Virus record (IMG/VR): IMGVR_UViG_3300033417_000007
From: an uncultured virus (IMG/VR IMGVR_UViG_3300033417_000007)
Lineage: Duplodnaviria > Heunggongvirae > Uroviricota > Caudoviricetes
Length of the DNA: 64,000 bases
Reading direction: 5' to 3' (one strand)
Position numbers and translations under genes: made by a program. Position 1 is the stretch's first letter. The number at the start of each line of letters is the position of its first letter. Below the pieces are notes generated by a model, which worked only from the letters and a program-made list of their open reading frames with translations, made no database searches and had not been told where the DNA came from. Positions 1 through 64,000 of this stretch are shown here, one piece after another.

Positions 1-695
1 GCCCACTCGTCGATCCAGTCGACCGCGAGCTTCGCCGCATGGTTGTCCTTGGGTTTCTGGCCGGGCTGGATCATCGCGAACCACTGCTCGGCGGGCCTGC
101 TCGAGTCGGGCGTGATCCCCTTGATCTCCTTGTAGTCGCACTTCCGGACGTTCGCGATCGTGCCTACGAGGCACGCGCACTCACCCTCGTAGGTCGAGCC
201 GTTGATTTTCCCGTCAACGAGCGCCTGCCGAAGGCCCGCGGCCTCCTGCGGTGCGTGCGAGAGGATCTCCCAGAGGTCGGCTCGGTAGCCCCTGAGGACG
301 GCGCCCCTGAGGACGGCGTCCCTGAGGACGGCGCCCCTGAGGTCGGCGTCCCGGAGGTCGGCGTCCCTGAGGTCGGCGTCCGTGAGGTTGGCGCCCGTGA
401 GGACGGCGCGCGTGAGGTCGGCGTCCGTGAGGTTGGCGTCCGTGAGGTTGGCGCGCGTGAGGTTGGCGTCCCTGAGGACGGCGCCCGTGAGGTCGGCGCG
501 CGTGAGGTCGGCGCGCGTGAGGTCGGCGCCCCTGAGGTCGGCGCCCGTGAGGTCGGCGCGCGTGAGGTCGGCGTCCGTGAGGTCGGCGCGCGCCTTCACC
601 GCCGCGACGACCGCCAATTTAAGCGAGCCGAACTCGCCCGTGAAGAGCGCACCGCCATTGATCCAGGATTTGATCTCGATCTTCATAATTCTCAT
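1..695 (-). CDS. Pentapeptide-repeat protein, runs off the left edge of the window (not in the ORF track)
   Basis: Minus-strand translation [18 protein letters not shown]...[22 protein letters not shown]..., then a C-terminal domain ([20 protein letters not shown]). Start overlaps the upstream stop (ATGA). Confidence 0.85.
288..592 (-). repeat. 15-bp coding tandem repeat encoding A(D/N/V)L(T/R)x pentapeptides
   Basis: About 20 imperfect copies of the type GCGCGTGAGGTCGGC on the + strand. Confidence 0.9.
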
Positions 696-1129
696 GAAAG
701 ATGCTCCCTCAGAAACCTCTTCAGGTCGTCGTGGTCCATCCCGTCGAACTGCTCGACAACCGTCTCTGGAAGAGCCGCCTTCACGTCCGAAACGATGTCT
801 TTTGCCCAGCCACCTACCGCCGAGTAGACTCCGACGACGGCCCCGGGGTGCTCGCGGATCGCCCTCTCGGCCAGACGGACGAAGTTCTCGATCCCGACGC
901 CGCTCCCGGGCGTGATGCCGCCAGTCATCCCAGCAACGTCCAGCAGAATCACGTCCGGAGAGCCGGTCGCTTTCGACATCGCCATGGCATCCGGGAACGC
1001 CTCGAATTGCGCCTTCGGAAACCACAGCTTCACCAACTCGGCGAACTGGCGACGGAACTGGGCGTAGTCCTCCACGCACCAGATCAGGGAGGGCCTCTTC
1101 GCAGTTCTCATTTTAGCGAACCGTCTCAA
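692..1129 (-). CDS. Stand-alone response-regulator receiver-like protein
   Basis: IWCVEDY acidic pocket, PDVILLD phospho-acceptor strand, VGVYSA strand; the conserved Lys is not evident. Confidence 0.6.
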
Positions 1130-1544
1130 CGACCGGCGTAACCCCAGCGATCACGTCCACAGACTTCAGCAGCTTTCGGAAGTCCGTGTGCCATTCGATC
1201 AGGCGGCGCATCAGTCCGAAGTCCTCGCCTTTCGCGTAGAGCCCGAGGAGGTGCGCCCCGCTCGCCCAGGCAATCCCGACCTCCGCTGCCGCGTCCTTCC
1301 CGGAAGGGCCGAGGTAGATGACGACGCTCGACTTGCTGGCCCAGTTCGTGTCGTACTCGAAGCTCCGGTCACCATCCGGCGAAAAGCACCAATCGTCAAA
1401 GGGCATCCCCTTGGAGGCTTCGCCGTGATTGTTCTCCACGAATGACTTGACCTCATGCCCCCGCTGCCGCAGAAGGTCCGTCAGCATCTCGACGGCGTGC
1501 TGATGCTTCCACGATGCCGCGATGTAGATGGTCAGCTTTCTCAC
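1113..1544 (-). CDS. Nucleoside 2'-deoxyribosyltransferase-like protein
   Basis: IYIAASW N-terminal strand and SGKDAAAEVGIAW motif; 143 aa. Confidence 0.65.
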   Translation of the reverse strand: MRKLTIYIAASWKHQHAVEMLTDLLRQRGHEVKSFVENNHGEASKGMPFDDWCFSPDGDRSFEYDTNWASKSSVVIYLGPSGKDAAAEVGIAWASGAHLLGLYAKGEDFGLMRRLIEWHTDFRKLLKSVDVIAGVTPVVETVR

Positions 1545-1644
1545 AACACCGCCTCCAGTCCATGGATCTTTTCCTTGCTCATCCCGACCTCCAACCGCTT
1601 ATTTGCAGCTCCAGGCGAGTACAAGGAGCTGCGATAAGGGATTG

Positions 1645-2145
1645 TTAAATCTTCTGGGCCCACCTTCTGCGGCGACCTCTTGCGCATGCCCTGCAAACCC
1701 TGTGCCGACTCGGCCTTGATCGTGGCGTCCAACTCGTTGTGTACGTGTTCTCGAGCGTGAACTCATGACCGTTCCGGCAGTGGGTTCGCTCTCTACGTTC
1801 CTGGTTGGCGACACCCCACCCCGAGCGGTTGCGCCCCTTCGCCTTGCAGTCGCCCATGTTGTCCTTCTGGGTCCCAAGGAAAAGATGCTCTGGACGGACG
1901 CACTGGGGGTTGTCGCAGCGATGGCAGACCATGAGGCCATCGGCAATCTTTCCGTAGTGAAGCTCCCATGAGTACCGATGGGCGCGGACTTGGCCGACTC
2001 GGGGCACATAGTGAATCCCGTAGCCGCCGCTCCGTACGATCCGCTGTCCGGTCCAGAGCCAGCACGGCCCCGACTTGCTGACCTTACCCCAGAAAGACGC
2101 AACCGGATCAACTGAAGGCCCTCTGACGTACACGCCCTTCGGCAT
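1645..2145 (-). CDS. HNH homing endonuclease
   Basis: CWLWTG, RAHRYSW, VCHRCDNPQCVRPEHLFLGTQKDN and THCRNGH motifs; start placed at MPKGVY. Confidence 0.9.
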   Translation of the reverse strand: MPKGVYVRGPSVDPVASFWGKVSKSGPCWLWTGQRIVRSGGYGIHYVPRVGQVRAHRYSWELHYGKIADGLMVCHRCDNPQCVRPEHLFLGTQKDNMGDCKAKGRNRSGWGVANQERRERTHCRNGHEFTLENTYTTSWTPRSRPSRHRVCRACARGRRRRWAQKI

Positions 2146-2198
2146 CTCAACATCCCCTTGCGCTGAATTGTTAGTCCGCTCCCCATCGAATGCTTCTT

Positions 2199-2420
2199 TC
2201 ACGACTTCGTGGGCGCGGCCTTCACGAAGGCGCCAGCAAGCCAGATCAGGCAGAACGCCTCCCAGAAGCCGATTTCCTTTAGGCCAAACAGCCCGGGCAT
2301 GGACGCATTCCAACACCACTTCACAGGGAAGGCACTGACGATGGACGCGAAGCACAGCATCACAATCACCAGCGCCGTAGCCGCTACCACCTTAGCGAAT
2401 ACCTCGTATAACCTTTCCAT
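2199..2420 (-). CDS. Small membrane protein
   Basis: Two hydrophobic segments; GAGGAGG SD upstream. Confidence 0.7.
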   Translation of the reverse strand: MERLYEVFAKVVAATALVIVMLCFASIVSAFPVKWCWNASMPGLFGLKEIGFWEAFCLIWLAGAFVKAAPTKS

Positions 2421-2464
2421 TTCGAACCTCCTCTAAAGACCAAATCGGACTGGCACTCCGGTGC

Positions 2465-2638
2465 TCATGCGTTCACCGCCTTCCGCCGCTGAAGCGCGGG
2501 GCAGTCGCAGATGGCGCACTCGGCGTGAACCTCGGCCCCGTCCTCCAGGTAGGTGTGGAAGTCCTCGTGATGAAAGCAGCGGGCGCAGAGCTTTGGGGCG
2601 CTCTCCTCGGGCCGGACTGCGGGTCCAGGGGCCGTCAT
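2465..2638 (-). CDS. Small Cys/His zinc-binding protein (57 aa, below the ORF-track cutoff)
   Basis: Hand translation MTAPGP...CARCFHHEDFH...ECAICDCPALQRRKAVNA*. Confidence 0.6.
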   Translation of the reverse strand: MTAPGPAVRPEESAPKLCARCFHHEDFHTYLEDGAEVHAECAICDCPALQRRKAVNA

Positions 2639-2874
2639 GCGTACTTCCTCATCCCTCCACGAGGGTGTTGAGGGCGGTACGGATCCGGCCGCGGGCGCAG
2701 CTCGGGAAGCAGGAGCACCGCGCGCCGTCCATCAGGTCCACGATGCGGTCGACGGTGCGGGTCATGTACCACCGCCGCATCTTCGCTCGGACGCGGGCCT
2801 CGGCTCGGGCTGCTTGCCCGTGGGGGCCTTGGGCCTTCGCCCGCGCGGCGGGCCTTCGGACCGGCACTCCGGTG

Positions 2875-3264
2875 TTAAGCACGGTCCACCTCCGCGATCT
2901 TCTGGAGCAGAACGATGGCCCGGTACTTGCCGCGCTGGACCTGCACATCCGAATTCAGCCCGTGGAGGTATGCCGAGTACCCCTCGATCCGCAGCTCGCA
3001 GAACCGGGAGGGCTGGGCCTGCGCCGTCACCTCGCCGATCAGGATGTGCTGGAACTTGTCGAGCTGCGTGGTGATCGCGTCGGCCGCGAGAGCCTTCAAG
3101 CCCTCCATGTTCCGCTTCGCTTCGAGAACCTTCAGCGCGGCGTTTTCAGCCGCGCAGACGCACCGCTTCCGCGATGCTTCGAGCTCCTCCAGGCCGTCGG
3201 TGATGATGGCCTCGAGCGACGCGCGGATTCCGTCTCCGGTGGTCATTGACTGCTCCTCGGCCAC
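2875..3264 (-). CDS. Hypothetical coiled-coil protein
   Basis: Protein-like composition, co-directional with neighbours. Confidence 0.65.
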   Translation of the reverse strand: MAEEQSMTTGDGIRASLEAIITDGLEELEASRKRCVCAAENAALKVLEAKRNMEGLKALAADAITTQLDKFQHILIGEVTAQAQPSRFCELRIEGYSAYLHGLNSDVQVQRGKYRAIVLLQKIAEVDRA

Positions 3265-3684
3265 GGCCCCTCAATGGGCGTCGGCCAGGGCGCCGGCCAG
3301 TGGGAGCGGGTCGAGTCATTGGCCTCCCACGTCTCGGCCGCCTCTATCTCGATCAGCGCCTTACGTAACGCCACCACGGATTCCGGGAGGCTGTAGCCGT
3401 CGCTGATCCTGTTGGCGGCCTCGCGGATATACCGTAAGGCCTCGGCCCGATGGCGACTCATAGCGATCCTCCAAACACGCCCTGCGCGAAAGAGGCGATC
3501 CCAAGCGATGCCTCAAGAAGCGGCCACATCGAAAGGAGCACGATCCACATCCTGCGCATCTATTTCCTCCCTCTGACATCCCAGTACGGACTCTTGCACC
3601 TGCCGCAGCGACGCGGACGCTCCGTCTTCCGCGGGTGCCACCTATGCCCGCACCGCAGGCACCGGAACGTCGGAATCCGGATCT

Positions 3685-5403
3685 TCAAGGAACGATCTCC
3701 TCAAGAAGCGAATCGAGGATGCCGGCCTGGGCCTGCTCGTCGTCTCCCATGGCCGCGGTGAAGACTTCGCGCTTCGCGTCGATCATTCGGACGATCTTCT
3801 CCTCGATCGTCCCGACGCCGACCAGATAGTAGGCGATCGACCCCTTGGTCTGGGTCATCCGATGCACGCGCGCGATGGCCTGCTCGTGCGTCGCGGGGTT
3901 CCAATCGAACTCGACGAACACGACCGTGCTTGAGGCCGTAAGCGTGAGCCCCTCGGAAGCCGCGCGGATCCCGCAGACCAGTACCTGCAGGTCGCCGTCC
4001 TGGAACCGGTCCTTCGCGGCGATCCGGCGCTCCTGAGAGACTCCTCCGTGGATCTTGTCGGCCAGGATGCCGGCCGATACGAGGTCGGCCGTCAAGCGGT
4101 CCACCGTCTCGATGTGGGAGGCGAAGACGACCACCTTCCCGCGCGAGATCACGGTCTCGAGGACGAACTCAAGGGCTTCGGGGTACTTCGCCCGCATCGC
4201 AGCCTGCTTGGCCTTCTCGATCTCCCCGAAAGCAATTCCGGTGAGAAACGCCGCCTTGACGGCTTCGGCCGCGTGGGTCGACAGGTAGTGCCGGCGCTCG
4301 GAGGCCGACATCCCCGAGAGCGTCTCCTTCCACTCCGAACGCTTTCGCTTGAGTTCGGACAGCCTCTCGAGGACAGGCTTGGCTTCGCGCTCGTACTCCT
4401 TGTACCTGTCCATGAGGACGATCGGGACCATCACCGTCTCGAGGGGTGGAAGCTCGGAGAGCACTTCGCTCCTACGGCGCCGCAGCATGATGCTGCCGCA
4501 CAGGCGCTCGTAGAGTTCGTCGAGGTTCGAAGACCCGGTAAACTGCCAGCCGAACCCGTTGTGCTTGGCTCCGCAGTACCGGCGCGCGTAGGCCATGAAG
4601 TCCGGGAAGACCCTCGGGTTGATGACGCGGACCGGGTTATAGGCTTCGATCGGCCGGTTCTTGATGAGCGTCCCGGTGAGGCCGATGACATGCTTCGCGA
4701 GACTCGACAACTCGAGCGCCGCCATGCCGCGCTTCGACTTCGCATCCATCAGGTAGTGGATCTCATCGAAGACGACCGTCTTCCAGCGGCCCGCTTCGAA
4801 AAACCGCTCGATCGGAATCTTGTTCGCCGACACCTTCAGGTACTTCTTCCAGTTCGCCCGCTTGCCTTGCGCCTCGATCTCCCGGATGGCGGACAGGATG
4901 CACTCGTTCTCGGGCGCGCGCTTGAGCGCGGCTTCGAGCCACCGCATGGCGTAGCGGCCCGCCTCGACGACGTAGCGGTAGTTCGAGGTGTCATCGCAGA
5001 GCAGCTCCTTCACCCAAGAGGCGACCGTCTGGGCGTCGAAGAGGTCGTAGTTCATGATCGTGATGCCGTCGAAGCCGACCCTGGGCTCGACGAACGTGTG
5101 GATGCCGCCGCGCCGGAACGACGCGACGGACGACTTCGACGACAGGATCCGGTGGTGGAGATGGGTAAAGCGGGAGATCTCCCTCGCCCACTGCACGCGC
5201 AACCCCGACGGACACACGACGAGCGCCGGAAGGGCCTCGGGATGACGCGAGAGATATCCGAGAGCCTGGACAGTTTTGCCAATGCCCATGTCGTCCGCGA
5301 TCAGGGCACGACCCCCGAGACGCTCGATGAAACGGACCCCCTCCTCCTGGTAAGGCCGCAGCGGCATCTTCATGTCCGGCGTAGTGTACACCGTGATGCT
5401 CAC
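3685..5403 (-). CDS. SNF2-family SF2 helicase/ATPase
   Basis: LRPYQ Q-motif, ADDMGIGKT, DEIH, LTGT, SEGLTLT, WNP, QAIARVHR. Confidence 0.95.
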   Translation of the reverse strand: MSITVYTTPDMKMPLRPYQEEGVRFIERLGGRALIADDMGIGKTVQALGYLSRHPEALPALVVCPSGLRVQWAREISRFTHLHHRILSSKSSVASFRRGGIHTFVEPRVGFDGITIMNYDLFDAQTVASWVKELLCDDTSNYRYVVEAGRYAMRWLEAALKRAPENECILSAIREIEAQGKRANWKKYLKVSANKIPIERFFEAGRWKTVVFDEIHYLMDAKSKRGMAALELSSLAKHVIGLTGTLIKNRPIEAYNPVRVINPRVFPDFMAYARRYCGAKHNGFGWQFTGSSNLDELYERLCGSIMLRRRRSEVLSELPPLETVMVPIVLMDRYKEYEREAKPVLERLSELKRKRSEWKETLSGMSASERRHYLSTHAAEAVKAAFLTGIAFGEIEKAKQAAMRAKYPEALEFVLETVISRGKVVVFASHIETVDRLTADLVSAGILADKIHGGVSQERRIAAKDRFQDGDLQVLVCGIRAASEGLTLTASSTVVFVEFDWNPATHEQAIARVHRMTQTKGSIAYYLVGVGTIEEKIVRMIDAKREVFTAAMGDDEQAQAGILDSLLEEIVP

Positions 5404-5406
5404 TTG

Positions 5407-5646
5407 TCAAAAGAAATCTTCATCCGGAATGCTCGAGCACACGAGATCATCCGTCGTGACGACCTTCTCGAGCCGCAGGTGCGCGAGCTTCGCCTTCACC
5501 GGGAAGATCGGGCTCTCGAGGTTGCCGTTCTTCGGGTGGTTCGTCCGCAGCTTCCCCTCCGCCAGGAGATCCTCGAGGATCCACCTGCAAAGCGGGCACG
5601 ACGGCGCCCTCTTTCGAAGGAACCCGATCAGGGGCTGGACCGACAT
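5407..5646 (-). CDS. Hypothetical protein with CxxC
   Basis: GGAGG SD, CPLC; fills the gap before the helicase but overlaps the tail of the NYN ORF. Confidence 0.55.
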   Translation of the reverse strand: MSVQPLIGFLRKRAPSCPLCRWILEDLLAEGKLRTNHPKNGNLESPIFPVKAKLAHLRLEKVVTTDDLVCSSIPDEDFF

Positions 5647-6148
5647 GGCTCGCCTCCGTCCGGAAAACGCCTATCTTGTCGAGCTCGATCACTCTAGCGA
5701 GCTGACGGACTTCCGATCCGATTGCGTCGCTCAGGGCTAGGCAGACCGGCCTCACCCCGTCCGGGAGTCTGCGGTAAAGCGCGCAGTAGTCCTCGTCTCC
5801 GGACCCGACGACGATGACGTCCGCCTTCCCGGAGATCGCGTACATGTAGGCTTCGAGCGCGATCGCTACGTCCACTTCCTTGTCGACGTAGCGACCGCCC
5901 GAGGCGTCGTACTTCGCGGGCATGAGGAACACCTGCCACCGCCGGCGCTTGAGGACTTCGGCGAACGGCATCCTGGCTTCCAAGTGCTGCTGGGTCCGGT
6001 AGGTGGCATAGTACGCCTGGTAGACGACCTTGACGGACGCGGCCCACTCGATCTTCCTGATCAGAAGATCAAAGTTGATCCGGCGCCCAAGGAGCCCCTT
6101 GGACCAGTTCGCCCCGTCGATGAAGAGCGCCGCTCGCTGCATCGCCAT
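5447..6148 (-). CDS. NYN/LabA (PIN-fold) ribonuclease-like protein
   Basis: LFIDGAN, KEVDVAIA and GSGDEDY acidic motifs; start placed just after the ssb stop. Confidence 0.85.
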   Translation of the reverse strand: MAMQRAALFIDGANWSKGLLGRRINFDLLIRKIEWAASVKVVYQAYYATYRTQQHLEARMPFAEVLKRRRWQVFLMPAKYDASGGRYVDKEVDVAIALEAYMYAISGKADVIVVGSGDEDYCALYRRLPDGVRPVCLALSDAIGSEVRQLARVIELDKIGVFRTEASHVGPAPDRVPSKEGAVVPALQVDPRGSPGGGEAADEPPEERQPREPDLPGEGEARAPAAREGRHDG

Positions 6149-6150
6149 CC

Positions 6151-6564
6151 TCAGAACGCGACGTCCTCTTCGGCGCCGGACGCCGCCGCCTGCTCCTGGC
6201 GCCCCGGAGCGCCGCCGGCGCCCTGGTCTTTGGACCCCAGGAACTGGAAGCTCTCGACGATGACCTTCAGCTTGGACCGCTTCTGGCCGGTCGTCGCGTC
6301 CTCCCACCGCTCCTGCTTGAGGTTGCCCTCGACCAGGATCGGACGACCTTTCCGCATGTGCTCGGAGATCACCTCCGCGGTCCTCGCCCAGGCGACGCAG
6401 TCGATGAAGGAGACCTCCTCCACCTTCTGGTTGGTCTGCTTGTTGGTGTAGGTCCGATTGACCGCGATCGACAGGTCGCAGACCGCCGTCCCCTGCGGGG
6501 TGTGCCGCAGCTCCGGATCCCGGGTCAGGTTCCCCGCCAGGATGACCTTGTTGAAGTTCGCCAT
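6151..6564 (-). CDS. ssb: Single-stranded DNA-binding protein
   Basis: NKVILAGNLTRDPELR...KGRPILVEGNLKQERW and an acidic tail EEDVAF. Confidence 0.97.
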   Translation of the reverse strand: MANFNKVILAGNLTRDPELRHTPQGTAVCDLSIAVNRTYTNKQTNQKVEEVSFIDCVAWARTAEVISEHMRKGRPILVEGNLKQERWEDATTGQKRSKLKVIVESFQFLGSKDQGAGGAPGRQEQAAASGAEEDVAF

Positions 6565-6708
6565 CTCATTCTCCTTTCGAAAACACGCCGGCCATCGCCG
6601 CGGCGAACGCCGCGATCAGAAGGCCGATCGATCCCATGATCCATACGAACGCCCACCTCACCCGACTCGGATTCTTGCAGAATCCGCAGTCGCAACGAAC
6701 CGGAGGTC

Positions 6709-7038
6709 TCACAGGCACCTCCCACGCCTCTGCCGGCTGGCCCGGCCGCGCTCGATCATCTCCCGCACGTTTTGCTTCTGCGTCCCCTGGGTGACGTGCA
6801 GCGGGTTGACGCAGCGTCGCTCGTCGCACGAGTGGAGGAGCTTCATGCCGGCGGAAATCGGCCCGATCATGGCCTCGTAGATCCACCGATGCCCGCGGAC
6901 GACCCGACCGCCGACCCAGAAGGCGGCGTAGCCTCCGTCCCAAGGCTCGCGGGTCCAAGTGCTGACCGCCCCGCGCCACCTCCAGCAGCCGGACTTGGTC
7001 CGCCTGGTCTTCCGGATGAACCGTCGGATATCGGACAT
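6709..7038 (-). CDS. HNH homing endonuclease
   Basis: GCWRWRG, GHRWIYE, LHSCDERRCVNPLHVTQGTQKQN. Confidence 0.9.
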   Translation of the reverse strand: MSDIRRFIRKTRRTKSGCWRWRGAVSTWTREPWDGGYAAFWVGGRVVRGHRWIYEAMIGPISAGMKLLHSCDERRCVNPLHVTQGTQKQNVREMIERGRASRQRRGRCL

Positions 7039-8675
7039 CAGACCCTCGGATAGCTGTAGGGGGTATCGGTCCAGTCGAGGAGCCGGCTCGAACAGATCTC
7101 GAGGGACCCCTTGGTCCGGGAGCTTGCCACGTAGGCCAGTCGATGCTCCGTATCAGGATCGTTCCAGCACTTCTGGCCCATCTCGTCGAACACGACGACG
7201 TGAGGAGCCTCCCGACCCTTGGCCCCATGAAGCGTCGTGATGATGGGGGGCGCTGCTGGGTCGAGGCTGTAGCCGTTCTTGAGGACCCGCGCGTAGTAGG
7301 CTAGGTCGTCGGCGTGCTTGAGGGTCGAGACCTTGCGCGCACGGATGAGTTCGGCGCCCTCGGGAGTCAGGATCTTCGCGGCGACAAGGTTCTCGACGGT
7401 CGCCTCGCCCTGGTAGCCGTTCTCCGACAGCCTCTTCTTCGCCCCGTGGACGATGTACCGCCTCTTCGGGGCACCCCCCTCCATGGACGCGTCCATGCTC
7501 GGGATGAGCTCCTCCACCATCCGGATGATCGAAGCCCAGGAGGCCGCCTCCCCGGAGGCTAGTCGGTCGAAGGCCCGGAAGGCCTCGAGCCTCGCCCCGT
7601 ATCCTAGGGGGTCGCGGCCCCGCTCGTTCCGGAACGGGATCCCCGCGTCGATGTAGGACTTCCCAACCTCCCTGCAGCCGGCCACATGCCGGTGCAGGAT
7701 GAGAGCTTCTCCAGGGTAGGGCTTGAACTCGCCGCTTGAGCGGATCTCGTGGGCGCGGCCCGGGAGGCCCGTCACCGGCACGGCGATCCTCTCCTTCACG
7801 CGCCGGATCACTTCCTGCGAGAAGTCGACCACGTTCTGGCCGAACCGGTTGGTTTTGGTCAGGTGGACCTTGTAGCGGGACTCCCGGTACTTGTTGATGA
7901 AGAGGCCCGCGTCGGCGCCGGAGAACCCGTAGATCGCCTGGTCGGCGTCCCCGGCGTAGACGATCAGGTTGGCCGGACTGAAGACCCTCTCCACCACCAG
8001 ATGCATGATAGGGGACAGGTCCTGGCATTCATCTACTACCACGCACCTGACCCTCTCGAGCGGCCTCATCTTCAGGAGCGCGTAGTAGAGCATGTCGGCG
8101 AAGTCGACCCGACCCTCCCGCGCCTTGAAGGCCTCGTATCGGGCCACAAACGCCCTGTAGACGTCGCCATCGACCGGGACCATGATATTTGCCAACCGGC
8201 TCGTCTTCTGCCTTGCTAGGGGCGCCTGGTCGATCCTACGAATGGATAGCCTCGAGATGTCGTAGGCGGTCCGGCAACGGTCCCACTGGGTCCGACCTCC
8301 CCCAGCCAGGTTAGCGTAGACGTCGGCCAGATCCTCCCACTGGTAGACCGAGTAGGCCCCCTCGAACCCGGTCTCGACCTCGAAGGCCTTCCAGTCCCCC
8401 GTCTTCATAACCTGGACGTCGGAACCCATCTCCTGCCGGATCCCACGGTACGCCAGCGAATGGATCGTCCGGAAGTAGGGGGTAGGCGACCCCTCGTGGA
8501 CCAAGCCTTCCCGCATCAGCCGGTCGACCGCCTCGGCTGCTGCAGCCCTCGTGAAGGCGAGGTACGCGATGTCCTCGATCGGGATCCCCATCCCCAACCA
8601 CTCCCTTACCACAGACAGACAGGCGGTCGTCTTCCCGGTTCCCGGAGGCCCCACGATCGTACAGAAGTCCCTCAC
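7038..8675 (-). CDS. UvrD/Rep-like SF1 DNA helicase
   Basis: GPPGTGKTT, AFTRAAA, TIHS, VDECQD, GDADQAIY, TLHGAKGRE, YVASSR; GTG start after GGAGG. Confidence 0.93.
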   Translation of the reverse strand: MRDFCTIVGPPGTGKTTACLSVVREWLGMGIPIEDIAYLAFTRAAAAEAVDRLMREGLVHEGSPTPYFRTIHSLAYRGIRQEMGSDVQVMKTGDWKAFEVETGFEGAYSVYQWEDLADVYANLAGGGRTQWDRCRTAYDISRLSIRRIDQAPLARQKTSRLANIMVPVDGDVYRAFVARYEAFKAREGRVDFADMLYYALLKMRPLERVRCVVVDECQDLSPIMHLVVERVFSPANLIVYAGDADQAIYGFSGADAGLFINKYRESRYKVHLTKTNRFGQNVVDFSQEVIRRVKERIAVPVTGLPGRAHEIRSSGEFKPYPGEALILHRHVAGCREVGKSYIDAGIPFRNERGRDPLGYGARLEAFRAFDRLASGEAASWASIIRMVEELIPSMDASMEGGAPKRRYIVHGAKKRLSENGYQGEATVENLVAAKILTPEGAELIRARKVSTLKHADDLAYYARVLKNGYSLDPAAPPIITTLHGAKGREAPHVVVFDEMGQKCWNDPDTEHRLAYVASSRTKGSLEICSSRLLDWTDTPYSYPRV

Positions 8676-8688
8676 AGGAGGCCTCCGG

Positions 8689-8876
8689 GAAAAAACCCCT
8701 TTATATAGCAAAGCCACCACCCTGTTTGTACCGGTACGTACCACCCATGTGTAACGCGCTCGGGATGGGAGGGTACCACCATGTACCACCATACCACCCT
8801 ATTCCGAAGTAGTTGATTTTGAAAATTGAAAATGAAAACCGTGCTGGTGAGATTGCTATATATAGGGGTTTTTTTC
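8689..8876. other. Putative replication origin
   Basis: AT-rich gap with a ~23-bp inverted repeat at its ends, four (G/A)TACCACC copies and three TGAAAA copies, lying between primase and helicase genes. Confidence 0.6.
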
Positions 8877-10659
8877 ACGAGCCGCCCCCGAAGAGTTCCT
8901 CGGAGGGGGTAGCCTTCGATTCCTGCACGCTATAGCCGTTTGTGGCCTTCCACCAGTACCTGTAGGCCCTGGAACCGCTGATCCGACGCCGATCATCGCT
9001 CCACCCGTGCCGGCGAAGGAAGTGGGTCAGCTCCCGGTCCGCGATGTTACGCAGGTTGGCTTCCTTGAGCCTGGACTTGTAGGCCCGCAGGGTGAAGTAG
9101 GTCCGCTGGCCGTCGTAGCCCGGGAAGGCCTTCAGCTCGCCGTCGGCCGGGTGCTCCTTGACCTCTTCCAGGAACGAGTCGAGGACTTCGGACATCTGGC
9201 CGTCTGCCGAGGCTTCCTCGGGGGCCTCCTTGGACTCGAGTCGGCCCTCCTTCTTAGCCTTCTCCCTCATCTGCTCCCACTGCCACTGGTCGATATTGGC
9301 GATGAAGAGGTCGGTCACCTCGTTGAAGTAGGCCCGGAACAGGTAGTAGGTGTGGTAGACCTTGTGCTCGCACTGCCCGATGATGTGGACGTCGGGCTCC
9401 GAGAGCCGCTTGATGTGGACGGTGTAGAGCGGGGGCTTCGAGTTGAACTTCTCTATCGAGACCACCTCGAAGTCCGGATCGACGAACTTCCTCTTCTTGG
9501 CCCCATCCTTGCCCTTTTCCAGCGAAGGAAGAAACCCCCGGATGCGGGAGAGGGTCTTGAGGGCCTGCTCCTGCGCGATCGAGGGGAACTCCTCCTTGAT
9601 CATGCGTTCGAGGTCCGGGGCTCCGACCACTTCCTCCCCGCGGCAGAACCGGTCGTAGGTGTCTCGGACGTCCTTCAGGCGCTTTTCGGTCTCGCCGCCG
9701 ACCGCATCCGACGCGCGCCGGATGATGTCGAGGGCTGTCCCGAGGGAGACTCCGGCGTGGGCGAGCATCCCGGCACTCCGGAGGGCCATGGCGTGACGCT
9801 GGTGGGGGATCCAGATCTCCGAGAAGGCGAGCGCGACCTTCTCCACCGTCTGCTCAGGCAGCGCGTAATGGGGCGCGGGCCTGGGCCGGTACATCTCATT
9901 AGGCTCCCCTCCCGAAGGGGGTGGAGGAGAAGCCGGCGAGGGCAGCGCCTTGGATCCCGGGGGTGGGGCCCCCTGGACAGTGCCGCTCCTCGCCGGCTGA
10001 GAGAGGTTGTCTTCTGTGGCCAGGGCTTCGAGCGCCTCAAACTCCTCGAGCTTGTACTTCCGATCCGGGTAGAAATACGTGACGTGCGTGACGGGCTTTG
10101 GGTCTGGATAGCTCCCCTTGATGTTGGGGGTCCCCGGCACGCGCAGGATCCTTGAGTAGTCCTGGACGCCGCGCTGGGCGCCGAAGTGCCGAAGGACCGC
10201 GAGGTTGACCGCCTGGAGCCGATCGCGCGCGGCTCCAACGGCAGGGTAGTCGAGCAGCCAGTAGGCGTGGATCCCGTGTCCGCTATGGACTACAATCGAA
10301 GGCTTGAGGGGGAAGGCCTTCAGTTTTTCCCTGAGGTCGGCCTCCGGAACGTCCTTGAAGTCGAAGTCCGCGAAGACGGCGGTGACGCATCCGACGTTCG
10401 CCTTCCCACCGATCTTCTCGCCGGGCTTGTCGGGCTTCTTCTTTGATCGGAGGCCTACCCCGAAGAAGACGTGGTACTTGCCGGATAGGCGGTCGCAGAG
10501 CGAGAGGGCTTGGTCCAGTTCGCTTTCCCAGCGGAAGAACTCCCTGGGGACCTCGGGCGCGTCGCCCTCGGGGAGAGGTCGGATCTCGAGGAAGCCTGCG
10601 CCGACGCCTTGGTAGAGGGCGCGGAAGAATTCCCGTGCCCCGATGTCCTCTCTCGCCAT
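8875..10659 (-). CDS. RepB'-type archaeo-eukaryotic primase/primpol with uncharacterised C-terminal domains
   Basis: FADFD, HSGHGIHAYW and DYSRILRVPGTPN motifs; no Walker A seen in the C-terminus. Confidence 0.88.
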   Translation of the reverse strand: MAREDIGAREFFRALYQGVGAGFLEIRPLPEGDAPEVPREFFRWESELDQALSLCDRLSGKYHVFFGVGLRSKKKPDKPGEKIGGKANVGCVTAVFADFDFKDVPEADLREKLKAFPLKPSIVVHSGHGIHAYWLLDYPAVGAARDRLQAVNLAVLRHFGAQRGVQDYSRILRVPGTPNIKGSYPDPKPVTHVTYFYPDRKYKLEEFEALEALATEDNLSQPARSGTVQGAPPPGSKALPSPASPPPPSGGEPNEMYRPRPAPHYALPEQTVEKVALAFSEIWIPHQRHAMALRSAGMLAHAGVSLGTALDIIRRASDAVGGETEKRLKDVRDTYDRFCRGEEVVGAPDLERMIKEEFPSIAQEQALKTLSRIRGFLPSLEKGKDGAKKRKFVDPDFEVVSIEKFNSKPPLYTVHIKRLSEPDVHIIGQCEHKVYHTYYLFRAYFNEVTDLFIANIDQWQWEQMREKAKKEGRLESKEAPEEASADGQMSEVLDSFLEEVKEHPADGELKAFPGYDGQRTYFTLRAYKSRLKEANLRNIADRELTHFLRRHGWSDDRRRISGSRAYRYWWKATNGYSVQESKATPSEELFGGGS

Positions 10660-10695
10660 GGATCCCCTCTCGATTCACGCCAAACCGACGGGGTC

Positions 10696-10723
10696 ACTAT
10701 ACCCGCGACTTCGCTTCCGTCAA
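10696..10723 (-). promoter_or_regulatory. Sigma70-like promoter for the leftward replication operon
   Basis: TTGACG-N16-TATAGT at the point where the two arms diverge. Confidence 0.6.
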
Positions 10724-10734
10724 GCGAAAAAAAC

Positions 10735-10762
10735 TTGCATCCCGGGAAACATCCTATATAAC
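10735..10762 (+). promoter_or_regulatory. Possible rightward promoter
   Basis: A-tract followed by TTGCAT-N16-TATAAC, back to back with the leftward promoter. Confidence 0.45.
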
Positions 10763-10991
10763 TGACTTGCGGTGATCATATCCAAGTTCCACAAGAAGGG
10801 GGAGAAGCTAGAACGCATCCTGATCGGCCTCTTCGTGTGTCCCTTGAGTGGTTTTGCGGTCGGTGGAAGGATCCGGGTCCACGCCGCGGAGGCGATGTAC
10901 TGCAGGGGCGGGAATTCCATCTTCTACGTGTGCAACGTCCATAAGGTGCGTGGGTTCGTGAACGATAGGAAAATCGTAAAGAGGTGCAGGG

Positions 10992-12881
10992 ATGCCGAGA
11001 AAGAAGCAGTCTCCGACTCCGTCGCCGAGTGATTCCAACTCCGACGACGCCGCCGTCGCCGTGGACGAGGTTGAGAGCGACCTGGCCGCCGCCGAAGGCG
11101 AGGCCCGGGACGTCGAGGCGACTTCCGAGGAGGAGGACGCTTCGGCCGCCGAGGAGGCCCCCAAGAAGAAGCGTCGCGGCCGGCCCCCCGGCCGCGCGAG
11201 TCTGCGGGTGGTCGCGACCGGCGAAGCCGGCGCCGTCCGCGAGGCCATGAAGGACTTCAGCGGCGTGGACGTAGAAGGGGAGAAGTCCGAGGACGCCGAG
11301 GAAGTCGCCTCTCCCGCCGAAGAGGAAGAGGAGACGCCCGCAGGGACCTTCGGCCGGCTTCTCGCGAAGCCCGGCTACTTCGTTTCGGTGACGCGCAAGC
11401 GTCCGAAAACCTTCAATGGCCTCCGCTGCCCGAGCCGCCTTCCCGATGCGATCTACATCTGCCCGACGAGCCTCGGGGACATCAAGGAGGACGTCTTCGC
11501 CCGGTTCGGCGGGGAGACCTTCCACGCGTCCATCCATCGGGAGGGGCCCGGGGGGGACGCGAAGACCCTCGACGCGATCGAGATCCGGAATCCCGACGCC
11601 GTCATCCCCCTTCACGAGGGCGTCCCGATCGGCGCTCCGGAGGTCCATGGGGACGAGGAGCCCATGATCCCGATGGAGGAGGAGGTCGACGATCCGAGCG
11701 CGCAGCTCGCCAGGACCGTGAAGGAGCAGATCAAGGCCGCCGATCAGCTCGCGAAGCTCCGTCACGCCAAGCAGGTGATGAAGGCGCTCAAGGAGGACGA
11801 CGACGGGGAGGCCCCGCGCAAGGGCCAAGAGGCCTCCAAAGTCCGCGAGCTCGAGCAGAGGATCGCCGAGATGGCCGCCACGAACCAGCGGGAGCGTCGG
11901 TTCGAGAAGCTCGAAAGCCTCGTCACCCAGCTTGCCGAGGGAGGCGTCCGCGGCAAGGGCGGCGACGACTCCATGATGAAGCTCATGATCACGATGATGC
12001 AGTCGAGCGACCAGAGGTTCCAGGCGATGATGTCGACGTTCATGCCGCTCATCTCGGGCCAGGGCAAGCGGCACGACGACCTCGACGCGCAACTCGAGCG
12101 GCTCTCGAAACTGCGATCCGTCTTCGGGGAAGGCAGCAGCCGCCTGAAGTCGATCGAGGAGAAGCTCATGACCAAGGCGCTTGACCGTCTCCTCGACGGC
12201 GCCGACGAGAGGGACTCCGCGGACCAGAGTCTCGGCGAGATCGCGATCAAGGAGGCCGCTCCCATCGTCCGGAACATCGTCGACAAGATGGGGAAGGACA
12301 AGGTGCCCACGACGGCGCCCACCCAGGAGGAGTTCAAGCGCGCCGTCGCCCAGGAGGCTCAGCGGATGGTGGGCGAGCTCGCCAAGAAGTGGCAGTCGGA
12401 AGGATACCTCGTCAAGCTCCCGCAGGGGGCACTTCCGTCGCCGGCCCCTGCGGAACCCGCGCCTGCGAAGGTGGAAAAGGTAGAGGCTGAAGAAGAGGAG
12501 GAGAACGTGCCGACGGCTCCGCATGAGGCAGGGTACGACCGCAAGCAGGCGGTGAACTTCGTCCTGGATTCGATCCTGAAGGAGATGCCCGCTCGACTCG
12601 AGAACGGCTACCTGCTCGGCGACATCATCGATCGGCTCGACGACGAGCTGCTCGAGGGGCTCTGCAAGGTGGGCTCCGCGGAAGACCTCGAACGGCTGAT
12701 CGGCCCGCACTCCGATCAGGCGAAGCTGAGGAAGGTCACCGACGCAGTGAAGGCCGACGGCGCCGCGGCGACGTGGCTGCGGCAGATGATCATGTCCGCC
12801 CAGCACGAGTACCAGAAGTCGCTGCAGAAGCGCGGAGGGGACGAGCCGGCGCCGCCGCAGAATCCGACCGAGGAGTTCTAG
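10992..12881 (+). CDS. Large acidic, coiled-coil protein of unknown function (first gene of the rightward arm)
   Basis: 629 aa; disordered acidic N-terminus, AT-hook-like RRGRPPGR, Met-rich helical middle. Confidence 0.85.
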   Translation: MPRKKQSPTPSPSDSNSDDAAVAVDEVESDLAAAEGEARDVEATSEEEDASAAEEAPKKKRRGRPPGRASLRVVATGEAGAVREAMKDFSGVDVEGEKSEDAEEVASPAEEEEETPAGTFGRLLAKPGYFVSVTRKRPKTFNGLRCPSRLPDAIYICPTSLGDIKEDVFARFGGETFHASIHREGPGGDAKTLDAIEIRNPDAVIPLHEGVPIGAPEVHGDEEPMIPMEEEVDDPSAQLARTVKEQIKAADQLAKLRHAKQVMKALKEDDDGEAPRKGQEASKVRELEQRIAEMAATNQRERRFEKLESLVTQLAEGGVRGKGGDDSMMKLMITMMQSSDQRFQAMMSTFMPLISGQGKRHDDLDAQLERLSKLRSVFGEGSSRLKSIEEKLMTKALDRLLDGADERDSADQSLGEIAIKEAAPIVRNIVDKMGKDKVPTTAPTQEEFKRAVAQEAQRMVGELAKKWQSEGYLVKLPQGALPSPAPAEPAPAKVEKVEAEEEEENVPTAPHEAGYDRKQAVNFVLDSILKEMPARLENGYLLGDIIDRLDDELLEGLCKVGSAEDLERLIGPHSDQAKLRKVTDAVKADGAAATWLRQMIMSAQHEYQKSLQKRGGDEPAPPQNPTEEF

Positions 12882-12884
12882 CGG

Positions 12885-13172
12885 GTGGCCCAGCAGCAGG
12901 AAGAGGGTCCGGCGCCTCAGGCGGGCGCCGGCCCAAAGAACGCCGCGAAGATCGAGCGGTTCGTCCGCGCGTTCGAGTCCACGTCGGTCGAGATCTCGAA
13001 CCTGATCGAGGTGCTTACGCACAAGGAGGACGGTCTCATCGCCGCGATGGACGACCTGTCCGGAGAGATCGGGTCCCTTGCCGAAGAGATCCGCGGTCTA
13101 CGCCTCGACATGCGCGCGGCGGCGAAAGCGCGCGGCCTCGGGAGCGTGTTTGACCTTCTGCGCGGAGGATGA
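12885..13172 (+). CDS. Small coiled-coil protein
   Basis: Heptad pattern; GAGGAG SD. Confidence 0.75.
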   Translation: MAQQQEEGPAPQAGAGPKNAAKIERFVRAFESTSVEISNLIEVLTHKEDGLIAAMDDLSGEIGSLAEEIRGLRLDMRAAAKARGLGSVFDLLRGG

Positions 13173-13194
13173 TTTCGGGATTCCGTTTCGCCTA

Positions 13195-13223
13195 TTGCTT
13201 TTTGCGTTCCGGGGTCGTACTCT
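13195..13223 (+). promoter_or_regulatory. Putative promoter
   Basis: TTGCTT-N17-TACTCT. Confidence 0.45.
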
Positions 13224-13285
13224 CGTACTCAACGAGGTGCATGGGGCGTATGGGCGCAGTTGAAGCCCGCGGAAGCCCCGAGGAG

Positions 13286-13313
13286 AAGCCGCTGATGATT
13301 CAGCGGCTTTTTT
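13286..13313 (+). terminator. Intrinsic terminator
   Basis: AAGCCGCTGA-tgat-TCAGCGGCTT followed by a T-run. Confidence 0.8.
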
Positions 13314-13324
13314 GTTAGCCAACG

Positions 13325-13546
13325 ATGATCGACGTGTCCGCGATCGTTGAGGCGGCCAGGAAAGAGATCGGCGTGGATGCCATCCAGACCACGCCGGTAC
13401 GGATCTCCTGTCCGACCTGCGGGGGGTTTGCGGTGAGCGTGATGACGCTGCCGTGCCTGGCCCGAGCGCGATGCGGGAAGTGTCACGTCGACCTCCTGGC
13501 GCTGGTGACGAGGGACCGGGCGGTCCTCGTCGTTCAGGACAAATAA
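13325..13546 (+). CDS. Zinc-ribbon protein, candidate late-gene regulator
   Basis: CPTC...CGKC in 73 aa; lies between two terminators. Confidence 0.7.
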   Translation: MIDVSAIVEAARKEIGVDAIQTTPVRISCPTCGGFAVSVMTLPCLARARCGKCHVDLLALVTRDRAVLVVQDK

Positions 13547-13564
13547 CCTAATCCATTCTCCTTG

Positions 13565-13609
13565 AAGCCTCCTTCCAGGGCTCACGCCCTGGAGGGAGGC
13601 TTTTTTTTT
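13565..13609 (+). terminator. Strong intrinsic terminator
   Basis: AAGCCTCCTTCCAGGG-ctcacg-CCCTGGAGGGAGGCTT followed by T9. Confidence 0.88.
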
Positions 13610-13617
13610 GGAGTGCA

Positions 13618-15075
13618 ATGCTGGCTGAAGAGGTCAAGACGGAGCGGCTCTTCCGCGGATACCGCGGAACATCCGACACCATCGACCGGATGCACAAGCT
13701 GGTCCAGCAGGCGAAGCTGGATCCGACGATGCATAGGATCGCGACCCTCATCCGACTGTCGGTTCCCCAGGATCCGCGGGGCTCCTCGAAGGAGACGGCC
13801 GACGCGATCTTCAACTGGGTGAAGAAGCACGGCTGCTTCCAGCGCGACCAGTTCCAGATCGAGCGGGTGGAGCATCCGATCAGCTCCATGCAGACGACGA
13901 TCAAGGCGCGCCAGAACGGCGTCGACACCAACGGCAAGCTCTTTGTCGGGGACTGCGACCAGTACGGGATCTGGGTCGCGGCGCTCGGGGGCATCCTCGG
14001 ATTCCAGTACGCCTTCGAGACCTCGAAAAGCGACCTCGAGCGTCCCGACGAGTTCTCGCACGTCTGGGCGGCGCTCCGCGTGGGCCCCGAATGGATCGCC
14101 TACGACGCCTCCACGCCGAGGTCCGAGCCCAACTGGAGGCCGCCGATCACGGGTCCCGACAAGTTCAAGCGGTGGCCCGAGAAGGAAATCGAACGGACGC
14201 TGTCCGGATTGGGGGACGCCGTGAAGGGTGATGTTCCGTTCATGGTACCGCGCGAGTACTTCGGCGCCGGCGACCCCGCCGGCGTCGACGACCCGATGAC
14301 GAGTCTCGAGCCAAACCCGGGCGAGATCGACATGCTCATTCCTCCGGAGCCGATGAATCCGGACGAGAACTTCGGTGACGACTACCCGCGCTTCTCGAAG
14401 GAAGAGGTCGAGGCGGCGTCCCACCGGATGAGCCTGATCACGAACACCGACACGGGCCCCCATTACGCCCCGGCCGGTCGGCCCTCCTACTTCAAGGTGC
14501 AGAAGCGGATGTACCCCAAGGGGTCGCTCTGGAACCGCCAGGAGGTCAGCCGTGTCGATCGGGCGACCGGCGAACCCTACTTCAAGGTTGATCCCTCGAC
14601 GGTACCGTCCGAGGAGGTCGAGGTCGGCATGGTCAGTCCCGTCACGGTCGTCGAGCGGGACGGCCGGCCGCATGTGGTTCGCCGGGACATTCGGAGCGAA
14701 CTCATCCTAAGGAGACCGAAGATGCACCCGGCAGGAATGGGCGCCACGATCCCGACGAGCGTCGCGATCGCAAGTGGAGTGACGGCGGCCGACGCGGGCG
14801 TGAAGGCCGTGACCGAGTCCAAGAGCGTCTGGGACACGATCTCGGACGTCTTCAAGAGCGTCGCTCCGGCTGCGGCGGACGTGCTTTCGGCGAAGTACGC
14901 GCCGAAGGTCGCGGACGCCACCAACCGCGTGGCCGGCGGTCAGGTGATCACCGCCCAGGCCTACATCCAGAAGCCCTGGTATCAGCAGACCTGGGTTTGG
15001 ATGGGCGCCGCGGTTGTCGCGGCCGGCTTCGGGGCGATGGTGATGCTCAAGCCCGCCAAGAGGCGTCGTCGGTAG
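13618..15075 (+). CDS. Transglutaminase-like (Cys-His-Asp) enzyme, putative virion maturation protease, with C-terminal membrane anchor
   Basis: GDCDQ, FSHVW and YDAS in the first ~190 aa; ends in a hydrophobic helix plus KPAKRRRR. Confidence 0.8.
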   Translation: MLAEEVKTERLFRGYRGTSDTIDRMHKLVQQAKLDPTMHRIATLIRLSVPQDPRGSSKETADAIFNWVKKHGCFQRDQFQIERVEHPISSMQTTIKARQNGVDTNGKLFVGDCDQYGIWVAALGGILGFQYAFETSKSDLERPDEFSHVWAALRVGPEWIAYDASTPRSEPNWRPPITGPDKFKRWPEKEIERTLSGLGDAVKGDVPFMVPREYFGAGDPAGVDDPMTSLEPNPGEIDMLIPPEPMNPDENFGDDYPRFSKEEVEAASHRMSLITNTDTGPHYAPAGRPSYFKVQKRMYPKGSLWNRQEVSRVDRATGEPYFKVDPSTVPSEEVEVGMVSPVTVVERDGRPHVVRRDIRSELILRRPKMHPAGMGATIPTSVAIASGVTAADAGVKAVTESKSVWDTISDVFKSVAPAAADVLSAKYAPKVADATNRVAGGQVITAQAYIQKPWYQQTWVWMGAAVVAAGFGAMVMLKPAKRRRR

Positions 15076-15078
15076 CCG

Positions 15079-15300
15079 ATGGACACGATCGTGGGACCTC
15101 TGACCGACCAACTCGTCGCGCGGATCCTTCCTCAGATGAAGGACATGGTCGCGCGCGCGGCGGAAGGCGCGGAGCCCACGATCCGCAAGGTGGTGATCGA
15201 GGAAGTGCTCCCGAAGTTCGGGGCCGCGACGGTGCTCGGGATGGTGGCCGGCGCGATCGGCGCGGCGGCTATCGGGTCCTGGTTCGCGACGAGGCGATAG
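15079..15300 (+). CDS. Small tail-anchored membrane protein
   Basis: C-terminal Gly/Ala hydrophobic helix followed by RR. Confidence 0.8.
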   Translation: MDTIVGPLTDQLVARILPQMKDMVARAAEGAEPTIRKVVIEEVLPKFGAATVLGMVAGAIGAAAIGSWFATRR

Positions 15301-17514
15301 ATGAAACTCGTGAAGGGGTCTGCGGCGGCGAAGGCGCACATGGCGCGCCTGCGCGCGATGGCGGGGAAGCGCCGCAAGGCGGTTCGCCCCGTGACCGGCG
15401 CCCCCAAGAGGAAGAACCCCTACTCCGTGACGGGGGAGTGGTTCGAGCCTGGGTTCGTCATCTGGGACACGCCGGTCCAGGCCGAGGCCTACAACGCCGT
15501 CCGCGTGCTCGCTGACAACGACATCCCCGCGCACGTCGAAGCGGCGCCGGGGGATCCGAAGAAGTTCGGAAGCTGGGTCTACAAGGTCCACATCGACCGT
15601 CCCGAGGACTCGACCACCCGGATGATCGCCGAAGGCGCGCTCAACCGGATCGCAAGCGAGTCGATCAAGGGGCGCATGATGGGCGAATGGTCGAGCATTC
15701 CGCGCCCTCGTGCGCCGCGGCGTGGCCGCCGGCGGGTGGCTCTCCCGAATCCCCGGCGCCCGAAGATCGACCCGATCGACCGCGCGATCGAGCAGGCCTA
15801 CTACAGGGTCGCGAGCGGCGTCCAGGTCTCGATCATGGACATCCCGAAGATCTTCCGCGACGCGAAGACCCTGCTCGCCGGAGGCCGGACCGACATCGAC
15901 CAGGTGCTTATCGAGGTCGTGAAGAGGTATCAGGTGGCCGGCACCGGCGGACGGATTCTCAACAACCCGCATGGCGCGCGCGGAGCCTACTTCATCATCG
16001 ATCCCGTGACGAACAGGATCCTCTGGATCGTCCGCGGGCATCCGATGCACTCGTTCAACAATTCGGTCAAGCTCGCCACCGAGGCCGCGGCGAAGCTCGG
16101 TCGCAATGTGGTTCACGTCGTCCACCCTTACGTACCTGCCGGCTTCAAGAAGGGGACGGAGGTGACGCCCATCTTCTACCACTACGGGTCCAACACCGTC
16201 ACGCCCGAGGGGAAGATGTTCAAGACGATCTACGACAACCCCCCGGCCTTCTTCTTGATCGACGCCCAGAACGGGAAGATTCTCGAGATCTTCAAGGGGC
16301 ATCCCGCAAAGACATTTAAGAAGTCGGTCGACATCGGGATGTTGGAGGCGGCGAGAACCGGTCGCCCCGTCATTCACGTCGTTCACCCGCGCGTCCCCGC
16401 CGGCTTCAGGGTCGGCCACGCCGTCTCGCCGATGTTCTACCACTACGGGGCGAACATCATTTACCCAGACGGTCGCATGGTGAAGCGGAACCCGAAGTTC
16501 AAGGCCCGCTTCACGGCTTCCGACGGTGTCGAGATGCGCACTGAGACGTTGTGGGCGCGCAGCGCCCTCAAGAAGGCCGATCGCATGACGCTCGACATGC
16601 CGGCGCAGTTCAGGGGGCCGCGCTCCGAGATCGAGGTCACGCGCTGCAACCCGCGCGGCTGCAAGAACCCGGGGCACCGGCACGCGCGGAAGAATCCGTC
16701 CGGCTGGTCGCCGATCGGACTGTTCACGTCGACCGAGGCGACGTCGGTGGCGGACCGTCTTCGCGCCGCCGGGATTCAGGTGCGCGCTTATGAGACGGTA
16801 CCAAACCACGTCACCCTCACGGTTCCGTCTTCCATGCGCCGCGCGGCCAGGGCACTCATCGCGCGCAAGAACCCGCTCATGCAGGTGGTGACGCTCAAGA
16901 ACCCGAAGCGCCCCCAAGCCTCTCGCTCTGTCCCGTTCGATGTTTACCTGGATGGAAAGAAGATCGACACGGTCTTCGCGGGACCGAAAAGCGATGCCGT
17001 TGCCGAAGAAGTTCGACTCTCTCTCATCAACCACGACGGCTACGATCCCAGGATCGTCGTTCGCCGGCGCGGCGGGAAGGCGGGGTCGCGACCCGTTCGA
17101 AAGAACCCGGTCGGAAAGATCCCGTTCCGCCACGGCCAGATCATCACGGTCGCGCAGGCGCTCGCCTGGGCCAAGCAGACCGGAAACACCTCGCTCGTCA
17201 AGCAGTGCGAGCAGGCGATCGCGCTTTGCAAGAAGGCGAACGGGCCGGCCCAGAAAGTCCGCTTCGATCTCGTGCAGATGGGCGACCCCAAGAAGATCGA
17301 GTCGGTGATGGCCGGTGTCGAGTACGGCCAGACCGACGAGACCGTCTACAAGCCGACCAAGGGCTCGAAGAAGGGTCAGCACCTCTACCGACATGAGTGG
17401 GGGGAGGGCAGCGGGAAGCGCAAGCCCGTGCCGCTCATCGCTCCGGTCGGTGGGAAGGCGCTCGTCATGCCGCTCGGAAGTCGGCAGACCGCCGGAGATT
17501 GGTTGAGAGGATAG
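15301..17514 (+). CDS. Basic modular protein punctuated by 11 Asn-Pro motifs; putative core polyprotein
   Basis: 737 aa; repeated (R/K)NP; internal duplication of about 85 aa. Confidence 0.85.
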   Translation: MKLVKGSAAAKAHMARLRAMAGKRRKAVRPVTGAPKRKNPYSVTGEWFEPGFVIWDTPVQAEAYNAVRVLADNDIPAHVEAAPGDPKKFGSWVYKVHIDRPEDSTTRMIAEGALNRIASESIKGRMMGEWSSIPRPRAPRRGRRRVALPNPRRPKIDPIDRAIEQAYYRVASGVQVSIMDIPKIFRDAKTLLAGGRTDIDQVLIEVVKRYQVAGTGGRILNNPHGARGAYFIIDPVTNRILWIVRGHPMHSFNNSVKLATEAAAKLGRNVVHVVHPYVPAGFKKGTEVTPIFYHYGSNTVTPEGKMFKTIYDNPPAFFLIDAQNGKILEIFKGHPAKTFKKSVDIGMLEAARTGRPVIHVVHPRVPAGFRVGHAVSPMFYHYGANIIYPDGRMVKRNPKFKARFTASDGVEMRTETLWARSALKKADRMTLDMPAQFRGPRSEIEVTRCNPRGCKNPGHRHARKNPSGWSPIGLFTSTEATSVADRLRAAGIQVRAYETVPNHVTLTVPSSMRRAARALIARKNPLMQVVTLKNPKRPQASRSVPFDVYLDGKKIDTVFAGPKSDAVAEEVRLSLINHDGYDPRIVVRRRGGKAGSRPVRKNPVGKIPFRHGQIITVAQALAWAKQTGNTSLVKQCEQAIALCKKANGPAQKVRFDLVQMGDPKKIESVMAGVEYGQTDETVYKPTKGSKKGQHLYRHEWGEGSGKRKPVPLIAPVGGKALVMPLGSRQTAGDWLRG
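15961..16494 (+). repeat. Tandem duplicated ~85-aa domain bounded by NP motifs
   Basis: AYFIID..GHP..HVVHPYVPAGF..FYHYGSN versus AFFLID..GHP..HVVHPRVPAGF..FYHYGAN. Confidence 0.9.
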
Positions 17515-17517
17515 CCC

Positions 17518-18600
17518 ATGATCGGAATGCTCACGTTCATCAATCCCCCCCGACGGAAGAAGGCGCGTGCGCGTCTGCGTCGGGGCCGGAGAGGAGTCGC
17601 CCGCGAGGGCAAGGAGGTCTCCATGGCACGGAAGAAGTCCGTGCGCCGTCGCGGACGGCGCCGTTTGGCGCGGCGTGCGCGCCCTGTCACTCATCGGCGT
17701 CGGCGCAGCGCGTCGCGTCGTCGGCGTTCCTCGGGTCGTCGGCGTCGGCGCTCCTCGGGGCGTCGTCGTCGGATGATGCTCATGAACCCGGCGCCCAAGC
17801 GGCGTCGGCGTCGGAACCCCCTCTTCCGGTCCACCCGGACCGGTCGGTACAAGGGAGGCCGTCCGGGCCGTCGGCTCCGTCGGATCCGGCGCGCTCCCTA
17901 CGGCTGGAAGAACCCCGGCCGTCGGCGCGGCGGTCGTCGGCGCTACCGGCGCAACCCCGGCGCGATGGCGCTGCGGCGTCGGGTGAGCCCGCTCAAGGAT
18001 CCCGTCTCGGCCATCATGAACGTCTTCAAGGAAGCGTTCTCGATGGAGACGCTCGAGGCGGCGCTCCAGTCCGGCATCGGCTTCGGCGGCACCCTGGCCG
18101 GCTCGAAGCTGGTGTACAACACGCTCGTTCCGGCCTTCAACACGCAGGTCGGTCGGGTGGCGTCGGGCTTCGCCGTCACCATCCTCGAGACGCTGGTCCT
18201 CGGCTGGCTCGGCGGTCCCAAGATCGGCGCGCGGGTCCTGACCGGCGGCGTGCTCGCCACGCTGTGGCAGGGCATTTCCGAGGCCGTCCGCGGGACGCCG
18301 GCGGCGCAGTGGATTCCGACCCTCGGGGAGGGCCCGGAGGATGCGGAGTTCCGGCAGGCCATCGAGGCCGAGGTGCTCCGTGAGCTGCGTGGCGGGGGCA
18401 TGGACATGTACCTCCCGCCGGCCGGGATCTCGTACCTCCCGGCGGCCGGGTCGTCCGCCTACCTCACCGGGCGCGAGTCCGACCGGCTCCTGGCGACGGG
18501 CGTCAATGCCTACCTGACCGAGCGCGAGCTCGCGAAGGTCACGGGCATGGGCGACTCCGACGGGGAGTTCGGCGGGGCCAGTGCTCCGGAGCAGTTCTAG
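17518..18600 (+). CDS. Protamine-like Arg-rich DNA-condensing protein fused to membrane helices
   Basis: N-terminal ~150 aa of poly-Arg runs with 5 NP motifs, then 2-3 hydrophobic helices; second in-frame start at 17623 with SD AAGGAGGT. Confidence 0.85.
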   Translation: MIGMLTFINPPRRKKARARLRRGRRGVAREGKEVSMARKKSVRRRGRRRLARRARPVTHRRRRSASRRRRSSGRRRRRSSGRRRRMMLMNPAPKRRRRRNPLFRSTRTGRYKGGRPGRRLRRIRRAPYGWKNPGRRRGGRRRYRRNPGAMALRRRVSPLKDPVSAIMNVFKEAFSMETLEAALQSGIGFGGTLAGSKLVYNTLVPAFNTQVGRVASGFAVTILETLVLGWLGGPKIGARVLTGGVLATLWQGISEAVRGTPAAQWIPTLGEGPEDAEFRQAIEAEVLRELRGGGMDMYLPPAGISYLPAAGSSAYLTGRESDRLLATGVNAYLTERELAKVTGMGDSDGEFGGASAPEQF

Positions 18601-18609
18601 CGACCAAGC

Positions 18610-18725
18610 GGGAGCTCCGGCCGAAAGGCCGGAGCCTTCCCTTGGGAGGCCGCGCGTCGGCCTCCCAGGAGAAGGGTGTAGAGCCGACCCTTCGGCGGGT
18701 TTTTAGGGGGCGAGAGCCCCCGCCC
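18610..18725 (+). promoter_or_regulatory. Highly structured 5' leader of the capsid gene
   Basis: Four consecutive hairpins, two with GNRA loops (GAAA 18623-18626, GAGA 18712-18715). Confidence 0.7.
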
Positions 18726-18756
18726 GAGTCCGAGGCCGTGGTGAAAGGGACAAGTC

Positions 18757-19392
18757 ATGCCTCCCAACCCGATGGTGCCCATGCCCCCGCAGGCGACGCA
18801 GCCCTACTTCCGGATCCAGAAGGGCCTGCCCGCCGCCGTCGTCCGCTCGTACAAGCAGCCCTTGTACGACAGCGAGATCATGCTCGCGACGGACGAGGAC
18901 GCCGAGCTCGTTCTCTTCCAGAAGCCCATCGGCCAGAACCTGGCCGACGGGACGACCCGCAAGACGCTGCTGCACACGAACATGAACAATGCCGGGCAGC
19001 TGGGAACCCCCCAGAGCTTCGACGTGTTCGGGTTCAACCTGCGGCTGCTCGAGGCGTCCGAGAAGGTCGTGACGATCGCGAACTTCAACCTGATCGAGGC
19101 GGCCGGCGTCGCGATCGTGATCTTCGGGACGGACAACCCGTTCCTGCAGGTCCCGATCGAGGACATCCCGTCGGGCGTCGACACCGAGGGCCTGGGCGCG
19201 ACGGACGCGCCGCACATCGGCCTCGGCGAGAGCTCGAACTTCTACCGGTTCGACGTCGGCGGTCGGGCGCTGCACATCAACTCGACCGAGTCGTTCCAGG
19301 TGAAGCTGTCCTTCCCCTCGGGCCTGGAAGGCGTGACGGGCAACCACCTCTTCCGCTTCTACATGCGGGGGATCCTCTACCGGGGCGTCTAG
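18757..19392 (+). CDS. Putative major capsid protein, single jelly-roll type
   Basis: 211 aa with alternating beta-strand pattern (KQPLYD, LFQKPIGQ, TNMNNAGQL, FQVKLSF, FRFYMRGILY); flanked by structured RNA; fold inferred, not computed. Confidence 0.65.
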   Translation: MPPNPMVPMPPQATQPYFRIQKGLPAAVVRSYKQPLYDSEIMLATDEDAELVLFQKPIGQNLADGTTRKTLLHTNMNNAGQLGTPQSFDVFGFNLRLLEASEKVVTIANFNLIEAAGVAIVIFGTDNPFLQVPIEDIPSGVDTEGLGATDAPHIGLGESSNFYRFDVGGRALHINSTESFQVKLSFPSGLEGVTGNHLFRFYMRGILYRGV

Positions 19393-19510
19393 GCCCTGCC
19401 GAGGTGCAACTTCGGGCGCTCCCCTTCGGGGGAGCGCCACTTGATGCACGGCGGTCGGGCCCCGGCGGTGTGCCGGGGCGCTTTCCCTGCAGAGTCGGCT
19501 CGGAAAGGAG
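19393..19510 (+). promoter_or_regulatory. Structured RNA element downstream of the capsid gene
   Basis: Perfect 10-bp GGCGCTCCCC-TTCG-GGGGAGCGCC hairpin inside GTGCA/TGCAC, then GCCCCGGC/GCCGGGGC; no T-run. Confidence 0.65.
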
Positions 19511-19516
19511 CAGCGT

Positions 19517-20437
19517 ATGTCCTGGGCGCAGGTTCCCACGCTCAAGCGCAGGCCTGACGGAACGGTCTTCGTCAATCCCGAGAAGGACTACATCAGGCCG
19601 TTCGAGCTGTCCCCTGACAAGCCCAACAAGGTGGTGACGCTTGCGGCCAACCAGACGGTGGGGCCGTTCCCGCTCACCGCCAAGCACGACGGGCCGATCG
19701 AGTGCTTCTTCCAGAAGGTCGTGGTGTACGACGAGGAAGACATTCCGCTCACGGACTACAACATCGACTTCGTGCTGCAGTTCCCCACGAAGCGCAAGAT
19801 CATGTCGAACCTGCCGATCCCGCTGATCGCCTGCGCGGGGGATGCGGGGCGTCCCTACGTGCTGCCCGAGTCGATCTTCATCCCGGCGATCTCGGCGCTG
19901 CAGATCACCTTCTACAACCGGGACGCCTCCATCCGGAAGGTCGAGTTCGTGATGGGCGGCATCAAGTACTACATCAACTCCGCCCCCCAGGCCCCCCGCG
20001 CGGAGCTCGCAAGCTACCAGCAGCGCCGGGAAGCGACCTACACGTACTGGCTGACGACCGACGAACTGCCCATCCTGACGGCCAGCGAGACGGGCGCGGA
20101 CTTCTTCCTCACGATCCCCGACGACACCGACATGGAAGTCCTCAAGCTCTCCGCGGAGGCGACGGGGGCCTTCCGGGCGCTCATCAAGGACGCCGAGAGC
20201 GACCGCGCCGTCACCAACGGCGAGGCGATGCACTGCTCACTCCTCTTCGGCGGCCACGTCGCGACGGCCCTCGGGGGCGGCCTCGGCGGGTCCGGCGGCG
20301 TCTTCCCGGCCCGGTGGGCGACGTCGTACCTCGCGCGCCGGAGCGCCAAGATCCAGGTGCTCCTCGACGACCTCTCCGGATCGACGAACACGATCAAGCT
20401 CGTGTTCGGCGGGAGGAAGATCGCGTATGCCTCGTAA
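19517..20437 (+). CDS. Putative capsid protein with two tandem jelly-roll-like domains
   Basis: Two ~130-aa halves ending VEFVMGGIKYY and IKLVFGGRKIAY. Confidence 0.65.
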   Translation: MSWAQVPTLKRRPDGTVFVNPEKDYIRPFELSPDKPNKVVTLAANQTVGPFPLTAKHDGPIECFFQKVVVYDEEDIPLTDYNIDFVLQFPTKRKIMSNLPIPLIACAGDAGRPYVLPESIFIPAISALQITFYNRDASIRKVEFVMGGIKYYINSAPQAPRAELASYQQRREATYTYWLTTDELPILTASETGADFFLTIPDDTDMEVLKLSAEATGAFRALIKDAESDRAVTNGEAMHCSLLFGGHVATALGGGLGGSGGVFPARWATSYLARRSAKIQVLLDDLSGSTNTIKLVFGGRKIAYAS

Positions 20438-21176
20438 GCCGAGAACCGACTCCAGGGGAAACTCCGTTCCTCCCGGCCGCGGGCCCGGGGGCATGGGGAA
20501 TCCTTACGAAGATCGCTACTTCTACGAGGGCTATCGCGATTTCAATCGGGAGCCCAGGATCGACGACGTCATCATCGGTCCGACCTGCTCGCCGGGCGCC
20601 GCGAACCCCGAGCTCAAGAGCCGGATGGAGGCGCTCAAGTGCACCTTGAACGACGTCTTCGCCCGGCAGGTGGTCTTCACGAAGTTTCCGGCGAACTCCC
20701 AGCCTCCCTGGTTCGCCAAACCCATCATCAAATGCAAGAACATCACGATCGCGTCGGGCGGAACGGGGGTGATCTTCGACCGCGAGATCCCCGGGCGCAA
20801 CCGCGCGATCCTGACGTGCCTCGGGATCGATATCGATCCGGTGGGGGCGATCCTCGCGCAGACCTGTGAGTTCTGGTTCGACCTGGGGAACCAGGAGGAG
20901 ATCGTCGACATCTTCGACGACCAGACCGAGACGGCCTACGAGGAGGTCGATGGTCTGACGTCCGGGAAGACGACGGTCCTGCCGGGGTCGCTCGTCGTGC
21001 CGTTCAACTTCCTGGAAGCGGGCCTCCAGTTCATGATCAAGGGTCCCAAGATGCTCAGGTTCATGATGGAGAACAAGGGGCTCGAGGCCGTCACCATCCG
21101 CGGAATGATGGGGTACTACCAGTACCCGCTGCCGTATGGGGCGACCGAGTTCGAAAACGCCGACGTGATGCTCTAA
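20427..21176 (+). CDS. Putative minor capsid/penton protein, jelly-roll-like
   Basis: Beta-rich C-terminal domain ending TIRGMMGYYQYP; GGMG near the N-terminus. Confidence 0.55.
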   Translation: MPRKPRTDSRGNSVPPGRGPGGMGNPYEDRYFYEGYRDFNREPRIDDVIIGPTCSPGAANPELKSRMEALKCTLNDVFARQVVFTKFPANSQPPWFAKPIIKCKNITIASGGTGVIFDREIPGRNRAILTCLGIDIDPVGAILAQTCEFWFDLGNQEEIVDIFDDQTETAYEEVDGLTSGKTTVLPGSLVVPFNFLEAGLQFMIKGPKMLRFMMENKGLEAVTIRGMMGYYQYPLPYGATEFENADVML

Positions 21177-21186
21177 GAGGTGGACG

Positions 21187-21549
21187 ATGGCTTCCCCTTC
21201 GAGTCCTGGGATCATCACGGTCAAGAGCGTCGATGCGAGCGGAAACAATCCGGTTGTCCAGACGGACTCCTGGGCGAGTACGCAAAAAAGCGTCGTCACT
21301 CCCGGCGCCGCGGTGCAGTGTCCGTCGCTTGAGGCGCCCGCCGGCATGGGGATTGTCTTCTTGGCGAAGCCCGGGAACACCGGGGAGATCTACCTCGGGA
21401 ACTCAAAGGCGAACGCCGAGAACGCGGCCGTGCGGGTCGAGCTCGGAGCCTCCAACGCAGTCATCCTGAAGGTGTCGAACGCCAACCTCGTCTGGGTGGA
21501 TGCCGAGACCGCGAACGAAGGGATCTGCATCTTCGTCGAGCAGTCGTAG
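21187..21549 (+). CDS. Small beta-sandwich virion protein
   Basis: AKPGNTGEIYLG, beta-rich; GAGGTGG SD. Confidence 0.65.
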   Translation: MASPSSPGIITVKSVDASGNNPVVQTDSWASTQKSVVTPGAAVQCPSLEAPAGMGIVFLAKPGNTGEIYLGNSKANAENAAVRVELGASNAVILKVSNANLVWVDAETANEGICIFVEQS

Positions 21550-21567
21550 CCTATAAAGTAGGGTGAG

Positions 21568-22671
21568 ATGGCCGAATACCGTGGCGGTGGAGGTCTTGGC
21601 GGAGAGGTCGTAGCCTCCATCACGGTCCAAAATCTGACCCCCGACCGCCTGGTCTACGCCGACGCTACGAAGAAACTCCAGAGCGTCGATCCACTCACCT
21701 CCTGGGTCGCCGGTACAAGCGATCAGGTGACCGTCGCCGACGACGGGGACGGGACCATCACGATCAGCCTGCCGAGCGCGATCATCACGCCTGGGACGCT
21801 CACGGTGACAGGGCACACGACGCCGCAAGCCAACAATACTTACGATCTGGGCGGCAGCAGTTTCGCATGGCGCAACCTGTACGTGGGGACGCAGATCCTC
21901 GCGGCGAATGGGAGCGCGGGGGCGCCGAGTCTCTCCTTTTCCGGGGATCCGGATACCGGGTGGTTCTCCAACGGAACGAACATCATTACCGTCTCCACCG
22001 GCGGGACAGGGAGGTGGACATTCAATGGCTCCGGGCACATGTTGGCTGGCTCCAACAATGTCTACGACATCGGCGCCAGCGGCGCGAACAGTCCGCGGTC
22101 GGTGTATGTGGTGACGAGTCTATTCATCGGTCCCAAAGAGTCTGGAGTAATTTCCCCGCAACTCGGCCTCTATCATGCGGGGCAGCCTGTTTTCGTGGTG
22201 AGAGAAACCGGCAGCAACATCGAGCTAGCTCTTTTCTGCACTACCGCAAACTGCTACGTGAGTGCGGCGACACCGAATGATCTCATCTTTAGGACCTCCA
22301 ACACGGATCGATGGAGGATCGTAAATTCTGAAGTCGGCTTGTGGGCTGGCGCTTCTACCCGGACGATTACCGGCGGTGTCTCGGACGGTTACGTCTCGGG
22401 TGTCCGGCTCTCACCGACGTACGACGCGGCCACCGCGCAGACGGTCACGCGGCACAACTACATCGACGTCGAAGACGTCCTCCTGACCGGCGCGGGCCCG
22501 GCGGCCGTGACCGACGCCTGTGTGTTCCGCTTCAACGCGGCGGCGGGAACGCACAAGGCCCTTGCCGGGGCGAGCACGAAGACGACGCCGGGCGCCTGGG
22601 ATGCGGCGGTCAAGATCAATGTGAATGGGACAATCATGTACATCCCCGCCTATACGAGTCCGACCGCATGA
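21568..22671 (+). CDS. Fibre/spike-like virion protein
   Basis: Gly/Ser/Thr-rich; NTYDLG/NVYDIG repeats; GSAGAPSLSFSGDPDTG fibre motif. Confidence 0.75.
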   Translation: MAEYRGGGGLGGEVVASITVQNLTPDRLVYADATKKLQSVDPLTSWVAGTSDQVTVADDGDGTITISLPSAIITPGTLTVTGHTTPQANNTYDLGGSSFAWRNLYVGTQILAANGSAGAPSLSFSGDPDTGWFSNGTNIITVSTGGTGRWTFNGSGHMLAGSNNVYDIGASGANSPRSVYVVTSLFIGPKESGVISPQLGLYHAGQPVFVVRETGSNIELALFCTTANCYVSAATPNDLIFRTSNTDRWRIVNSEVGLWAGASTRTITGGVSDGYVSGVRLSPTYDAATAQTVTRHNYIDVEDVLLTGAGPAAVTDACVFRFNAAAGTHKALAGASTKTTPGAWDAAVKINVNGTIMYIPAYTSPTA

Positions 22672-23246
22672 GCACGAGAACTCTCACCCTCCTCCTCCTG
22701 GCCGTAGTGGTGCTCCCGGCGTGCGGGGATAGCTGGCCCGGTTACCCCGGGGTTCCGACGTCGCTGACCACTCCCGCGGGGAAGGCTTACACATTCCGGA
22801 ACCTCGGGTCGGTCGAGCGGTACGGTGAGGCATGGATCGGCGGCTGGGTGGACATTGCCATCGAAGAGGCTGTCGCAAAGATGGTCGGCCTTGGAGTCTC
22901 AGAAGCAAACGCTAGGCATGCGATAGGGTCCATCGGCCTAACTGCCATCGACGACTACGCCTACCCGGAGAGAGCGAGCCCCACCGGCTGGGCGGCGGGC
23001 ACGTATGCATACGGGCACATTGTCGTCGCCTTTTGGACGAGGAAGATTTCCCGCACCTTGGATGACGACATCCCGGAGTGGACCTATCGGGATGACGAGC
23101 CCAAAGGCCCGCGGTGGGGTGTTGTCCCGCTGGCTTGCCCCGCGCTGGGGCATGAGTTGGGGCATCATTTCTTTGGGGGTGGGTTTGAACACCGGCGTCG
23201 TTGGGTACTGGTTTTAGCGCCGGAGTCGGCGGTGGGTGCCCCGTAA
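22668..23246 (+). CDS. Lipoprotein with HExxH zinc-metallopeptidase motif
   Basis: MSTRTLTLLLLAVVVLPA-C lipobox; GHELGHH; ATGA overlap with the upstream gene. Confidence 0.7.
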   Translation: MSTRTLTLLLLAVVVLPACGDSWPGYPGVPTSLTTPAGKAYTFRNLGSVERYGEAWIGGWVDIAIEEAVAKMVGLGVSEANARHAIGSIGLTAIDDYAYPERASPTGWAAGTYAYGHIVVAFWTRKISRTLDDDIPEWTYRDDEPKGPRWGVVPLACPALGHELGHHFFGGGFEHRRRWVLVLAPESAVGAP

Positions 23247-23259
23247 AAGGAGAATAAGC

Positions 23260-23685
23260 ATGGCGATTAAGTACAAAGTCCTCCGGATGGGTGACCGCAG
23301 CGACCGCGGCCCGGGCGGCGAGTTCGGTATCGTGGTGGTCGGCGAGAACGGCGACAAGGCTACCGGGGAAACCGTATACTGCCTGAACGATCACAGGCAC
23401 TCGAAAGCCTGCGCCCAGGCGGCGCTCGACGCCAAGACCATCGTTGTGAAGGCGGCGGAGCCTGCGGTGGATGAGGCGCTGAACGACGACGGGACCGTGC
23501 GCGTTCCGGGCAAGGCGGAAGTGCCTGCGGTGATGGAGTCGCCCCGGGAGCGCATCCAGAAGTGGCACGCCGCACAGCGGGCTGAAGTCGCGCCCGACAT
23601 GGAGCCGCTCCCCAAGGTGGAGCGTGAAGTGGTGCGCGACGGCAAGCGGGTCAGGGAGATGGTGGAGAATCGGGATCTGTCATAA
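23260..23685 (+). CDS. Hypothetical protein
   Basis: AAGGAG SD; protein-like composition. Confidence 0.7.
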   Translation: MAIKYKVLRMGDRSDRGPGGEFGIVVVGENGDKATGETVYCLNDHRHSKACAQAALDAKTIVVKAAEPAVDEALNDDGTVRVPGKAEVPAVMESPRERIQKWHAAQRAEVAPDMEPLPKVEREVVRDGKRVREMVENRDLS

Positions 23686-23699
23686 AAAGGAGATGGAAG

Positions 23700-24239
23700 G
23701 TGAGCGACAAGCACGCGGTGACGTTCAAGGCGACCATGACGCGCGACCAGTGGCGCACCATGAACATCCGCGCCGAGACCATCAACCCTCCCCATCGGTC
23801 GGGGCTTCGCTGGCTCTCGGCGCTTTCGGCGGAGACCTTCGACGTGGCTGAGGTGACGGTGGACACCTCGTCCGGAAGGATACTCGCGAAGCCGTGGACG
23901 GAGCCCAAGGTCGGAACGGACCGCCTCACGCTCGACCTCAGCCGCGACGCAACGCTTGGCCTGAAGGTGCTCGCGATCAAGATGATCTTGGGCACGCCGG
24001 GCCCGCGGGGGGAGCCTGCCCAGCCCGCGACGCTCCTTGAGCGCCGGAACATCTTCGACGCGCTCGAGGGGGTGGCCGACGGGAAGGTGCTGCGCCTGGT
24101 CAAGAAAGAAGCGCAACTCCCCGAAAGCGACGACCTCGACGAGGACGTTCTGGACGACGAGGAAGCTGAGGAATCTCTCGACACCCCGGAAGTTCCGAAG
24201 GGTGAAGCCAAGAAGGCGTCCGAGGAACCTGGGAAGTAA
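23700..24239 (+). CDS. Hypothetical protein with acidic tail
   Basis: AAGGAG SD; co-directional with neighbours. Confidence 0.75.
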   Translation: MSDKHAVTFKATMTRDQWRTMNIRAETINPPHRSGLRWLSALSAETFDVAEVTVDTSSGRILAKPWTEPKVGTDRLTLDLSRDATLGLKVLAIKMILGTPGPRGEPAQPATLLERRNIFDALEGVADGKVLRLVKKEAQLPESDDLDEDVLDDEEAEESLDTPEVPKGEAKKASEEPGK

Positions 24240-24259
24240 GTCGAGTAGGTGAATGGCAA

Positions 24260-24625
24260 ATGGCTGGATACCAGGGTGGCGGCGGGGGCGGTGCGGGAGC
24301 GGCTCCGTCCCTTACCTGGTCGTTCCCCGGAACCATCTCGACGGACCAGAATCCGAACATTCCGCGCTACCAGTTCAAGGTCGCGTCCTCCTTCGGTAAC
24401 TGGGATGTGAAGTCCGTCTCGGCCCCGTCCGGAGGCGACATGACGGTGACCTTCAAGAAGAACGGTGCGACGATCGCGACGGTCGTCCTTCTTGACGGCG
24501 ACACCTATGCGACGGTAGCCGCGGCGGTCAGCTTCGCCGTGGACGACGTCCTTTATCCGGAGATCTCGTCGCTCGGGGGGGCGAGCTCCCCTCCGACGAC
24601 CCTGCTCATGAGAGCGAGGGCGTAG
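24260..24625 (+). CDS. Beta-rich virion protein
   Basis: Gly-rich N-terminus resembling that of 21568 (MAxYxGGGG), then a beta-sandwich pattern. Confidence 0.7.
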   Translation: MAGYQGGGGGGAGAAPSLTWSFPGTISTDQNPNIPRYQFKVASSFGNWDVKSVSAPSGGDMTVTFKKNGATIATVVLLDGDTYATVAAAVSFAVDDVLYPEISSLGGASSPPTTLLMRARA

Positions 24626-25425
24626 TGGCTCTGCCCGCTTACTTCCAGCAGACGCCGTTCTTCCTGGGAGTCACAGGCGTCTCCGACGTCCAGCAGGTCA
24701 TCGACGCGATCAAGGGTGTCTCCGGTGTGGCGCTCGCCGGATGGACGAACCCCTCCGGCGACATCGTTCGCACGCCGGTCAACTCCGTGGGGCAGTACAT
24801 CCAGGTCGAGCTCACGCGCGGCTCGGCGACGACGCTGACCTCCATCATGCGGGACGACTTGGGCGTCGCCACCGTCGCCACGTCGTTCGTCATCTCCGGA
24901 ACCGTGACCGTCGATATTTATTTCGGGGTCGGGTATCTGTACTTCGAGGGAACGTCCGGAACCAATTTCAACCTGTTCTCCCTCCTGGCTCTTGCGCCCG
25001 AAGCGCAGAATGCGCACCGTGCCTATGCGTTCGCCATGTCGAACAACTCGAACACCCAGACGGGATGCGCCTTCAACCTGAGTACCGGCGCCTACGACGC
25101 CGTATTCGCCGGGTTCGGGCGTATCCAGCAGTTCGTGGCCCGAGAGTACGCCGCGGCGCAGCCGGCGATCTGCCAGACGCCGTCCGGCTACCGCAGGTGG
25201 TATCCCATGATCATCTGCTGCGTGAATGGGGCGAACACCTTCATGGTCATGGCGGGTCGCGTTCCGAACTTCATCCTCATCAACGGAGGGATCGTTAATC
25301 CGGGCGATCGCTTCGTGATCCCGATCGACGAGGCGACGACCGCCGAGTTCGTCGTGCTGAAGATCGCGAGCGCGGGGACGACCGTAACGAATCCTCCGGC
25401 CCGTATCGCATGTAGGGTGCCTTGA
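24625..25425 (+). CDS. Putative spike/vertex protein
   Basis: Beta-rich; N- and C-termini resemble the next ORF (GVSDVQQVIDAI vs GVTDWATVVTAI; IACRVP vs LGIRVA). Confidence 0.7.
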   Translation: MALPAYFQQTPFFLGVTGVSDVQQVIDAIKGVSGVALAGWTNPSGDIVRTPVNSVGQYIQVELTRGSATTLTSIMRDDLGVATVATSFVISGTVTVDIYFGVGYLYFEGTSGTNFNLFSLLALAPEAQNAHRAYAFAMSNNSNTQTGCAFNLSTGAYDAVFAGFGRIQQFVAREYAAAQPAICQTPSGYRRWYPMIICCVNGANTFMVMAGRVPNFILINGGIVNPGDRFVIPIDEATTAEFVVLKIASAGTTVTNPPARIACRVP

Positions 25426-26258
25426 TGAGCGTTCCGAGCTTCGTCGACACCGACTTCGTGGTCACCGAGCTGCTCGGGGTCACCGACTGGGCGACGGTGG
25501 TGACGGCCATCGACACCGTTCTCACGTCCGACCTTCCGGTGGCCTCCCGATGGACGTCGCTGGGGGGAGGTGAGTACGAGTCCCCTCACCAGGACTCCGC
25601 CGGCGTCAATCGGTTCTTCGGTGTCGTCGTGACGAGGATCTCGGCGACCCGCTTCGAGCTTGCCGTGAAGGACAAGTTCGGGACGACGTTCCATACCGGG
25701 ACGATCGATCTGGGGTCCCCGGCCGCCGTCAAGATCTATGCGGGGCCCTATCACTTCGCCGTCCAGTCCATCTATGCGGGACCCACGCGCGAGGTGGCCT
25801 ACGCCTTCATGACGGACCCGGCCCCCTTCGGCCTGGGCCAGAGCAGTACCTTCGTCTACGCCTGGACCAAGAGGAATTCCGCCGGGACTCTCTATGGCAC
25901 CGCGAACCAGTTCGGCGCGGGAGCCTTGGTCGCGAGTGATCAGGGAGGAACCACGCCGCGGTCCAGGTCGCTCCTCTACTATATGAACGGCATCGGCCTG
26001 ACCAATGCCGGAGATCCGTCGGGCTATTCGGCGGCCGGATCCACCCTGGCGATGCCCTACGAGATCTCGACGTCGTTCGCGGCGGCCAACCAGAAATGGG
26101 CTGGCCGCGGGTATCAGCTCGTCGTCCTGCCGTCGAACCTGACGTTCGGGACTGTCGTCACGGTCCCGCTCGATACGGGGGTCTCCGGGGACTTTGAGGT
26201 GCTCGGCATCAATCAGCCCTCCAATGGGATCGGTTCACTGGGCATCCGGGTGGCCTGA
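25422..26258 (+). CDS. Putative spike/vertex protein, likely paralogue of 24625-25425
   Basis: Similar length and termini (VIPIDEATTAEFVVL vs TVPLDTGVSGDFEVL). Confidence 0.7.
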   Translation: MMSVPSFVDTDFVVTELLGVTDWATVVTAIDTVLTSDLPVASRWTSLGGGEYESPHQDSAGVNRFFGVVVTRISATRFELAVKDKFGTTFHTGTIDLGSPAAVKIYAGPYHFAVQSIYAGPTREVAYAFMTDPAPFGLGQSSTFVYAWTKRNSAGTLYGTANQFGAGALVASDQGGTTPRSRSLLYYMNGIGLTNAGDPSGYSAAGSTLAMPYEISTSFAAANQKWAGRGYQLVVLPSNLTFGTVVTVPLDTGVSGDFEVLGINQPSNGIGSLGIRVA

Positions 26259-27673
26259 TGTCGACCGTTCTTGAGGTCGAGTTCCGAGGTGGCGGCAAGC
26301 AGTGGTTCGAGTGGAAGCCGCGTTACCTGAACTTCCTCGGGGTTCTCTTCGACAACCCTCCGGACGGGTTCATCAACGGCGACGGGGGCACGAACGGGAC
26401 GATATCGTTCCTGACAGACGCCATCGGCGCGCTCCAGAACAGCTGGCTGCGGGTGCCGATCTACCGGCGCAACGGTTCCGTCGGTCCCGTCAGCGTGTCC
26501 TACTCGTTCGAGGACATCACCGCAGTCAACGGCGTGGACTACGTCGGGGTGGACGGCTCCTTCTTCTGGGATGACGGGGACTTCCGGGTCGTCTACATCC
26601 CCGTCAGCATCGAGGACGTGGAGGCGAACAAGACCTTTCGGATCCGCCTGTCGGATCCGACGGGAGGCGCTGTTCTCGATCCGGCTCTCGACGAGGTCGT
26701 CGTCACGATCGAGCTGGTCCCGGGATCCCGAGGGATCATCGGGTTCATCGACAGGGTCCAGTACACCAAGCACACGACGACCTTCGTCGCGACCATCTAC
26801 CGGTTCAACGGGTCCGTCGGCGCGGTGTCCATCGATTACGCGACGGAAGACGGCTCGGGCGTCGCGGGGGTCGACTACACGGCGGCGTCCGGCACGCTTA
26901 ACTGGGCCGACGGCGACCAGGCGCTGAAGACCGTGAACATCACGATCCTCAGTCCGGCCGCCGACAAGGACTTCTTCCTGCGACTGCAAGACGCGACCGG
27001 AGGCGCGGGGATCCTCGAGTCCAACAATCCTCTTGAGATCAACATCTTCGGGTCCACCGCGGACGCGAATGCCGGGGAGTTCGGCTTCGACGTGATCTCG
27101 GCGCAGGTGGGGGAGAGCCAGAACCTGACCGTCACGGTGAAGCGCCTGAACGGTAAGACGGGTGCCGTCTCCGTGAACTATGCGACGGCCGACGGTACGG
27201 CGGCGGCCGGGACCAACTACACGAACACCTCCGGCACGCTTAACTGGGCCGACCAGGACGATGCCGACCAGACCTTCGTCGTGCCGATCTTGACGGTCGG
27301 ATTTCCGGCGTTCTTCACGGTCGGCCTCGACACACCAGGGGGAGGCGCCACGGTCCAGGAGGACCGCGGAACGCAGACCGTCACCATCCTCGACAGCGCG
27401 ACGGCCAATCCGGAAGTTCCGCTTTCGGATATCGTGGTCGGCGACATGTTCTACACGATCGGGGAGACGGTGGTCGATACCCCGATGGCCTATAAGAACG
27501 TGAACATCCATCCGCTGCTCTGGACGGCGCTCGACGGGGGTGTCGCCGGTTGGGATGGGGGGTCCTCGAACTTCGGGGGGTCGACGGATCTCGCGAACGA
27601 CGACGGCGACCTGGCCGCGTCGATGCCGCTTCGGTTCCAGATGTACGAGCAGGTGGAGGGGGTTGCCGAATGA
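26258..27673 (+). CDS. Protein with three Calx-beta domains; candidate receptor-binding spike
   Basis: Three RxNG..G.VSV.Y.T.DG.A.AG.DY...SGTL.W.DGD-type repeats. Confidence 0.9.
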   Translation: MSTVLEVEFRGGGKQWFEWKPRYLNFLGVLFDNPPDGFINGDGGTNGTISFLTDAIGALQNSWLRVPIYRRNGSVGPVSVSYSFEDITAVNGVDYVGVDGSFFWDDGDFRVVYIPVSIEDVEANKTFRIRLSDPTGGAVLDPALDEVVVTIELVPGSRGIIGFIDRVQYTKHTTTFVATIYRFNGSVGAVSIDYATEDGSGVAGVDYTAASGTLNWADGDQALKTVNITILSPAADKDFFLRLQDATGGAGILESNNPLEINIFGSTADANAGEFGFDVISAQVGESQNLTVTVKRLNGKTGAVSVNYATADGTAAAGTNYTNTSGTLNWADQDDADQTFVVPILTVGFPAFFTVGLDTPGGGATVQEDRGTQTVTILDSATANPEVPLSDIVVGDMFYTIGETVVDTPMAYKNVNIHPLLWTALDGGVAGWDGGSSNFGGSTDLANDDGDLAASMPLRFQMYEQVEGVAE

Positions 27674-28128
27674 GCGGGTGGACGTTCGTCGACCTCTCCC
27701 GCGCCGTCGAATCGGAGTCCGAGGCGAAGGCGTGGCTCCTTTCTGAAGGAAGGAACGCTGCCGCGAAGTTCCTCGGGACCGAGGTGTTCGCGCCGTTCTC
27801 CTGCTCTATCGTCACGAAGCGGTCCGGAGTTGTCGAGCCGATCAGGTTCTCCATGGTCGGGCGCTCGGGCGTCAAGTCCGCGGCGACCGCGCATCTATAT
27901 CTTTCCGGGTGGAGCGGCATCGCGTTCGTCTCCTGGAAAGGAGCGGACCGAGAAGTCCAGATCCGCCCGAAGTCGGCTCTCCTCTGGGATCCTTCGGCGG
28001 TCTCCGTGTGCTACAGGGATCCGCGTCCGGATGGCGCCGACCTGTCCATTCTTCAGGCGATTTATGCCGGGGAGGGGAGGTCTACTGAAGGGGCGAAACG
28101 TGCGCTTCTCCTTATGCAGGATCGGTGA
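27670..28128 (+). CDS. Hypothetical protein
   Basis: ATGA overlap with the upstream gene; GGAGG SD. Confidence 0.65.
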   Translation: MSGWTFVDLSRAVESESEAKAWLLSEGRNAAAKFLGTEVFAPFSCSIVTKRSGVVEPIRFSMVGRSGVKSAATAHLYLSGWSGIAFVSWKGADREVQIRPKSALLWDPSAVSVCYRDPRPDGADLSILQAIYAGEGRSTEGAKRALLLMQDR

Positions 28129-28189
28129 TCGACGTGGTACACTGGTGGCAATGCGACCGGGGTTGAACGTGATACCTGATGGAGACATC

Positions 28190-28423
28190 ATGCTTCAACC
28201 GGATATGAACGACGTGATCGGAAGTCTGGCGTGGAAGATCATCGGCATTCTTGGCGCCGCGATTGCGGCCATGGGCGGCTACATCGTCGGGATGCACGCG
28301 AAGCATTCCGCGAAGGTCGAGGAGATGTACAAGGCGAGACTCGAAGACCTGAAGGACAGCCATCGTCTGATCGATACGCTTATGGAGGCGGTTCGAACCA
28401 AAACGAAAGGGGGTCCCTCATGA
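28190..28423 (+). CDS. Single-pass membrane protein (holin/antiholin-like)
   Basis: LAWKIIGILGAAIAAMGGYIVG followed by a charged helix. Confidence 0.6.
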   Translation: MLQPDMNDVIGSLAWKIIGILGAAIAAMGGYIVGMHAKHSAKVEEMYKARLEDLKDSHRLIDTLMEAVRTKTKGGPS

Positions 28424-28623
28424 TCGGCTCCAGGGAATCTTCCATGGAGAGGGAGGCGAGGTATCTCGCGGACAGTTTCAAGTCGAAGATCTCCGAGCTC
28501 TACCTCATGATCCAGTGCGGAGAGATCAAGGGAGAGGAGTTGTCGCTCGCGAAGAAGGCTCTCACGAGTCTCAAGGAGAAGCTCGACGCGCAGTTGCTTC
28601 GGCTCCAGGTCACGAAACATTGA
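28420..28623 (+). CDS. Small helical protein
   Basis: ATGA overlap; coiled-coil pattern. Confidence 0.6.
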   Translation: MIGSRESSMEREARYLADSFKSKISELYLMIQCGEIKGEELSLAKKALTSLKEKLDAQLLRLQVTKH

Positions 28624-28633
28624 TGGAGGGAAC

Positions 28634-28939
28634 ATGGACCAGATCGACGCGAAGACGTTTCTCTTGGTCATGGCCGGGACGGTCGCGGCCATCGAAGTGC
28701 TGAAGGCGTTCCTGGCGAAGTTCATCTCAGGGAAGGAGACGGCGCTCGCGATCGTGCTGCCGGTCCTCTTCACGGTAGGGGCGAAGCTCGCGGGCTTCTT
28801 CCCGGCCACGGAGTGGGTGGACGCGCTTCTGTGGGCCGTCGGAAGCGGCGTCGGGGGCGGCGTCGCGCACGACAAACTGCTCGATCCGGCCAAGAACATT
28901 CTCGCGAAGCTCCTTCCAAAGAAGCCTCCCGCATCGTAG
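28634..28939 (+). CDS. Holin-like membrane protein
   Basis: Three hydrophobic segments and a basic C-terminus; 101 aa. Confidence 0.65.
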   Translation: MDQIDAKTFLLVMAGTVAAIEVLKAFLAKFISGKETALAIVLPVLFTVGAKLAGFFPATEWVDALLWAVGSGVGGGVAHDKLLDPAKNILAKLLPKKPPAS

Positions 28940-28988
28940 GATGGGGGTGTCGCGGGAGGGTTTCCGGGAGACGGTACAAGGAGGATTC

Positions 28989-29237
28989 ATGGTCGGCCGA
29001 ATGATCGCTCTTTTCGTCGGCGTAGTGCTCATTTCGGGGTGCTGCAGCTTCCCGGTTGAGGCCGGGTCCATGCGGGACCTCGAGGAGAAGCAGGGGAAGT
29101 ACTTCGCGAAGTACCTCGGGTACGTCGAGAAGGATCCGGCGCTCTCGGACCCCCAGAAGGACGACGAGAAGAAGGCGGTCGAGGCGATCATGCGGCAGAC
29201 CGAGTCGCTGCGCAAGTCGATCGAGGGGGAGGACTAG
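28989..29237 (+). CDS. Small lipoprotein
   Basis: MVGRMIALFVGVVLISG-C lipobox. Confidence 0.75.
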   Translation: MVGRMIALFVGVVLISGCCSFPVEAGSMRDLEEKQGKYFAKYLGYVEKDPALSDPQKDDEKKAVEAIMRQTESLRKSIEGED

Positions 29238-29240
29238 CCG

Positions 29241-29612
29241 ATGGCGCTTGACACGGAAGCCTTGAAGGCGCTTCTTCTCGAGGGCGGTTCGAGCGTCTTC
29301 AGCATCATCAAGAAGCGCGCCGGCGAGCACCTCGACCTCGCGCGGGTTCGGAAGGACTTCGTCGAGGAGCGGTCCAAGCGGCTCCTCGAGCTCGGCGTCG
29401 AGTTCGCGCGCGCGACCTCCGACGAAGAGCGCGCGCGGATCAAGGAGAGCATGGCCACGGTGACCGACGCGATCACGTCGGAGCTGTGGGCTGCAGCGAC
29501 CGACCAGTCGGCCTCCTCGCGAAACACCATCAAGGCGGCGGTGGAGGGTGTCCGAGACTTCCTGGTCTCGGCGCTGCCGGTGGTTGCGAAGATCCTGCTC
29601 GGAGCGATCTAG
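29241..29612 (+). CDS. Helical protein with hydrophobic C-terminus
   Basis: GGGAGG SD; amphipathic helices. Confidence 0.75.
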   Translation: MALDTEALKALLLEGGSSVFSIIKKRAGEHLDLARVRKDFVEERSKRLLELGVEFARATSDEERARIKESMATVTDAITSELWAAATDQSASSRNTIKAAVEGVRDFLVSALPVVAKILLGAI

Positions 29613-29620
29613 GAGGTTTC

Positions 29621-30724
29621 ATGCTTTACGGTCTGGGTGCCTACGAGCGCGAAGCGATCCACATGATGCCCGACACGGTCAAAATGATCGTGCTCGAGGA
29701 ACTGAGGGACCCTTCGACCCGGGCCGAGATGGTGGAAGTCCTTCGCTCGCAGGATCCGGTCGGCGCGGTCCGTCGCGGGATCTCGATGGCCGTTTCCGAT
29801 GGTCTGCGCGAGGGACAGGTCGAAGCCCAGACCGGGATGGCGATCTACGACGACGGGATGGGAGGCCTTTTCAAGAAGATCAAGAAGGCCGTCAAGAAGA
29901 CCGTGAAGAAGGTTGTCGCGCCGATCAAGAAGATCCACGCGAAGATCACCCCGAAGTTCGCCGAGAACCTCCGCAAGAAGGTCTCCGGCTCGATGAAGGA
30001 CATCCACGAGAAGCACAAGGATCTCGCCAAGAAGATCCGTCGCCAGGGGAAGCGCGTCTTCGTCAAGTACGGGCATGTGATCTTGCCGGTCGCCGGCATC
30101 ATCCTGGCCCCCTTCACGGGAGGCCTGAGCATCGCGGCGGCAGGGGTCGCGGGCGCCGGCCTCGACGTCTACAAGAAAAAGAAGGCCTACGACGAGGCGG
30201 TCCGGCAAGGGAAGAAAGACACGGCGGTCCTGGCTGCCGAGGTCGCCGCCGAGGAAGCCGCCGTCAACGCCGAGGCGGACGCCATCTACAACGCCTACCC
30301 GATTCCGTTCCAGTCGATCGGCCTTTCCCCGGACAAGTGGGCGGCGCTGTCGGTCGAAAGGAAGGTCGAGATCATCAACGCGCTCTCGAAGGGGAATCTT
30401 CCGGCCGGGTACAGCTACGTCTCGGAAGCCGAGGCTGTGGCGGCAGGAGTCGCCCCCGCGCCGCAGGAGCCCGCGAAGCCCGCGCCTTACGATCCGGTGC
30501 CGGCTTATCAGCCGCCGCCCCCTCAAGTCTACGCGCCACCTCCTCCCCCCGTCTACGTGCAGGCGCCCCCTCCGACGGTGGTCTATGCCCCCGCGGCAGA
30601 GAAATCCGAGTCGGCGGTGGCCGTGCAGGAGGCTCCCGAGCCCCAGAAGAAAGGCGGCATCGGCTGGGGATTGCTCGCGATTCCCGCCGCAGTCGTGGCT
30701 GCGGTCGTGGCTTCGAAATCGTAG
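29621..30724 (+). CDS. Membrane-anchored virion protein with a Lys-rich amphipathic segment (entry/pilot candidate)
   Basis: YGLG and DGMG|GLFKKIKKAVKK; internal TM; Pro-rich linker; C-terminal TM. Confidence 0.8.
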   Translation: MLYGLGAYEREAIHMMPDTVKMIVLEELRDPSTRAEMVEVLRSQDPVGAVRRGISMAVSDGLREGQVEAQTGMAIYDDGMGGLFKKIKKAVKKTVKKVVAPIKKIHAKITPKFAENLRKKVSGSMKDIHEKHKDLAKKIRRQGKRVFVKYGHVILPVAGIILAPFTGGLSIAAAGVAGAGLDVYKKKKAYDEAVRQGKKDTAVLAAEVAAEEAAVNAEADAIYNAYPIPFQSIGLSPDKWAALSVERKVEIINALSKGNLPAGYSYVSEAEAVAAGVAPAPQEPAKPAPYDPVPAYQPPPPQVYAPPPPPVYVQAPPPTVVYAPAAEKSESAVAVQEAPEPQKKGGIGWGLLAIPAAVVAAVVASKS

Positions 30725-30734
30725 GAGATCTCCG

Positions 30735-31292
30735 ATGTCCACCACCTATCCGGAGCCGTCGAAAGAGGTCGTCGCAAAGGCGATCTCGAGTGCCGTCGTT
30801 GCCGACTTCAAGCGATACCCTTCGATCGGACGCCTGATCAGCCGCGCGAGGATGAGTCCCAACGCACTCCGGAACATCATGTTTCGCGACATTGAGCGGG
30901 ACGTGAAGAGGGCGCCGGGGAGGCCCCTCTTCCCGTCCCTCCGGAAGGTATTCCGGACCCAGATGAGGGTCGAGGGGGCGAAGCTCCGTGGGGGCCTCTC
31001 CCAGTGGGCGGATCTTGCCGGCGCGATCGCCGGAGCGGCGAGCGGCATCGTCGGCGCGAAGATCACGGCCGAGGGGAACAAGGATCTCGCGAAGGTGCAG
31101 CTCAAGCAGGAGGCGCTCGCCCTTCAGGCCGCGCAGCTGCAGGCGGACGCCGCCCGACTCAACCTGGCCGCGGCCCAGGGGGCCCCGTCGGCCGCGACTT
31201 CCTCGGGCGCCGCGAAGTACATGATCCCCGCCGTGATCGGCGCGGGGGTCCTCGTGGCGGGCGGCGCGGCCTACATGATGATGCGGAGGTAG
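30735..31292 (+). CDS. Tail-anchored virion membrane protein
   Basis: LRGGLS motif, Ala/Gln-rich helix, C-terminal TM plus RR. Confidence 0.8.
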   Translation: MSTTYPEPSKEVVAKAISSAVVADFKRYPSIGRLISRARMSPNALRNIMFRDIERDVKRAPGRPLFPSLRKVFRTQMRVEGAKLRGGLSQWADLAGAIAGAASGIVGAKITAEGNKDLAKVQLKQEALALQAAQLQADAARLNLAAAQGAPSAATSSGAAKYMIPAVIGAGVLVAGGAAYMMMRR

Positions 31293-31294
31293 TC

Positions 31295-32335
31295 ATGCCG
31301 TTCTACGCGCCGCCCAAGAGGGTGAGATTCGGACGCGGGGTGCCGTTCGCCGGGATGGCGGACTGGGGCGCCGCCGCCGTCGGCTTGATCGCGGACAAGG
31401 AGCTCGGAGCTCTCATGAAGGGCGTCCGCGGCCTCATCGACAAGTTGATCTCGCTCATCGGGGCGAGGGGCGCCATCCTCGACGGGTACAAGGTCGCCCA
31501 TGCGCGCTACACCTCCGCGCAGGCCAAGTTCGGACCGCTCCTCATTGCCGGGCCGATGGGGATGACACAGAACGTCCTTCTTCTTCCCTTCGCCTCGGCC
31601 TACGCGACGGCCCAGAAGGGCGTCAAGGTGCTCGCGCGCGAAGTCCAGACGATCGGGTTTCTCGATAGGATCTTCACGCAGATCTCCGCCGCCCTCACCC
31701 AGGCCGGGCTCTCCTCCGACGCGAACGCCATCGACCAGGCCGTCGCGCAGATCCGCAGGTTCGCGATCGAGACCGACGACCTCTTCTTCCCGATCCCGGA
31801 GTACATGCAGACGAAGAGGTCGATTCTCACCGAGGGTGTCCCCATCTGGCGTTCGCTCGGGGTGGGGGCGACCGCCTATGACGATCCCAAGTGGATGGCC
31901 GGCTACCTCAAGGCCGCAAACGCTGTGGTCCCCGTTGAGGGGGCTCCGGCGGCTCCGGCGGACCTGCAGGCCGCCGGCATGGGGGCGCTCCCGATCATCG
32001 CCCAGATGATCCTCTACGTGATCGTGATCGTGTCGGTCGGGATGTCGCTCGCGAGCGCGATCTCGCGCGTCATTCCGAACCAGAACGCGAAGGCCGAGAC
32101 CGCGGAGAAGCTGCTGCTTGAAGCCCAGAAGCAAAAAGCGAAGGAGGCCTCCCAAATGCGGGCGGCCGGGGCGTCCGAAGCCCAGATCGACGCCCGCATG
32201 GCGGCCATCGACACGGAGGTCGCCCGGGCCGTGAGCACGGTTCCGGACGCGCCGTCCCTCTTCAAGCCCATGATCGCCGTGGCTGGCGTGGTCGCGGCCG
32301 GATACGTGGCCGGGAAGGCGACGGGGGTCCTCTAG
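31295..32335 (+). CDS. Virion membrane protein
   Basis: AGMA and AGMG motifs; internal and C-terminal TM. Confidence 0.8.
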   Translation: MPFYAPPKRVRFGRGVPFAGMADWGAAAVGLIADKELGALMKGVRGLIDKLISLIGARGAILDGYKVAHARYTSAQAKFGPLLIAGPMGMTQNVLLLPFASAYATAQKGVKVLAREVQTIGFLDRIFTQISAALTQAGLSSDANAIDQAVAQIRRFAIETDDLFFPIPEYMQTKRSILTEGVPIWRSLGVGATAYDDPKWMAGYLKAANAVVPVEGAPAAPADLQAAGMGALPIIAQMILYVIVIVSVGMSLASAISRVIPNQNAKAETAEKLLLEAQKQKAKEASQMRAAGASEAQIDARMAAIDTEVARAVSTVPDAPSLFKPMIAVAGVVAAGYVAGKATGVL

Positions 32336-32336
32336 C

Positions 32337-33635
32337 ATGGCGCCCGCGATCGACAGCCTCCGGGCCGTGCCGGAGATGGCCGTGCGGCTCCTCTGCGGCG
32401 CTTCGGTGAAGAAGTCCGGGGAGTCGGTCGTCGTCTCGTTCCAGGGCGAAGCCTTTGAGTGTCCGCTTACGGTATTCAACTACGCCTGCCAGATCGCGAA
32501 GATCCTCTCGATCGACCCCTCGCCTGTCCAGACGATGAACGACGTCCTGCGGCTGCGGCACAGGGCCGAAGACCACTTCGTGCAGATGTTCACGCTTGGA
32601 GACAAGAAGCTCCCGAAGGTGCTTTTCCTGCCGGCCGGCGAGATCGCGAGCGCCTTCTACCGGGCGCGCTTGCCGGCCGACATCCTGACTGACCAGGGGC
32701 GCCACGTTGCCCACTTCACCGAGCGGATCGACGCCATGAAGGTCCTCTACTACGAGGTGCTGTGGGTGCAGCTGGCCTGCGCGCCGATGCTTCAGAGCAT
32801 GGTCGGCCGCGTGAAGGAGGCGGGCGTCAAGATCATCTACGATGTGGACGACCGCTTCGACGTCATCCCCGACGAGAATCCCGCCGCGAAGATCTACGTC
32901 GAGCAGAAGCTCCAGTCCGTCTGGTCGATGATCAAGATGGCCGACGCGGTCTCGGTGAGCACCGAACCGCTCGCCGCACACATCCGGAAGTTCCATCCGA
33001 ACGTCCACGTCATCCCGAACGAGGTGACCGCCGCGATTCATCCGACCCGAGAGCGCAAGCCCAAGGACTTCGTCAGGATCCTCTGGGCCGGAAGCTACAC
33101 CCACAAGCGCGACCTGCGCGTGATGGCGCCGGGACTCAAGAAGGTGCTTGAGCGTCATGCCGGGAAGGTCCGCTTCACCTGCTTCGGGGACGTCCCGCCC
33201 GAGGCGCTCCACGGGGTGGAGCAGTACGTCGACCGGTTGCCCTTCGTCGGCTTCGTCGACTACGCAGAGGCCCTTGCGGGCGTGGACGCGGACATCGCGG
33301 TCGCGCCTCTTGAGGCGAGCGAGTTCAACGCCTCAAAAAGCGCCGTCAAGTACCTCGAGTACTCCGGGTGCAAGTACCCGTCGCTCCTGTCGCCCGTGGG
33401 CGAGTATACGGGACTTCCGAAAGGCGCTCCCCTTATCCATGTGAATGACGGGGAGTGGGAGAAGGCCCTCGAGTACGCGATTGGAAGCCCGTCCGAGATG
33501 GCGGCGCTCGGGGATCGCGCGAACGAGTGGGTTTCGTCCAACCGGTGCATCATCAAGTCCGGCGCTCGGAAGTGGGGGGAGCTTGTGGACGGTATCCTGT
33601 CGAACTCAAAAAAGGCCACGGAGGTGATCTCGTGA
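32337..33635 (+). CDS. GT-B (GT4-like) glycosyltransferase
   Basis: YRARLP, IIYDVDD, VSVSTEPLA, VIPN, WAGSYTH, FNASKSAVKYLEYS. Confidence 0.88.
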   Translation: MAPAIDSLRAVPEMAVRLLCGASVKKSGESVVVSFQGEAFECPLTVFNYACQIAKILSIDPSPVQTMNDVLRLRHRAEDHFVQMFTLGDKKLPKVLFLPAGEIASAFYRARLPADILTDQGRHVAHFTERIDAMKVLYYEVLWVQLACAPMLQSMVGRVKEAGVKIIYDVDDRFDVIPDENPAAKIYVEQKLQSVWSMIKMADAVSVSTEPLAAHIRKFHPNVHVIPNEVTAAIHPTRERKPKDFVRILWAGSYTHKRDLRVMAPGLKKVLERHAGKVRFTCFGDVPPEALHGVEQYVDRLPFVGFVDYAEALAGVDADIAVAPLEASEFNASKSAVKYLEYSGCKYPSLLSPVGEYTGLPKGAPLIHVNDGEWEKALEYAIGSPSEMAALGDRANEWVSSNRCIIKSGARKWGELVDGILSNSKKATEVIS

Positions 33636-34120
33636 GACTCAAAGCCTCTCCCTTCCAGTATCCCGGATACGTCCACCCCGCGTCGGACAAGGCGGCCTTC
33701 CGGGCCCAGCAGGAAGCTTGGAAGGCGTCCCTCAAGGCCCAGCAGGAAGCTCGGAAGGAGGCCTTCCGGGCCCAGCAGGAAGCTTGGAAGGTGTCCCTCA
33801 AGGCCCAGCGGGATGCGGCCGAGGCCCAAGAAAACGCTAGGCGTGCCGCCCTCAAGATTCAGCGGGAAGCCAAGATGGATCAGGAGAGGGAGCGAAAGGA
33901 GGCCGAAAAGGCCCAGAGGAGTGTGGAGAGAACGTTCCAGCACGCCCGCGGGAAGATCAACGCGCGCTTCGGCCGCTTCATCTCCCAAGGTGTCCGCGAG
34001 GCCAAGGAACTCAGGCGTAAAGGGGTTCCGTTCGGCCATGCGGTCCGCGCGATCGCGAGGGCCGCGGCCAGGCGCGGTGTCGAAGAGACGGGCATGGGAT
34101 GCCCGTGCGACGGGAGGTAG
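33632..34120 (+). CDS. Coiled-coil protein with 11-aa tandem repeats, ending TGMGCPC
   Basis: Four K.(A/S)(F/L)(R/K)AQ.. units from a 33-bp DNA repeat at about 33690-33812. Confidence 0.7.
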   Translation: MRLKASPFQYPGYVHPASDKAAFRAQQEAWKASLKAQQEARKEAFRAQQEAWKVSLKAQRDAAEAQENARRAALKIQREAKMDQERERKEAEKAQRSVERTFQHARGKINARFGRFISQGVREAKELRRKGVPFGHAVRAIARAAARRGVEETGMGCPCDGR

Positions 34121-34123
34121 GCG

Positions 34124-35245
34124 GTGAGTTCCCTTTCGGACGGCCTCGAGGATCTCGTCCTGTCGGCAAGCGCCTTCGGCGTCACCGTCGAGGGGCTGAA
34201 GAACCCGTCCAAGTTCGCCGAACGGACCGGCCTCAACAGGGCAGAAGGAAAGGGGGCTCTCGTAGGGCATACGCTCGAGTTGGCAGTGCCTGAGGACCTC
34301 AGGCAGTTCGCCTCCGGACATCAGGTGGTGGGGCGCGGTGGGAAGGTCAAGGAGACCTTCGAAGACCCTTACCTTCGCATCTCCCCGAAGCTTTCCGTCG
34401 ACTACATCCGGACGGAAGACGGCGCGAAGAAGAAGTTCGTCATGGGCAAGTCGACCCTTTTCACGAAGACGACGAAGATGTCGGCCGCGTCGTGGTCGCT
34501 CCCGGCGGGCCCCCGAAGCATCTCCGGCACCTGTGCCGCGGCCGAGATCTTCAAGAGCCCTGCGGCCTATGATGTGGCGCTTCGCCAAGGCGACGTCGAG
34601 CAGCGCGCGCCGAATCCGAAGACCTGGATCTATGCCTATTGTTATGCGGGAAAGTCCAACTACATGTATCGCAACAGCCAGTACGCGCAGCTTACGCACG
34701 CGGTCTGACTCAAGGGGATGGTCGAGGGTCATGGGGTGGACGGCGCCGCGGAGGTCATGGCCGGCGCCCTGGCCGCGCACCTCGGGAACAGGAAGAGGAG
34801 GCTGGCGTTCGGAGAGGATCCGCTTTTCTTCCGGATCCACGACTCCGGGGACTTCACGTTCTCCCCGAACACCTACCTCCTCTGGAAGCTCGTCGCGGAA
34901 GATCCCAGGATGTCCGCGGTCTCCTTCTGGGCGCCCACCAGGATGTGGGTGTTCCCGCAGTTCCGCCGGATCGTCTCGGAGAACCCTCCTCCCGAAAACA
35001 TGTCCCTTCGGCCTTCGGCGCTCCACTTCAACGACCTGGCTCCGGGGATCGACGGCTTCCATGCGGGATCGACGGCGCACACGAAGGGGACGGATCCCGT
35101 TAGGGATGGAATCGCCCAGTGGGTTTGTCCCGCGTACCAGCACGACGGAAAATCCTGTGCTGGCGGCGGGGGTCCCCAGCGCGAGAAGGATTGCCGCGCG
35201 TGCTGGAGCTACAAGGACACGGAAGTCTCCTACTTGGTCCACTGA
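34124..35245 (+). pseudogene. Gp88-like Cys-rich protein interrupted by an in-frame TGA at 34706-34708
   Basis: SWSLPAG..TC, CYAGK, FRIHDSGDF, FWAPTR and CRACW all lie in one frame across the stop. Confidence 0.75.
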
Positions 35246-35246
35246 T

Positions 35247-35528
35247 ATGAATCCGCTTGTTTCGAAGTTCGAGAAGTTCAACCGAGGCCTGTCCGTCAAG
35301 AACCCTCCTTCGATGAGAGGCGAGGACGACATCACGTCCTTCCTTCGCGTGCTGGACGCGTCCGGGGAGATCGGGAAGTTTTCCGAGGGGGACTGGATCG
35401 AGTTCGGGAAGCGAGAGGGGATGAGCGACCTCGAGATCGTCGAGCTCATCGAGCAGGCGGCCGGGTGGGTGCCCAATACGGACACCGGCCGACGCATAGA
35501 GGCCGCCGCGTGGACGAAACTCTCCTGA
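35247..35528 (+). CDS. Hypothetical protein containing MNP and KNP
   Basis: Protein-like C-terminal part of the track ORF 34338-35528. Confidence 0.65.
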   Translation: MNPLVSKFEKFNRGLSVKNPPSMRGEDDITSFLRVLDASGEIGKFSEGDWIEFGKREGMSDLEIVELIEQAAGWVPNTDTGRRIEAAAWTKLS

Positions 35529-35577
35529 GAACCTTGCGTGGGCATCGTTGTCCGCATAGAATATAGGCGAGGTCGCT

Positions 35578-35934
35578 ATGAAACGAAGGCTATCGGAAAG
35601 GCAGCTCCAAGCCGCCAGGCGCGTCACCGAGATGGTTCGCCGGCGCGGCTATCATCCGCTTGCGGCCAGGAACTTCGTCATCGACGCGATCAAGCGCGCG
35701 CGCGACGTAAAGGACGGGATGGGTCAGGATCTCTTCGAGGAAGGCGAGCCCGAGAAGAACATCCTGCAGAGGGTGTCGGAACTCGAATCCGTCAAGATGG
35801 TCCGCGAGTCCATCAGCCCCTGGCTCTGGGTGACGTCGGTGGTGGGCTTCGGGATGGCGCTCATGAACTCCCGCCGGATCGCGCTCATGTTCGGCAAGTG
35901 GAGGGCCAAGCAGCCCAAGGCAAAGACCGCATGA
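35578..35934 (+). CDS. Membrane protein with a helical leader and DGMG motif
   Basis: GAGG SD; C-terminal TM and basic tail. Confidence 0.8.
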   Translation: MKRRLSERQLQAARRVTEMVRRRGYHPLAARNFVIDAIKRARDVKDGMGQDLFEEGEPEKNILQRVSELESVKMVRESISPWLWVTSVVGFGMALMNSRRIALMFGKWRAKQPKAKTA

Positions 35935-37979
35935 AGTCGTTCCTCCGCAACTGCGTGAAGAAGGTCGTCTCCTACCTGACAGAGGATCGCCCCTGCTACC
36001 GCTGTGCCGCGGTCGCGAAGGCGTCCTACGCGGGATACGACTACTGCCGGATCTGCAGGGACGTCGTCCTCACCATGCAGAGCGCGGTCCACCATGATCC
36101 GCCGTTCGGGTTTCCGGGGTCGAAGGGATACGTCGAATTTCCGAAGAAGGAGGAATCCAAGTGAAGGAGGAATCCAAGTGACGGAGAATCTCGCGCCTTT
36201 CGGGATCGTCCGCCACCGCCCCGGCGCCGGCCAGGTTGTCCGCAGCGACACCATCGATCGGTACTGGCGGTCCAGGAAGGACGGCTCCAACGTGATGGTG
36301 GTCAAGTTCCTGAATGTCGCCAACGAAGGCAAGAAGCGGATCGTCTTCGTCGGTGAACTCGCCCCCACCCGCGAGGTCTCCTGCGACTACGCGGACTTCA
36401 TGCGGGACTTCGAGACGCGCGGAAACGTAAGCTCGAAATTCTAGCGCCGCCATGACGAAGACCGACCCGCGGGCGACGGAGGCGACGCTCCGGAGCTTGC
36501 TCCAGCTGTCCTCGAGGGACGCCTGCGAGATCGCCTCCGCGATCGCGGCCTCGAGGGAGGGGAGGGACTTCGGGGGGGTTCTGGATCTCGCCGCCGACCT
36601 GATGGACGCCGAAGGCGTCGAAAGCGACGGCGAGGTTTCGTGCGTGATGGCCCCGACGGGCACAAGGACGCTCTACTGTGTTCTGGGGACGGGGGAGTTC
36701 TTCATTGGAGGCGTCCGGTAGGACGCGCAATCATGCCGGTTCCGACGAACGAAGACCGCGCCGAGAGGGGGCGGGCCATCCTCGAGGAGTACGGGAAGCT
36801 CGCTGGAGAGCCCGACGAGGACACCCCCACGCTTCTCGCGGATCTCCTGGCGGACCTGCGGCACCTGGCCCGGGAAGAGGGGGTAGACTTCGGGAAATCC
36901 TCCGACATGTCCAAGATTCATTTCAACGAAGAGGTGGAGGAGGAAGGCGGAGACGAGGACCACGAGGACGACGACGAGGGAGTGGACTGAAGGGCATTTC
37001 CGGGCGTCGGCCGCATTAAACTTTCTCCCAGACCGCGGCCGACGCCCATCCTTATACGAGGGAGCGATGAGAGACGAGCGCGGGAACGGCGAGGCTGAAG
37101 TCAGGATGCCCTGGAGCCAGAAGGTCGATCGGGTGATGACGCAGGTCCGCGCGCGGGCCTTCCGGTTGATGGTCGCCGGCTATGTCGTCTACGGCGGCGG
37201 CACCGCCGCGATCATCCTCGCGATGGGCGACAAGCCGCTCACCGGCTACCTGATCATGTTCCTCTTCCAGCTGATCGTCCTTTACTTCGGCACCCGCGAG
37301 ATGTACACCAACTTCGCCTGTGCGCTCAGGATCACGCTTGAGGCCAACGAAGAGATGATGCCGACCTTCCAGAAGATCGCGGACCTGGTCGAAAGCGCGA
37401 AGGAGGGAAACCACCCGGCTGTGAGCCGGATGGAGTCTCACCTGGAGAGCGCCGCGGAAAGCATGGCGGCGATCCGCGTCGCGATCGAGCGGCAGATGAA
37501 GCCGCTCCCCGTCAACAGGCGTCCGCCTGAGGCGGTGGACGACGTAACCAGGGTGATCGGGTAGGTCATGGAGAGGGTCGAAGGCCGCGCTCTACTTCGT
37601 GATCCAGAGGGCGGAAAGGAAATTTCCCTGGATCTCTGGCGTCGTCGTTCGGGAGTGCCGAGCGGCATCCACGGAGCACAGGAAAAGCTGGCGGCAGTTC
37701 GCTCACGCCGGCCACGTCAAGGGGGCCGTCTGCGTCGCCCGGGAAGCCGAAGACGCCCTCACCGATCTCGAGCTCGTCGGCATGTGCGCGCACGAGCTTG
37801 GGCACGTCGTCGGGGACCGCTTGCGGTTTCCAGCGCACAGCCGGCCGTGGAGGGGGGAGAAGACCCCCAAGCGCGTGCAGGACGAGGCTGACAAGATCTC
37901 GGAACTCTACTTCGGGATCCCGATCCGGTACAACCGTCGTCGCATCCAGGTGCCCGCGACCCTAGCGGCGCTCAAGTAG
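35931..37979 (+). other. Run of small rightward ORFs: 35931-36164 (CxxC pair), 36178-36444, 36452-36721, 36732-36990 (acidic), 37067-37564 (2 TM), 37599-37979 (HELGH)
   Basis: Tight packing, SD motifs, protein-like composition. Confidence 0.65.
36146..36179 (+). repeat. Perfect 17-bp tandem duplication at a gene junction
   Basis: GAAGGAGGAATCCAAGT x2. Confidence 0.95.
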
Positions 37980-38918
37980 GGTCGGGAACGCGACGAGGGG
38001 TAGGAGCATCTCGACGAGGATGTCCTTTGCGATCTGCCGGTCGTTCAGGGCGTTTGCGGGACGTTTCACGTCGAGGCCGAGCGCGGGATTCCAGAACCTT
38101 CCAATTCCGTTCATGCGATCGTACTCTTCGGATTCCGTGAGCGGTTGTGGGTGGTCGAGAGGTTGGGGGGCGTGGCGCTCGGGCCGGACGTGGCCGAGGT
38201 CTTCGTAGGAGACCCGTTGATCGTCCGGATAGTCCTGAGCGTCTCCAGATCCGGTATCCCTGCGATAGCACCGGCCGAAGAGGTAGCCTTCCTGGTTGGC
38301 GGCGAAGATCTCGATCCACTGCTGCGCGTCGTACCCTTCCAGGTCGAGGTCGATCACACCCCTCTCCGTCTTTTCTCGTAGCAGTCGAAGTGGATCGGCT
38401 TGACGTGAGACCCTTCCTGGATCAGCCAGCCTTCCTGGTACTTGACGAGCAGTCCGCAGCGCGCGCAGCGGCCTGGGTAGAGGTTCTTTTTCATAGTGGC
38501 CGGATCTCGTCCCAGGACGCCTTCACCTCGTCGTCTGGATCTCCGAGGGCCGCGGTTGGCCAGCACGGAAGGCAGATCGTGTCGGTGACGACCCGGTCGA
38601 AGCCTTCTTCGCAGGGTTTCGTGCCGAGGATCTTCTTGCAGTACATGCAGCGGACGACCTGGTGCTCTTTTAGGTCGGGGACGTAGATCTTCACCCGGCC
38701 GCTCCCGCGGCAGCCTTTGCAGGACGTTCGGCCTCCGTGGAGCACGTCGGCCTCGTACCCGCTTCCGCGGCACCATTCGCAGTGGGTTTCGATGGGGTGC
38801 ATGACGATTCTCCTGGTGGTATCCATCTCGAGGGGCCCTCAGGGAGCCGCTTGAGATGGGGCCCCTTTCGGGGCCCCTGGTAGAGAGGGTTTACGTCTTC
38901 TACGACATAGCGCCCCTC

Positions 38919-39197
38919 CTAACGGATCTTCTTCTTCCTGGCCTTCTCGGTCGGCTCGTAGACGATGAGCGGCCGACCGCCTCCTTTGGGGTACTGCTGG
39001 CCGGCGGGCCGCAGATACCCCCACTGCCGCAGGCGCCGAAGGAGCTGTCCTGCCGAGGACTGGTTGCGCCCGGCCTCCTCCTCGTCGCGCGACTTCCCGT
39101 AAAGCTTCGTCGAGAGCGACTCCGACGTTACCTTTGGAGGGTTTACCTCGAGGATGATCTCCAGGGCATCACGCCAGATCTTGGGTCTTTTCGGCAT
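38919..39197 (-). CDS. Winged-helix DNA-binding protein
   Basis: GQLLRRLRQWGYL...GGRPLIVYEPTEKA. Confidence 0.65.
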   Translation of the reverse strand: MPKRPKIWRDALEIILEVNPPKVTSESLSTKLYGKSRDEEEAGRNQSSAGQLLRRLRQWGYLRPAGQQYPKGGGRPLIVYEPTEKARKKKIR

Positions 39198-39964
39198 CGC
39201 CTCTTTCCTTTCGTATTTTGTCAGTTAGGTCTAGACCTTTTCTCGGCGTAGAAAAGCTCGACTGTGTCCTTCGCCAGGTTGAGGGAGTCCAGCGCCCGTG
39301 CCTCATCACCCTCGCGCTCATGCTCCAGGGCCCACCCGGTATGGATCAATACTTGACCGAGCCGCTTGAGCCCGCCCGGCCGGATTGACCGGACGCCCGC
39401 GTTGTTGGCGATGATGTCCGATACGAACTCAGCCATCTCGACGGCGTCGTCTATCTCCTGAAGACTCTGGCCGCCGATGGGCCATCTACTTTGTGCGCTC
39501 AAGTGTGCCTCCTCGAATGGTACTACTGTGTAACTTCGCATTCCGCCTTGTGCGCCTTCATGTCTAGGCGACAGTACAACTCACGGCACGCACCGCAGCG
39601 GACCTTGTCACGGAGGCAGACGCCGCATCGGCCTTCCTTCCAGACCTTGCGCCTAGTCCACGCTCTCAGGTCGCGGATTTGCCGCCTGTACCGTTTCTCT
39701 CCCATGGCTAAGCCTGCTCGTCCAGGTCCGGGTCCATCGCCGTGTACGGTTTCGGCGCAAGCGTAAGCACGTTGTCGATTAGGCATCGGCGACATCCAGG
39801 GTCGAAGCGGATCTCGTACTCCTCGCCAACCTTCTTGACGGCGTGGGCGATGGTGTCGTGCGCGATGTAGGGGGCCGTTTGCGCTAGAACAGTCTTGTAC
39901 AGATCTCGGGCCTCGATGATCGAGCAGGCGCAATGGTACGATCCAGGACATTCTTCGTGGTGCT

Positions 39965-40354
39965 TCACGAATAATTCTCGCAGGCGGCCAGCGCTGCAAT
40001 GCAGATGGCGACCTCAACCTCATCCGCTCTGCCGCAGGCTAAGACCATGCCATCACCACGATCATCTTGCCAGCCGACGTACCACTTGCATTCCGCTTGG
40101 CACCCAAGGTAGGTGATGCTGAATACGGCGTCGTCGTGGTAGTGCATCTTCACCCGCTCTACCACTTCCCATGCGGCCTTGATGTCCGTGGACGGGGACC
40201 AGCTACCGAAACGTCCGTCACCATTCTTAAGCGTCCAGGCACCAGATTCGGAGCCTTCGGTACGCTTCCAGCCCATGACCTTCTCCGCTACAGCGGCGTC
40301 AAGCTCAGGCCCGGGATCGGATGGGCCGTCCCACTCATCAGGGGGCCTATCCAT
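39965..40354 (-). CDS. Phage ABA-sandwich domain protein
   Basis: ELDAAVAEKVMGW...SPSTDIKAAWEVVE...AICIAAL. Confidence 0.75.
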   Translation of the reverse strand: MDRPPDEWDGPSDPGPELDAAVAEKVMGWKRTEGSESGAWTLKNGDGRFGSWSPSTDIKAAWEVVERVKMHYHDDAVFSITYLGCQAECKWYVGWQDDRGDGMVLACGRADEVEVAICIAALAACENYS

Positions 40355-41420
40355 TGGCGGGCCTCCGCTTCATGTTCCAGTTTCCGCCGAATCGCGGCTT
40401 ACCCAGGAGTTTCTCCGCGAGCTGCTGATACCACTCGTCGTAGAAAGCCTCGGAGGGCGACGCGCAACGGGCATCGACCGATAGACGGCCAAGTACCCGG
40501 AACCAGATCCGTAGTTCAGCCTTCTTCACGGCTACCTCGTGTACGCCAGCGTCCGGACGACGTGAACCGCGTTCGTCTCGTTCAGCCTGTCCGCGTGCTT
40601 GCGGGCAAGCTTCTCTGAGGTGAAGTCCTTGACCGACTCGGCCCGGACGTAGCGGTTATCCGCCCTCCAGACGAAAACGCCGTGCTTTGGCTCGGCCTTG
40701 GTGGTCGTATCCATATCCATTCTCCTTAGAGGGAGCCTCCGGAACTCGGCCTGCTGAGCCTCGCGCTCGGCCCGGCGGATCTGGACATCCTTGAGCTTCT
40801 GGGCAGGGGTCGCCACCACGACGGAGCGGCCATCCTCGCGCTCGGCATTCTGGAACTCGCCACCGTGAAGCATGAAAGGCTCGGAAGTGATCGTCACCTT
40901 ATCGCCCTTGAACCACACAACTGTCCCGATCTCGTACACAGAATCTCCCTTTCACGCAACGCGGTAGACCACGCGGCACCACCTCTTCGGCCCGCCTGGA
41001 CGGTGGCCGTACATCACGGCAATCCGCCGCCGCCCGATGCAGCGGGGGCGAGCCCACAGGTAATCGCCCCCGCATCGCGGGCATCTCACGCCTTCACCGT
41101 CTTGGGCGTCCAAGTGTACTTCTCGCAGGCGCAGGACGTCCCGCGCCGGACGTTGGCAACGCAGGCCCCGTGCCCGATGGCGAAGATCTCGCCTCCGAAG
41201 CTGATGTTGTCGTGGGCGGCGCGGACGTGACCGCAGGAGCACACCTCCGTCTTGGCCCGCTCCCGCTGACCCGCAAGCATCTGCTCCATCGTCATAGCCT
41301 TTTTCATTTGCGCCTCCTCTTTCTGCTCTTTAGTCCTTCGCTTCTTTGGGGGCTCCACAAGGAGCCCCCGAAGAAGCCCCCGGGCCGCAGTGCGCGGCGC
41401 CGGGGGCGAGGAGATAGGGG

Positions 41421-42164
41421 TTAGTTCATCAACTCCACCCCGCAGGCCTGATCCATCAGGCCGTGGAGCGCCTGGGTCGCGCGCGGGAGCTCGAAGAGCG
41501 CCGAGCCCTTGAGCCCCTCGGTGAACGCGTTGAAGAGCCGCCAGCCGTCCTTCGCGACGGCGAACTCCGGGTGCCTGGGCGCGCGCCACTCCTTCAGGAT
41601 TCCCGGGATCCTCGTGATGGGGGCGACCCGTGCGTCGACCGCCTGGATGAGGAGGTCGTGGGCCTGGGCGTCGCTCATCTCCGTCGCCTTGTAGGCGCTG
41701 ATCCTGGCGTCCTGGTGGCGACGCACGTCGGTGATCCTGCCCACGGCGCTCTAGATCAGCTGCGGCAGATCGCGCTCGATGTGGGTCGTGTGCTTGCGGC
41801 CGATTTTGATCTCGCCCGAGAAGCTCAGGTTGTCGCAAACGAGGACACCGGCGCCGACCACGAGGCCGGCCGGGAAGGTCTGGTCATGCGAGTTGCGCAG
41901 GCCCATGACGAGCGAGTAGTCCTCCGTGTTCTGCTGGCCGCTCCGGAGCTCGAACATCCCGAAGTAACGAGCCCCCTCGCGGCCGAGGGCGTGGACCTCC
42001 GAGACGACCTCGAGGCCGCTGCGGCCGAGCGCCGCGACGACGCCGTCTACGTACTTCCCGTGCCCGATGGGCTGGTACGTCCGGGTCGCCTGCGGGAGCC
42101 GCGCGCGGTCGATCTCGCTGCGATCGACCTTGAGCGCGCCGGCGGCGGTCATGAGATTCAACAT
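41421..42164 (-). pseudogene. DUF932-like protein interrupted by an in-frame TAG at 41751-41753
   Basis: TYQPIGH, GLRNSHD, VLVCDNL, GRKHT before the stop and WRLFNAFTE after it, in the same frame. Confidence 0.8.
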
Positions 42165-42243
42165 TTCCGTATCTCCTTCTGGGGCCTACTATAGGCCTCC
42201 GGGAGCCCCGCCTCCCACGTGGGGGAGGGAGGATCCTGGGGGT

Positions 42244-42441
42244 CTAGCGTTCGCTGGCGTCCAGTTCAGCCTCGTCGCGGCGGGCCTCGAGCGCGTCCGC
42301 GGCATCCACGGCCTCCCCCCTTGTGGGGTACGCGCGACCCTCCAGGGCACCATCCACCTCCACCACCCAGAGGCGCCCGGCTCTGACCACCCTCACGATC
42401 TCGTCCATGGCCACCCTCCTGATCTCCTCGTCGAGCCCCAT
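42244..42441 (-). CDS. Small hypothetical protein, first gene of the accessory operon
   Basis: Follows a promoter-like sequence. Confidence 0.5.
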   Translation of the reverse strand: MGLDEEIRRVAMDEIVRVVRAGRLWVVEVDGALEGRAYPTRGEAVDAADALEARRDEAELDASER

Positions 42442-42454
42442 GCTCGACACCAGT

Positions 42455-42483
42455 ACTGTACCCCGCTGGCCGCTGGATGTCCA
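42455..42483 (-). promoter_or_regulatory. Sigma70-like promoter
   Basis: T-tract, then TGGACA-N17-TACAGT. Confidence 0.55.
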
Positions 42484-42729
42484 GCAAAAAAATCGACTAG
42501 GTATCAAAAACTCTAACTACCTCAACGCCAGGGGTTTGGCACAGAATTATCATTTCATGCACTCGAGAGTAGGGGGGTCCATCGTTTTTCGGGTCTCCTG
42601 GAGGCCTAGGTCGCCCCAGGGGCCCCTCTACTCTATAGGGGAGGGCCCAGGAGCCTCCGGGGGTCTCCCGGACCCTAGAAGGGCCTCCTGAGGGGGTATT
42701 CTGCGCTGGGCCCCTGGAGGGGGAGGGGG

Positions 42730-43356
42730 TTAGCGGGGCCGGCGGGCCCTGGGGATCTCGAGCCAGAGCTCGTCCAGGTGCGCCCGCCAGGCTCCCTCTA
42801 GGGCGCCCACGTCGGGGATCCGGCTGGGGTCCTCGAGCAGCTCGGCCACGACCGAGGGCCTTCTCGTGTAGAGGTAGTGGCAGACCGCCCAGGCCTGCGC
42901 ATAGAGGCGGCCGAACTCGCTCCCGTACATCACCGCGCGCGGGAGCGCGACGAACTCCCCGATCGGCAGCGGGCCTCCGGAGATCTCGAGCGTCTGGAGC
43001 GTCTCCTCGAGGATCGCGCCGGGCTCGCACCGGCGCCGCTTGGGGTCCCACCGGAAGCGGCCGAAGTACTCAGCCGACCCCTCCGCGAACCAAAGCGGCG
43101 ACGTCGAGCCGTAGACCAGGTCCATGTAGGCGTGCGTCACCTCGTGGGCGAGCACCTGCTGGTACCTGGCGGCGGTGACGAGGCCCGACTGGGTGAGGTA
43201 TCCCGGCGACCGGAACCACGTCATGATCTCGCCGGTCGCCGGCGAGTAGAGGCTCTCGGCGTTCGCGGCGCCGAGGGTGGCCGCCTCCTTCCGGAAGTCG
43301 TCCGGGTTCCCGAAGGCGTCGATCGTGATGTGGCGTCTCGGGCGCGACCCTTGCAA
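42730..43356 (-). CDS. Gluzincin-like metallopeptidase (DUF1570/peptidase MA-like)
   Basis: LAHEVTHAY...PLWFAEGSAEYF...YAQAWAVCHYL. Confidence 0.8.
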   Translation of the reverse strand: MQGSRPRRHITIDAFGNPDDFRKEAATLGAANAESLYSPATGEIMTWFRSPGYLTQSGLVTAARYQQVLAHEVTHAYMDLVYGSTSPLWFAEGSAEYFGRFRWDPKRRRCEPGAILEETLQTLEISGGPLPIGEFVALPRAVMYGSEFGRLYAQAWAVCHYLYTRRPSVVAELLEDPSRIPDVGALEGAWRAHLDELWLEIPRARRPR

Positions 43357-43375
43357 TCCTACCGTTGATAGATTC

Positions 43376-43630
43376 CTAGGGGAGAAGCCGCACGTCCCTC
43401 AGTGCGACCTTCCGAATCCACGATCCAGACGCCCCATAAGGAACGCCGACAGTCCGAAGCGAAAGAGCTCCACGATGAACGCTCTCAATGCTCATCACGA
43501 GTCCAGCCTCAAACTTTTCGCCGCCGATAGTTTCGATATTCCGAACAAGCGAGACCTTTCTGCCCATAGCCTCCCTGAGCTTCTTCGGCCAGTTCGGGTA
43601 CTTCTTCCGGAAGAGACTGTAGCAGCTCAC
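43376..43630 (-). CDS. Small basic hypothetical protein
   Basis: Its TAG stop abuts the first repeat copy. Confidence 0.55.
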   Translation of the reverse strand: MSCYSLFRKKYPNWPKKLREAMGRKVSLVRNIETIGGEKFEAGLVMSIESVHRGALSLRTVGVPYGASGSWIRKVALRDVRLLP

Positions 43631-43643
43631 CCTGATAGTCCCT

Positions 43644-44417
43644 CTAGAGGCGAACCAGCCGCCTCGACGGATTCGCCTGGACCGCCCGCTTCTGGTCGCG
43701 CTCCGCGTAGGCGATCACGTCCTCAAGCGTCTGGAACGCGGCGACCTCGCTCCCCTCCGTCTCCACCCGGATGTCTCCCGGCCTGGGTTCCACGAGCGGG
43801 ATCACGTTGTACTCGGAGCACAGCGGAAAGATCATCTGGTATTCCTCGTCCCCGACGTGCCACGCACGGACGGCACCGTCGGTCTGGAAGAGGACGGCGT
43901 TGTGCCCGTACTTTTCGAGGCCCATGCGGAGCACGTTTCGCTCCGTCACGGGGAACGCGAAGCCGAAGACGATCTCGGCCGGCCCGATGCCTTCGGAGAT
44001 GTTCCTCGAGCAGTCGACGACGTCCTTCTTGTTCTTATGGGTCGAGAGCGCGAGGCCGTCCAGCGTGGTTCCGCGATCGAACACGTCGAAAGAGTTTGCT
44101 CTCGTGAAGTGGATCCCCCAGGACCCTTCCGGCATCTTCGAGACCTCGTTGAAGTAGAGGTAGGCCGGCGCGTAGATGTCCCCCGAGCTAACCCAGTCGA
44201 TTCCCCTCTGGGTGTCCTTTAGCCACTTCTCGAACTTCCTCAACTGTGCGGGCTTGAGGTCCGACGGGACGGTCTCGCTGTCGATGCCTCGGATGCCCTC
44301 GTCCTCGGCCTAGTCCATGAGGTAATGGCTGAAGTCGTAGGGGTCGACCTCCGTCTTCAGGTAGCCGTAGAACCAGTCCTGAATGAACTGGACTAGCTCG
44401 AGGGGCGGCTTCTTCAT
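43644..44417 (-). pseudogene. Hypothetical protein interrupted by an in-frame TAG at codon 36 (44310-44312)
   Basis: MKKPPLELVQF...HYLMD*AEDEGIR...LRKFEKW reads in frame into track ORF 43644-44243. Confidence 0.7.
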
Positions 44418-44449
44418 TGCAATCCTACGTTGGGAAGATTCCTATATGG

Positions 44450-46196
44450 CTAAGATTCCGAGGGGGCCCCGTGTTCAGGGCAGGGCATAAAATTCCGGCA
44501 ATACATTTCGCCGTGCTCTACCTTTTGTATGTACCGACAAAGCGAAACGATAGCCTTTTCTGGAAGCTGGATGCTTACGCCTTTCCCAAGGCGGACCATC
44601 CCACCGCTTGCCGGCACAGAGGCGATGGCGTCCGTGAGCCCTTTGCAGGTGGCCGGGTACTTGACGCCCATCGCTTCGATGTAGCTGGTCGACTTCTTCT
44701 TCATAATCCTACCGTTGGAAGATTCCCTATAGGGGGACGTATAGCACGTCAACCGTCTTTCGGTTCAGATCTCGCATCGCTGCAATTCTGTGAAACCCGT
44801 CGATGACCATCCCGTTCGACCCAACGATAACGGGCCACGGATCGCCGCCGTCCCTCAGGAGTTTCTTGATGAAGTTGTACCTCTGGCGATGCTCTCGACG
44901 CTCTTAGGGATCTTCCACATCGGCGATCTCCTTAGCAGAGATCTCGCTGAAGGCGATGAGCGGGACGTCTTTTATCAGGAACCACCCGTGATTGTCCGGT
45001 TCCTGGATCGGATCCCAGGGTTCTGAGTTCTCGATGATTTCGGAGTAATCTTGCCAGCGGACCTCCGTCATTGGAAGCTTCGACAGAAGCTCCCCCCGCC
45101 GGCGCATCGCTTTTTCGACCTCTATGCTCATAATCTTACGTTGGGAAGATTCCTAGTACCACTCAGGCCAGACAAGACGCTTCAGCTTGACGAGATCCGC
45201 CTCAATCACCCAGATCACCTTCGCGCGCTTCTGCCCCTAGAGTCCTCTTCGGACTCGTCTACCGCCCCTTCCGCCTTGTCGAGCCGATCCATGAGCTCTC
45301 TGCGCCGCTCGTTTAACTCCGGAGTGAGCTCACCGGCCTCCGTGTGATCCGCCTCCAAGTCGATGAACTCCTTCGCAAGCTCATAATCGTCGGCGTTGAG
45401 CGCACGGAGAGCCAGGGAGACGTTGTGGTCGTTCGCGTCTTCGAGGACGTTGGCGCAGAAGTCGGTGATGGCGCCGATGTCCCACTTGAGCTGGGCGGCG
45501 ACGTCCTTGGGTTCGATCTTTTTCGCCATACTCTCCCCACAATCCTAGTCCAACAGGATTCCAACCCCAATATACTCCCTGAGCCGCCACAAATCCACCT
45601 AGAAGGCCCTCTCCACGTCCTGGATCTCAAAGCGAAGCTCCCCATCCGTCGCCTCGAGAGTCACGTAGGTCCCGATCGGAGGCGGAGTGCGCAGAAGAAG
45701 CGAGGTCGACCCGCCCCCCACGTAATCGACCGAGGAGGCCGTCACCCAGAAGTGCTCGCCTCTAGGCTCCACTGCGGAGACGCAGTAGAGGGGTTGGAGG
45801 GGGTTCACAGCTTCCGCCCCACTACAGGTTCTTCTCGAGGAACGCCAGGAGCTCCTTCTTCGACCCGAAGACCAGTTGGTGGGTCTCGGGGTACTTCATG
45901 GAGACCGCCGCGGCCTGCGGGAAGAGCGCGCGGAAGCCGCGCCGGATCTTCTCCTTGTTCTCGGACCCCTTCCACCCGTCGTCTCCATTCTCGTGAAGGG
46001 CGTTGATCACGCACTTCATCGCGTCGATCAGGTCGTCGACCCCGTCGGAGACGGGAGCGACGGGCGCTTCCTCGGGCGCCGGCTCCGGGATCTTCGTGAT
46101 CGCCAGCACGTAGCCGTTCTTGACCCGCGTCAGGTTGACCGCGAGGTCCGCGCTGAACGCCGGAGACCCGCCGGCCACGTAACCGAATTCCTGCAT
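44450..46196 (-). other. Small leftward ORFs 44450-44704, 44904-45131, 45215-45529, 45599-45808, 45822-46196
   Basis: The first three start immediately after a repeat copy. Confidence 0.6.
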
Positions 46197-46206
46197 CGCC
46201 TACCTC

Positions 46207-46863
46207 CTATCTTGAGTGCTTCCTACGGATCTCCCTGACCGCCTGATCATACGATAAATTTCCGGCGGAAATCCCCTGATCCAGGTAGTACGCGTGATAG
46301 TAGACGCCCGGGACGTAGACCCCAGAAAGTCCGCGCCCGAGCATCGTGAGCCAGACGTCCCAATCGACCAGGCGCTTGAGACTCTCGTCGTACCCCGGGA
46401 AGGCGTCGCGCCTCATCGGGCTCATGTTGGAGATGTAGTTCGACCGCTGCAGCACCCCCGCGTCGAAGGGGCGCGACCGCCTGAGCCGGACGGGGCCTCC
46501 AGGGTGCCGCGGAGCCTCGGGATGCACGATCTCAAGCGCATCGCAGTAGGCGTAGGCCACCGACGGCGGAGAATCCATGAGCGCCGATAGCAGTAGCGGC
46601 ACGAAGGCCTTTGACATCAGGCAGTCGTCGTCCCAGAAGAGGAGGTACTTCCCGGTCGCCCTTGCTGCGCCGGCGTTCCGCTTGGCGGACGCTCCCCCTT
46701 CCCCCTCAACCAGGATCAACTCCTTCGCCCCGCAATCCCGAAGGAGAGGATGAACGAAGTTGTTGAAGAAGTCCGCGCGGACCTCCCTGTCCGATTGGTG
46801 AGCGACCACGATCGACAGGTCGTAGTGCGCGCCCGGAACCTGGGTGACGTAGGGGTCAGCCAG
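46207..46863 (-). CDS. GT2 (GT-A) glycosyltransferase, probable CTG start
   Basis: DLSIVV, AKRNAGA, LLFWDDD, DWDVWL. Confidence 0.85.
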   Translation of the reverse strand: MADPYVTQVPGAHYDLSIVVAHQSDREVRADFFNNFVHPLLRDCGAKELILVEGEGGASAKRNAGAARATGKYLLFWDDDCLMSKAFVPLLLSALMDSPPSVAYAYCDALEIVHPEAPRHPGGPVRLRRSRPFDAGVLQRSNYISNMSPMRRDAFPGYDESLKRLVDWDVWLTMLGRGLSGVYVPGVYYHAYYLDQGISAGNLSYDQAVREIRRKHSR

Positions 46864-48113
46864 AGGTCACCTCAGCGACATTTTGGTCTCGAGGCGCTGG
46901 ATCGTCATCTCGGCCCCGTGCAACTCGAGCTTCAGCCGTTCTATTTCCAACTTCCTTTTGGACTCGTGGTACAGCGCCTCTGCCGCTCTCATTACGATCC
47001 CTTCTCGCTTGCCAAACCTCTTTCATTCGCCCGCTTATCTTGTCCCTGTAGGCTTGAGAGATCGGGCGATGGGTGCAAACACCTATAAATTTCCGGTCAG
47101 CGCACATCTTGCACGGCGGTCCTTCGTACTTCCCAACGGCACTTTGATTCATCGTTTAGCTCTTACAGGTTAGGTTCGTTCCGCCTCATCGGACACCCTT
47201 CCGCGTGATCGTACCGATCCTTCAGGCGGATCGGAAAGCAGTAGCAGTTGTCGGCGGCGGGTATCTGCATAACTCCCTTGTCTGTGACCGTCACGGGGTT
47301 GTAGGTGTACAGGCCGCCCGATCCCAGTCGGATTCCGTCGGGCGGCGGGACGCTACCATCGGGAGCTAGGATTTGCGGGGCCTGGTCCCGCTTTTCGATG
47401 ACGCCGATGGCGTCCGCCTTATCCAACAGCTTGCAAGCCGCGCACTTCCCGGAGCCCCCACAGTCGCAGGCTCGTCCTTGAAGCTGCTCGCAGATATCCT
47501 TAAGTTCGCAAACTTGAAGAAGCGCGGCGTCGAGACAGCCCCGGCAACAGAGGTCCGCTATGCCGTGCGTCTTGCAAATCGTGTGCATCGCTTGCCCCTT
47601 ATTCCTCTTTTTCGGCGACGACTCCCATAGCGGACTCCGCGATGCCGACCGCTTCCGTCCCGACGTGCTGTCGGACACCCGGGTAGTTCAGGAGGATGCG
47701 GATCGCCTTTCGCGCCTCGCTCAACTGAAGAAGTGCGGCATCCTTCTGGCGGTACGCCTCGTCGCGCTGCGCGATCAGCGCCTCCTTGTCCAGCTTGAGT
47801 TGAGCCACCTCGGCGCGGAGCTTGACGTTCTCTTTTCGAACTATGTCCGCAGCTTCAGCCAAGGATAGCTTTGTCGGATCTTTCATATTCACCAACTTCT
47901 CAACTGCGCTTACGCACCAGCCAGTCATTCACCGTCACATGGGTACCCGAGCACTTTGGGCACTCGAAGTCGATCTCGTCGTGATAGTGCGCGTTGAAGT
48001 GCGCTGTCGTCCTGATCTCCCCGTGCGGGCAGAAGAGGACGAATTTTCCGGCCCCTTTGTCGAAGAGTCCAGCCTCGTGCCCGCAGGAGTGACAGAATGC
48101 GTACATGCTTTCT

Positions 48114-48677
48114 TTAGTCCGTCATCCATCTGAGGATCTTCTTCGTCATAGCAACCGGCCACGGCAGCCCGAAGTCCCGGCGCTTGATCTTGGCGAACCT
48201 CCCGTCCGGATGGTGGAACACGATGCCCTCGATAACCTCCGACGTCAGGTAGGCGCGGAGTCCCTCGAACGTGCGCGGGACCTCACCCTTCACGATCAGC
48301 GCGGGATCTGGGGGCACGACCCGAACGAGAGTATGATTCGGGAAGCTCTCGGGGTTCCCCTGGATCTTCGGCCCCACGGCCTCGTAGATGCCGTCCAGCT
48401 TGGCCGGCAGCGCGTCGAAAGCCTCCCAGATGTACTTGTCGCCAGGATCTCCGCGCAGGGCCTCGGCGTAAGCCGCCTCGTCGTAGGGCTTGCCGTCCCT
48501 CGGCTTCTGGCGCTTGAAGAGCTTCCCACCCTCGAGCTTGACGTTCGTGCCGTCGAGCTTGCGGGTTGGGATTCCTTCGCCCGCTTCCACCCAGGCGCAT
48601 TCCGGCTTCACGCCAGGCGTGACAGGATGGCCTCGCTGAGCTTCGTCACGCGGGTACATCGTGGGGATCTTTTCCAT
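48114..48677 (-). CDS. RNA-ligase-like nucleotidyltransferase (DUF5565-like)
   Basis: TRKLDGTN adenylation motif, YEAVGPKIQGNP, EGIVFH, AKIKRRDFG. Confidence 0.75.
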   Translation of the reverse strand: MEKIPTMYPRDEAQRGHPVTPGVKPECAWVEAGEGIPTRKLDGTNVKLEGGKLFKRQKPRDGKPYDEAAYAEALRGDPGDKYIWEAFDALPAKLDGIYEAVGPKIQGNPESFPNHTLVRVVPPDPALIVKGEVPRTFEGLRAYLTSEVIEGIVFHHPDGRFAKIKRRDFGLPWPVAMTKKILRWMTD

Positions 48678-49833
48678 AGCCTTCCTTTCGCACTAGATCA
48701 AAACGACGACTCAAAACGAGTCACCCCATCTCCCTCAGAGGCGAAGTGACACAGCACCGCGTATCGCTCCATGGGCGACATGTGGTCGTAGTCCTCCTGC
48801 GGAATGTCTTGCCCTCTGGCGGCTGTCCTTGAGATTCCGCATCGGTCGATATACTTCACGCCGTCGTCGCTAAGGATCACCATGTGCTCTCCCACAAAAA
48901 GGTGACTACCTGGCCAACCTAGGTGGAGCGTTGCTGTTGACGGTGCAGCATCCACCCGTAGGGCGTCCACAGACGTGGCAGGGAGGCCTCGCCCTGCACG
49001 CACTCGGGCACCTCCCCCTTCTTCGCGGGCTTCGGGACCCCTTTCGGAAGCCAACTTTCAGGGATCGGCCCGAGAGCTCCGCGGTACTCCGGCAACGTCA
49101 CACGCCCTCCTTGAGGGAAGCCGCCTTCTTCGCGGGCCCCCGGACCACCATCATGGGCCTGCGCTCGATCAGGACGCCCTGCACGACGCCTGGGCCGATC
49201 TTGGCGTTGAGCACCGTCGCCGCGCGCTTCTGGTCGACGAAGTGCTCGTTCCCGTTCTCGTCCTTGACGGTCACCCACTGCCCATCGGACCTCTCGATCC
49301 AAACCTCCCAGTTGGGCTTCACTGGCCGCCGCGCCTCTTGATCGCGGGCGTGATGACCGGGCCGCGCGCCGCCGGCGTCTCGGGGAGATCCTCGTCGTCC
49401 ACGAAGTCCGACGCATACGTCAGGCAGAACGGGTGGATGGAGACCTCGGCGGTCTTCACCCAGGCGAGCTTCGGCCTCGGCGCATCGGCCACCGAGACGT
49501 CCTCGTCGATGTCCGGGGTGGGCGCGAAGAGGATCTCGCTGCCGGCGTCCCGGAAGGCGAGCACCTCGCCGTGGACGACCACGCCGTCCACCTCCCTCGA
49601 CCCAACCAGATTCCTGATGCACCACTGGATGTCGGCCATGAAAATCCTCCTTGCCTTCCTATAAGCGACACACTACTATTCATCCATGACGAGGGTCGGG
49701 AGATAGACCCAGGGCCCCTCGGGGCCCGAGCCTCTGTTTCCCCCTCTCTCCAGGGCCCGGTCCTTGTGACCGGGCTCCATTGCGCGGAGGCGGCGACCCC
49801 TCCGCGCAATCGAGCCTCGAGCCTTGGATCCCA

Positions 49834-50490
49834 TCACTGCGACCCCACCACAAGCCCAAGCCTGCCACCCCGCAAGACCCGAAGCTCCTCGAAGTACAGG
49901 TCGTCGATCGCGTGGCCCCATACGCCGTACCGGCGCCACTCGCTGTAGATCCGCCGGTACTCCTGGGCGATCATCCAGAGGACATACCCGAGCGGGGTCG
50001 CGCGGCCCTTGACGAGGGTCCCCTTCGGCGGCCTCCACGTCACGAGCGCCGGCCGGATCGACAGCTCGACGCCCATCGTCAGCGGGTAGGTGATCTGCAC
50101 CCGGTATGTTCTCACCCCAAGATCGGAAGCGAGATCCCGGACGCCGCGGATCACCCCGTGGATGAGCCGGCTTGCGTGGCCGACCGAAAGCTCCCCCACC
50201 GTGTCGACGTGGTGGTTGAGCAGGATCGTGTCGCCGACCTTGGACACGGCGCCTCGACGTTCGGTCCCCGGAACGATGTGGTGGAAGCTCGACACCGAGA
50301 TCTTCTCGAGCGTGCGCTTGTTCTCATGGTGCGCCATCACCGCCGTCACGAGCTCTCGGCGCTCGAGCCGGTTTTCCTTCGAGAGCTTGAACCGGATGTC
50401 CTGGCGCGAAACCCTCGTGTCCGTGTAGACGGGCGTCGTGCCCATGTTCTTTGGGCGCGGGCCCTTGGCGGGAGGCCAGTTCTCGAGCAT
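49834..50490 (-). CDS. Hypothetical protein
   Basis: Start overlaps the recombinase stop; YGVWGHAIDDLYFE near the C-terminus. Confidence 0.6.
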   Translation of the reverse strand: MLENWPPAKGPRPKNMGTTPVYTDTRVSRQDIRFKLSKENRLERRELVTAVMAHHENKRTLEKISVSSFHHIVPGTERRGAVSKVGDTILLNHHVDTVGELSVGHASRLIHGVIRGVRDLASDLGVRTYRVQITYPLTMGVELSIRPALVTWRPPKGTLVKGRATPLGYVLWMIAQEYRRIYSEWRRYGVWGHAIDDLYFEELRVLRGGRLGLVVGSQ

Positions 50491-51269
50491 CAGATCTTCC
50501 CAAGGACGGTTTCGATCGCGTCGTGGTTCGTGTGGACGTATCGCTTGGCCATCTCGAGCGTCGCCCACCCGAGCTGCTGCCGGACGAACCCCCAGTCCCC
50601 GCCGGCGGCGATCAACTGGCTGGCTCTCGTGTGCCGCAGAAGGTGGACGAGCGATGCGCGGTTGGGCTTTACGACGTCGAGAATCTTTTCGAGCTTACGC
50701 TGGAGCGTCCGGCGCGCGACCGGGAAGAGGAGGTCGTCGGGCCCCATCTTCTGGGCCCAGGTCTTCAGTTCCTCGGTGAAGTCGTCCTTGTTCGACAGAT
50801 ATACCCTGCGGACGGGCCTTCCGGCGCGCTTCAAGGTCGGGATCCGGATCGCCGAAAAGACCCCCTTCACGATCTCGAGGTTCGACCTGCGGACCAGAAG
50901 CGCCTCCTGCAGCCGGCATCCCGTCCTGGCGATGAACCGGATCGTGATTCCTTCCGGATTGTCGAGCTTCCTGGACGCCTTCATCATCCGCGCAAACTCG
51001 TCGTCCGAAAGGACGTAGCGGGGGTCGATCGCGGAGTCCATCGAGGCCGCCGACGCCCCGCGCGCGTACTTCGACCGGCAGCACCCCTCCACGCACGGAA
51101 CGCTCTTGTCGCGCCTGCCGGCGACCTTTACGATCTGGTGCTTACAGAGGTGCGACGGCAACGTGCAGACTCTCGCGCGACCCTTCCCCAGGCTGTACCT
51201 GGCAAGGAACTTCTTCCCGCAAACGTGGCAGGTCGACGGGATCCTGTAAAGAGGCCGCGACTTCTTCAT
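50490..51269 (-). CDS. Tyrosine recombinase with an N-terminal Cys-rich segment
   Basis: TGCRLQE (R), TLK (K), HLLRHT (HxxR), LGW, KRYVH (Y); CHVC...C...CC N-terminus. Confidence 0.92.
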   Translation of the reverse strand: MKKSRPLYRIPSTCHVCGKKFLARYSLGKGRARVCTLPSHLCKHQIVKVAGRRDKSVPCVEGCCRSKYARGASAASMDSAIDPRYVLSDDEFARMMKASRKLDNPEGITIRFIARTGCRLQEALLVRRSNLEIVKGVFSAIRIPTLKRAGRPVRRVYLSNKDDFTEELKTWAQKMGPDDLLFPVARRTLQRKLEKILDVVKPNRASLVHLLRHTRASQLIAAGGDWGFVRQQLGWATLEMAKRYVHTNHDAIETVLGKI

Positions 51270-51538
51270 CTACCTCACCCGACCGAGCGCCCAGGCCCCT
51301 TCCCGCAGCAGCTTCGCCTTGGCCTCGAGGGCGCCGGCGTCCACCAACATCTTCCTTGCGACGCGCCGAAACACAGACGTCACGTCGAAACCCTTGGAGG
51401 AGCGCGTTTTTCCGTGCTTTCCGAGGTGATGTCGGACCGTGTTCGGATGCACCTTGAGGCGCTTCGCGATCGCCAGGTACGTCAACCGGGCCTTTCGGAG
51501 CGACTTGATCTTCCTGACCTTCAGCTTGCTCATCGCCA
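51270..51538 (-). CDS. HTH DNA-binding protein
   Basis: LTYLAIAKRLKVHPNTVRHHL; AAGGAG SD. Confidence 0.75.
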
Positions 51539-52493
51539 TTCTCCTTATGTACTTTCCGACGAGGAAGGTGGGGCGTGGCACTAGAACATCTCCTCGCGCC
51601 AGAACGTCTCCAGCCTCTCAACCCTACCTCTCAAATCGTCGGTCTCTCCCCGCAGCCTCACCTCGCGCCAGAACGCCTCCAACTCCTCAACCCTAGCCCT
51701 CAAATCACTGATCTCTCTCCACAGTCTCTTGTTCGATAGATAGAATCCAAACGCAACGCCACAGCCGAATACGAGTAGCACAACCCATCCCAGAGGCCCG
51801 TTCATCACCATTCTCCCTGTCGACCTGGAGGATACTACCTCAAGAGCGGCACGAAAGCAATACAAATGTGCCAATGGTCTTTTGGGCGTTCGGGCCAGAC
51901 TGTCCCCCTAAGGCCCCTCCAGGCCGATCACCTGTGCGCCTTCGAACTTCGTCAGGATGATCGACAGCGCAGAAGCGGCCGACGCCCCGACCTTCGAGGC
52001 GACGGCTGCCGCGACGGGCGTCGTGGTTTGCCCCTTCGGGCCGACCGATACCCCGCTATCGGTCTTGACGGTGAGGCCGGTGGCCATGAACTCGGACGCC
52101 AGCATCACCCGGAACAGGCTATAGGGCCCCGTCGACGAGAAGTCGCGCTCGGCGTTCGCGACGTCCCCGTCAAGAAGCAGTTTCACCCACTGCCCACGCG
52201 CGATGCAGAACTTGTTGCGGACCGGACAAGCGCACTCCCCCTCGAGCGACCACCCCGCGCTACAGCGCAGGCCTTGGCGGTGAAGCACCCCCAGGATCTT
52301 TGCTCCCGCGAGCAGTCTCACCCGTGCGTCCTGCATCTCCATTCTCCTTCTTCACGACCACGCGCCACTTCGACGTCCCGTGCTTGCAGCGCACCCCGGA
52401 TGGAGTGCGGTAAACGACCACTTCCTTCTTGTCGTTGACTGCGGATCCGATCGGACCGCAGATTTCGCAGATGACGAGATGACGGCTCCCCAC

Positions 52494-52910
52494 CTAAAGG
52501 ACCATCCCCTGAACGACGAGGGGCTGGTTCTCGCCTGGGTACTGTCCCGACGGACACGCGTAGATCAGCCGATGACCGGGGTAGCTCTCGACTTCGGTCA
52601 GGCTGTAGCCCTGAGCCTGAAGCTGCTGCGTCTCGGCGAGCATCTGGTTTTCCTGGCCCGGGTAGACCGGGATCGTGCGGCACTGCGAAGTCGGATTCTG
52701 CCAACGGGGCGTGAGGCCCGGGTAGAGGTCGCGCTTGAGGCGCCTGGTCTGCTGGACCTTTCCGAGGCCGCTTCCTTGCGTCTGGAGGATCGTGAGGCCG
52801 GCCGCACGTCCAACGATCGCGCGCGCGACGTCGGAACGCCATCCCTCCCGGACGAGATCCCGGTGGAGGTCGAGGATCGCCTTGTACTGGCCGGCGCTCA
52901 GAGCCCTCAT
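52494..52910 (-). CDS. Protein with a virion-type helical leader and SGLG motif
   Basis: N-terminus aligns by eye with 35578-35934; starts 4 nt after the upstream stop. Confidence 0.65.
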   Translation of the reverse strand: MRALSAGQYKAILDLHRDLVREGWRSDVARAIVGRAAGLTILQTQGSGLGKVQQTRRLKRDLYPGLTPRWQNPTSQCRTIPVYPGQENQMLAETQQLQAQGYSLTEVESYPGHRLIYACPSGQYPGENQPLVVQGMVL

Positions 52911-53404
52911 CGCATCACCGCCCGTACCGACAGCCGTACCCACGACACTGATCTCCGCACACATGCCGCCTTCCGCGCCCCCGCACGGGCTCGACGGACG
53001 TGATGAGGGCATCGAACTGCTCGAAGGCCGGGAAGGACGTCTTGCACCGTGGGCAGACGACGGAGCCGTCTCCCATGAGAAGAGCCTCCTCCTGCTCCGC
53101 ATGTTCTTCGTCGTGTTCGTCGCAGTGAGGGCAGATGAGGGGGCCGTAGGCCCTGGTGTCGATCTTCAGTTTCGCGACGGGCGTGTCGGCATCCGGCATC
53201 GCATCTACCTCTTCGCTTCAGCGATCTTGGCTTCGATCAGGTGGACAAGCTCCTTGGCGCAGTCGAGGTGAATGGACTTGGAGACCTTGACGATCAACTT
53301 GAACGTGATTCGAAGCATCTTCGGGTGGGCGTCCTTCTTGATCTTCTCGTCGCAGACGACACACTCGGATTCCTCCGTGTCGACCGCCTGGACGTTGTCC
53401 ATGT

Positions 53405-55207
53405 TCAGCATGTCTGGGCCCCAAGCATCTCGAGCGCAGCCTCTACGATATCATCCGGTTCGATGTCCCGACAGATCCAATCGGAACACTTCTGCCAGGC
53501 CTTGGTCGACTGGCACGGAGAGCAGGGGAGCGGCCGGTAGATCTTCCGGAAACGACGTCCCACGGGTTCCCCTTTCACAGGGCTCGTGGCCGTGTAGATC
53601 ATGACGGTCGGGATCCCGAGCGACGCCCCCAGATGCGCCGCGCCGCTGTCGGTCCCGATGATGAACGCGCAACCCGCAAGCAGGTCCGGAAGAAGCTCGA
53701 TCGACGTTTTTCCCATGCAGTCGATCCCCACAAGACCTTCCCCGAGCGAGTCCCTGTCGGCTTGGGTGCCGATCAGCATCGGCACGTACCCGAGTGCCTC
53801 GATCTTCTTGGCGACCTCCCCCATGCGAGGGTACTTCTTGCGCTCCCACAGATCCCCAGGCTTGCATCCAGGGACGATCGCGGCTCCCTGGGTGAAGAGG
53901 CTGTCCGAAGGGGGCTTAAGGCCCCTGCACCACCCAGACACGTCGGGCTTCGATCCCTTCCAGCCGAAGCTGGATGCCATCTCAAGGAGTACGCTCCACT
54001 CTGGGGCGTGGTACAGGGATACGTGCTTCCACTTCGACTGGTGCGTCGGAGTGAACCCTCGCGCGCGCCAAGGACCACTCAGGTAGGCGTCGGCCGCAGG
54101 AAGAGTCCCGACGCCGGCCATCTCGACCACCTCATCCAAGTAGACGCACCTCTTCCATAATTCGGTCGTGGGCGAGTCGGTATCGACACACCCGACGATC
54201 TCGAGGCCGGTCGATTTCAGGGCATGAAGGAGCGGAAGGTTGAAGAGCGAGTTCCCGATCCCGCCGGCGAGGCTCACCGCGACGCGCTTCACCTCCCCAG
54301 ACGAGATCACGACGGACCCCGCGGCATCAGGCTCCCCGCGAAACACCCGCTCAATCAAGGAATGCCAGTAGGTCAGGTGCCGGTCGAGGGTGTGGGACAC
54401 CTCAAAATAACTCGAACGAGACCGCTTCTCCCGCAGCGCCTTCCTAAGGTGGTGGATGGCGACGTCCGGATCGTCCCGCTTCTTCCAGGGAAACGTGTGC
54501 ATCCCGCCGAACATGCCGACGAACCCGACGTCCGTCGATACGATCGGAAGCCCGCAAGCCTCCGCATCCGCCACCGCATAGGGAGCCCCCTCGGAAAGCG
54601 ACAGGCACAGGTACGCGTCGGCCTGCCGGTAGAAGTCTTCCCTGGATTTCTTCTCGGGCGCGAAGGCGAGTTGACGAAACTCGACGTCCCGCATCTTCGC
54701 CCGGATGCGCTCGATGGCAACCAACCCCTTGTTGGGGTTGCGCCAGTCGCCGATCACGACGGGGCGCACCCTGGACTCCGGCGTCCGCACGAACGGCTCC
54801 GCGTAGTTCGGGATTACGGTCGGACGATAGGGACGCCCGGCGGCCACCTTGCGGAACTCGCCGGCGATCCATTCGCTCGGGGCGACGTACCACCTGTTGG
54901 GCAGGCCGAACATCGCGTCTTGCGCTTCCACGAGGGCAAGCGTCTCAGGGGTCCTCCAGCTGGGGTCCCGCTCGTAGTGGGTCTTCGCACAGCCGTGATG
55001 AACCACCACCGTCCGGACCGACCCCGGGACATCGAGACTCAGGTGGTTGTCGGTGATGACGACGTCCGTTTTCGGGTCGAGATCTGAAGGAAGCTCCCTC
55101 ACGGACACAAGGTCCAGGAAGACCTGACGCAGCTCGAAGTCGAACCTGGGCACGCCGCTCCAGGCGCCGTCCTCGTACCGCGACCCGACGTAGCTGAAGA
55201 TCCTCAA
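53405..55207 (-). CDS. Fused glycosyltransferase (GT4-like plus GT9 heptosyltransferase-like)
   Basis: SEGAPYAVADAEACGLPIVSTDVG; GGIGNS, IGTDSGAAHLGASLGIPTV, CSPC; TTG start overlapping the upstream TGA. Confidence 0.9.
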   Translation of the reverse strand: MRIFSYVGSRYEDGAWSGVPRFDFELRQVFLDLVSVRELPSDLDPKTDVVITDNHLSLDVPGSVRTVVVHHGCAKTHYERDPSWRTPETLALVEAQDAMFGLPNRWYVAPSEWIAGEFRKVAAGRPYRPTVIPNYAEPFVRTPESRVRPVVIGDWRNPNKGLVAIERIRAKMRDVEFRQLAFAPEKKSREDFYRQADAYLCLSLSEGAPYAVADAEACGLPIVSTDVGFVGMFGGMHTFPWKKRDDPDVAIHHLRKALREKRSRSSYFEVSHTLDRHLTYWHSLIERVFRGEPDAAGSVVISSGEVKRVAVSLAGGIGNSLFNLPLLHALKSTGLEIVGCVDTDSPTTELWKRCVYLDEVVEMAGVGTLPAADAYLSGPWRARGFTPTHQSKWKHVSLYHAPEWSVLLEMASSFGWKGSKPDVSGWCRGLKPPSDSLFTQGAAIVPGCKPGDLWERKKYPRMGEVAKKIEALGYVPMLIGTQADRDSLGEGLVGIDCMGKTSIELLPDLLAGCAFIIGTDSGAAHLGASLGIPTVMIYTATSPVKGEPVGRRFRKIYRPLPCSPCQSTKAWQKCSDWICRDIEPDDIVEAALEMLGAQTC

Positions 55208-55818
55208 AGGGAAACTCCACCGAACAGGACCACCCCGATACGCCCCAACGTCCCGGGAAGATATGTCCCACCGCGCTCCATGATGACGGCTGGAACGCCG
55301 CCGTCCCCATGGGAATCCGGATGCTGGATCGACGCGTCGTCGAAAAATACCACCCCAGGTCCATCCCCAATATCTTCCGCGGCACATTCGTACTCAGCGC
55401 CCGCGCTGGAGAAGGAGTGGTTCCCGTCGATCAGCCACACATTCGGAGTCGCTTCTACGGGGAACGCCCTTCGGTGGCCCTTATTCCTCAGAAGACCGGT
55501 CGAATCCCCCGTCATAAATTCCGCCACTCCATCGAGTCCGGCCGTCTCCAGAAACATCCGGCCCGCCAAAGACGCGACAGGGTCGATGTCGACCGAGACG
55601 AGACGGCACTCCCTCTCCTGCGCCGCCGCCGCAAGCCAAAGCGCGCTCCACCCACGATACGTCCCGATCTCCACAATCCCCCTGACGTGGATCGGAAGAG
55701 TGCAAATCACGCGGTATAGAAGTTCGATCTCGAACCTCGGAATGGAACGCTTCGTCCGATTGGAAATCTCTTCCTCGGAAACGCTACAGAGAAACCTACG
55801 GATGTCGACGAGTTTCAT
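55204..55818 (-). CDS. Class I SAM-dependent methyltransferase (Methyltransf_24-like)
   Basis: VEIGTYRGWS, SVDID, GDS, IDGNHS, FDD. Confidence 0.88.
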   Translation of the reverse strand: MKLVDIRRFLCSVSEEEISNRTKRSIPRFEIELLYRVICTLPIHVRGIVEIGTYRGWSALWLAAAAQERECRLVSVDIDPVASLAGRMFLETAGLDGVAEFMTGDSTGLLRNKGHRRAFPVEATPNVWLIDGNHSFSSAGAEYECAAEDIGDGPGVVFFDDASIQHPDSHGDGGVPAVIMERGGTYLPGTLGRIGVVLFGGVSL

Positions 55819-56363
55819 TTCGGAGCCTCCGCGACGACCCGGATCGACGGTCCCCACTGCGGGTTGGAGTGGACCGGAGCTTCGGCCCGGACCGACACGA
55901 ACTTCGCCTCCTTGAGTTCCATCACGAGCCTCGGAGCGTCCCACCAGGACCCGTTCATCTGCCCGGGATGTTCGTGGGTTCCACCGAACAGCGTGTGCCA
56001 GCTACGATGCGAGAGCGCCGAAGCGGGCTTCTTGACGAAACGATTGGCGGCGCTGTCGGTCCAAGTCCACCCCGCTTCATGCCAGGCGACGTATTCCCTG
56101 GCGATCGCGAGAATGTCGGGACACTCGACGGAGAGCTTCCCGCCCGGCGCCATCGCGCGACGCCAGTGCCGCAGCATCTTCGGCACGTCCCTGTGGCTGA
56201 TGTGCTCGATCAGGTGGAGCGACTCGAGTTCCGTAATCGAGCCGTCCCTGAACGTCGCGAGCGTCCGGGCATCGTCCTTGATGACGGTCTCGGAACGCGG
56301 GTAGAGGTCTACGTTGAGCCATCCAGGCCGGATGTTCTGCGAGCACCCGAGGAAAACCTTCAT
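55815..56363 (-). CDS. Class I SAM-dependent methyltransferase
   Basis: LGCS..GWLNVD, HLIEHI, APGG...PD. Confidence 0.85.
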   Translation of the reverse strand: MKVFLGCSQNIRPGWLNVDLYPRSETVIKDDARTLATFRDGSITELESLHLIEHISHRDVPKMLRHWRRAMAPGGKLSVECPDILAIAREYVAWHEAGWTWTDSAANRFVKKPASALSHRSWHTLFGGTHEHPGQMNGSWWDAPRLVMELKEAKFVSVRAEAPVHSNPQWGPSIRVVAEAPK

Positions 56364-57097
56364 GTTCGCCTCCATCCAGCGACCGCATCGCGATTGAGCG
56401 GCGCATCCTCTCCGGCGCGCTGCTCGTTGTCCCAGGTCGAATCCTGCTTCTTCCACGCGAACGTGCGAACGAGCCCGGGCACGCAGGCGACATGACGCCC
56501 GAGCATCTTAACAGACGACGGCGCCCAGGTGGCGACCCACCAGTCTACGTTGGAACCGATCCCGCGCGGCTGTCCGGCCACGCGCTTAGGGGCCCCAAGC
56601 TCCCGCGTCGGGATCGGCATGACGGCTGTCCAGTAGTCCCGGTGTGCGTGCATGTGGGTCGCCCGGCAACTGTCTTTGAAGGAAACGGCGATCCCGTTCA
56701 TGTTCGTCCTGCGGATGGTCTTGTGCTCGGCCGCTTCGTGGCCGGTGAGAAGCGGCCTATCCTTCAGGTGCTGCACGTCCCGCAGGATCTCGAGGATGTC
56801 CGGGTCGACCTCTACGTCGTCCTGGAAGTAGGAAATCCATTCCAGAGATCGATCCGCCAGTAGGAAAGAAAGGCCGATGTTGAGCGCGCACGCGAGGCCC
56901 CTCTTCCCCTGGATCGGGATGTACGAGAACCCGGCCTCGATGGCATACGCCTGATGCTCGACCTGATGTTGCGTGCCCGATGAATCATCGACCACCAGCA
57001 CGAGTCGGCCGCCGCGGACCTTTCGGATCGACTCGAAGGCGCTTCGGGCGTGCTTTGGCCGGTCGCACACGGTGACGAGAACCGCCGTGTCCTGCAT
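56360..57097 (-). CDS. GT2-like glycosyltransferase
   Basis: VVDDSS, GLACALNIG, YFQDD. Confidence 0.82.
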   Translation of the reverse strand: MQDTAVLVTVCDRPKHARSAFESIRKVRGGRLVLVVDDSSGTQHQVEHQAYAIEAGFSYIPIQGKRGLACALNIGLSFLLADRSLEWISYFQDDVEVDPDILEILRDVQHLKDRPLLTGHEAAEHKTIRRTNMNGIAVSFKDSCRATHMHAHRDYWTAVMPIPTRELGAPKRVAGQPRGIGSNVDWWVATWAPSSVKMLGRHVACVPGLVRTFAWKKQDSTWDNEQRAGEDAPLNRDAVAGWRRT

Positions 57098-57312
57098 GTC
57101 CCCCTCCTTTTACCACGAGATCATCCACGGATCTGGTCTGCTCCGCAAGGGAAGCCTCACGGAGCCCGCGGCGCCACACCTGGATCAACACCTCGGCCGC
57201 AAGCGGAATGTGCTCGAGGGAGTATCCATGGTACTTCACGTCGCCGGCCTCCTCGATCCGGACGACCGCGACGGCCGGCTGCTTGCACCCGCAGACGCAA
57301 AGTACCTCCACG

Positions 57313-58215
57313 CTACCTCCGCTCGACAGATCCGTTGGAGATGTACTCCTTGCCGGCGTCGTCTTTGACGCTCACGCAGTCGACCCAGGTGGCCCCCAGC
57401 GGGGACCGGTTCTGCAGAAGGACGTCGAACCGATGGGAGAGCCTGGGAACCTTCACCGCAAGACGCACGAGGTTCCAGACCGGCCGATCCGGAGGAATGT
57501 TCGCGTCGGTCTGCCCGGCAAGCGACCCGTCCTCCCTGAAGAACCTGATCCGGAAGGTCCCGTCGCGATCAGTTCCGAGGGAGTAGGCGTAGCAGGACAT
57601 GACGAGAGTCTCCCCTTCATCCGGAGGTGCGACCCTCTCCGTGATGGCCGAGGAGTATTCGGACTTGTCCTCAAGGCCCGTGGGAATGAGCCGGATGGAG
57701 TTGCCCCCCTCCATCGCGAAAGTCGTGTCGACACGCATGATGTCGTTCGGATGGAATCCCATCCACCAGTCAGGCTTCCAGACCGCAAGCTTAGCGGACT
57801 CCGCCCCAGGCCGAAGGCCCGCGACCACCATCATGGTAGGCCTGAGCTTCTGGCGACCTTCGTCCGGTAGTGCGTCCCACGCCAGGCCGTACCAGTGATA
57901 CGCGCGGCCCTTGATCGCAGTCCTGTAGTATGGATGCGCACGCATAGACGCCTTCAGCCACGCATGTCCAACCTTGATCGGATCGACCCCCTCCTTCGAC
58001 TCGAGCTCCGCCGCGCTCTTGAGATCGCGGTCGAGGCCGGAAGCGAGAAGCGGAACGGCCCCCTCCCAGTTCCCCTTCCTCGCCTCCCAACGCCCCATGA
58101 TGGACAGGGACTTCCCGTCGTCGGGCTTTCTCTCGAGTTTCGCCTGGGCGACCTTGACGTCCGGAGGAACGTCCTGACCCGACATCAGCCCCGCCACGAG
58201 CAGCATCCAAACCAT
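57313..58215 (-). CDS. Secreted protein: helical repeat domain plus carbohydrate-binding-like beta domain
   Basis: Short signal-like N-terminus; KPDD..GRW..KGNWEGAVPLLASG..RAYHWY; TWVDCVSV..ISNGSVE. Confidence 0.7.
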   Translation of the reverse strand: MVWMLLVAGLMSGQDVPPDVKVAQAKLERKPDDGKSLSIMGRWEARKGNWEGAVPLLASGLDRDLKSAAELESKEGVDPIKVGHAWLKASMRAHPYYRTAIKGRAYHWYGLAWDALPDEGRQKLRPTMMVVAGLRPGAESAKLAVWKPDWWMGFHPNDIMRVDTTFAMEGGNSIRLIPTGLEDKSEYSSAITERVAPPDEGETLVMSCYAYSLGTDRDGTFRIRFFREDGSLAGQTDANIPPDRPVWNLVRLAVKVPRLSHRFDVLLQNRSPLGATWVDCVSVKDDAGKEYISNGSVERR

Positions 58216-58218
58216 ACG

Positions 58219-59115
58219 TCACCTCCTCGATACGGACTCGACCAACCTCTTCCACCTGGAAGCACACCTTCTGGACGACATCCTTTTGACGATCGACGCC
58301 CTGGCATTATAGCCTACCTTCTGTGCCACGTCACGATTTTCCAAAAGAAATTCGAGGCGTCCCACGGCCTCAGCCTCCGTATCCGCGATGAAGCAGTTCT
58401 TTCTGCTCACCATGAAATCGGAGAGGTTCCCAGGCCTCATCGTGACGACGGGCATTCCGATCGACATCGCCTCGAGGGCTGCGCAGCAGACGACGCCGCA
58501 CGGATTGAAGTAGGCTCTTTGGAATTTGAGAGTGTCCACAAGCGCCTCCGGGCTTGGCGCGTGCGGGATGACCTGGATCCCGCTCTCCGTAAGCGCGTCG
58601 TTGCCGGTCCCAATACAGGAAATCTTTACATCCCGAGCTACCCGCCGAAGAACATCAGGCCCCTTCTCCGTTCGGTTCGGGATGAGATGCCCGGTCGTAA
58701 TGACAGAGTTCGATGATCCGATGTAGCCGGAGAACAGGTTCGTGTCGATCCCCGGCTCGATGACACAGGCGTTCGGATCCCCTCCCATACTGAAGCGGGA
58801 AGCGGACTCCCTGCAGAGAGTCGTCCACGCTGAGATCCGGTCGTAGACGACCCGCGGAGGCCTTGGCCACTTCCCGAAATCGACGAAGGACTTCCAGATG
58901 ATCGGGGTCTCCCGTGCCTTAAACAGGTCGAATCCAACCCTCGAGCAGACGATCGCGCAGTCGTACTCTCCATCCGGACCAGAAACCACCCTTGCGTTTT
59001 GCGGTTTCGGGCGGCACTTGGCGTCCCAGGATGGACACAGGACGTCGAAGTCGAACCCGGACTTCATGATTTCGGAGTCGCAGCTGGTGTGGGATATTTC
59101 GAGGAAGACCCTCAC
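58219..59115 (-). CDS. GT4-like glycosyltransferase
   Basis: IEPGIDTNLF, KG, ALEAMSIGMPVV, GYNAR. Confidence 0.85.
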   Translation of the reverse strand: MRVFLEISHTSCDSEIMKSGFDFDVLCPSWDAKCRPKPQNARVVSGPDGEYDCAIVCSRVGFDLFKARETPIIWKSFVDFGKWPRPPRVVYDRISAWTTLCRESASRFSMGGDPNACVIEPGIDTNLFSGYIGSSNSVITTGHLIPNRTEKGPDVLRRVARDVKISCIGTGNDALTESGIQVIPHAPSPEALVDTLKFQRAYFNPCGVVCCAALEAMSIGMPVVTMRPGNLSDFMVSRKNCFIADTEAEAVGRLEFLLENRDVAQKVGYNARASIVKRMSSRRCASRWKRLVESVSRR

Positions 59116-59834
59116 AGATACCTCTGAGATGGAGGCGCGCCGCCCGCCCTCCATTCGACAAGAAGCTGCGGCCAGAAGCCGACGCCATCCCTCGGAAGAT
59201 TCGCGATGGCATAGTGTTCGAAAATGTGCTGCCCTTTCTGCGGGAAGGCCCAATGAAGATGGTGATGCGCGAGCGCCTTATCCCGCACGCGTTTCGCGCC
59301 GGCGAAGGTGGGGATAGGATGGCGCTCCGGATTCCCATCGTAGAGCGGGTGTTTCTGCCATGCCGTGTTCTGAGGCACCTCCATGTGGATGTTCGCGTGC
59401 CAGACTTTTCGTCCCCAGTCTTCCTCGCTGTAGTAGGGGAGTCCGTCGGAACCCCAGTGGACGGTCATGGTCTCGACGTAGGTGTTCGGGGTCGCAAGTT
59501 TGGCCTGCTCCAGAATCTCCCTAGATACGAACTCGTCGGAGTCGAGATCCACGACGACGTCTACGCCCATCGCCATCGCGATCCGGAAGGCGCGCGTCTT
59601 TGCCTGGCGGCACATGAACGTCTTCCAGTCGCCGCTCTTATAGGAGTCGTCATAGACCCAAACGACATTGTGCGGAAGGTTCCGCCAGGAGCGTCGCTTC
59701 GCCGCCGGCGAGACGTCGAGCACGACATGGAACGTCGAAAGTTTTGAATGGTGTTCGAGCGCCCCGAAAAGGAACTCGAAGTCCACGTCGACCCCGCAGG
59801 CGGTCGCGAAGGCGACGGTAGGCGACGTCTTCAA
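59112..59834 (-). CDS. GT-A glycosyltransferase-like protein
   Basis: VVDLDSDEF DxD motif; located in the glycosylation cluster. Confidence 0.7.
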   Translation of the reverse strand: MKTSPTVAFATACGVDVDFEFLFGALEHHSKLSTFHVVLDVSPAAKRRSWRNLPHNVVWVYDDSYKSGDWKTFMCRQAKTRAFRIAMAMGVDVVVDLDSDEFVSREILEQAKLATPNTYVETMTVHWGSDGLPYYSEEDWGRKVWHANIHMEVPQNTAWQKHPLYDGNPERHPIPTFAGAKRVRDKALAHHHLHWAFPQKGQHIFEHYAIANLPRDGVGFWPQLLVEWRAGGAPPSQRYL

Positions 59835-61609
59835 GTGAGTTTCCCCACCATCTCGCCCGCCGTCCGATCCCAAGTGAACCAGCTCCGGATAAACGAAGAT
59901 CTCCCATGCCATTTCGCCGGCTTACCCCTAAGCACGCTCACGAGAGCTTCCATCGATATAGCCCCGTACTTCGCGAACCGCATACCAGCGTACCACTCGC
60001 AGACCGAATCCCCCTCAGGATACCGGGCGGACCCTTCCACGGGAAACATAAACGCCCCCGTCTCCGCGCATTCGGAGTGGGACGTGTGATTCGGCACTAT
60101 AGCCGGGAGCCCGCAGGCGACCGCCTCGAAGAGCGGGAGATTGAACCCTTCCCCAAGAGACGTCGACACGTATGCATCGGCGCCGCAGTAGAGCGACGAC
60201 ATCTGATGCTCCGAGAGCCTTCCTGAAATGTGGTAGATCCTCGCCTTCTTCGTCGCCGGGTCGTCGAGGTCCGGATAAAGAAGCGGCTCGCCGTCATGCA
60301 CGCCCGTGTAGATGACGAGACAACGATCCCCTCCGGAAGGGAATGCCGCGAGGAACGAGGACACGAGGAACCCCAGACCCTTCCGGAAGGTCGGCTGGCA
60401 GACGGTGAGGTACTTGTATCCGCGTGGGATCTCGGTCGTACCGATCCGTCGCGTCGTGAGCAGCCTTGCCTTCGGGAGGGTTCCCCTGCGAGGCCTGTAG
60501 ATCGCAGGGTCGACCCCGAGCGGGATGACGCTGATCGGGATCGTGACCCCGGAAGCCTTGAACGTATCCCGATTCCACCGGGTCGGCGTCCACAGTTGCG
60601 AGTAGTTCCTGTTGATGAGGGAGACCATCCCGCGGTGGACCCGGTCCGCCGTCTCCATCATCGTGAAGATGATCCGCTCCCCCTTCGAAACCTCCTTCTG
60701 CGGAACGTAGAACCGAAGGAGCGGCGCTTTCGCGGACACTTCCGTTCCGAAGTACGGGTCGAGCCTGCGGCGCGTGTAGTCGTCGACCAGGACCGGCTCC
60801 GGATTCGGCGCGCGCCTCGCCGAAACCCTGACGGAGTTCGCGACCCGAAAGAGCGTCTCGCGGTTCGCTTTCGCGTAGCCCGACAGGTCGTAGAAGTGCC
60901 CGGACCAGGCGACCTCAGGACCGTCTGGAACGTGACTCTGCGTCGACGGCCCCGAAGGGGTTCCCCACGACGGGTCAGGAGGCGCCTGGCCGATGGCCTT
61001 CAGCGCCCTAGCAGGCGCCTTTTTCCGGTCGAGCCGACTGGCCTCATGGACGATCACAGGGTGCGCCCCTTGGGAAGTCGGGCGCATCAGGCGCTCGATC
61101 CAGCAGTATTCGCGCGGCAGTCTCCGCAGGCGCGACGGATCCACCCTCGAGAGGACCGATGCGAGGTTGACCTGATCGAATCTGGACGGATGCCTGCGGT
61201 TTTCCTTCACCCACTCGGAGAGCACCCTTCTAGCGAGAGGAGATCTCCTCAGATAGAGCGTTCCGTTGAAGACCTTCCCTTGCCCCTCCCAAGCCGTCCC
61301 GGCACCGGAGACTTTTCCAGGGACATGCCGATACACCGCGATGTCGAAAAGGTCGCCGGCAGCGTCGAAGGCCGTCGGCTTTCGAACGAACACAGCATCC
61401 GCATCCACCCAGACGACCGCGGTGCACCTGGGCTCCACCTTGAGATTTGCAAGGAACCTGGCCTTGTGGTGGGTATTCTTCTCCCAGGAACCAAGGTCCC
61501 TCACCTTGACCGCGAGCACGTCGACCCCGACCTTCTTGCCGGACTGAACAAGCCTCCTGGCGAGCTCCGCGTAACGGCCCGGCGTGTAGCAGGTGCAGTA
61601 GAGGATCAT
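59831..61609 (-). CDS. Fused glycosyltransferase (GT-A nucleotide-diphospho-sugar transferase plus GT4-like)
   Basis: WVDADA, NGTLY, DQVNL; SGYAKANR, PLGVD, RKG, GEGFNLPLFEAVACGLP. Confidence 0.9.
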   Translation of the reverse strand: MILYCTCYTPGRYAELARRLVQSGKKVGVDVLAVKVRDLGSWEKNTHHKARFLANLKVEPRCTAVVWVDADAVFVRKPTAFDAAGDLFDIAVYRHVPGKVSGAGTAWEGQGKVFNGTLYLRRSPLARRVLSEWVKENRRHPSRFDQVNLASVLSRVDPSRLRRLPREYCWIERLMRPTSQGAHPVIVHEASRLDRKKAPARALKAIGQAPPDPSWGTPSGPSTQSHVPDGPEVAWSGHFYDLSGYAKANRETLFRVANSVRVSARRAPNPEPVLVDDYTRRRLDPYFGTEVSAKAPLLRFYVPQKEVSKGERIIFTMMETADRVHRGMVSLINRNYSQLWTPTRWNRDTFKASGVTIPISVIPLGVDPAIYRPRRGTLPKARLLTTRRIGTTEIPRGYKYLTVCQPTFRKGLGFLVSSFLAAFPSGGDRCLVIYTGVHDGEPLLYPDLDDPATKKARIYHISGRLSEHQMSSLYCGADAYVSTSLGEGFNLPLFEAVACGLPAIVPNHTSHSECAETGAFMFPVEGSARYPEGDSVCEWYAGMRFAKYGAISMEALVSVLRGKPAKWHGRSSFIRSWFTWDRTAGEMVGKLT

Positions 61610-62421
61610 GCCGACCACCCCTGACAAGGGACGTAGAACGGGCAGTAGATCGCCTTGCAGAGGAAGTGGGTCGGGTTCGTGGGGTACTCGTTGCGCTGGA
61701 TCTTCCCCCACACGTCGGCCGCAAGCTCAGCCCATTTGTCGACGTCGTCCCTGGTCAGCTTGAACTCGACGACCTCGACTCTAGGGCGCTCCCCGCGGAC
61801 GAGGAATACCTTGCGGACAGGAACGCTGCCCCCGTGGTCCACGCCGTTCTCGATCAATAAGCGCGCGTAGTGGGGGAACTGGATCGTCGACTTCTTTGCG
61901 GCGCTCGAGATCTTCTTCGTCGTCTTCCAGTCCCAGATCACGCCGGACGCGTCGATGACGTCGGCCTTCCCCCAGACCAGGAACTCCCCGTAGTCGCTCG
62001 GGTAAAGGAGCTTCACGTCGGTTTCGATGTCGCGCGGATCAATGAGAGGGATCACCTCCCGTGCGGCCAGCGGGACCAGTGCTCTACACTCCTCCCTCTG
62101 CACGTCAAGACCATCTCCCTCGTCATGAGACCACCCAAGGAAGTCCCTCTTGTGTTCCTCCCTCGCGACCGAAGACTTCCACCGGTTCAGGAAAACGTCA
62201 TCGAGCTCTTTTTCGGAGGGGACGCTTGCCCCGAGCTTTTTTGCTACCAGGGCGTACTCGAGGGCGCCGTGGACGGCGATCCCCGACGTCATGACGAGTG
62301 GGGACTGCTGCGGGACCTTCTCCACGTACCGCAGGCGAAACTGCTCGGGGCACTTGAGGTAGCCCTCCACCTTGGACGGGGAGAGGTTCTTGATCGGCGA
62401 CTGCAGAAGCCCGAACTCCAT
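61606..62421 (-). CDS. PD-(D/E)XK exonuclease, RecB/Cas4-like
   Basis: LSPS..KCP, G.AVH, GKADVID, DWKT, QxxxY, C-terminal C..C..C cluster. Confidence 0.9.
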   Translation of the reverse strand: MEFGLLQSPIKNLSPSKVEGYLKCPEQFRLRYVEKVPQQSPLVMTSGIAVHGALEYALVAKKLGASVPSEKELDDVFLNRWKSSVAREEHKRDFLGWSHDEGDGLDVQREECRALVPLAAREVIPLIDPRDIETDVKLLYPSDYGEFLVWGKADVIDASGVIWDWKTTKKISSAAKKSTIQFPHYARLLIENGVDHGGSVPVRKVFLVRGERPRVEVVEFKLTRDDVDKWAELAADVWGKIQRNEYPTNPTHFLCKAIYCPFYVPCQGWSA

Positions 62422-62583
62422 CCGGATCCCCTTTCTTTTGGTCCCGCGCGGCGCGCGCGCCTTCACATTTCGATTCGTGCTTGAGGCTGCAGTTTCGGAA
62501 GCGGTAGTCCTGGCAGACGCACGCCTTGCAATAAGGGCAAAGCGCGATGCACGGCCAGCCGCACTCGGAGCAGGAGGCGCCCA

Positions 62584-63633
62584 CTAGAACATCCGCTCCT
62601 CTACTTCGCCGCCGCTCGCGGCGGCTTCCTCGGCGACGACCTCCTTCTTGGCGGCCGGCGCGGGAGCCGGCGCCTTGAAGCCGACCGGCCAGCGCGTCTC
62701 CTGCGTCGGCAGGTGGACGACGGTGAGGGTCTTGGTGCCGTCCACCGTCACGTCCTTGAGTGCGCACTCGCCGGAGCCCACCAGGCGCAACTGCGGTCCG
62801 AGCTTGAGGATGAGGTCTTCGGTCAGGTCCCGGACGCGGTCCTTCCCGGTCAAGCGCCGAAGGACGTTTCGCTGCTTGGCTTCCGTGTCGAGCTGCGGAA
62901 CCGCCGCCTTGAAAACGACCCAGAACTGCTGCTGCATCGTGAGTTGCCGCTTCTTGGCGGGATCGACGACGCCATCTTGCGCGCCCTTTTGGTCCTGGGC
63001 GGGCGCCTTGGTCTCGGGAGCAGGCTTCTTGGGGCCCTCCGGCTTCTCCTGCTTGCTCGGCGCTGGAGCGTCCTTCATGACGCCGCCGGTCGCCGGGGCT
63101 CCCTTGGGCCTGGAGCTCCCCTTCGCGCCGCCCTTGCGGATGATGAGCTTGATGAACTCGAGAAGGAAGTCCTGCGGGAGGAGCGCCTGCTTCGCGTTAC
63201 GGACGGCCTGCGACACAGCCTTCTCGAAGAACGAGGGGTCGGCGCGGACCTCTCCGCTCCTGAGCTTCTCCTTGACCCACTTGCGCTTGGATCCGATCTC
63301 GGACCCCAGTACCACGCGGGCGCCCGTCTGCTTGTCGATCTTCACCCGGCGCGCGAGCACCTGCACCAGGATGTAGTCCGGATCCACCGGGTCGTACCGG
63401 ACGTCCGCGACCCCGACGACCTCGATCACCTCCCCCTGCTCTTCGAGCTTGCGACAGGCGAGCTTGACCGCCCGGTACGTCAGCGCGTAGCCGCCATGGA
63501 TGGGGAAGATGAACTTGTCCTCCTCGTAGACGAAGCCGCTGAGTTCGTCGAGGAGCTGCTTCTCGTCTCCGAGCGTGAGGTCGACGTCGTGCGCGGGGGC
63601 GGCCGGGAGCGCCTGGTTCTCGGTCATGCTCAT
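62584..63633 (-). CDS. Putative recombination/ssDNA-annealing protein
   Basis: KAVSQAVRNA helix motif, Pro/Lys-rich linker, acidic tail ending MF; near the exonuclease gene. Confidence 0.55.
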   Translation of the reverse strand: MSMTENQALPAAPAHDVDLTLGDEKQLLDELSGFVYEEDKFIFPIHGGYALTYRAVKLACRKLEEQGEVIEVVGVADVRYDPVDPDYILVQVLARRVKIDKQTGARVVLGSEIGSKRKWVKEKLRSGEVRADPSFFEKAVSQAVRNAKQALLPQDFLLEFIKLIIRKGGAKGSSRPKGAPATGGVMKDAPAPSKQEKPEGPKKPAPETKAPAQDQKGAQDGVVDPAKKRQLTMQQQFWVVFKAAVPQLDTEAKQRNVLRRLTGKDRVRDLTEDLILKLGPQLRLVGSGECALKDVTVDGTKTLTVVHLPTQETRWPVGFKAPAPAPAAKKEVVAEEAAASGGEVEERMF

Positions 63634-64000
63634 TCTCCTTTATCTGATTCCTTCTTCACCGGGCACGTCTTGTACCCGTGTTCCCATTGACAGTTTCGAG
63701 TCTTGCAATAGTGCCCGATGTGGTCGCGGGATCGACGCCGACCGCAGTAACGGCAGTAGAGGGGGCACGGACACTTCATCGGGTTCGCCCCCAGCACATG
63801 GCGAGATGAAGCTCCACGTTTTCCGCGCAGACCCCACCACGCCAAGCCCGTCGCACAATCCACCCGCACCCGCAACAGCGATAGATGTAGCAATCGTCGC
63901 TACCGGCTTCGTTTTTCGCGAAGCAGTTAATGCAGGAGACTGTGATCATCGGGAACGCGCACCTTTCATATCGCGCAAGAACTTCGCCAGCACCTTGTGG

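Follow-up and report, generated by a model that had tools for sequence, protein, structure and literature searches.

A window of 64,000 nt from an uncultured virus, which is the whole stretch of DNA analysed here, contains a 27-kb run of rightward genes at 10992–37979, and this block raises the question of what kind of virion it encodes. The initial annotation proposed an unusually large tailless, membrane-containing, jelly-roll-type virus of bacteria. Our analysis supports this interpretation, the gene content pointing to the lack of a tail, to the membrane and to the bacterial host. The window probably represents about 97% of a ~66-kb, most likely circular, dsDNA genome of an uncultured prokaryotic virus that is not tailed and belongs to the jelly-roll class, i.e. 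the 'PRD1–adenovirus', Varidnaviria-type architecture. Its genome is several times larger than those of the small tailless membrane-containing phages with similar jelly-roll shell genes, and the lineage, widespread and apparently undescribed, probably comprises the largest prokaryotic double-jelly-roll viruses.

To describe the gene layout, we used third-position GC, which places all of the coding ORFs of 10992–37979 on the + strand and the coding of both flanks (1–10659 and about 38000–64000) on the − strand; thus, the co-directional block noticed earlier is real. Coding in the window is dense and intron-free. The contig of the virus is 65,919 bp long, in agreement with the earlier estimate of at least 64 kb, and about 1.9 kb of it lies outside the window. 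Homologs of the putative capsid protein at 19517–20437 fall into 86 clusters (48–77% identical), whose contigs reach at most 75,049 bp, with seven others at 64–75 kb. Four relatives (G001–G004; 68,945–72,725 bp) are rated 100% complete and have direct terminal overlaps of 123, 127, 124 and 27 nt, respectively. The offset of the capsid gene differs in each of them, showing that they are circularly permuted with respect to one another. In addition, two metagenome contigs (L028 and L029) carry the left-end genes of the window followed by its right-end genes on one strand. Because of these overlaps and bridging contigs the ~66-kb genome is most likely circular, as had been suggested, and the two leftward arms would form a single arm joined across the 1.9 kb beyond the window. 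This arm would supply the primase, helicases, SSB, nuclease, tyrosine recombinase and many glycosyltransferases. Pfam and PHROGs annotation of the window revealed no DNA polymerase, so the host polymerase is presumably used.

Table 1. Features of the 64,000-nt window, with the evidence for each assignment.
Position	Strand	Feature	Evidence
1–10659	−	Left arm: pentapeptide-repeat protein, HNH endonuclease, SNF2-like helicase, NYN domain protein, SSB, UvrD-like helicase, primase-like protein	Pfam, PHROGs
10992–13172	+	First two block genes: 629-aa acidic protein and 95-aa protein	ORFs
13618–15075	+	Membrane-anchored transglutaminase-like cysteine enzyme, SSIP-1 gp34 homolog	BLASTP, Atlas
15079–15300	+	Tail-anchored membrane protein, 73 aa	Hydrophobic segment, residues 47–65
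15301–17514	+	737-aa repeat protein, [K/R/N]-N-P motifs, C-terminal domain of about 140 aa	Motif count, homology
17518–18600	+	Protamine-like Arg-rich N-terminal half; C-terminal half conserved, partly hydrophobic	Composition, homology
18757–19392	+	Single-jelly-roll protein, 211 aa, most conserved gene of the group	Upstream of capsid gene
19517–20437	+	Major capsid protein candidate, 306 aa, double jelly roll	Predicted fold, trimer, homologs
20427–21176	+	Conserved protein, 249 aa, directly after capsid gene	Homology, position
21187–21549	+	Small beta-rich conserved protein, 120 aa	In five of five genomes by protein clustering
21568–27673	+	Variable beta-rich proteins including fibre-like protein and Calx-beta protein	PHROG, Pfam
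28634–32335	+	Small membrane protein cluster: two-segment, lipobox-like and three tail-anchored (29618–30724, 30735–31292, 31301–32335)	Hydropathy, sequence reading
32337–33635	+	Glycosyltransferase within structural block	phrog_7162, E 2.5e-36; all five genomes
34124–35245	+	GP88-like gene	PF17338, E 1.7e-11
37599–37979	+	Conserved 126-aa protein, HExxH motif, final block gene	48–51% identical in all four relatives
38000–64000	−	Right arm: small genes without assigned role	Pfam, PHROGs
46207–61711	−	At least five glycosyltransferase genes and a methyltransferase, right arm	Pfam, PHROGs
50490–51269	−	Tyrosine recombinase, right arm	Pfam/PHROGs; 50–53% identical in all four complete relatives
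61606–62466	−	PD-(D/E)XK nuclease, right arm	Pfam, PHROGs

The candidate for the major capsid protein had been flagged earlier as jelly-roll-like, and the fold comparison bears this out. The AF2 model (pLDDT 86.7, pTM 0.84) aligns over 216–245 residues with double-jelly-roll capsid proteins. The matches include the STIV capsid protein (Z 10.9–11.3), PRD1 P3 (Z 9.6–10.1), PR772 (Z 9.8), PM2 P2 (Z 8.9), phiCjT23 (Z 8.7–9.0) and FLiP (Z 8.0); a capsid gene of the P23-77 single-jelly-roll type, one of several types named earlier for comparison, does not fit this double jelly roll. In a Foldseek search against the PDB, no double-jelly-roll capsid protein was among the best 50 matches. The trimer prediction scores 0.93 compared with 0.00 for the best control, with at least 98% of the contacts common to three runs and a partner pLDDT of 90. 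The score was calibrated on two copies instead of three, with separate alignments, and there 20 of 30 solved homo-pairs and one of 23 single chains attained the mark. Residues 3–152 (plus 250–260) of one copy mostly contact residues 170–306 of the next, so the model predicts a head-to-tail trimer, the pseudo-hexagonal block of jelly-roll shells. However, cellular double-jelly-roll enzymes reach comparable or, for GH172/DUF2961, even higher values (GH172/DUF2961, Z 11.2–11.9; PHM and PNGase F, Z 9–10.6), and the fold by itself cannot tell a capsid protein from such an enzyme. GH172 enzymes reportedly form trimers as well; therefore, the trimer prediction does not discriminate between the two. 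The protein has no match to Pfam GH172 or to any other enzyme family in Pfam.

The gene upstream, at 18757–19392, was also flagged correctly as a jelly roll, in this case a single one. It is 62–65% identical in all four complete relatives and has 85 homolog clusters. Its AF2 model (pLDDT 76) matches the SPV1 capsid protein (Z 7.6–7.9), a PBCV-1 capsid chain (Z 7.8), the STIV turret-protein entry 4ind (Z 7.3) and HHIV-2 and HCIV-1 (Z 6.7–7.1), all below a Z value of about 8 and middling by the scale of the tool. We infer that it is either a penton protein at the fivefold vertices or a second capsid protein. The protein encoded directly after the capsid gene is 37–43% identical and constant in position in all ten related loci. 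The Atlas model of this protein is of low quality (pLDDT 0.52) and resembles beta sandwiches weakly, and profile comparison links the protein to neither of the two jelly-roll families.

The nearest cultured relative, by BLASTP with gp34, BFVD fold matches and the capsid profile, is Salisaeta phage SSIP-1. This tailless membrane-containing phage has a genome of 43,788 bp (44 kb, compared with ~66 kb for the present virus) and is missing from the range of 10–31 kb given earlier for cultured tailless viruses. The transglutaminase-like protein is related to SSIP-1 gp34 (E 8e-6, 23% identity over 184 aa), which is annotated as a 'structural protein', i.e. a virion protein. DCD 112–114, His148 and Asp163 are invariant between the two, and both have a C-terminal anchor; for the protein of the window, the Atlas gives Transglut_core with a feature score of 0.94 and a structural TM of 0.76/0.81. 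The best BFVD match of the double jelly roll is I1ZBI0 (256 aa, E 1.4e-10), and the second-ranked match of the single jelly roll is I1ZBH9 (211 aa). The two accessions are consecutive and agree in length and order with SSIP-1 gp47 and gp46, which are adjacent and both annotated as structural, and on this basis they are presumably the SSIP-1 proteins. Sequence links to these capsid genes are weak: gp47 matches the capsid profile with E 0.0047 and 7.5% probability (narrow profile) or E 3e-4 and 39% probability (wide profile), and gp46 matches with E 0.017.

Regarding the membrane, 33 proteins of the + block were scanned for a hydrophobic 19-mer (Kyte–Doolittle ≥ 1.6) ending within the last eight residues. 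Five pass: the transglutaminase-like protein, the 73-aa protein and the three tail-anchored proteins of the 28634–32335 cluster. A sixth C-terminal anchor belongs to 6566–7228 on the − strand of the left arm. Thus, the membrane anchors described earlier are confirmed, whereas the number given for the block, at least six, is slightly high. Three more proteins of the block have N-terminal or paired hydrophobic segments. From this gene content and the distant cultured relative we infer a tailless, membrane-containing virion. The double jelly roll would build the shell as trimers, the single jelly roll would fill the fivefold vertices or act as the second capsid protein, and the five tail-anchored and other small membrane proteins would sit in a lipid membrane beneath the shell. 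The transglutaminase-like protein would travel in the virion, like its SSIP-1 homolog, and would process virion proteins or cut the cell wall at entry.

The Arg-rich protein at 17518–18600 is a candidate for a genome-condensing core protein. Its first 160 residues include 62 Arg and two acidic residues (50–57 Arg and one or two acidic residues in the four relatives), and its C-terminal 200 aa are 41–51% identical in the relatives; it would neutralise and condense the unusually long DNA. A HerA/FtsK-type ATPase, found in three of the four complete relatives (DUF87/HerA, E 3.5e-10; phrog_2666, E 5e-13; solved HerA chains, E 7.6e-5), would pump this DNA into the shell. Searches of the window (~97% of the genome) and of the complete relative G004 gave no packaging ATPase. 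The spike-like proteins reported earlier correspond to the fibre-like 21568–22671 (PHROG E 8.7e-10) and to 26258–27673, with three Calx-beta stretches (E 8e-30). Most proteins of 21568–27673 are common to G001 only or to no relative; they are candidate vertex spikes or receptor binders and would form host-binding spikes at the vertices.

We compared this reading with a very divergent tailed phage (Caudoviricetes), in which the hallmark genes lie beyond profile detection and the jelly rolls are accessory decoration or receptor-binding proteins. Genomes of 66–73 kb are typical of tailed phages, two families found here, GP88 and the Phage ABA sandwich domain, are also known in these phages, and the Atlas clusters nearest to two of the proteins carry automatic labels that are mostly Uroviricota. 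Tail fibres and decoration proteins also often contain jelly-roll domains, and such proteins are seen among the fold matches here. However, when 29 proteins of the + block, and likewise its other genes and both arms, were scanned against PHROGs and Pfam, no terminase, portal, HK97 capsid, tail tube, sheath or tape measure was matched. The absence noted earlier for the block therefore holds, and it extends to the whole window and to 79 of the 81 ORFs called in the complete relative G001. The only tail-category matches in the window are two PHROG 'tail fiber' families for the fibre-like protein, and the genes common to all five genomes include no terminase- or portal-type candidate. For example, the 629-aa protein (10992–12881) lacks a Walker A motif and matches nothing in Pfam, PHROGs or the PDB, 13618–15075 is a membrane-anchored transglutaminase-like protein, and 15301–17514 is conserved only over its last ~140 aa. 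The ATPase of G001 does match a PHROG annotated as 'terminase large subunit', but it is a HerA/DUF87 ATPase rather than a terminase fold and is absent from two of the five genomes. Furthermore, no proteins are better conserved than the two jelly rolls; decoration and fibre proteins, in contrast, tend to be the least conserved. A tailed phage is thus very unlikely.

The least probable account is a plasmid or other non-viral mobile element, about 70 kb long, in which the double jelly roll is a cellular-type enzyme similar to GH172 or PNGase or forms the shell of a compartment that is not viral. GH172/DUF2961 proteins rank first in the structural comparison, with the capsid proteins no more than one Z unit away, the many glycosyltransferases fit carbohydrate metabolism, and the circular topology, the tyrosine recombinase and the missing packaging ATPase in the window suit a plasmid. 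Against this stand the lack of an enzyme-family match, the HerA-type ATPase of three complete relatives and the fixed module that the capsid gene forms with the single-jelly-roll, Arg-rich and tail-anchored proteins in all ten related loci. This module includes a homolog of an experimentally annotated SSIP-1 virion protein, and the best viral fold matches share the lengths and accession order of the adjacent structural proteins of SSIP-1. In addition, genes for conjugation or plasmid partition were not seen, and the contigs are tightly capped at 64–75 kb, as for a packaged genome.

For the jelly-roll virus that we favour, the gene content suggests a prokaryotic host, probably a bacterium. SD-like 4-mers precede 37 of 60 genes (13.2 ± 3.0 in random sets), and the SSB is of the bacterial type (PF00436, E 3e-34). 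Among 185,579 reference genomes the capsid gene occurs in one, on a 14-kb MAG contig labelled Thermoanaerobaculia. The same architecture in an archaeon or a microbial eukaryote is unlikely, although another homolog is found on a contig binned with a MAG labelled as a Thermoplasmata archaeon and the D5-like primase-helicases of the relatives occur also in archaeal and eukaryotic viruses. Viruses with double jelly rolls have hosts in all three domains (PMC8328091). The bacterial SSB, HNH_3 and the strong PHROG matches of the replication genes speak against such hosts, though not decisively in the case of an archaeon, as do the SD-like sites, the lipobox-like signal sequences, the dense intron-free coding and the bacterial origin of the sole reference-genome match.

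Several other genes of the block are also shared with the relatives. The 629-aa protein, which appears by eye to form a coiled coil, is kept in all four with 24–28% identity, and a scaffold or size-determining role for the two genes at 10992–13172 is a guess. The repeat protein has eight [K/R/N]-N-P motifs (about 0.4 expected; 5–8 in each relative) and a C-terminus that is 41–52% identical in the relatives. The glycosyltransferase of the block is 42–44% identical in all four. In the window the GP88-like gene is broken by an in-frame TGA (34706–34708); in three relatives it is one gene of 365–367 aa, and G001 has Trp at the aligned position.

We modelled the product of 19517-20437 (306 amino acids), the candidate major capsid protein, with AlphaFold2 from an alignment of 49 of its 86 homolog clusters, which show 48-77% identity and none of which is named. 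The model (pLDDT 86.7, pTM 0.84) has two beta-rich halves linked by a helix. In a structural alignment to 48,161 PDB representatives, with which a second look agrees, double-jelly-roll capsid proteins aligned over nearly the whole chain: the STIV capsid protein (Z 10.9, second look 11.3, 227-238 residues), PRD1 P3 (Z 9.6-10.1, 241 residues), PM2 P2 (Z 8.9, 216 residues), phiCjT23 (Z 8.7, 193 residues), FLiP (Z 8.0, 190 residues), and PBCV-1, faustovirus and EhV-201 (Z about 7.2, 237-245 residues). The first 50 matches of a Foldseek search of the PDB were generic two-sandwich proteins and included no double-jelly-roll capsid protein, and PDB profile and sequence searches with alignments A1, A2 and A3 and with 10992, 15301 and 17518 gave nothing at E < 0.09. 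In the model, the chain thus has the two jelly-roll barrels that characterize the capsid protein of double-jelly-roll viruses, a likeness of fold that cellular proteins share equally. These viruses belong to kingdom Bamfordvirae of Varidnaviria, with their prokaryotic members in class Tectiliviricetes.

In the prediction for three copies of 19517-20437, the chains close into a head-to-tail ring, with a score of 0.93 against 0.00 for the best control, a pLDDT of 90 and at least 98% of the contacts common to three runs. The mark for this score was calibrated with two copies rather than three; in that calibration, 20 of 30 solved homo-pairs and one of 23 single chains attained it. The prediction supports a trimer, that is, a pseudo-hexagonal capsomer, although it could also reflect likeness to solved trimers. 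Both the fold over nearly the whole protein and the trimer, here predicted, are features of PRD1 (Tectiviridae), PM2 (Corticoviridae), STIV (Turriviridae), FLiP and phiCjT23.

Cellular double-jelly-roll enzymes score equally or slightly higher against the model, namely GH172/DUF2961 (Z 11.2-11.9), PNGase F (8.7-9.1) and PHM (8.2-10.6). Therefore, the fold alone does not say capsid, and the case for a capsid protein comes from the genomic context. The likeness to GH172/DUF2961 is structural only: 19517-20437 matches no Pfam family at E <= 0.01, neither this one nor those of PNGase F and PHM, the GH172 chains listed are 370-450 amino acids long compared with 306, and the context here is viral. 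The sphaerolipovirus-type viruses (P23-77, IN93, SH1, HHIV-2 and HCIV-1), with genomes up to about 30 kb, also have two adjacent jelly-roll capsid-type genes, and their internal membrane would be shared by the virus described here. However, their two capsid proteins are vertical single jelly rolls, whereas 19517-20437 has two barrels in one chain, and P23-77 VP16 and VP17 align with only one of these (Z 5.5, 110-119 residues). With its two barrels and its alignment to double-jelly-roll capsids over 216-245 residues, the protein falls outside Helvetiavirae (P23-77, SH1).

A tailed phage was considered from the gene content. By third-position G+C, the coding ORFs of the window (G+C 58-68%) fall into three blocks: leftward 1-10659, rightward 10992-37979 (hereafter the block) and leftward about 38000-64000. 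We compared 29 block proteins with PHROGs and Pfam, and the remaining block genes and both leftward arms with Pfam and PHROGs; terminase, portal, HK97 capsid, tail tube, sheath and tape measure had no match in block or arms. Matches in the block were few, to tail-fibre PHROGs, Calx-beta, a glycosyltransferase PHROG and GP88 (see table). By these profile searches, which can miss extremely divergent proteins, the window appears to lack the hallmark set of Caudoviricetes (terminase large subunit, portal and HK97-fold capsid). The product of 10992-12881 was rejected as a terminase, being an acidic low-complexity sequence with neither a Walker A motif nor a match. In G001, one of four complete relatives (G001-G004) in IMG/VR, portal, HK97 capsid and tail families had no Pfam or PHROG match in 79 of the 81 called ORFs; the two ORFs left out, among them the capsid gene itself, cross the boundaries of loci. 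The initial annotation had proposed an unusually large tailless, membrane-containing jelly-roll virus, and our analysis supports that interpretation. It is probable, in our view, that this is a true non-tailed virus with a jelly-roll capsid, which infects a prokaryote and has a genome of about 66 kb. The same annotation counted at least six C-terminally anchored membrane proteins in the block. A hydropathy scan found a hydrophobic 19-mer at the extreme C-terminus of five of 33 block proteins, one fewer than claimed, and N-terminal or paired hydrophobic segments in three more; the rest of its description of the block was right in substance. An inner lipid membrane and a tailless particle are suggested only indirectly, by the five anchored proteins and by the lack of tail-gene matches.

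Features of the window and of its complete relatives, in the coordinates of each genome
Feature	Genome	Coordinates	Strand	Evidence or remark	Match in all four complete relatives (tblastn)
Nucleoside deoxyribosyltransferase-like	Window	1113-1544	-	phrog_12607	
NYN-domain protein	Window	5447-6307	-		
Acidic low-complexity protein	Window	10992-12881	+		Yes
C-terminally anchored, transglutaminase-like	Window	13618-15075	+	Anchor by hydropathy	Yes
C-terminally anchored	Window	15079-15300	+	Hydropathy	
Asn-Pro motif protein	Window	15301-17514	+		Yes (C-terminus)
Arginine-rich protein	Window	17518-18600	+		Yes
Predicted single jelly roll	Window	18757-19392	+		Yes
Predicted double jelly roll, capsid candidate	Window	19517-20437	+		Yes
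Third jelly-roll candidate	Window	20427-21176	+		Yes
Fibre-like protein	Window	21568-22671	+	Two tail-fibre PHROGs, best E 8.7e-10	
Calx-beta protein	Window	26258-27673	+	E 8e-30	
C-terminally anchored	Window	29618-30724	+	Hydropathy	
C-terminally anchored	Window	30735-31292	+	Hydropathy	
C-terminally anchored	Window	31301-32335	+	Hydropathy	
Glycosyltransferase	Window	32337-33635	+	PHROG E 2.5e-36; inside structural block, kept in all five genomes	Yes
GP88 match	Window	34718-35245	+	Part of gene 34124-35245	
HExxH protein	Window	37599-37979	+		Yes
Conserved protein	Window	45822-46196			Yes
GT2	Window	46207-46809	-		
RNA ligase-like	Window	48114-48677	-	phrog_14301, E 3e-35	
Conserved protein	Window	51908-52342			Yes
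GT9+GT1 fusion	Window	53405-55387	-	660 aa	
Methyltransferase	Window	55815-56456	-		
GT2	Window	56360-57097	-		
GT1/GT4	Window	58219-59253	-		
GT1/GT4	Window	59831-61711	-		Yes
HNH endonuclease	Window				Yes
Recombinase	Window				Yes
HerA-type ATPase	G001	52834-54810	-		
HerA-type ATPase	G002	55903-57306	+		
HerA-type ATPase	G003	4077-5483	-		

The gene just upstream of the capsid candidate, 18757-19392 (211 amino acids; 85 homolog clusters), is the most conserved of the group, with 62-65% identity in all four complete relatives compared with 50-52% for 19517. It was modelled as a single jelly roll (pLDDT 76). The best structural matches are capsid or vertex proteins, all of them middling with Z of about 8 or below: the SPV1 capsid (7.6-7.9), a PBCV-1 capsid chain (7.8), satellite panicum mosaic virus (7.8), the STIV turret-protein entry 4ind (7.3), and HHIV-2 and HCIV-1 (6.7-7.1). 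The model thus suggests the fold of a single-jelly-roll vertex (penton) protein, a likeness from which the position in the shell cannot be told. For the third candidate, 20427-21176, the Atlas offers a poor model with weak look-alikes, and the family profile gave nothing against both jelly-roll families and gp48 of SSIP-1, the cultured tailless phage Salisaeta icosahedral phage 1.

Of the public phage records, only that of SSIP-1 could be linked to the window by sequence. It is a cultured, tailless virus of about 100 nm with an internal membrane, T=49 and a circular 43,788-bp dsDNA genome (PMC6356626, PMC4958249, PMC6260650); the same papers list two capsid proteins, possibly of the single-jelly-roll type. 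The link is between 13618-15075 and gp34, which is annotated as structural (BLASTP E 8e-6, 23% over 184 amino acids). Both have an invariant Asp-Cys-Asp, His and Asp and a C-terminal membrane anchor, and the domain of 13618-15075 is assigned a transglutaminase-like fold (Atlas: features 0.94; TM 0.76/0.81 over 172 residues). Among 33 by 33 proteins of SSIP-1 and the window, no other gene pair was found by BLASTP at E < 0.01. The capsid genes may be connected through fold. The top BFVD fold match of 19517 is I1ZBI0 (256 amino acids, E 1.4e-10, TM 0.56/0.66), and the second BFVD match of 18757 is I1ZBH9 (211 amino acids, TM 0.46). Because the accessions are consecutive and the lengths and order are equal, we infer that these are gp47 (256 amino acids) and gp46 (211 amino acids), which are adjacent and both annotated as structural in the SSIP-1 record. 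On this identification, the gp46-gp47 pair would have the same order and fold as the single and double jelly rolls of the window.

In sequence, the capsid genes of SSIP-1 resemble those of the window only weakly and are barely alignable. gp47 gave E 0.0047 (7.5% probability) against a narrow capsid profile and E 3e-4 (39% probability, hhalign) against a profile of 65 diverse members of the capsid family, and gp46 gave E 0.017. The larger capsid protein, possibly of the single-jelly-roll type in the SSIP-1 literature, models as a double jelly roll here. SSIP-1 shares with the window's group a circular dsDNA genome that is unusually large for a tailless phage; however, it measures 43.8 kb compared with 66-73 kb here, and its gp43, a structural protein of 2,319 amino acids, has no counterpart in the window. 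The architecture is of a known kind, but its form here is new, far larger and highly divergent; SSIP-1 is the nearest cultured relative.

A scan of IMG/VR with the single protein 19517-20437 found no relative, and an alignment-based scan then found nine related loci. By tblastn, 10992-12881, 19517-20437 and 17518-18600 had no match in 50,697 public phage records. The four complete relatives have direct terminal repeats, are rated 100% complete and measure 72,725, 70,898, 68,945 and 70,980 bp (terminal overlaps of 123, 127, 124 and 27 nt; G+C 57-63%). Since the capsid gene is found at 19.9, 29.9, 44.7 and 11.1 kb in these contigs, in the same order, the four are circular permutations of one map. 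Contigs of the 86 capsid clusters reach at most 75,049 bp, and seven, apart from that of the window, are of 64-75 kb; sizes up to this maximum fit packaged genomes, not prophages in chromosomes. The window's own contig is 65,919 bp long, so that about 1.9 kb lies outside the window. An exact 50-mer from the window's end was absent from the metagenome collection. The proposal that both window ends join into a single leftward arm on a circle is supported by gene order in two metagenome contigs, L028 and L029, and thus by relatives rather than directly by this contig. There, one strand carries a UvrD-like helicase, a 52494-like gene, SSB, 2875-like and 62584-like genes, a PD-(D/E)XK nuclease, a GT4 glycosyltransferase, a 51908-like gene, a recombinase and a 49834-like gene, which is the order of the window's left end joined to its right end, except for the 52494-like gene (beside 51908 in the window).

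Of the 80 proteins of the window, 14 recur by tblastn in every one of the four complete relatives (see table). The order 13618 ... 15301 (C-terminus), 17518, 18757, 19517, 20427 is kept in ten related loci, of which L004 has no match to 13618. The replication genes of the relatives encode a D5-type primase-helicase, a Sak4-like ATPase and a DinG-type helicase, compared with UvrD-like and SNF2-like helicases in the window; as the UvrD-like helicase is absent from the relatives G001-G005, replication modules differ within the group.

Prokaryotic double-jelly-roll viruses are otherwise small. The window resembles them in having a single-jelly-roll partner gene and many small membrane proteins in the structural module. 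It differs in lacking a protein-primed polymerase and in genome size, which is four- to seven-fold larger, and no sequence similarity to them was found. To our knowledge, they have no counterpart of the arginine-rich protein and the large glycosyltransferase set. Cultured genomes (PRD1, PM2, STIV, FLiP and phiCjT23) are of 9-18 kb (PMC6260650), and metagenomic ones of roughly 7-18 kb (PMC5894146).

The HerA/FtsK-type ATPase of the small viruses is present in three relatives and is not universal here. In G001, G002 and G003 it lies beside the homolog of 45822-46196, with matches to DUF87 (E 3.5e-10), phrog_2666 ('terminase large subunit', E 5e-13) and solved HerA chains (E 7.6e-5); the sole PHROG 'terminase' match, in G001, is this HerA/DUF87 ATPase. 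In G004 an HNH endonuclease occupies its spot (58.2-59.6 kb) and there is no ATPase. The 64-kb window, which leaves 1.9 kb of the contig outside, yielded no packaging ATPase by Walker A motif, Pfam, PHROGs or tblastn, and strict and loose Walker A scans found no P-loop protein in it besides the two helicases. Since the ATPase was found in neither G004 nor the window, this candidate packaging enzyme is not universal in the group, and the lack of a match in the window is the main gap in the assignment to the double-jelly-roll viruses. The window's gene may lie in the 1.9 kb outside, may have been replaced by an unrecognisable protein or may be dispensable. The FLiP and Odin groups may do without a packaging ATPase. 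Some members here, such as the window's virus and G004, may encapsidate their DNA without a dedicated enzyme.

The first 160 residues encoded by 17518-18600 include 62 arginines and two acidic residues (50-57 and 1-2, respectively, in the four relatives). Upstream, 15301-17514 has eight [K/R/N]-Asn-Pro motifs, where about 0.4 are expected from composition, and its relatives have 5-8, an enrichment of about ten- to twenty-fold. The motif also occurs three to five times per 17518-type protein, mostly in the arginine-rich region. We infer from these compositions that 17518-18600 would be a DNA-condensing core protein and that the motifs are possibly processing sites. A protamine-like core protein would let a large DNA fit under an internal membrane, and the membrane-anchored, transglutaminase-like cysteine enzyme of the virion may cut it at the Arg/Lys-Asn-Pro sites. 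If so, the arrangement would resemble, by analogy, the basic core proteins and maturation protease of adenovirus, and would be new for a phage.

The host is probably a bacterium. SD-like 4-mers precede 37 of 60 genes, compared with 13.2 +/- 3.0 (maximum 20) in 200 random sets, and the window's SSB is of the bacterial type. Among 185,579 reference genomes the capsid gene occurs in one, on a 14-kb contig of a Thermoanaerobaculia MAG, and another homolog lies in a MAG labelled as a Thermoplasmata archaeon. No integrated copy was observed, so the role of the conserved tyrosine recombinase may be either to integrate the genome or to resolve circular multimers. When 1.84 billion representatives (50% clustering) were searched exhaustively with a profile, 414 capsid-family proteins were recovered at E <= 1e-3, 196 at E <= 1e-10 and 13 at E <= 1e-30, most of the 414 full-length (280-350 amino acids), down to about 20% identity and all unnamed. 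The family is far broader than the ~70-kb clade (proteins P0177-P0320). Ten distant members that we looked up are unnamed and lie on contigs of 1.8-87 kb, one of them on an 87-kb NCBI contig. For the distant members P0212 and P0177 the longest contigs, of 58 and 87 kb, are of little help, and neither has a relative in IMG/VR.

The capsid module has no Pfam or PHROG match. Without a standard marker, such genomes will probably go unclassified in viromes or be given a tailed-phage label; the automatic labels of neighbouring clusters in the Atlas are mostly Uroviricota. Prokaryotic double-jelly-roll viruses have been regarded as the small end of their realm, in contrast to the complete genomes of 69-73 kb found here, which indicate that genome growth in jelly-roll architecture is not limited to viruses of eukaryotes. 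They offer a prokaryotic case in which to ask how a jelly-roll shell lined by a membrane can be enlarged and by what means its DNA is condensed and packaged, and the long-standing orphan SSIP-1 gains a set of relatives. Tentatively, and with more doubt than confidence, the group could be the first recognised, widespread family- or order-level prokaryotic double-jelly-roll lineage that combines circular genomes of ~65-75 kb, an arginine-rich core protein, cleavage and, in some members, packaging without an ATPase. SSIP-1 would then be its only cultured, smaller cousin, with an orphan capsid to be re-read as the double-jelly-roll type, and the genomes would be four to seven times those of classical tailless phages and above the <50 kbp quoted for the phylum Preplasmiviricota (PMC11071308). 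The comparison table of a 2026 review of large phages (PMC13359090) has only tailed, HK97-fold viruses. A full-text search of the literature found no description of 65-75-kb prokaryotic double-jelly-roll viruses in the main texts covered, a corpus outside which most subscription journals lie.

Several further features of the window were observed. No tRNA or Rfam family was found in it. The stretches 27670-28630 and 44000-46000 show a lower G+C, a faint third-position signal (0.61 in the 28-30 kb bin and 0.58 in that of 44-46 kb) and no tblastx match to the relatives; the former contains overlapping ORFs whose C-terminal parts resemble small membrane or coiled-coil proteins. Metallopeptidase-like HExxH motifs occur in two small proteins with no Pfam or PHROG match, encoded by 22684-23246 (+), where a lipobox-like signal (…LPACG…) precedes the motif, and by 37599-37979, which has 48-51% identity in all four relatives. 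The GP88-like gene 34124-35245 (+) is split by an in-frame TGA at 34706-34708, where G001 has Trp, and it is a single ORF of 365-367 amino acids in G001, G002 and G004. Nonsense mutation, an error in sequencing or read-through could account for this codon, which is the sole such case seen; a general reading of TGA as Trp was rejected, as every other gene is open under table 11. Sugar-modifying genes are unusually many, at 46207-61711 (-) together with 32337-33635 (+), and the glycosyltransferase set may serve virion glycosylation or alteration of the host surface. At the left end of the window, the product of 3-1079 (-) is a pentapeptide-repeat protein (PF00805, E 1.4e-34); G003 has a counterpart at 55% identity. 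Pentapeptide-repeat proteins can mimic DNA, so an anti-defence role of this protein is possible.

Follow-up and report, generated by a model that had tools for sequence, protein, structure and literature searches.

A Gly-Met/Leu-Gly signal on a predicted transglutaminase-fold enzyme and its neighbours suggests a bacterial virus particle matured by cutting, as in adenovirus

Genes and features of the locus

The window, that is the whole stretch of 64,000 nucleotides that was analysed, covers nearly the whole of a 65.9-kb genome and belongs to a previously undescribed bacterial-virus lineage; literature searches yielded no earlier account. Five related genomes of 68-73 kb were compared (the lineage ranges from 66 to 73 kb), and the genes downstream of the enzyme gene were compared in seven relatives. 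Coordinates are collected in Table 1, and proteins are named below by the first position of their genes.

Table 1. Positions of genes, domains and candidate sites in the window
Feature	Positions	Strand	Remarks
Intrinsic-terminator-like hairpin	13564..13603	+	18-bp stem, T run; directly upstream of enzyme gene
Enzyme gene (485 aa)	13618..15075	+	transglutaminase-fold domain, disordered linker, helical region, membrane helix, RRRR tail (predicted)
Predicted catalytic domain, aa 10-197	13645..14208	+	AF2 pLDDT ~90
Cys113, His148, Asp163	13954-13956; 14059-14061; 14104-14106	+	predicted catalytic triad
GDCDQ, SHVW, YDAS	13948-13962; 14056-14067; 14101-14112	+	triad contexts
Candidate self-site 1, LSGLG	14200..14214	+	exactly at fold end
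Hypervariable linker, aa 200-371	14215..14730	+	disordered; from alignment and AF2
Candidate self-site 2, AGMG	14731..14742	+	~10 aa before C-terminal helical region
Hydrophobic helix (aa 458-478) and RRRR tail	14989..15072	+	putative membrane anchor
Basic protein, 737 aa	15301..17514	+	11 Asn-Pro motifs; no G[ML]G in window
Arg-rich protein	17518..18600	+	hydrophobic middle; also GGGMD
TGMG in 17518	18541-18552	+	15 aa before C-terminus
Most conserved capsid-module protein	18757..19392	+	62-74% identity
Major capsid protein	19517..20437	+	double jelly-roll fold; defines virus type
Capsid-module protein	20427..21176	+	basic, Pro-rich leader of variable length
GGMG in 20427	20487-20498	+	leader end
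Membrane protein	29621..30724	+	YGLG 29627-29638; DGMG 29852-29863, directly before Lys-rich FFKK segment; also TGMA
Tail-anchored protein	30735..31292	+	GGLS 30990-31001, at junction with Gly/Ala-rich part
Membrane protein	31295..32335	+	AGMA, AGMG; LGVG 31856-31867
Basic protein	33632..34120	+	TGMG 34088-34099, 6 aa before C-terminus, then Cys residues
Tail-anchored protein	35578..35934	+	DGMG 35713-35724

The AF2 model of the major capsid protein (pLDDT 84.8, pTM 0.83) consists of two consecutive jelly rolls and matches solved double jelly-roll capsid proteins, namely those of STIV (Z 10.9, 235 aa aligned), PRD1 (P3, Z 9.9, 244 aa), PM2 (P2, Z 8.7), FLiP (Z 8.1) and PBCV-1 (Z 8.1); cellular GH172 look-alikes score above these viral matches (Z 11.8). 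Foldseek also matched PR772 and PRD1. A tblastn search with the capsid protein against GenBank phages returned no match, and the window revealed no conventional packaging ATPase. Membrane-anchor-like segments are found in many proteins of the structural block; from these segments, the gene order and the capsid fold we infer that the block encodes virion proteins.

The enzyme is predicted to have a transglutaminase fold with a papain-like order of its triad, tethered by a linker and a C-terminal helix. In the AF2 model residues 10-197 are folded and residues 199-388 disordered, with pLDDT dropping from residue 199, and a linker of about 190 aa lies between the domain and the C-terminal region. 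The earlier note on this DNA had placed the gene behind a terminator, had expected residues 1-195 to form a Cys-His-Asp domain of transglutaminase-like fold ending at LSGLG, and had described a membrane-anchored tail; the hairpin, the model and the hydrophobic helix followed by RRRR agree with all of this, and every motif that it listed, for example LSGLG, AGMG and TGMG, lies where it was reported. Among 32 aligned homologues (36-64% identity, our own selection out of 56 found), C113, H148 and D163 as well as their contexts GDCD, SHVW and DAST are invariant.

The best structural matches of the domain are all transglutaminase-like. The top match with VIA-align is the putative protease 3kd4 (Z 12.8, 146 aa aligned, rmsd 3.3); others are factor XIII (Z 10.2), TG3 (Z 9.7), PNGase (Z 9.5), the putative protease 3isr (Z 9.5), the proven protease LapG (Z 8.9), PeiP (Z 8.8), PeiW (Z 8.4) and CPR-C4 (Z 7.3). 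The Foldseek list contains the same families, every E-value being above 0.001, and adenain is absent from both lists, an absence that decides nothing by itself. The enzyme shares the core fold and the triad order Cys-His-Asp of the transglutaminase-like superfamily, a fold that also covers cross-linkers, PNGase, acyltransferases, cell-wall isopeptidases and non-enzymes, between which a fold search cannot discriminate. At the level of sequence, Pfam PF01841 matches 7 of 32 family members (best E 1.2e-5), and one homologue carries a precomputed PF01841 match; the window enzyme itself does not match PF01841, nor does the family profile match PDB sequences or a tblastn search with the enzyme match GenBank phages. 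The ESM Atlas gave weak leads only. With 1654 cluster representatives at E <=0.001, the family is a large one, and it is unannotated. Profiles of phage prohead proteases (HK97 gp4, T4 gp21 and ClpP-related serine types, from Pfam and PHROGs) match none of the 29 rightward-arm proteins. Two protease-like genes with HExxH, at 22668-23246 and 42730-43356 (minus strand), were rejected as a common processor because neither is conserved in the seven relatives.

The only cultured link to the enzyme family is gp34 of Salisaeta phage SSIP-1, which is annotated as a structural protein. It was found as a homologue by hmmsearch (E 1.5e-10) and as a 304-aa top match by Foldseek against BFVD (E 7.8e-9). The other 23 protein families of the window that were tested against SSIP-1 gave no match.

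Distribution of the Gly-Met/Leu-Gly motif

A motif G-[L/M]-[G/A/S] had been proposed earlier as common to the enzyme and the virion proteins. In this broad form it is not significantly enriched in the window (24 observed vs. 17.3 in shuffled sequences, P=0.07); what is enriched is the narrower core G-[M/L]-G. The structural block of the window contains 16 instances of G[ML]G vs. 6.8 expected, and the blocks of the five relatives contain 15, 14, 19, 12 and 14 (expected 5.7, 5.8, 7.8, 6.0 and 5.4, respectively). Outside the block the observed and expected counts of the six genomes, in the same order, are 3/6.3, 8/7.6, 6/5.3, 4/6.2, 9/8.0 and 5/6.1, i.e., the 2-2.5-fold enrichment is absent from the rest of these genomes. 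Since the six genomes are mutually related, they are not independent trials, and the counts show retention of the motif. The tripeptide GMG occurs 8 times in the window, in 8 different proteins, vs. 1.57 expected, and ranks third among all tripeptides, which alone would fail multiple testing; in the leftward-arm proteins it occurs once, with about 1.3 expected. The excess of the rightward over the leftward arm that the earlier note had proposed to look for holds for the core motif. Among more distant loci, L056 contains 10 instances of G[ML]G vs. 3.3 expected, and L055 and L063 contain instances as well; L054 (2 vs. 2.05), L059 (3 vs. 2.6) and L060 (1 vs. 1.7) have no excess.

The motif also recurs next to the domain of the enzyme itself. 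G373 of AGMG is at least 90% conserved among the 32 aligned homologues, though the surrounding linker is variable. Within 40 aa past the domain, G[ML][GSN] is found in 45 of 56 homologues, and the later part of the linker contains G[ML]G, likewise in 45 of 56. A larger count was drawn from the 179 family representatives in which the domain end is complete (78 close, 101 distant). Here 55 of the 78 close homologues have G[ML]G within 45 aa past the domain (shuffling predicts 3.0), as do 45 of the 79 distant homologues that are extended (shuffling predicts 4.9), together 100 of 157 extended homologues vs. about 8 expected, and the motif persists at 27-37% identity. Bare domains without extension make up 21 of the 101 distant homologues. 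The residue two positions before the first Gly of these 100 sites is M in 27, L in 13, V in 6 and I in 6.

Within the structural block, the site is kept while its flanks vary in about 10 of 20 families, by our own reading of the alignments and without a null model, which agrees with the earlier expectation of positional conservation. The conserved sites are situated in variable leaders, tails and linkers. For example, the position of TGMG in 17518 is G-[M/V/I]-G in 14 of 15 sequences (VVGVG in the fifteenth), and the tail beyond it is conserved and acidic. The site of 20427 is G-[M/L/V]-G in all 15 sequences; among another 16 homologues it is retained 14 times and missing once, and the remaining gene call begins at the motif Met. 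In 29621, YGLG and DGMG are each kept in 7 of 9 family members; a homologue search with this protein returned the self-match only, as low-complexity words swamped the candidates. The site of 30735 reads GLS, GLG or GMS in 5 of 6 relatives, and that of 35578 reads G-[M/L/V]-G in all 7 family members. The site of 33632 is tentative; a Cys-rich stretch likewise comes after G-M-G in the 35578-family proteins of the relatives G002 and G003. Conservation could not be demonstrated for AGMA and AGMG of 31295, which the earlier note had included; its positional orthologues carry [A/S/G]-G-[M/L]-G-[D/Q] in 7 of 7 cases, paired by MAFFT with LGVG of the window in a weak alignment. AGMG in 21187, absent from the list of the earlier note, was rejected as a chance copy, as it is not conserved. 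The GLG motifs of 18757 lie within conserved core sequence and the G-rich stretch of 19517 in a low-confidence loop, and both are uninformative either way.

Proposed maturation and alternative explanations

We consider it somewhat probable that the enzyme is a self-releasing maturation protease. It would act as a thiol protease, recognise a short motif built around G-[M/L]-G, often in the fuller form [M/L]-x-G-[L/M]-G-[D/Q], and cut itself at LSGLG and/or AGMG, whereby a domain of about 195 aa would be freed. It would further trim leaders, tails and linkers in 17518, 20427, 29621, 30735, 33632 and 35578, and perhaps in 31295. That cutting takes place, which bond would be cleaved, that this enzyme would make the cut and that it would be present in the particle are what we infer from the motif, the predicted fold and the homologues; for its presence in the particle, the one line of evidence is the annotation of the SSIP-1 homologue.

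The same annotation would also fit an unlikely alternative, in which the motif is an uncut docking or assembly signal for a pocket of the capsid, the membrane or a chaperone, and the enzyme serves another purpose, e.g., as a particle-borne cell-wall peptidase for entry or exit. Wall-degrading enzymes are carried in particles of membrane-containing phages, and the virus-encoded pseudomurein isopeptidases PeiP and PeiW, which such an enzyme would resemble, are among the fold matches. A docking signal does not account, however, for a motif that 100 of 157 extended homologues carry behind their own catalytic domain, nor for the 21 distant homologues that are bare domains, and sites located 6-24 aa from a terminus fit trimming better. 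The motif beside the enzyme is likewise left unexplained if side-chain amides are the target, with the enzyme working as a genuine transglutaminase or amidase that cross-links or deamidates particle proteins at, for example, the Asn-Pro motifs of two basic proteins whose genes come directly after its own, and with G-[M/L]-G unrelated. The strong fold matches to factor XIII, TG2, TG3 and PNGase (Z 9.5-10.2) and the 5-10-fold enrichment of Asn-Pro in the 15301 and 17518 families of all eight genomes speak for such an activity, but among microbial members of the fold, the nearest ones by domain size are either proteases or putative ones, and we regard this explanation as quite improbable.

About equally improbable is that the motif is a real processing site that is cut by a host protease. 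The link between enzyme and site consists here of co-occurrence and the self-sites, which leaves room for another cutter; yet the motif trails the enzyme's own domain across deep divergence (down to the 27-37% identity given above), and no other protease-like gene of the module is conserved. Least credible is an artefact of Gly-rich composition or of internal translation starts at ATG, GTG or TTG. It would be in keeping with the lack of significance of the broad motif in the window alone and with M, L and V being residues encoded by start codons. An origin of the M/L/V position in internal starts was rejected: at the motif position, 1% of the codons for Leu are TTG and 9% of those for Val are GTG, both below background, and a Shine-Dalgarno-like sequence lies upstream of 12% of motif sites and 12% of background sites. 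As controls, GIG, GAG, GSG and GVG show no consistent excess across the six genomes, and the position of the motif is conserved amid variable flanks. An artefact is hence largely refuted.

If the proposal of a self-releasing maturation protease is true, viral maturation enzymes would gain a new family, different in fold and with a site based on Gly, and the case would be one of convergence. A more far-reaching version, which we hold to be rather doubtful, is that a bacterial double jelly-roll lineage has assembled a full adenovirus-type core maturation from unrelated parts. The tethered protease would free itself at [M/L]-x-G-[L/M]-G and trim at least eight membrane and core proteins, including an Arg-rich, DNA-condensing protein with Asn-Pro repeats, whose conserved acidic C-terminal peptide would be released and might serve as a cofactor like adenovirus pVIc.

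Comparison with known systems

Tailed phages and eukaryotic double jelly-roll viruses characteristically encode a protease of their own for maturation; to our knowledge, descriptions of the prokaryotic double jelly-roll viruses investigated to date include none. A passage in PMC6260650 places the maturation protease of the lineage as an acquisition of the eukaryotic branch. The full programme, if true, would give proteolytic maturation at least two origins within this capsid lineage, so that it would not be such an acquisition alone. With PRD1, PM2 and STIV the window shares the capsid fold and a block rich in genes for small membrane proteins, whereas their genomes comprise 10-18 kb, according to a statement in the same source (PMC6260650), and those of the window lineage 66-73 kb.

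SSIP-1 gp34 resembles the window enzyme in its Cys-His-Asp triad, in RARGMGEP within the linker and in a hydrophobic C-terminal end, and it is encoded among the structural genes of a membrane-containing icosahedral phage; unlike the reading proposed here, its record gives no function. The late genes of SSIP-1 contain 9 motif instances vs. 5.5 expected, which is not significant (P=0.10). Copies of the motif occupy aa 34-36 in gp37 and aa 31-33 in gp53. N-termini of its particle proteins have reportedly been published. A review passage (PMC6356626) describes SSIP-1 with two types of capsid protein.

The likeness to adenain, poxvirus I7 and ASFV pS273R is a functional analogy only, consisting of a thiol enzyme, internal proteins, Gly-containing sites and a double jelly-roll virus. 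The adenain consensus is (M/I/L)XGX-G or (M/I/L)XGG-X, and its catalytic order is His, acid, Cys. The earlier note had fitted the window sites to this consensus. The fit stands in form for the first class of self-sites, [M/L]-x-G-[L/M]-G, where 52 of 100 sites have M, L, V or I two positions before the first Gly. It does not extend to most other sites, which are without the hydrophobic residue at the equivalent of the fourth position: over all 89 block sites the preference is absent, and the window contains 18 matches to the adenovirus consensus vs. 16.5 expected, i.e., no enrichment. The order Cys113-His148-Asp163 and the predicted transglutaminase-like fold show no relationship to adenain. 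Because fold and triad order differ, the adenovirus analogy drawn in the earlier note remains functional and partial.

A proven protease for comparison is LapG, to which neither Pfam nor PDB links the enzyme by sequence. This cellular, periplasmic protease depends on calcium, and it cuts at a di-alanine site, whereas the candidate motif of the window is G-[M/L]-G. Passages in PMC6890996 and PMC4359373 describe it as a transglutaminase-like cysteine protease that cuts the short small-residue motif PAAG or AAAG, and, as stated in the former (PMC6890996), its site lies between a folded domain and a membrane-spanning part. LapG and the window enzyme have in common the transglutaminase-like fold, as predicted for the latter, and the Cys-His-Asp triad.

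Fold and self-sites of the enzyme

The motifs GDCDQ, SHVW and YDAS of the enzyme are present where the earlier note had placed them, and C113, H148 and D163 are invariant across 32 aligned homologues, hand-chosen from the 56 retrieved by a word-indexed search (the excluded entries are mostly partial or from short contigs). None of the 56 carries a functional name; several are located on contigs of 66-75 kb. AlphaFold2, supplied with this alignment, predicts a confident domain at residues 10-197 (ten-residue block means mostly 74-96), a disordered region at 199-388 (pLDDT <50) and helices over 385-476. A hydropathy scan places a hydrophobic stretch at 458-478, and the protein terminates in RRRR, as do most homologues. 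Near the top of a Foldseek search of the model against the PDB, only transglutaminase-like proteins are found, all with E >0.001. Exhaustive structural alignment retrieves the putative protease 3kd4 (Z = 12.8), factor XIII (10.2), TG3 (9.7), TG2 (9.6), the putative cysteine protease 3isr (9.5), PNGase (9.5), LapG (8.9), PeiP (8.8), PeiW (8.4) and the CPR-C4 protease (7.3). PF01841 is matched by seven of the 32 aligned homologues and not by the window enzyme itself. We regard the transglutaminase-like fold and the Cys-His-Asp triad as settled. The C-terminal anchor has a pattern, P-W-Y..W..G-G before a hydrophobic helix, in common with a structural-block family of a related genome (G001 39742), which may constitute a common targeting signal.

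Coordinates of features in the window
Feature	Coordinates	Strand	Remark
Terminator	13564-13603		18-bp stem; precedes enzyme gene
Enzyme gene	13618-15075	+	
Self-site LSGLG	14200-14214		
Self-site AGMG	14731-14742		
Enzyme C-terminal anchor	14980-15075		
Basic protein	15301-17514		Asn-Pro 11 observed, 2.0 expected
Basic protein	17518-18600		Asn-Pro 5 observed, 0.5 expected
Capsid protein	19517-20437		
HExxH protein	22668-23246	+	192-aa ORF; lipoprotein-type signal (LPAC); HELGH zinc-peptidase motif
Small protein	28634-28939		2-3 membrane segments; adjoins next
Small protein	28941-29237	+	hydrophobic N-terminus, then lipobox-like LISGC
Glycosyltransferase	32337-33635	+	structural block
GP88-like gene (PF17338)	34124-34708; 34718-35245	+	two ORFs
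HExxH protein	42730-43356	-	DUF1570-like; HEVTH motif
Glycosyltransferases	46207-61711	-	at least 7 genes together with 32337-33635

The self-sites keep their positions in the family. G[ML][GSN] occurs within 40 aa past the catalytic domain in 45 of the 56 homologues, and G[ML]G farther along the linker, where the window enzyme has AGMG, likewise in 45 of 56; the remainder have GVG, GMA, GMS or GME there. An exhaustive profile search yielded 1654 cluster representatives at E <=0.001 (400 at <=1e-10). The best 150 of these and the first 56 homologues make up a sample of 192 proteins, 184 of which matched the catalytic-domain profile, 179 with a complete domain end. Close homologues (n = 78) are all extended, and in 55 of them G[ML]G follows the domain at a distance of at most 45 aa, compared to 3.0 in shuffled extensions. 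Of the distant ones (n = 101), 21 are bare catalytic domains; 79 extend beyond the domain by 60 residues or more, and 45 of these have G[ML]G (4.9 expected). Distant loci repeat this pattern: the enzymes of L053, L054 and L055 comprise 172-176 aa, and those of L056, L059 and L063 have G-L-G or G-M-G directly past the domain and a hydrophobic C-terminus. At the 100 sites of this sample (55 close, 45 distant), M stands two residues ahead of the first Gly in 27, L in 13, V in 6 and I in 6 (Met background 2.8%), and D follows the motif in 25 and Q in 11.

A link to a cultured virus is provided by the Salisaeta phage SSIP-1. Queried against BFVD, the enzyme model best matches an unnamed 304-aa viral protein (E 7.8e-9), which we infer, from equal size only, to be SSIP-1 gp34 (21296-22210, 304 aa), annotated as a structural protein and listed without function. 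This protein matches the catalytic-domain profile (E 1.5e-10), keeps the triad, and has RARGMGEP 45 aa past the domain and a hydrophobic C-terminal segment; its sequence identifies it as a transglutaminase-fold Cys-His-Asp protein of the same family. SSIP-1 has no match to any of the 23 other window families that were tested. G[ML]G occurs 9 times in the SSIP-1 late genes (5.5 expected, P = 0.10) and once in the early genes (2.2 expected); ORF36, gp37, ORF52 and gp53 have sites 17-34 aa from the N-terminus.

The motif in structural-block proteins

The broad pattern G[LM][GAS], which the earlier note had proposed to be shared by virion proteins, does not significantly exceed its chance frequency in the window (24 observed, 17.3 expected, P = 0.07), and neither does the adenovirus consensus (18 versus 16.5). 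What stands is an enrichment of G-M-G: eight rightward proteins carry one copy each (1.57 copies expected in total), and the leftward proteins have one; it ranks third among all tripeptides, behind RRR and KNP, and alone would not survive multiple testing.

Relatives comprise eight loci in IMG/VR, 35 loci in a metagenome collection, and a single contig, from a Thermoanaerobaculia metagenome bin, in a species-genome collection. Five IMG/VR records of 68-73 kb were examined whole (four classed as direct terminal repeats, one as linear); whole-record comparison covered seven related records, and structural-block gene order is common to window and relatives.

G[ML]G sites, observed/expected, in the window and five related genomes (genes called by a crude GC3-based caller)
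Genome	Structural block	Rest
Window	16/6.8	3/6.3
G001	15/5.7	8/7.6
G002	14/5.8	6/5.3
G003	19/7.8	4/6.2
G004	12/6.0	9/8.0
G005	14/5.4	5/6.1

None of GIG, GAG, GSG and GVG is consistently in excess in the same six genomes. The enrichment shows retention of the motif among related genomes, not six independent events.

Sites that had been singled out in 17518, 20427, 29621, 30735 and 35578 (gene start coordinates) are kept by position in family alignments. The leader of protein 20427, which is basic, rich in Pro and 10-36 aa long, closes in G-[M/L/V]-G in all of the 15 sequences compared; of 16 further homologues, 14 keep the site, one gene call begins at the motif Met and one lacks it. Of 15 sequences of the 17518 family, 14 have G-[M/V/I]-G at 15-20 aa from the C-terminal end, followed by a conserved acidic tail, and the family has a second motif, G-M-[G/S]-A-Y-L-T, upstream. 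Of nine members of the 29621 family, seven keep the N-terminal YGLG and seven the D-G-M-G ahead of an FFKK segment. The site is found in 7/7 of the 35578 family, 5/6 of the 30735 family, plus the window, and 5/5 of an 86-aa family. Positional orthologues of 31295 keep a site in 7/7; the alignment of the window protein is poor, and it may have LGVG instead. Overall, among the 20 families found in five or more of eight genomes, a conserved broad-form site occurs at least once in 12 and not at all in 8; by inspection, the conserved site has variable flanks in about 10 of the 20. AGMG in 21187 is not conserved, and neither the GLG of 18757 nor the Gly-rich loop of 19517 is informative. Across all 89 block sites, the motif is followed by D in 20 cases, by A in 14 and by G in 12, with no hydrophobic preference two residues ahead of the motif.

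Asn-Pro, often as [K/R]-N-P, is a second conserved short motif, occurring 5-16 times per protein (0.4-3.2 expected) in the 15301 and 17518 homologues of all seven related genomes; it could be a DNA-binding, cleavage or modification site.

Candidate maturation function

The enzyme's chemistry could be that of a protease, cross-linker, amidase or wall isopeptidase. The most economical account, which we hold on balance to be probable, is a tethered thiol protease that would free itself and trim particle proteins at G-[M/L]-G. Sites of papain-like enzymes usually have a hydrophobic amino acid as the second residue ahead of the cut, which would place the scissile bond past the second Gly; an adenovirus-type view would place it ahead of this Gly, and the data fit both placements. 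Internal translation starts at the motif are rejected as an explanation: TTG makes up 1% of Leu and GTG 9% of Val codons at motif positions, and a Shine-Dalgarno-like sequence precedes 12% of motif sites and 12% of background sites. Two HExxH proteins were considered as an alternative to the enzyme and rejected, as neither has a homologue in the seven related genomes; the one at 22668 could have a lysis or accessory role. Within the literature searched (main texts), neither a phage maturation protease of the transglutaminase-like kind nor this virus lineage was described.

Capsid protein and virus lineage

The window (G+C 64%) represents nearly the whole element, since the enzyme's contig in the protein database spans 65,919 bases. 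Two leftward arms, encoding an SNF2 helicase, an NYN-domain protein, SSB, a UvrD-type helicase, an integrase, a PD-(D/E)XK nuclease and at least six glycosyltransferases, flank a rightward block from about 10.99 to 38 kb. Three of the 29 rightward proteins have a Pfam match (E <=0.01) and six a PHROGs match, with no capsid, portal, terminase or protease family among them. The structural-block glycosyltransferase is kept in 7/7 relatives at 42-47% identity; the likely targets of glycosylation are particle proteins or the host surface. The two adjoining small proteins at 28634 and 28941 may form a lysis cassette. The GP88-like gene is a single 367-aa ORF in G003, and in G001 and G004 it is found in a different place on the opposite strand. 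The only canonical Walker A in the window belongs to the UvrD-like helicase; no packaging-ATPase-type ORF was seen in the window, outside which the contig's last 1.9 kb lie. GenBank phages yielded no relatives by tblastn with the enzyme and capsid protein as queries.

The predicted model of the 19517 product consists of two jelly rolls (pLDDT 84.8, pTM 0.83) and aligns with the capsid proteins of STIV (Z = 10.9), PRD1 (9.9) and PM2 (8.7), with further matches to those of phiCjT23, FLiP and PBCV-1; cellular GH172 look-alikes are matched as well. The model identifies the protein as the major capsid protein, with a double jelly-roll fold, and at least eight structural-block proteins have hydrophobic, anchor-like segments by hydropathy. 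On the strength of this predicted fold, the element is a 66-kb member of a new bacterial virus lineage with double jelly-roll capsids, several times larger than PRD1 and PM2.

Follow-up and report, generated by a model that had tools for sequence, protein, structure and literature searches.

The adenovirus cysteine protease cuts the core precursors pVII and pX/mu, and ASFV pS273R cuts pp220/pp62. The T4 internal proteins and the phiKZ inner body are head-internal proteins processed by the prohead protease, a serine enzyme of the herpesvirus assemblin type, at sites that end in Glu. SPN3US, a large tailed phage, also has head-internal proteins processed by its prohead protease (PMC10052503). 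Polyvalent proteins of phages and conjugative elements combine many (2-15) unrelated domains, and it has been proposed that they are packaged, enter the cell together with the DNA and are processed to functional units (Iyer, Burroughs, Anand, de Souza and Aravind, 2017; PMC5512222). Asn|Pro is the scissile bond in FlhB/YscU (N6; N|PTH) and in reovirus mu1 (N7) (PMC3207474), and RsgI offers another precedent for Asn-Pro scission (PMC10328401). Here we describe a viral protein in which Asn-Pro (NP) stands in every flexible linker between small domains, a layout of Asn-Pro seams of which we found no published description.

A modular basic protein in a conserved structural block

The window, that is the whole 64,000-nucleotide stretch of uncultured virus DNA that we analysed, encodes a 737-aa protein within a conserved structural block, together with a transglutaminase-like gene, an Arg-rich membrane “core” gene and probable jelly-roll capsid genes:

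13618..15075, + strand: transglutaminase-like Cys-His-Asp protein with a C-terminal membrane helix and an RRRR tail (alignment, atlas)
15079..15300, + strand: 73-aa protein, with a membrane helix at its C-terminus, immediately before the 737-aa gene (conserved in L001, L002, L005, L006)
15301..17514, + strand: modular basic protein, 737 aa, net charge +64 (ORF)
17518..18600, + strand: 360-aa protein with an Arg-rich head, a hydrophobic middle and an acidic tail (ORF)
18757..19392, + strand: 211-aa conserved structural protein, probable capsid (GC3 0.97; 62-65% identical in six viral loci)
19517..20437, + strand: 306-aa probable jelly-roll capsid protein (weak evidence: low-confidence AlphaFold2 (AF2) model, Foldseek, atlas)

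The stop codon of the preceding ORF is followed immediately by the ATG of the 737-aa ORF, which has GAGG 7-10 nt before it. All six loci in which the gene is complete (L001, L002, L004-L007) encode it as one ORF, L003 stopping at the contig end, and no gene split at a seam was found among these loci.

All six loci that cover the region carry a homologue of the 13618-15075 ORF upstream and in the same orientation, and alignment A2, of 6 sequences, has C113, H148 and D163 invariant throughout. Residues 1-190 of its product fall with Transglut_core clusters in the atlas (TM 0.8 by row); Pfam Transglut_core matched weakly, in 1/6 family members (E = 0.12), and a PDB profile search gave 0 matches. 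We regard this product as a candidate processing enzyme. Its single membrane helix and basic tail may put the catalytic domain across a membrane from DNA-bound substrates, and transglutaminase-like domains can also act as cell-wall hydrolases or cross-linkers. No adenain/Ulp1-type (clan CE) cysteine protease was matched in the window by Pfam or PHROG.

As to the type of virus, no terminase, portal, HK97-type capsid or prohead protease was found. The AF2 model of the 306-aa protein reached a pLDDT of only 51, and the top Foldseek matches of this low-confidence model were double jelly-roll capsid proteins (iridovirus, phiCjT23, PBCV-1, PM2 P2, PRD1 P3) at E ~1e-3 and TM 0.32-0.38; its nearest Pfam-bearing atlas cluster, P2_N/P2_C at 0.76, is a lead only. 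This bacterial virus is probably tailless with a jelly-roll capsid. An FtsK/HerA-type packaging ATPase beside the capsid gene was also looked for and not found in the structural block, which showed neither a Walker A motif nor a Pfam/PHROG ATPase (the contig has 65,919 bases, of which about 1.9 kb lie beyond the window).

Asn-Pro excess in the 737-aa protein and its family

The ORF 15301-17514 (+ strand) encodes 26 Asn and 57 Pro, and 11 of these Asn are followed by Pro where 2.0 NP are expected. Our recount agreed with the count given in an earlier note on this DNA, and in 20,000 residue shuffles the NP count never rose to 11, which confirms that the Asn-Pro excess is real. The seam Asn are residues 39, 150, 222, 313, 397, 450, 456, 465, 524, 534 and 602, in the contexts KRKNP, LPNP, LNNP, YDNP, KRNP, RCNP, CKNP, RKNP, RKNP, LKNP and RKNP, respectively; K or R thus precedes 7/11 NP, and the contexts listed in the earlier note (KRKNP, KRNP, RKNP three times, LKNP and CKNP) were all recovered. 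In the remaining 72 ORFs of the window, pooled, there were 39 NP vs 21.2 expected (1.8-fold), rarely preceded by a basic residue. The NP pointed out before near the ends of ORFs 34124, 35247 and 43644 are indeed present, but cannot be separated from this background.

We then asked about conservation of the dipeptide, which holds across the family. Among 82 relatives we counted 815 NP vs 122 expected, a 6.7-fold excess, with at least three times the expected number in 80/82 proteins. NP was the top-enriched dipeptide, 42% of all family Asn sit in it, and the reverse dipeptide PN showed no enrichment in the same 82 proteins. Position -3 was small or hydrophobic in 59% of 767 distinct NP contexts vs 38% of 984 other-Asn contexts, these being related sequences and not independent observations, and acidic residues were depleted at -1 and -2. 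In the wider family the -1 residue is K, R, S, A or N, so that the basic residue before NP that had been made part of the motif is a habit of the close relatives of the window protein and lies outside the core. The fixed core is Asn-Pro alone, with a weak preference for small or hydrophobic residues at -3, R/K/L at -2 and K/R/S/A at -1.

Recurrent arrangements of the dipeptide include a C-NP-x-C-x-NP pattern (21/82 relatives) and a hydrophobic spacer flanked by two NP (68/82 relatives), as in NPLLQTVxLANP. NPTH occurred in 0/815 family NP. NPGP occurred in 3/815 and in none of those of the window protein, which does not fit the consensus of 2A-like ribosome-skipping peptides, D(V/I)ExNPG|P. 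Cutting at NP in silico gave bimodal lengths, with spacers of 5-15 aa and modules of 40-150 aa. The 82 proteins yielded 180 module clusters, and 93% of the 577 modules of at least 40 aa carry a net positive charge: the modules are basic and nearly all without a named family. Pfam found no family in the 737-aa protein, none above the cut-off in 10 relatives, and any match at all in only 9 of 67 further relatives.

Asn-Pro seams at the edges of swappable modules

AF2 models at least 8 domains in the 737-aa protein, whose parts are as follows (all on the + strand):

15301..15414: N-terminal basic helix, aa 1-38, net +13 (AF2 helix 8-28)
15415..15420: seam NP 39-40 (KRKNP), within the pLDDT<50 segment 28-50
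15421..15747: module D1, aa 41-149, ferredoxin-like beta-alpha-beta-beta-alpha (AF2)
15748..15753: seam NP 150-151, at the end of the pLDDT<50 segment 123-152
15754..15963: module D2, aa 152-221, three-helix bundle (AF2 pLDDT ~94)
15964..15969: seam NP 222-223, invariant in alignment A1 (pLDDT<50 segment 214-225)
15970..16236: module D3, aa 224-312, alpha/beta, tandem-repeat copy 1 (AF2 pLDDT >90)
16237..16242: seam NP 313-314, separating the repeat copies (pLDDT<50 segment 312-315)
16243..16488: module D4, aa 315-396, tandem-repeat copy 2 (AF2)
16489..16494: seam NP 397-398 (KRNP) (pLDDT<50 segment 393-448)
16495..16647: module D5, aa 399-449, modelled as disordered (AF2)
16645..16698: Cys/His knuckle RCNPRGCKNPGHRHARKNP, aa 449-466, with three NP (sequence)
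16699..16869: module D6, aa 467-523, resembling the T3SS ring-building motif in fold (AF2 pLDDT 87-91)
16870..16905: double seam with hydrophobic spacer, NP-LMQVVTLK-NP, aa 524-535 (N534 and P535 invariant in alignment A1)
16906..17103: module D7, aa 536-601, beta-beta-alpha-beta (AF2)
17104..17109: seam NP 602-603, ahead of the constant domain (N602 and P603 conserved to 90% or more in alignment A7)
17110..17511: constant C-terminal domain, aa 604-737 (AF2 pLDDT 79-94)

The N-terminus, MKLxKGSxxAKAxMAxLRAM, is common to the 737-aa protein and its homologues. At the other end, the A6 profile of the constant domain matched 73 representative proteins, always ending within 7 residues of the C-terminus; this domain had no match in Pfam, PDB or BFVD. 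Between the two ends the modules are exchanged. D1 (VIA Z ~7 to generic ferredoxin-like folds) has its counterpart at aa 371-480 of relative P0002 (63% identical), in which D5 plus the knuckle corresponds to aa 298-375 (65% identical), and D2 recurs at aa 509-576 of relative P0008 as well as in a stand-alone 71-aa protein, P0079. D3 and D4 are ~85-aa copies, 51% identical over 80 aa (E = 4e-31), and the repeat boundaries proposed earlier (NNP at 15961, DNP at 16234, KRNP at 16483) are correct. D6 superposes on PrgK/EscJ (VIA Z 9.2, rmsd 1.2-1.4 A over 55 aa, model range 468-522), and D7 matches PHROG 6353, of unknown function, over aa 542-588 (E = 7e-8). The knuckle may bind zinc, and its NP may simply form turns.

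Three kinds of evidence place the seams at the edges of these small exchangeable domains, as had been proposed. First, 37% of 716 BLAST block ends lay within 2 aa of an NP vs 6.5% of random positions, with a median distance of 4.5 aa vs 20.5 aa; the block ends come from 15 related sequences and are not independent events. Second, homologues are not colinear: module order differs between relatives, and the edges of transposed modules are 1-6 aa from NP. Third, in the AF2 model 11/11 NP are in coil between domains, 7/11 inside pLDDT<50 segments (27% of all residues are below 50) and 2 more within 2 aa of one. No predicted domain spans any NP; the fold match of D6, for example, covers 468-522, between NP 465 and NP 524. 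NP precedes the next structural element by 3-13 aa and is therefore not simply a helix cap, and an invariant dipeptide amid variable, disordered linkers resembles a recognised short motif, unlike a passive spacer. The 737-aa protein is a chain of small swappable basic domains with NP in every flexible linker. The earlier interpretation of NP as an edge-marking tag on packaged cargo is supported in part: NP does mark module edges and is conserved, neither of the two outcomes named beforehand as refuting was observed, and cutting or docking at NP, packaging and effector modules are possibilities.

Asn-Pro also marks the Arg-rich head encoded by the next gene

The ORF 17518-18600 has 9 Asn, and 5 of them are in NP vs 0.5 NP expected (shuffle p = 5e-5). 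All five lie in its head:

17518..17997, + strand: Arg-rich head, aa 1-160, with 71 K+R and 2 D+E (composition)

The earlier statement that every Asn of this head is followed by Pro holds for its first 160 residues (5/5, at 17542, 17785, 17815, 17911 and 17953). Homologous heads carry 5-7 NP vs 0.4-0.8 expected, at conserved places, and the mark was present in 7/7 loci checked. The head also contains NPVVVANP, similar to the NP-flanked hydrophobic spacer of the first family. The C-terminal 200 aa of the 360-aa protein are 41-48% identical in six viral loci. An AAGGAGG-N6-ATG lies inside this gene, at 17623.

Possible roles of the seam

We tentatively favour, at somewhat less than an even chance, the reading in which a packaged cassette protein is recognised and processed at x-N-P seams. 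For cleavage, enzyme, packaging and the roles of modules after entry, we infer the following scheme. About ten independently folding, positive domains would sit on disordered basic linkers, and the constant C-terminal domain that closes the chain would recruit it to the particle. What bears on packaging is the place of the gene, in the structural block, and the positive charge of the modules. The seam would most likely be a maturation cleavage site, at which the chain is turned into separate basic mini-proteins, and from the Arg-rich head encoded by the next gene the same cut would yield protamine-like peptides that would remain with the DNA in the particle. The putative enzyme would be the membrane-anchored transglutaminase-like (papain-fold) Cys-His-Asp protein two genes upstream.

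We favour the processing seam because NP is in excess, seams coincide with module edges and NP sits in disordered linkers; because NP recurs in a second substrate-like protein, the Arg-rich head; because there is a residue preference at -3; because a conserved Cys-His-Asp gene lies upstream; and because Asn-Pro scission has precedents in FlhB/YscU, reovirus mu1 and RsgI. The bimodality of spacers and modules points the same way, since it resembles processed viral polyproteins, which carry spacer peptides, and the predominance of net-positive modules fits proteins living beside DNA. Against cleavage, the remaining window proteins show no avoidance of NP, cutting at the three NP of the 18-aa knuckle would destroy a likely metal site, and no gene was found split at a seam. 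Pro at P1' makes a poor substrate for most proteases. Against cleavage by the upstream gene in particular stand its weak Pfam score, the 0 PDB profile matches and the possible membrane topology of its product.

Almost as likely as the processing seam is an uncut string of beads, that is a single polycationic and flexible chain that might, for instance, coat or organise DNA, with NP as a structural joint that starts a turn, blocks secondary structure from running between modules, spares Asn from deamidation in long-lived particles and marks where cassettes swap without harm to folding. Asn at i with Pro at i+1 is a classic start of a type I turn, and to our knowledge Asn-Pro cannot deamidate by the usual succinimide route. 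The coil position of every NP, the structural look of the knuckle NP, the single ORF wherever the gene is complete and the mild NP enrichment of other window genes (39 vs 21.2) all suit an uncut chain. However, disordered linkers rarely hold an invariant dipeptide amid changing surroundings, NP is too far (3-13 aa) from the next structural element to cap it, the family-wide excess, share of Asn and upstream preference exceed turn propensity, and the Arg-rich head has NP without domains to insulate.

A non-proteolytic recognition of the seam is unlikely by our estimate. Here x-N-P and NPLLQTVxLANP would dock multivalently to the capsid interior, the membrane or DNA, or the seam Asn would be an acyl donor from which the transglutaminase-like neighbour makes Lys-Asn isopeptides, stapling the chain into the particle. 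Such isopeptide bonds occur in HK97 capsids and Gram-positive pili. The strand-like look of the hydrophobic spacer in 68/82 relatives, its kin NPVVVANP in the next head, the adjoining transglutaminase-like gene and the Lys that often adjoins the seam Asn argue for recognition of this kind. No docking partner was identified, though, docking alone needs no 10-20 sites per chain exactly at cassette edges, and the transglutaminases known to us use Gln, not Asn.

More doubtful still is self-cleavage, in which cyclisation of the Asn side chain would break Asn-Pro slowly in the particle, or upon a trigger from the particle interior or entry. N|P is scissile in FlhB/YscU, reovirus mu1 and RsgI (PMC3207474, PMC10328401), and several such lyases are viral capsid proteins; but known lyases act in cis, and the acidic residue comes from the folded domain that contains the site (PMC3207474), while NP here stands in disordered, acid-poor linkers between unrelated folds, with NPTH in 0/815 and no Pfam match to lyase families.

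Lastly, an artefact of composition, codon usage or a DNA-level word (recombination, methylation) is very improbable: although the + strand of the window has 8 copies of AAGAACCC, 6/8 of them in these two genes, and the - strand has 0, and although the rare AAT codon is far commoner for Asn before Pro than for other Asn, residue shuffles rule out composition, the use of AAT reflects a codon-pair habit of the whole genome, found in other genes too (28/69 NP vs 97/737 other Asn in the loci), the seam codons vary (AAC/AAT; CCG/CCC/CCT/CCA) under a constant dipeptide, and PN is not enriched.

Comparison with known systems

Asparagine peptide lyases with an Asn|Pro scissile bond (PMC3207474, PMC10328401) share with this family a conserved Asn-Pro as the mark, and several of them are viral particle proteins that mature by a cut. 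They differ in having a single site that acts in cis in a folded context, against 10-20 sites per chain in disordered linkers here, and Pfam gave no match to their families for the window protein or its relatives.

As in adenovirus and ASFV, a short repeated site is found in basic, DNA-associated precursors, here putatively the 737-aa protein and the Arg-rich head, with a candidate papain-fold cysteine enzyme nearby, and the predicted cutting would yield Arg-rich peptides, as in the adenovirus core. Unlike in those viruses, where the site reads (M/I/L)-x-G-G|x or G-G|x, the site here is x-N-P; the enzyme proposed is membrane-anchored and transglutaminase-like and not of adenain/Ulp1 type, and swappable cassettes, with a predicted cleavage between them, take the place of fixed structural proteins. 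A likeness in the jelly-roll capsid is drawn here from a low-confidence model. Head-internal phage proteins are packaged with DNA, cut at a short consensus and ejected, a likeness that we propose for the cassette protein, except that they are separate genes whereas here one chain holds the cassettes.

Compared with polyvalent proteins, the present chains are closed by a constant C-terminal domain, Pfam finds here no zincin-like MPTase, MuF, ArdC-N, methylase-helicase or LPD domains, and the virus has no detectable tailed-phage genes. A word search of the article describing polyvalent proteins returned neither a linker motif nor an Asn-Pro seam (PMC5512222). Like polyvalent proteins, however, the 737-aa protein and its relatives have many small unrelated domains per chain, are mosaic between relatives and are encoded beside virion structural genes.

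Asn-Pro is over-represented in the cassette protein, its neighbour and its family

Two adjacent genes are considered first:
15301-17514 (+), cassette protein, 737 aa, whose modules (D1-D7 and a constant C-terminal domain, aa 604-737) are separated by linkers carrying Asn-Pro (NP), called seams here
17518-18600 (+), Arg-rich protein, 360 aa, whose first 160 residues form the head

The cassette protein contains 26 Asn and 57 Pro, and we found that 11 of the 26 Asn are followed by Pro when 2.0 would be expected, a count that none of 20,000 residue shuffles reached. The contexts of these NP match those listed in the earlier note, with K or R preceding NP at 7 of the 11. The Arg-rich protein likewise has 5 NP against 0.5 expected (shuffle p = 5e-5); as had been claimed, all five Asn of its head are in NP, and this head holds 71 K+R against 2 D+E. 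The ~85-aa tandem repeat (D3 and D4) reported for the cassette protein was also recovered: its copies are 51% identical (E = 4e-31), with NP at both bounds (15961 and 16483) and at the split (16234). The remaining 72 ORFs of the window served as a control and contain 39 NP against 21.2 expected, a 1.8-fold excess in which a basic residue before NP is rare. NP had been pointed out near the termini of ORFs 34124, 35247 and 43644 as well; it is present there, but indistinguishable from this 1.8-fold background.

A word-indexed search returned only 8 relatives of the cassette protein, to which six more distant sequences on IMG/VR contigs (21-72 kb) and one on a MAG contig were added. By searching 1.84 billion representatives with a profile of the C-terminal 137 residues, we obtained 73 proteins of 133-1248 aa, in all 73 of which the match reaches to 7 residues or fewer from the C-terminus. 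The resulting family set of 82 proteins combines 76 from the searches with six translated loci, and some entries may be redundant. Across this set we counted 815 NP where 122 would be expected, and 42% of Asn residues are in NP. No other dipeptide is as enriched (6.7-fold, followed by DW with 3.1-fold), and the reverse dipeptide PN is not enriched in the same 82 proteins (106 against 122 expected). NP exceeds three times its expectation in 80 of the 82, the exceptions being one 133-aa and one 318-aa protein.

Seams lie at the edges of exchangeable modules

BLAST blocks were collected among 15 relatives (nine from the word-indexed search and the six loci), ends within 3 aa of a protein terminus being dropped. 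Of the 716 block ends, which were drawn from related sequences and so cannot be counted as independent, 37% are at most 2 aa away from NP, against 6.5% of random positions (median distance to NP, 4.5 aa against 20.5 aa). When module content was compared between relatives, modules differed in place and their edges were 1-8 aa from NP, in line with the exchangeable domains that the earlier note had proposed. D1 (aa 37-144) has its counterpart at aa 371-480 of the related protein P0002 (63% identical), D5 with a Cys/His knuckle at aa 298-375 of the same protein, and D2 at aa 509-576 of another relative, P0008.

Then, an AlphaFold2 model of the cassette protein was computed from an alignment of 62 of the 82 family members; left out were 18 sequences that were short or matched weakly, and those of loci L002 and L003. 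Its mean pLDDT of 69 and pTM of 0.31 are, in a predicted structure, the signature of beads on a string. All 11 NP are modelled as coil; seven are inside stretches where pLDDT stays below 50 and another two are no more than 2 aa away from such a stretch, whereas 27% of all residues are below 50 (binomial p ~0.01, calculated by hand). No NP is spanned by any modelled domain. Together, block ends, transposed modules and modelled linkers support the claim that NP marks module edges. Cutting the 82 proteins in silico at NP gave 897 pieces with a bimodal length distribution, spacers of 5-15 aa and modules of 40-150 aa, and those of at least 20 aa fall into 180 clusters, 123 of them singletons.

Sequence and codon context of the seams

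Three spacers recur between seams, namely NP-LLQTVxLA-NP in 68 of the 82 proteins, the Cys/His knuckle C-NP-xxC-x-NP-GHRH in 21 of them, and VRKNIFTFN-NP. Outside N-P itself the consensus is weak, as judged from 767 distinct NP contexts against 984 other Asn: a small or hydrophobic residue stands at position -3 in 59% of the former and 38% of the latter, and at positions -2 and -1 K/R is over-represented and D/E scarce. The basic residue that had been described before NP is typical of the window's close relatives but not universal in the wider family.

AAT is the Asn codon at 63 of 126 NP, compared with 25 of 203 Asn outside NP. We rejected a rare-codon pause as the seam signal, since the same bias is found at NP of other genes, both in the loci (28/69 against 97/737 other Asn) and in the window (18/37 against 48/326), which makes it a general codon-pair habit. 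In all genes of the window and of the related loci L001-L006, AAT accounts for ~40-50% of Asn before Pro against ~13-15% of other Asn, a strong genome-wide codon-pair bias with avoidance of AAC-CCN. A DNA-word explanation was rejected too, given the synonymous variation in seam codons.

The modules are small, basic and almost entirely without names

Pfam gave no match for the cassette protein and none above cut-off for 10 relatives. Among 67 other relatives, nine had matches; three passed the cut-off (two to Kyano_Gp96 and one to DUF5771, both of which comprise small phage or virus proteins without an assigned function), and DUF5419, DUF6496 and a DnaJ Cys-rich match were below it. With PHROGs, the cassette protein matched one family, also of unknown function. 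A wide VIA-align search with the whole 737-aa AlphaFold2 model matched two modules, each to a generic small alpha/beta fold: D1 to a ferredoxin-like one and D6 to that of the type III secretion (T3SS) ring-building motif (Z 9.2, rmsd 1.2-1.4 A over 55 aa), the latter match spanning residues 468-522, between two seams. Both folds are small, common and uninformative on function. Foldseek with the same model against PDB and BFVD gave nothing at E <= 0.001. The cassette protein has a net charge of +64, and 93% of 577 modules of at least 40 aa are net positive. The three-helix module D2 was also observed as a stand-alone 71-aa protein (P0079) on a 1.1-kb contig, without any NP, showing that at least one cassette also exists independently as a separate gene.

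A conserved neighbourhood in a probably tailless virus

In every locus covering the region, the gene order is conserved:
first, 629-aa coiled-coil protein
second, 95-aa protein
third, 485-aa protein with Cys-His-Asp (13618-15075 (+) in the window)
fourth, 73-aa membrane protein
fifth, cassette protein
sixth, Arg-rich protein
seventh, three well-conserved proteins of 211 aa (18757-19392 (+)), 306 aa (19517-20437 (+)) and 249 aa, with very high GC3

In the 485-aa protein, C113, H148 and D163 are invariant, and a C-terminal membrane helix is followed by an RRRR tail. Its Atlas features and structure suggest a transglutaminase core (TM 0.8 by row over aa 1-190); Pfam support in this family is weak (one of six members, at E = 0.12) and a PDB profile search with it gave no match. 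The Arg-rich protein is tripartite, its head being followed by a conserved hydrophobic middle and an acidic tail, and every one of its relatives carries 5-7 NP at conserved head positions. The gene also contains a strong internal start signal, AAGGAGG followed after 6 nt by ATG at 17623; all relatives retain the corresponding GKE..M residues, so that two nested forms of the protein may be produced.

The model of the 306-aa protein is poor (pLDDT 51). Even so, Foldseek ranked double jelly-roll capsid proteins highest, those of SGIV, phiCjT23, PBCV-1, PM2 and PRD1 (E ~1e-3, TM 0.32-0.38), and we take a possible jelly-roll capsid protein as a lead, not a finding. PDB profile searches with the 211-aa and 306-aa families gave nothing meaningful. 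In the structural block 18757-27673 (+), eight proteins have NP within their first 42 residues (aa 4, 20, 25, 21, 29, 31, 42 and 33), and N20-P21 of the 306-aa protein is invariant across 7 sequences. The same block contains:
24625-25425 (+) and 25422-26258 (+), adjacent paralogous pair, duplicated in loci L001 and L004 too
26258-27673 (+), protein with three Calx-beta domains, directly after the pair
The products of these genes probably serve as spikes or in host recognition.

We screened 10992-35245 (+) and the window as a whole for hallmark genes, and neither a terminase nor a portal, an HK97-type capsid protein or a Walker-A packaging ATPase turned up in this 64-kb virus-like genome, of whose contig ~1.9 kb lies outside the window. 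The window does encode helicases, a primase, SSB, an integrase and the conserved structural block with several membrane proteins. The presence of these genes without the hallmark ones suggests a large tailless virus, possibly packing its DNA without a motor. We also observed at least five glycosyltransferase genes (GT2, GT4/GT1, GT9-like) and a methyltransferase, unusual at this virus size:
46207-46809 (-), 53405-55387 (-), 56360-57097 (-) and 59831-61711 (-), glycosyltransferase or methyltransferase genes
32337-33635 (+), gene of the same set

By tblastn, GenBank phages gave no match for the 306-aa protein or the C-terminal domain of the cassette protein, and no relative of this domain was found in GTDB genomes. 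A capsid-gene search of 185,579 species genomes gave one match, a 14.4-kb contig (L007) binned with a Thermoanaerobaculia (Acidobacteriota) MAG. This contig shares the gene order, and its seamed protein is 1041 aa long and contains 13 NP. The match weakly suggests Thermoanaerobaculia as host, in conflict with another faint hint, a match at 42730-43356 (-) in the window (E = 9e-4, below cut-off) to DUF1570, a Planctomycetes-type domain.

What the seams may do

An invariant dipeptide in otherwise free-running linkers behaves as a recognised short motif, and 10-20 copies of NP, found at each cassette edge, best fit a cut site. For this reason we favour maturation cleavage at x-N-P, while giving it less than an even chance. 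Such cleavage is also suggested by the conserved NP in disordered basic linkers at the edges of swappable basic domains, by the domain-less Arg-rich protein with the same mark, and by the nearby conserved gene of a Cys-His-Asp enzyme. Several points count against it. First, NP is not avoided in the other ORFs of the window. Second, three NP lie inside a probable metal knuckle. Third, Pro at P1' is awkward for most proteases. Fourth, the transglutaminase-like assignment of the candidate enzyme is weak. Fifth, the cassette gene is never split at a seam in the loci examined. A cassette protein that stays uncut, as beads on a string, is quite possible and almost as likely as cleavage. Non-proteolytic docking or cross-linking through NP is unlikely. 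Self-cleavage at Asn-Pro has chemical precedents in FlhB/YscU, reovirus mu1 and RsgI and is very unlikely here, because these proteins cut in cis inside folded domains (PMC3207474, PMC10328401), where the cassette-protein seams are not placed.

A broader extension of the favoured cleavage, which we consider unlikely, takes x-N-P as a code for cutting used by an Asn-directed maturation system. The viruses that have it would form a large, so far undescribed lineage infecting bacteria, tailless, with jelly-roll capsids and without a packaging motor. The cassette protein would then be chopped into ~ten basic mini-proteins and the Arg-rich core protein into protamine-like peptides; these fragments would jointly condense the genome, much as happens when adenovirus cores mature, and would accompany it into the cell. 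Any small domain would fit between two seams, so that the gene would work as a plug-in rack from which a fast-evolving arsenal is delivered at infection.

Relation to known systems

A two-residue seam delimiting hundreds of swappable domains would provide a simple, testable rule for parsing the proteins of a barely annotated virus lineage: cutting at NP would yield working units. If modules are delivered with the DNA, the gene would be a catalogue of unexplored early-acting small proteins. If seams are cut, this would mean either a protease of novel specificity or Asn chemistry put to a novel use, and a bacterial-virus counterpart of the core maturation of adenovirus or ASFV, the analogue that we propose for cleavage at x-N-P. 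A second analogue is the processing proposed for polyvalent proteins in a 2017 paper (PMC5512222), in which a word search found no mention of a linker motif. Full-text literature searches turned up neither Asn-Pro seams in modular phage proteins nor an account of this virus group. The seam grammar is new; modular or polyvalent viral proteins and processed viral polyproteins are already known. Finally, a 2018 survey gives prokaryotic double jelly-roll viruses genomes of 7-18 kb (PMC5894146). At 44-72 kb, the genomes of the lineage described here lie outside that range; they encode probable jelly-roll capsid proteins, membrane proteins and an Arg-rich core protein, and a packaging ATPase was not detected.
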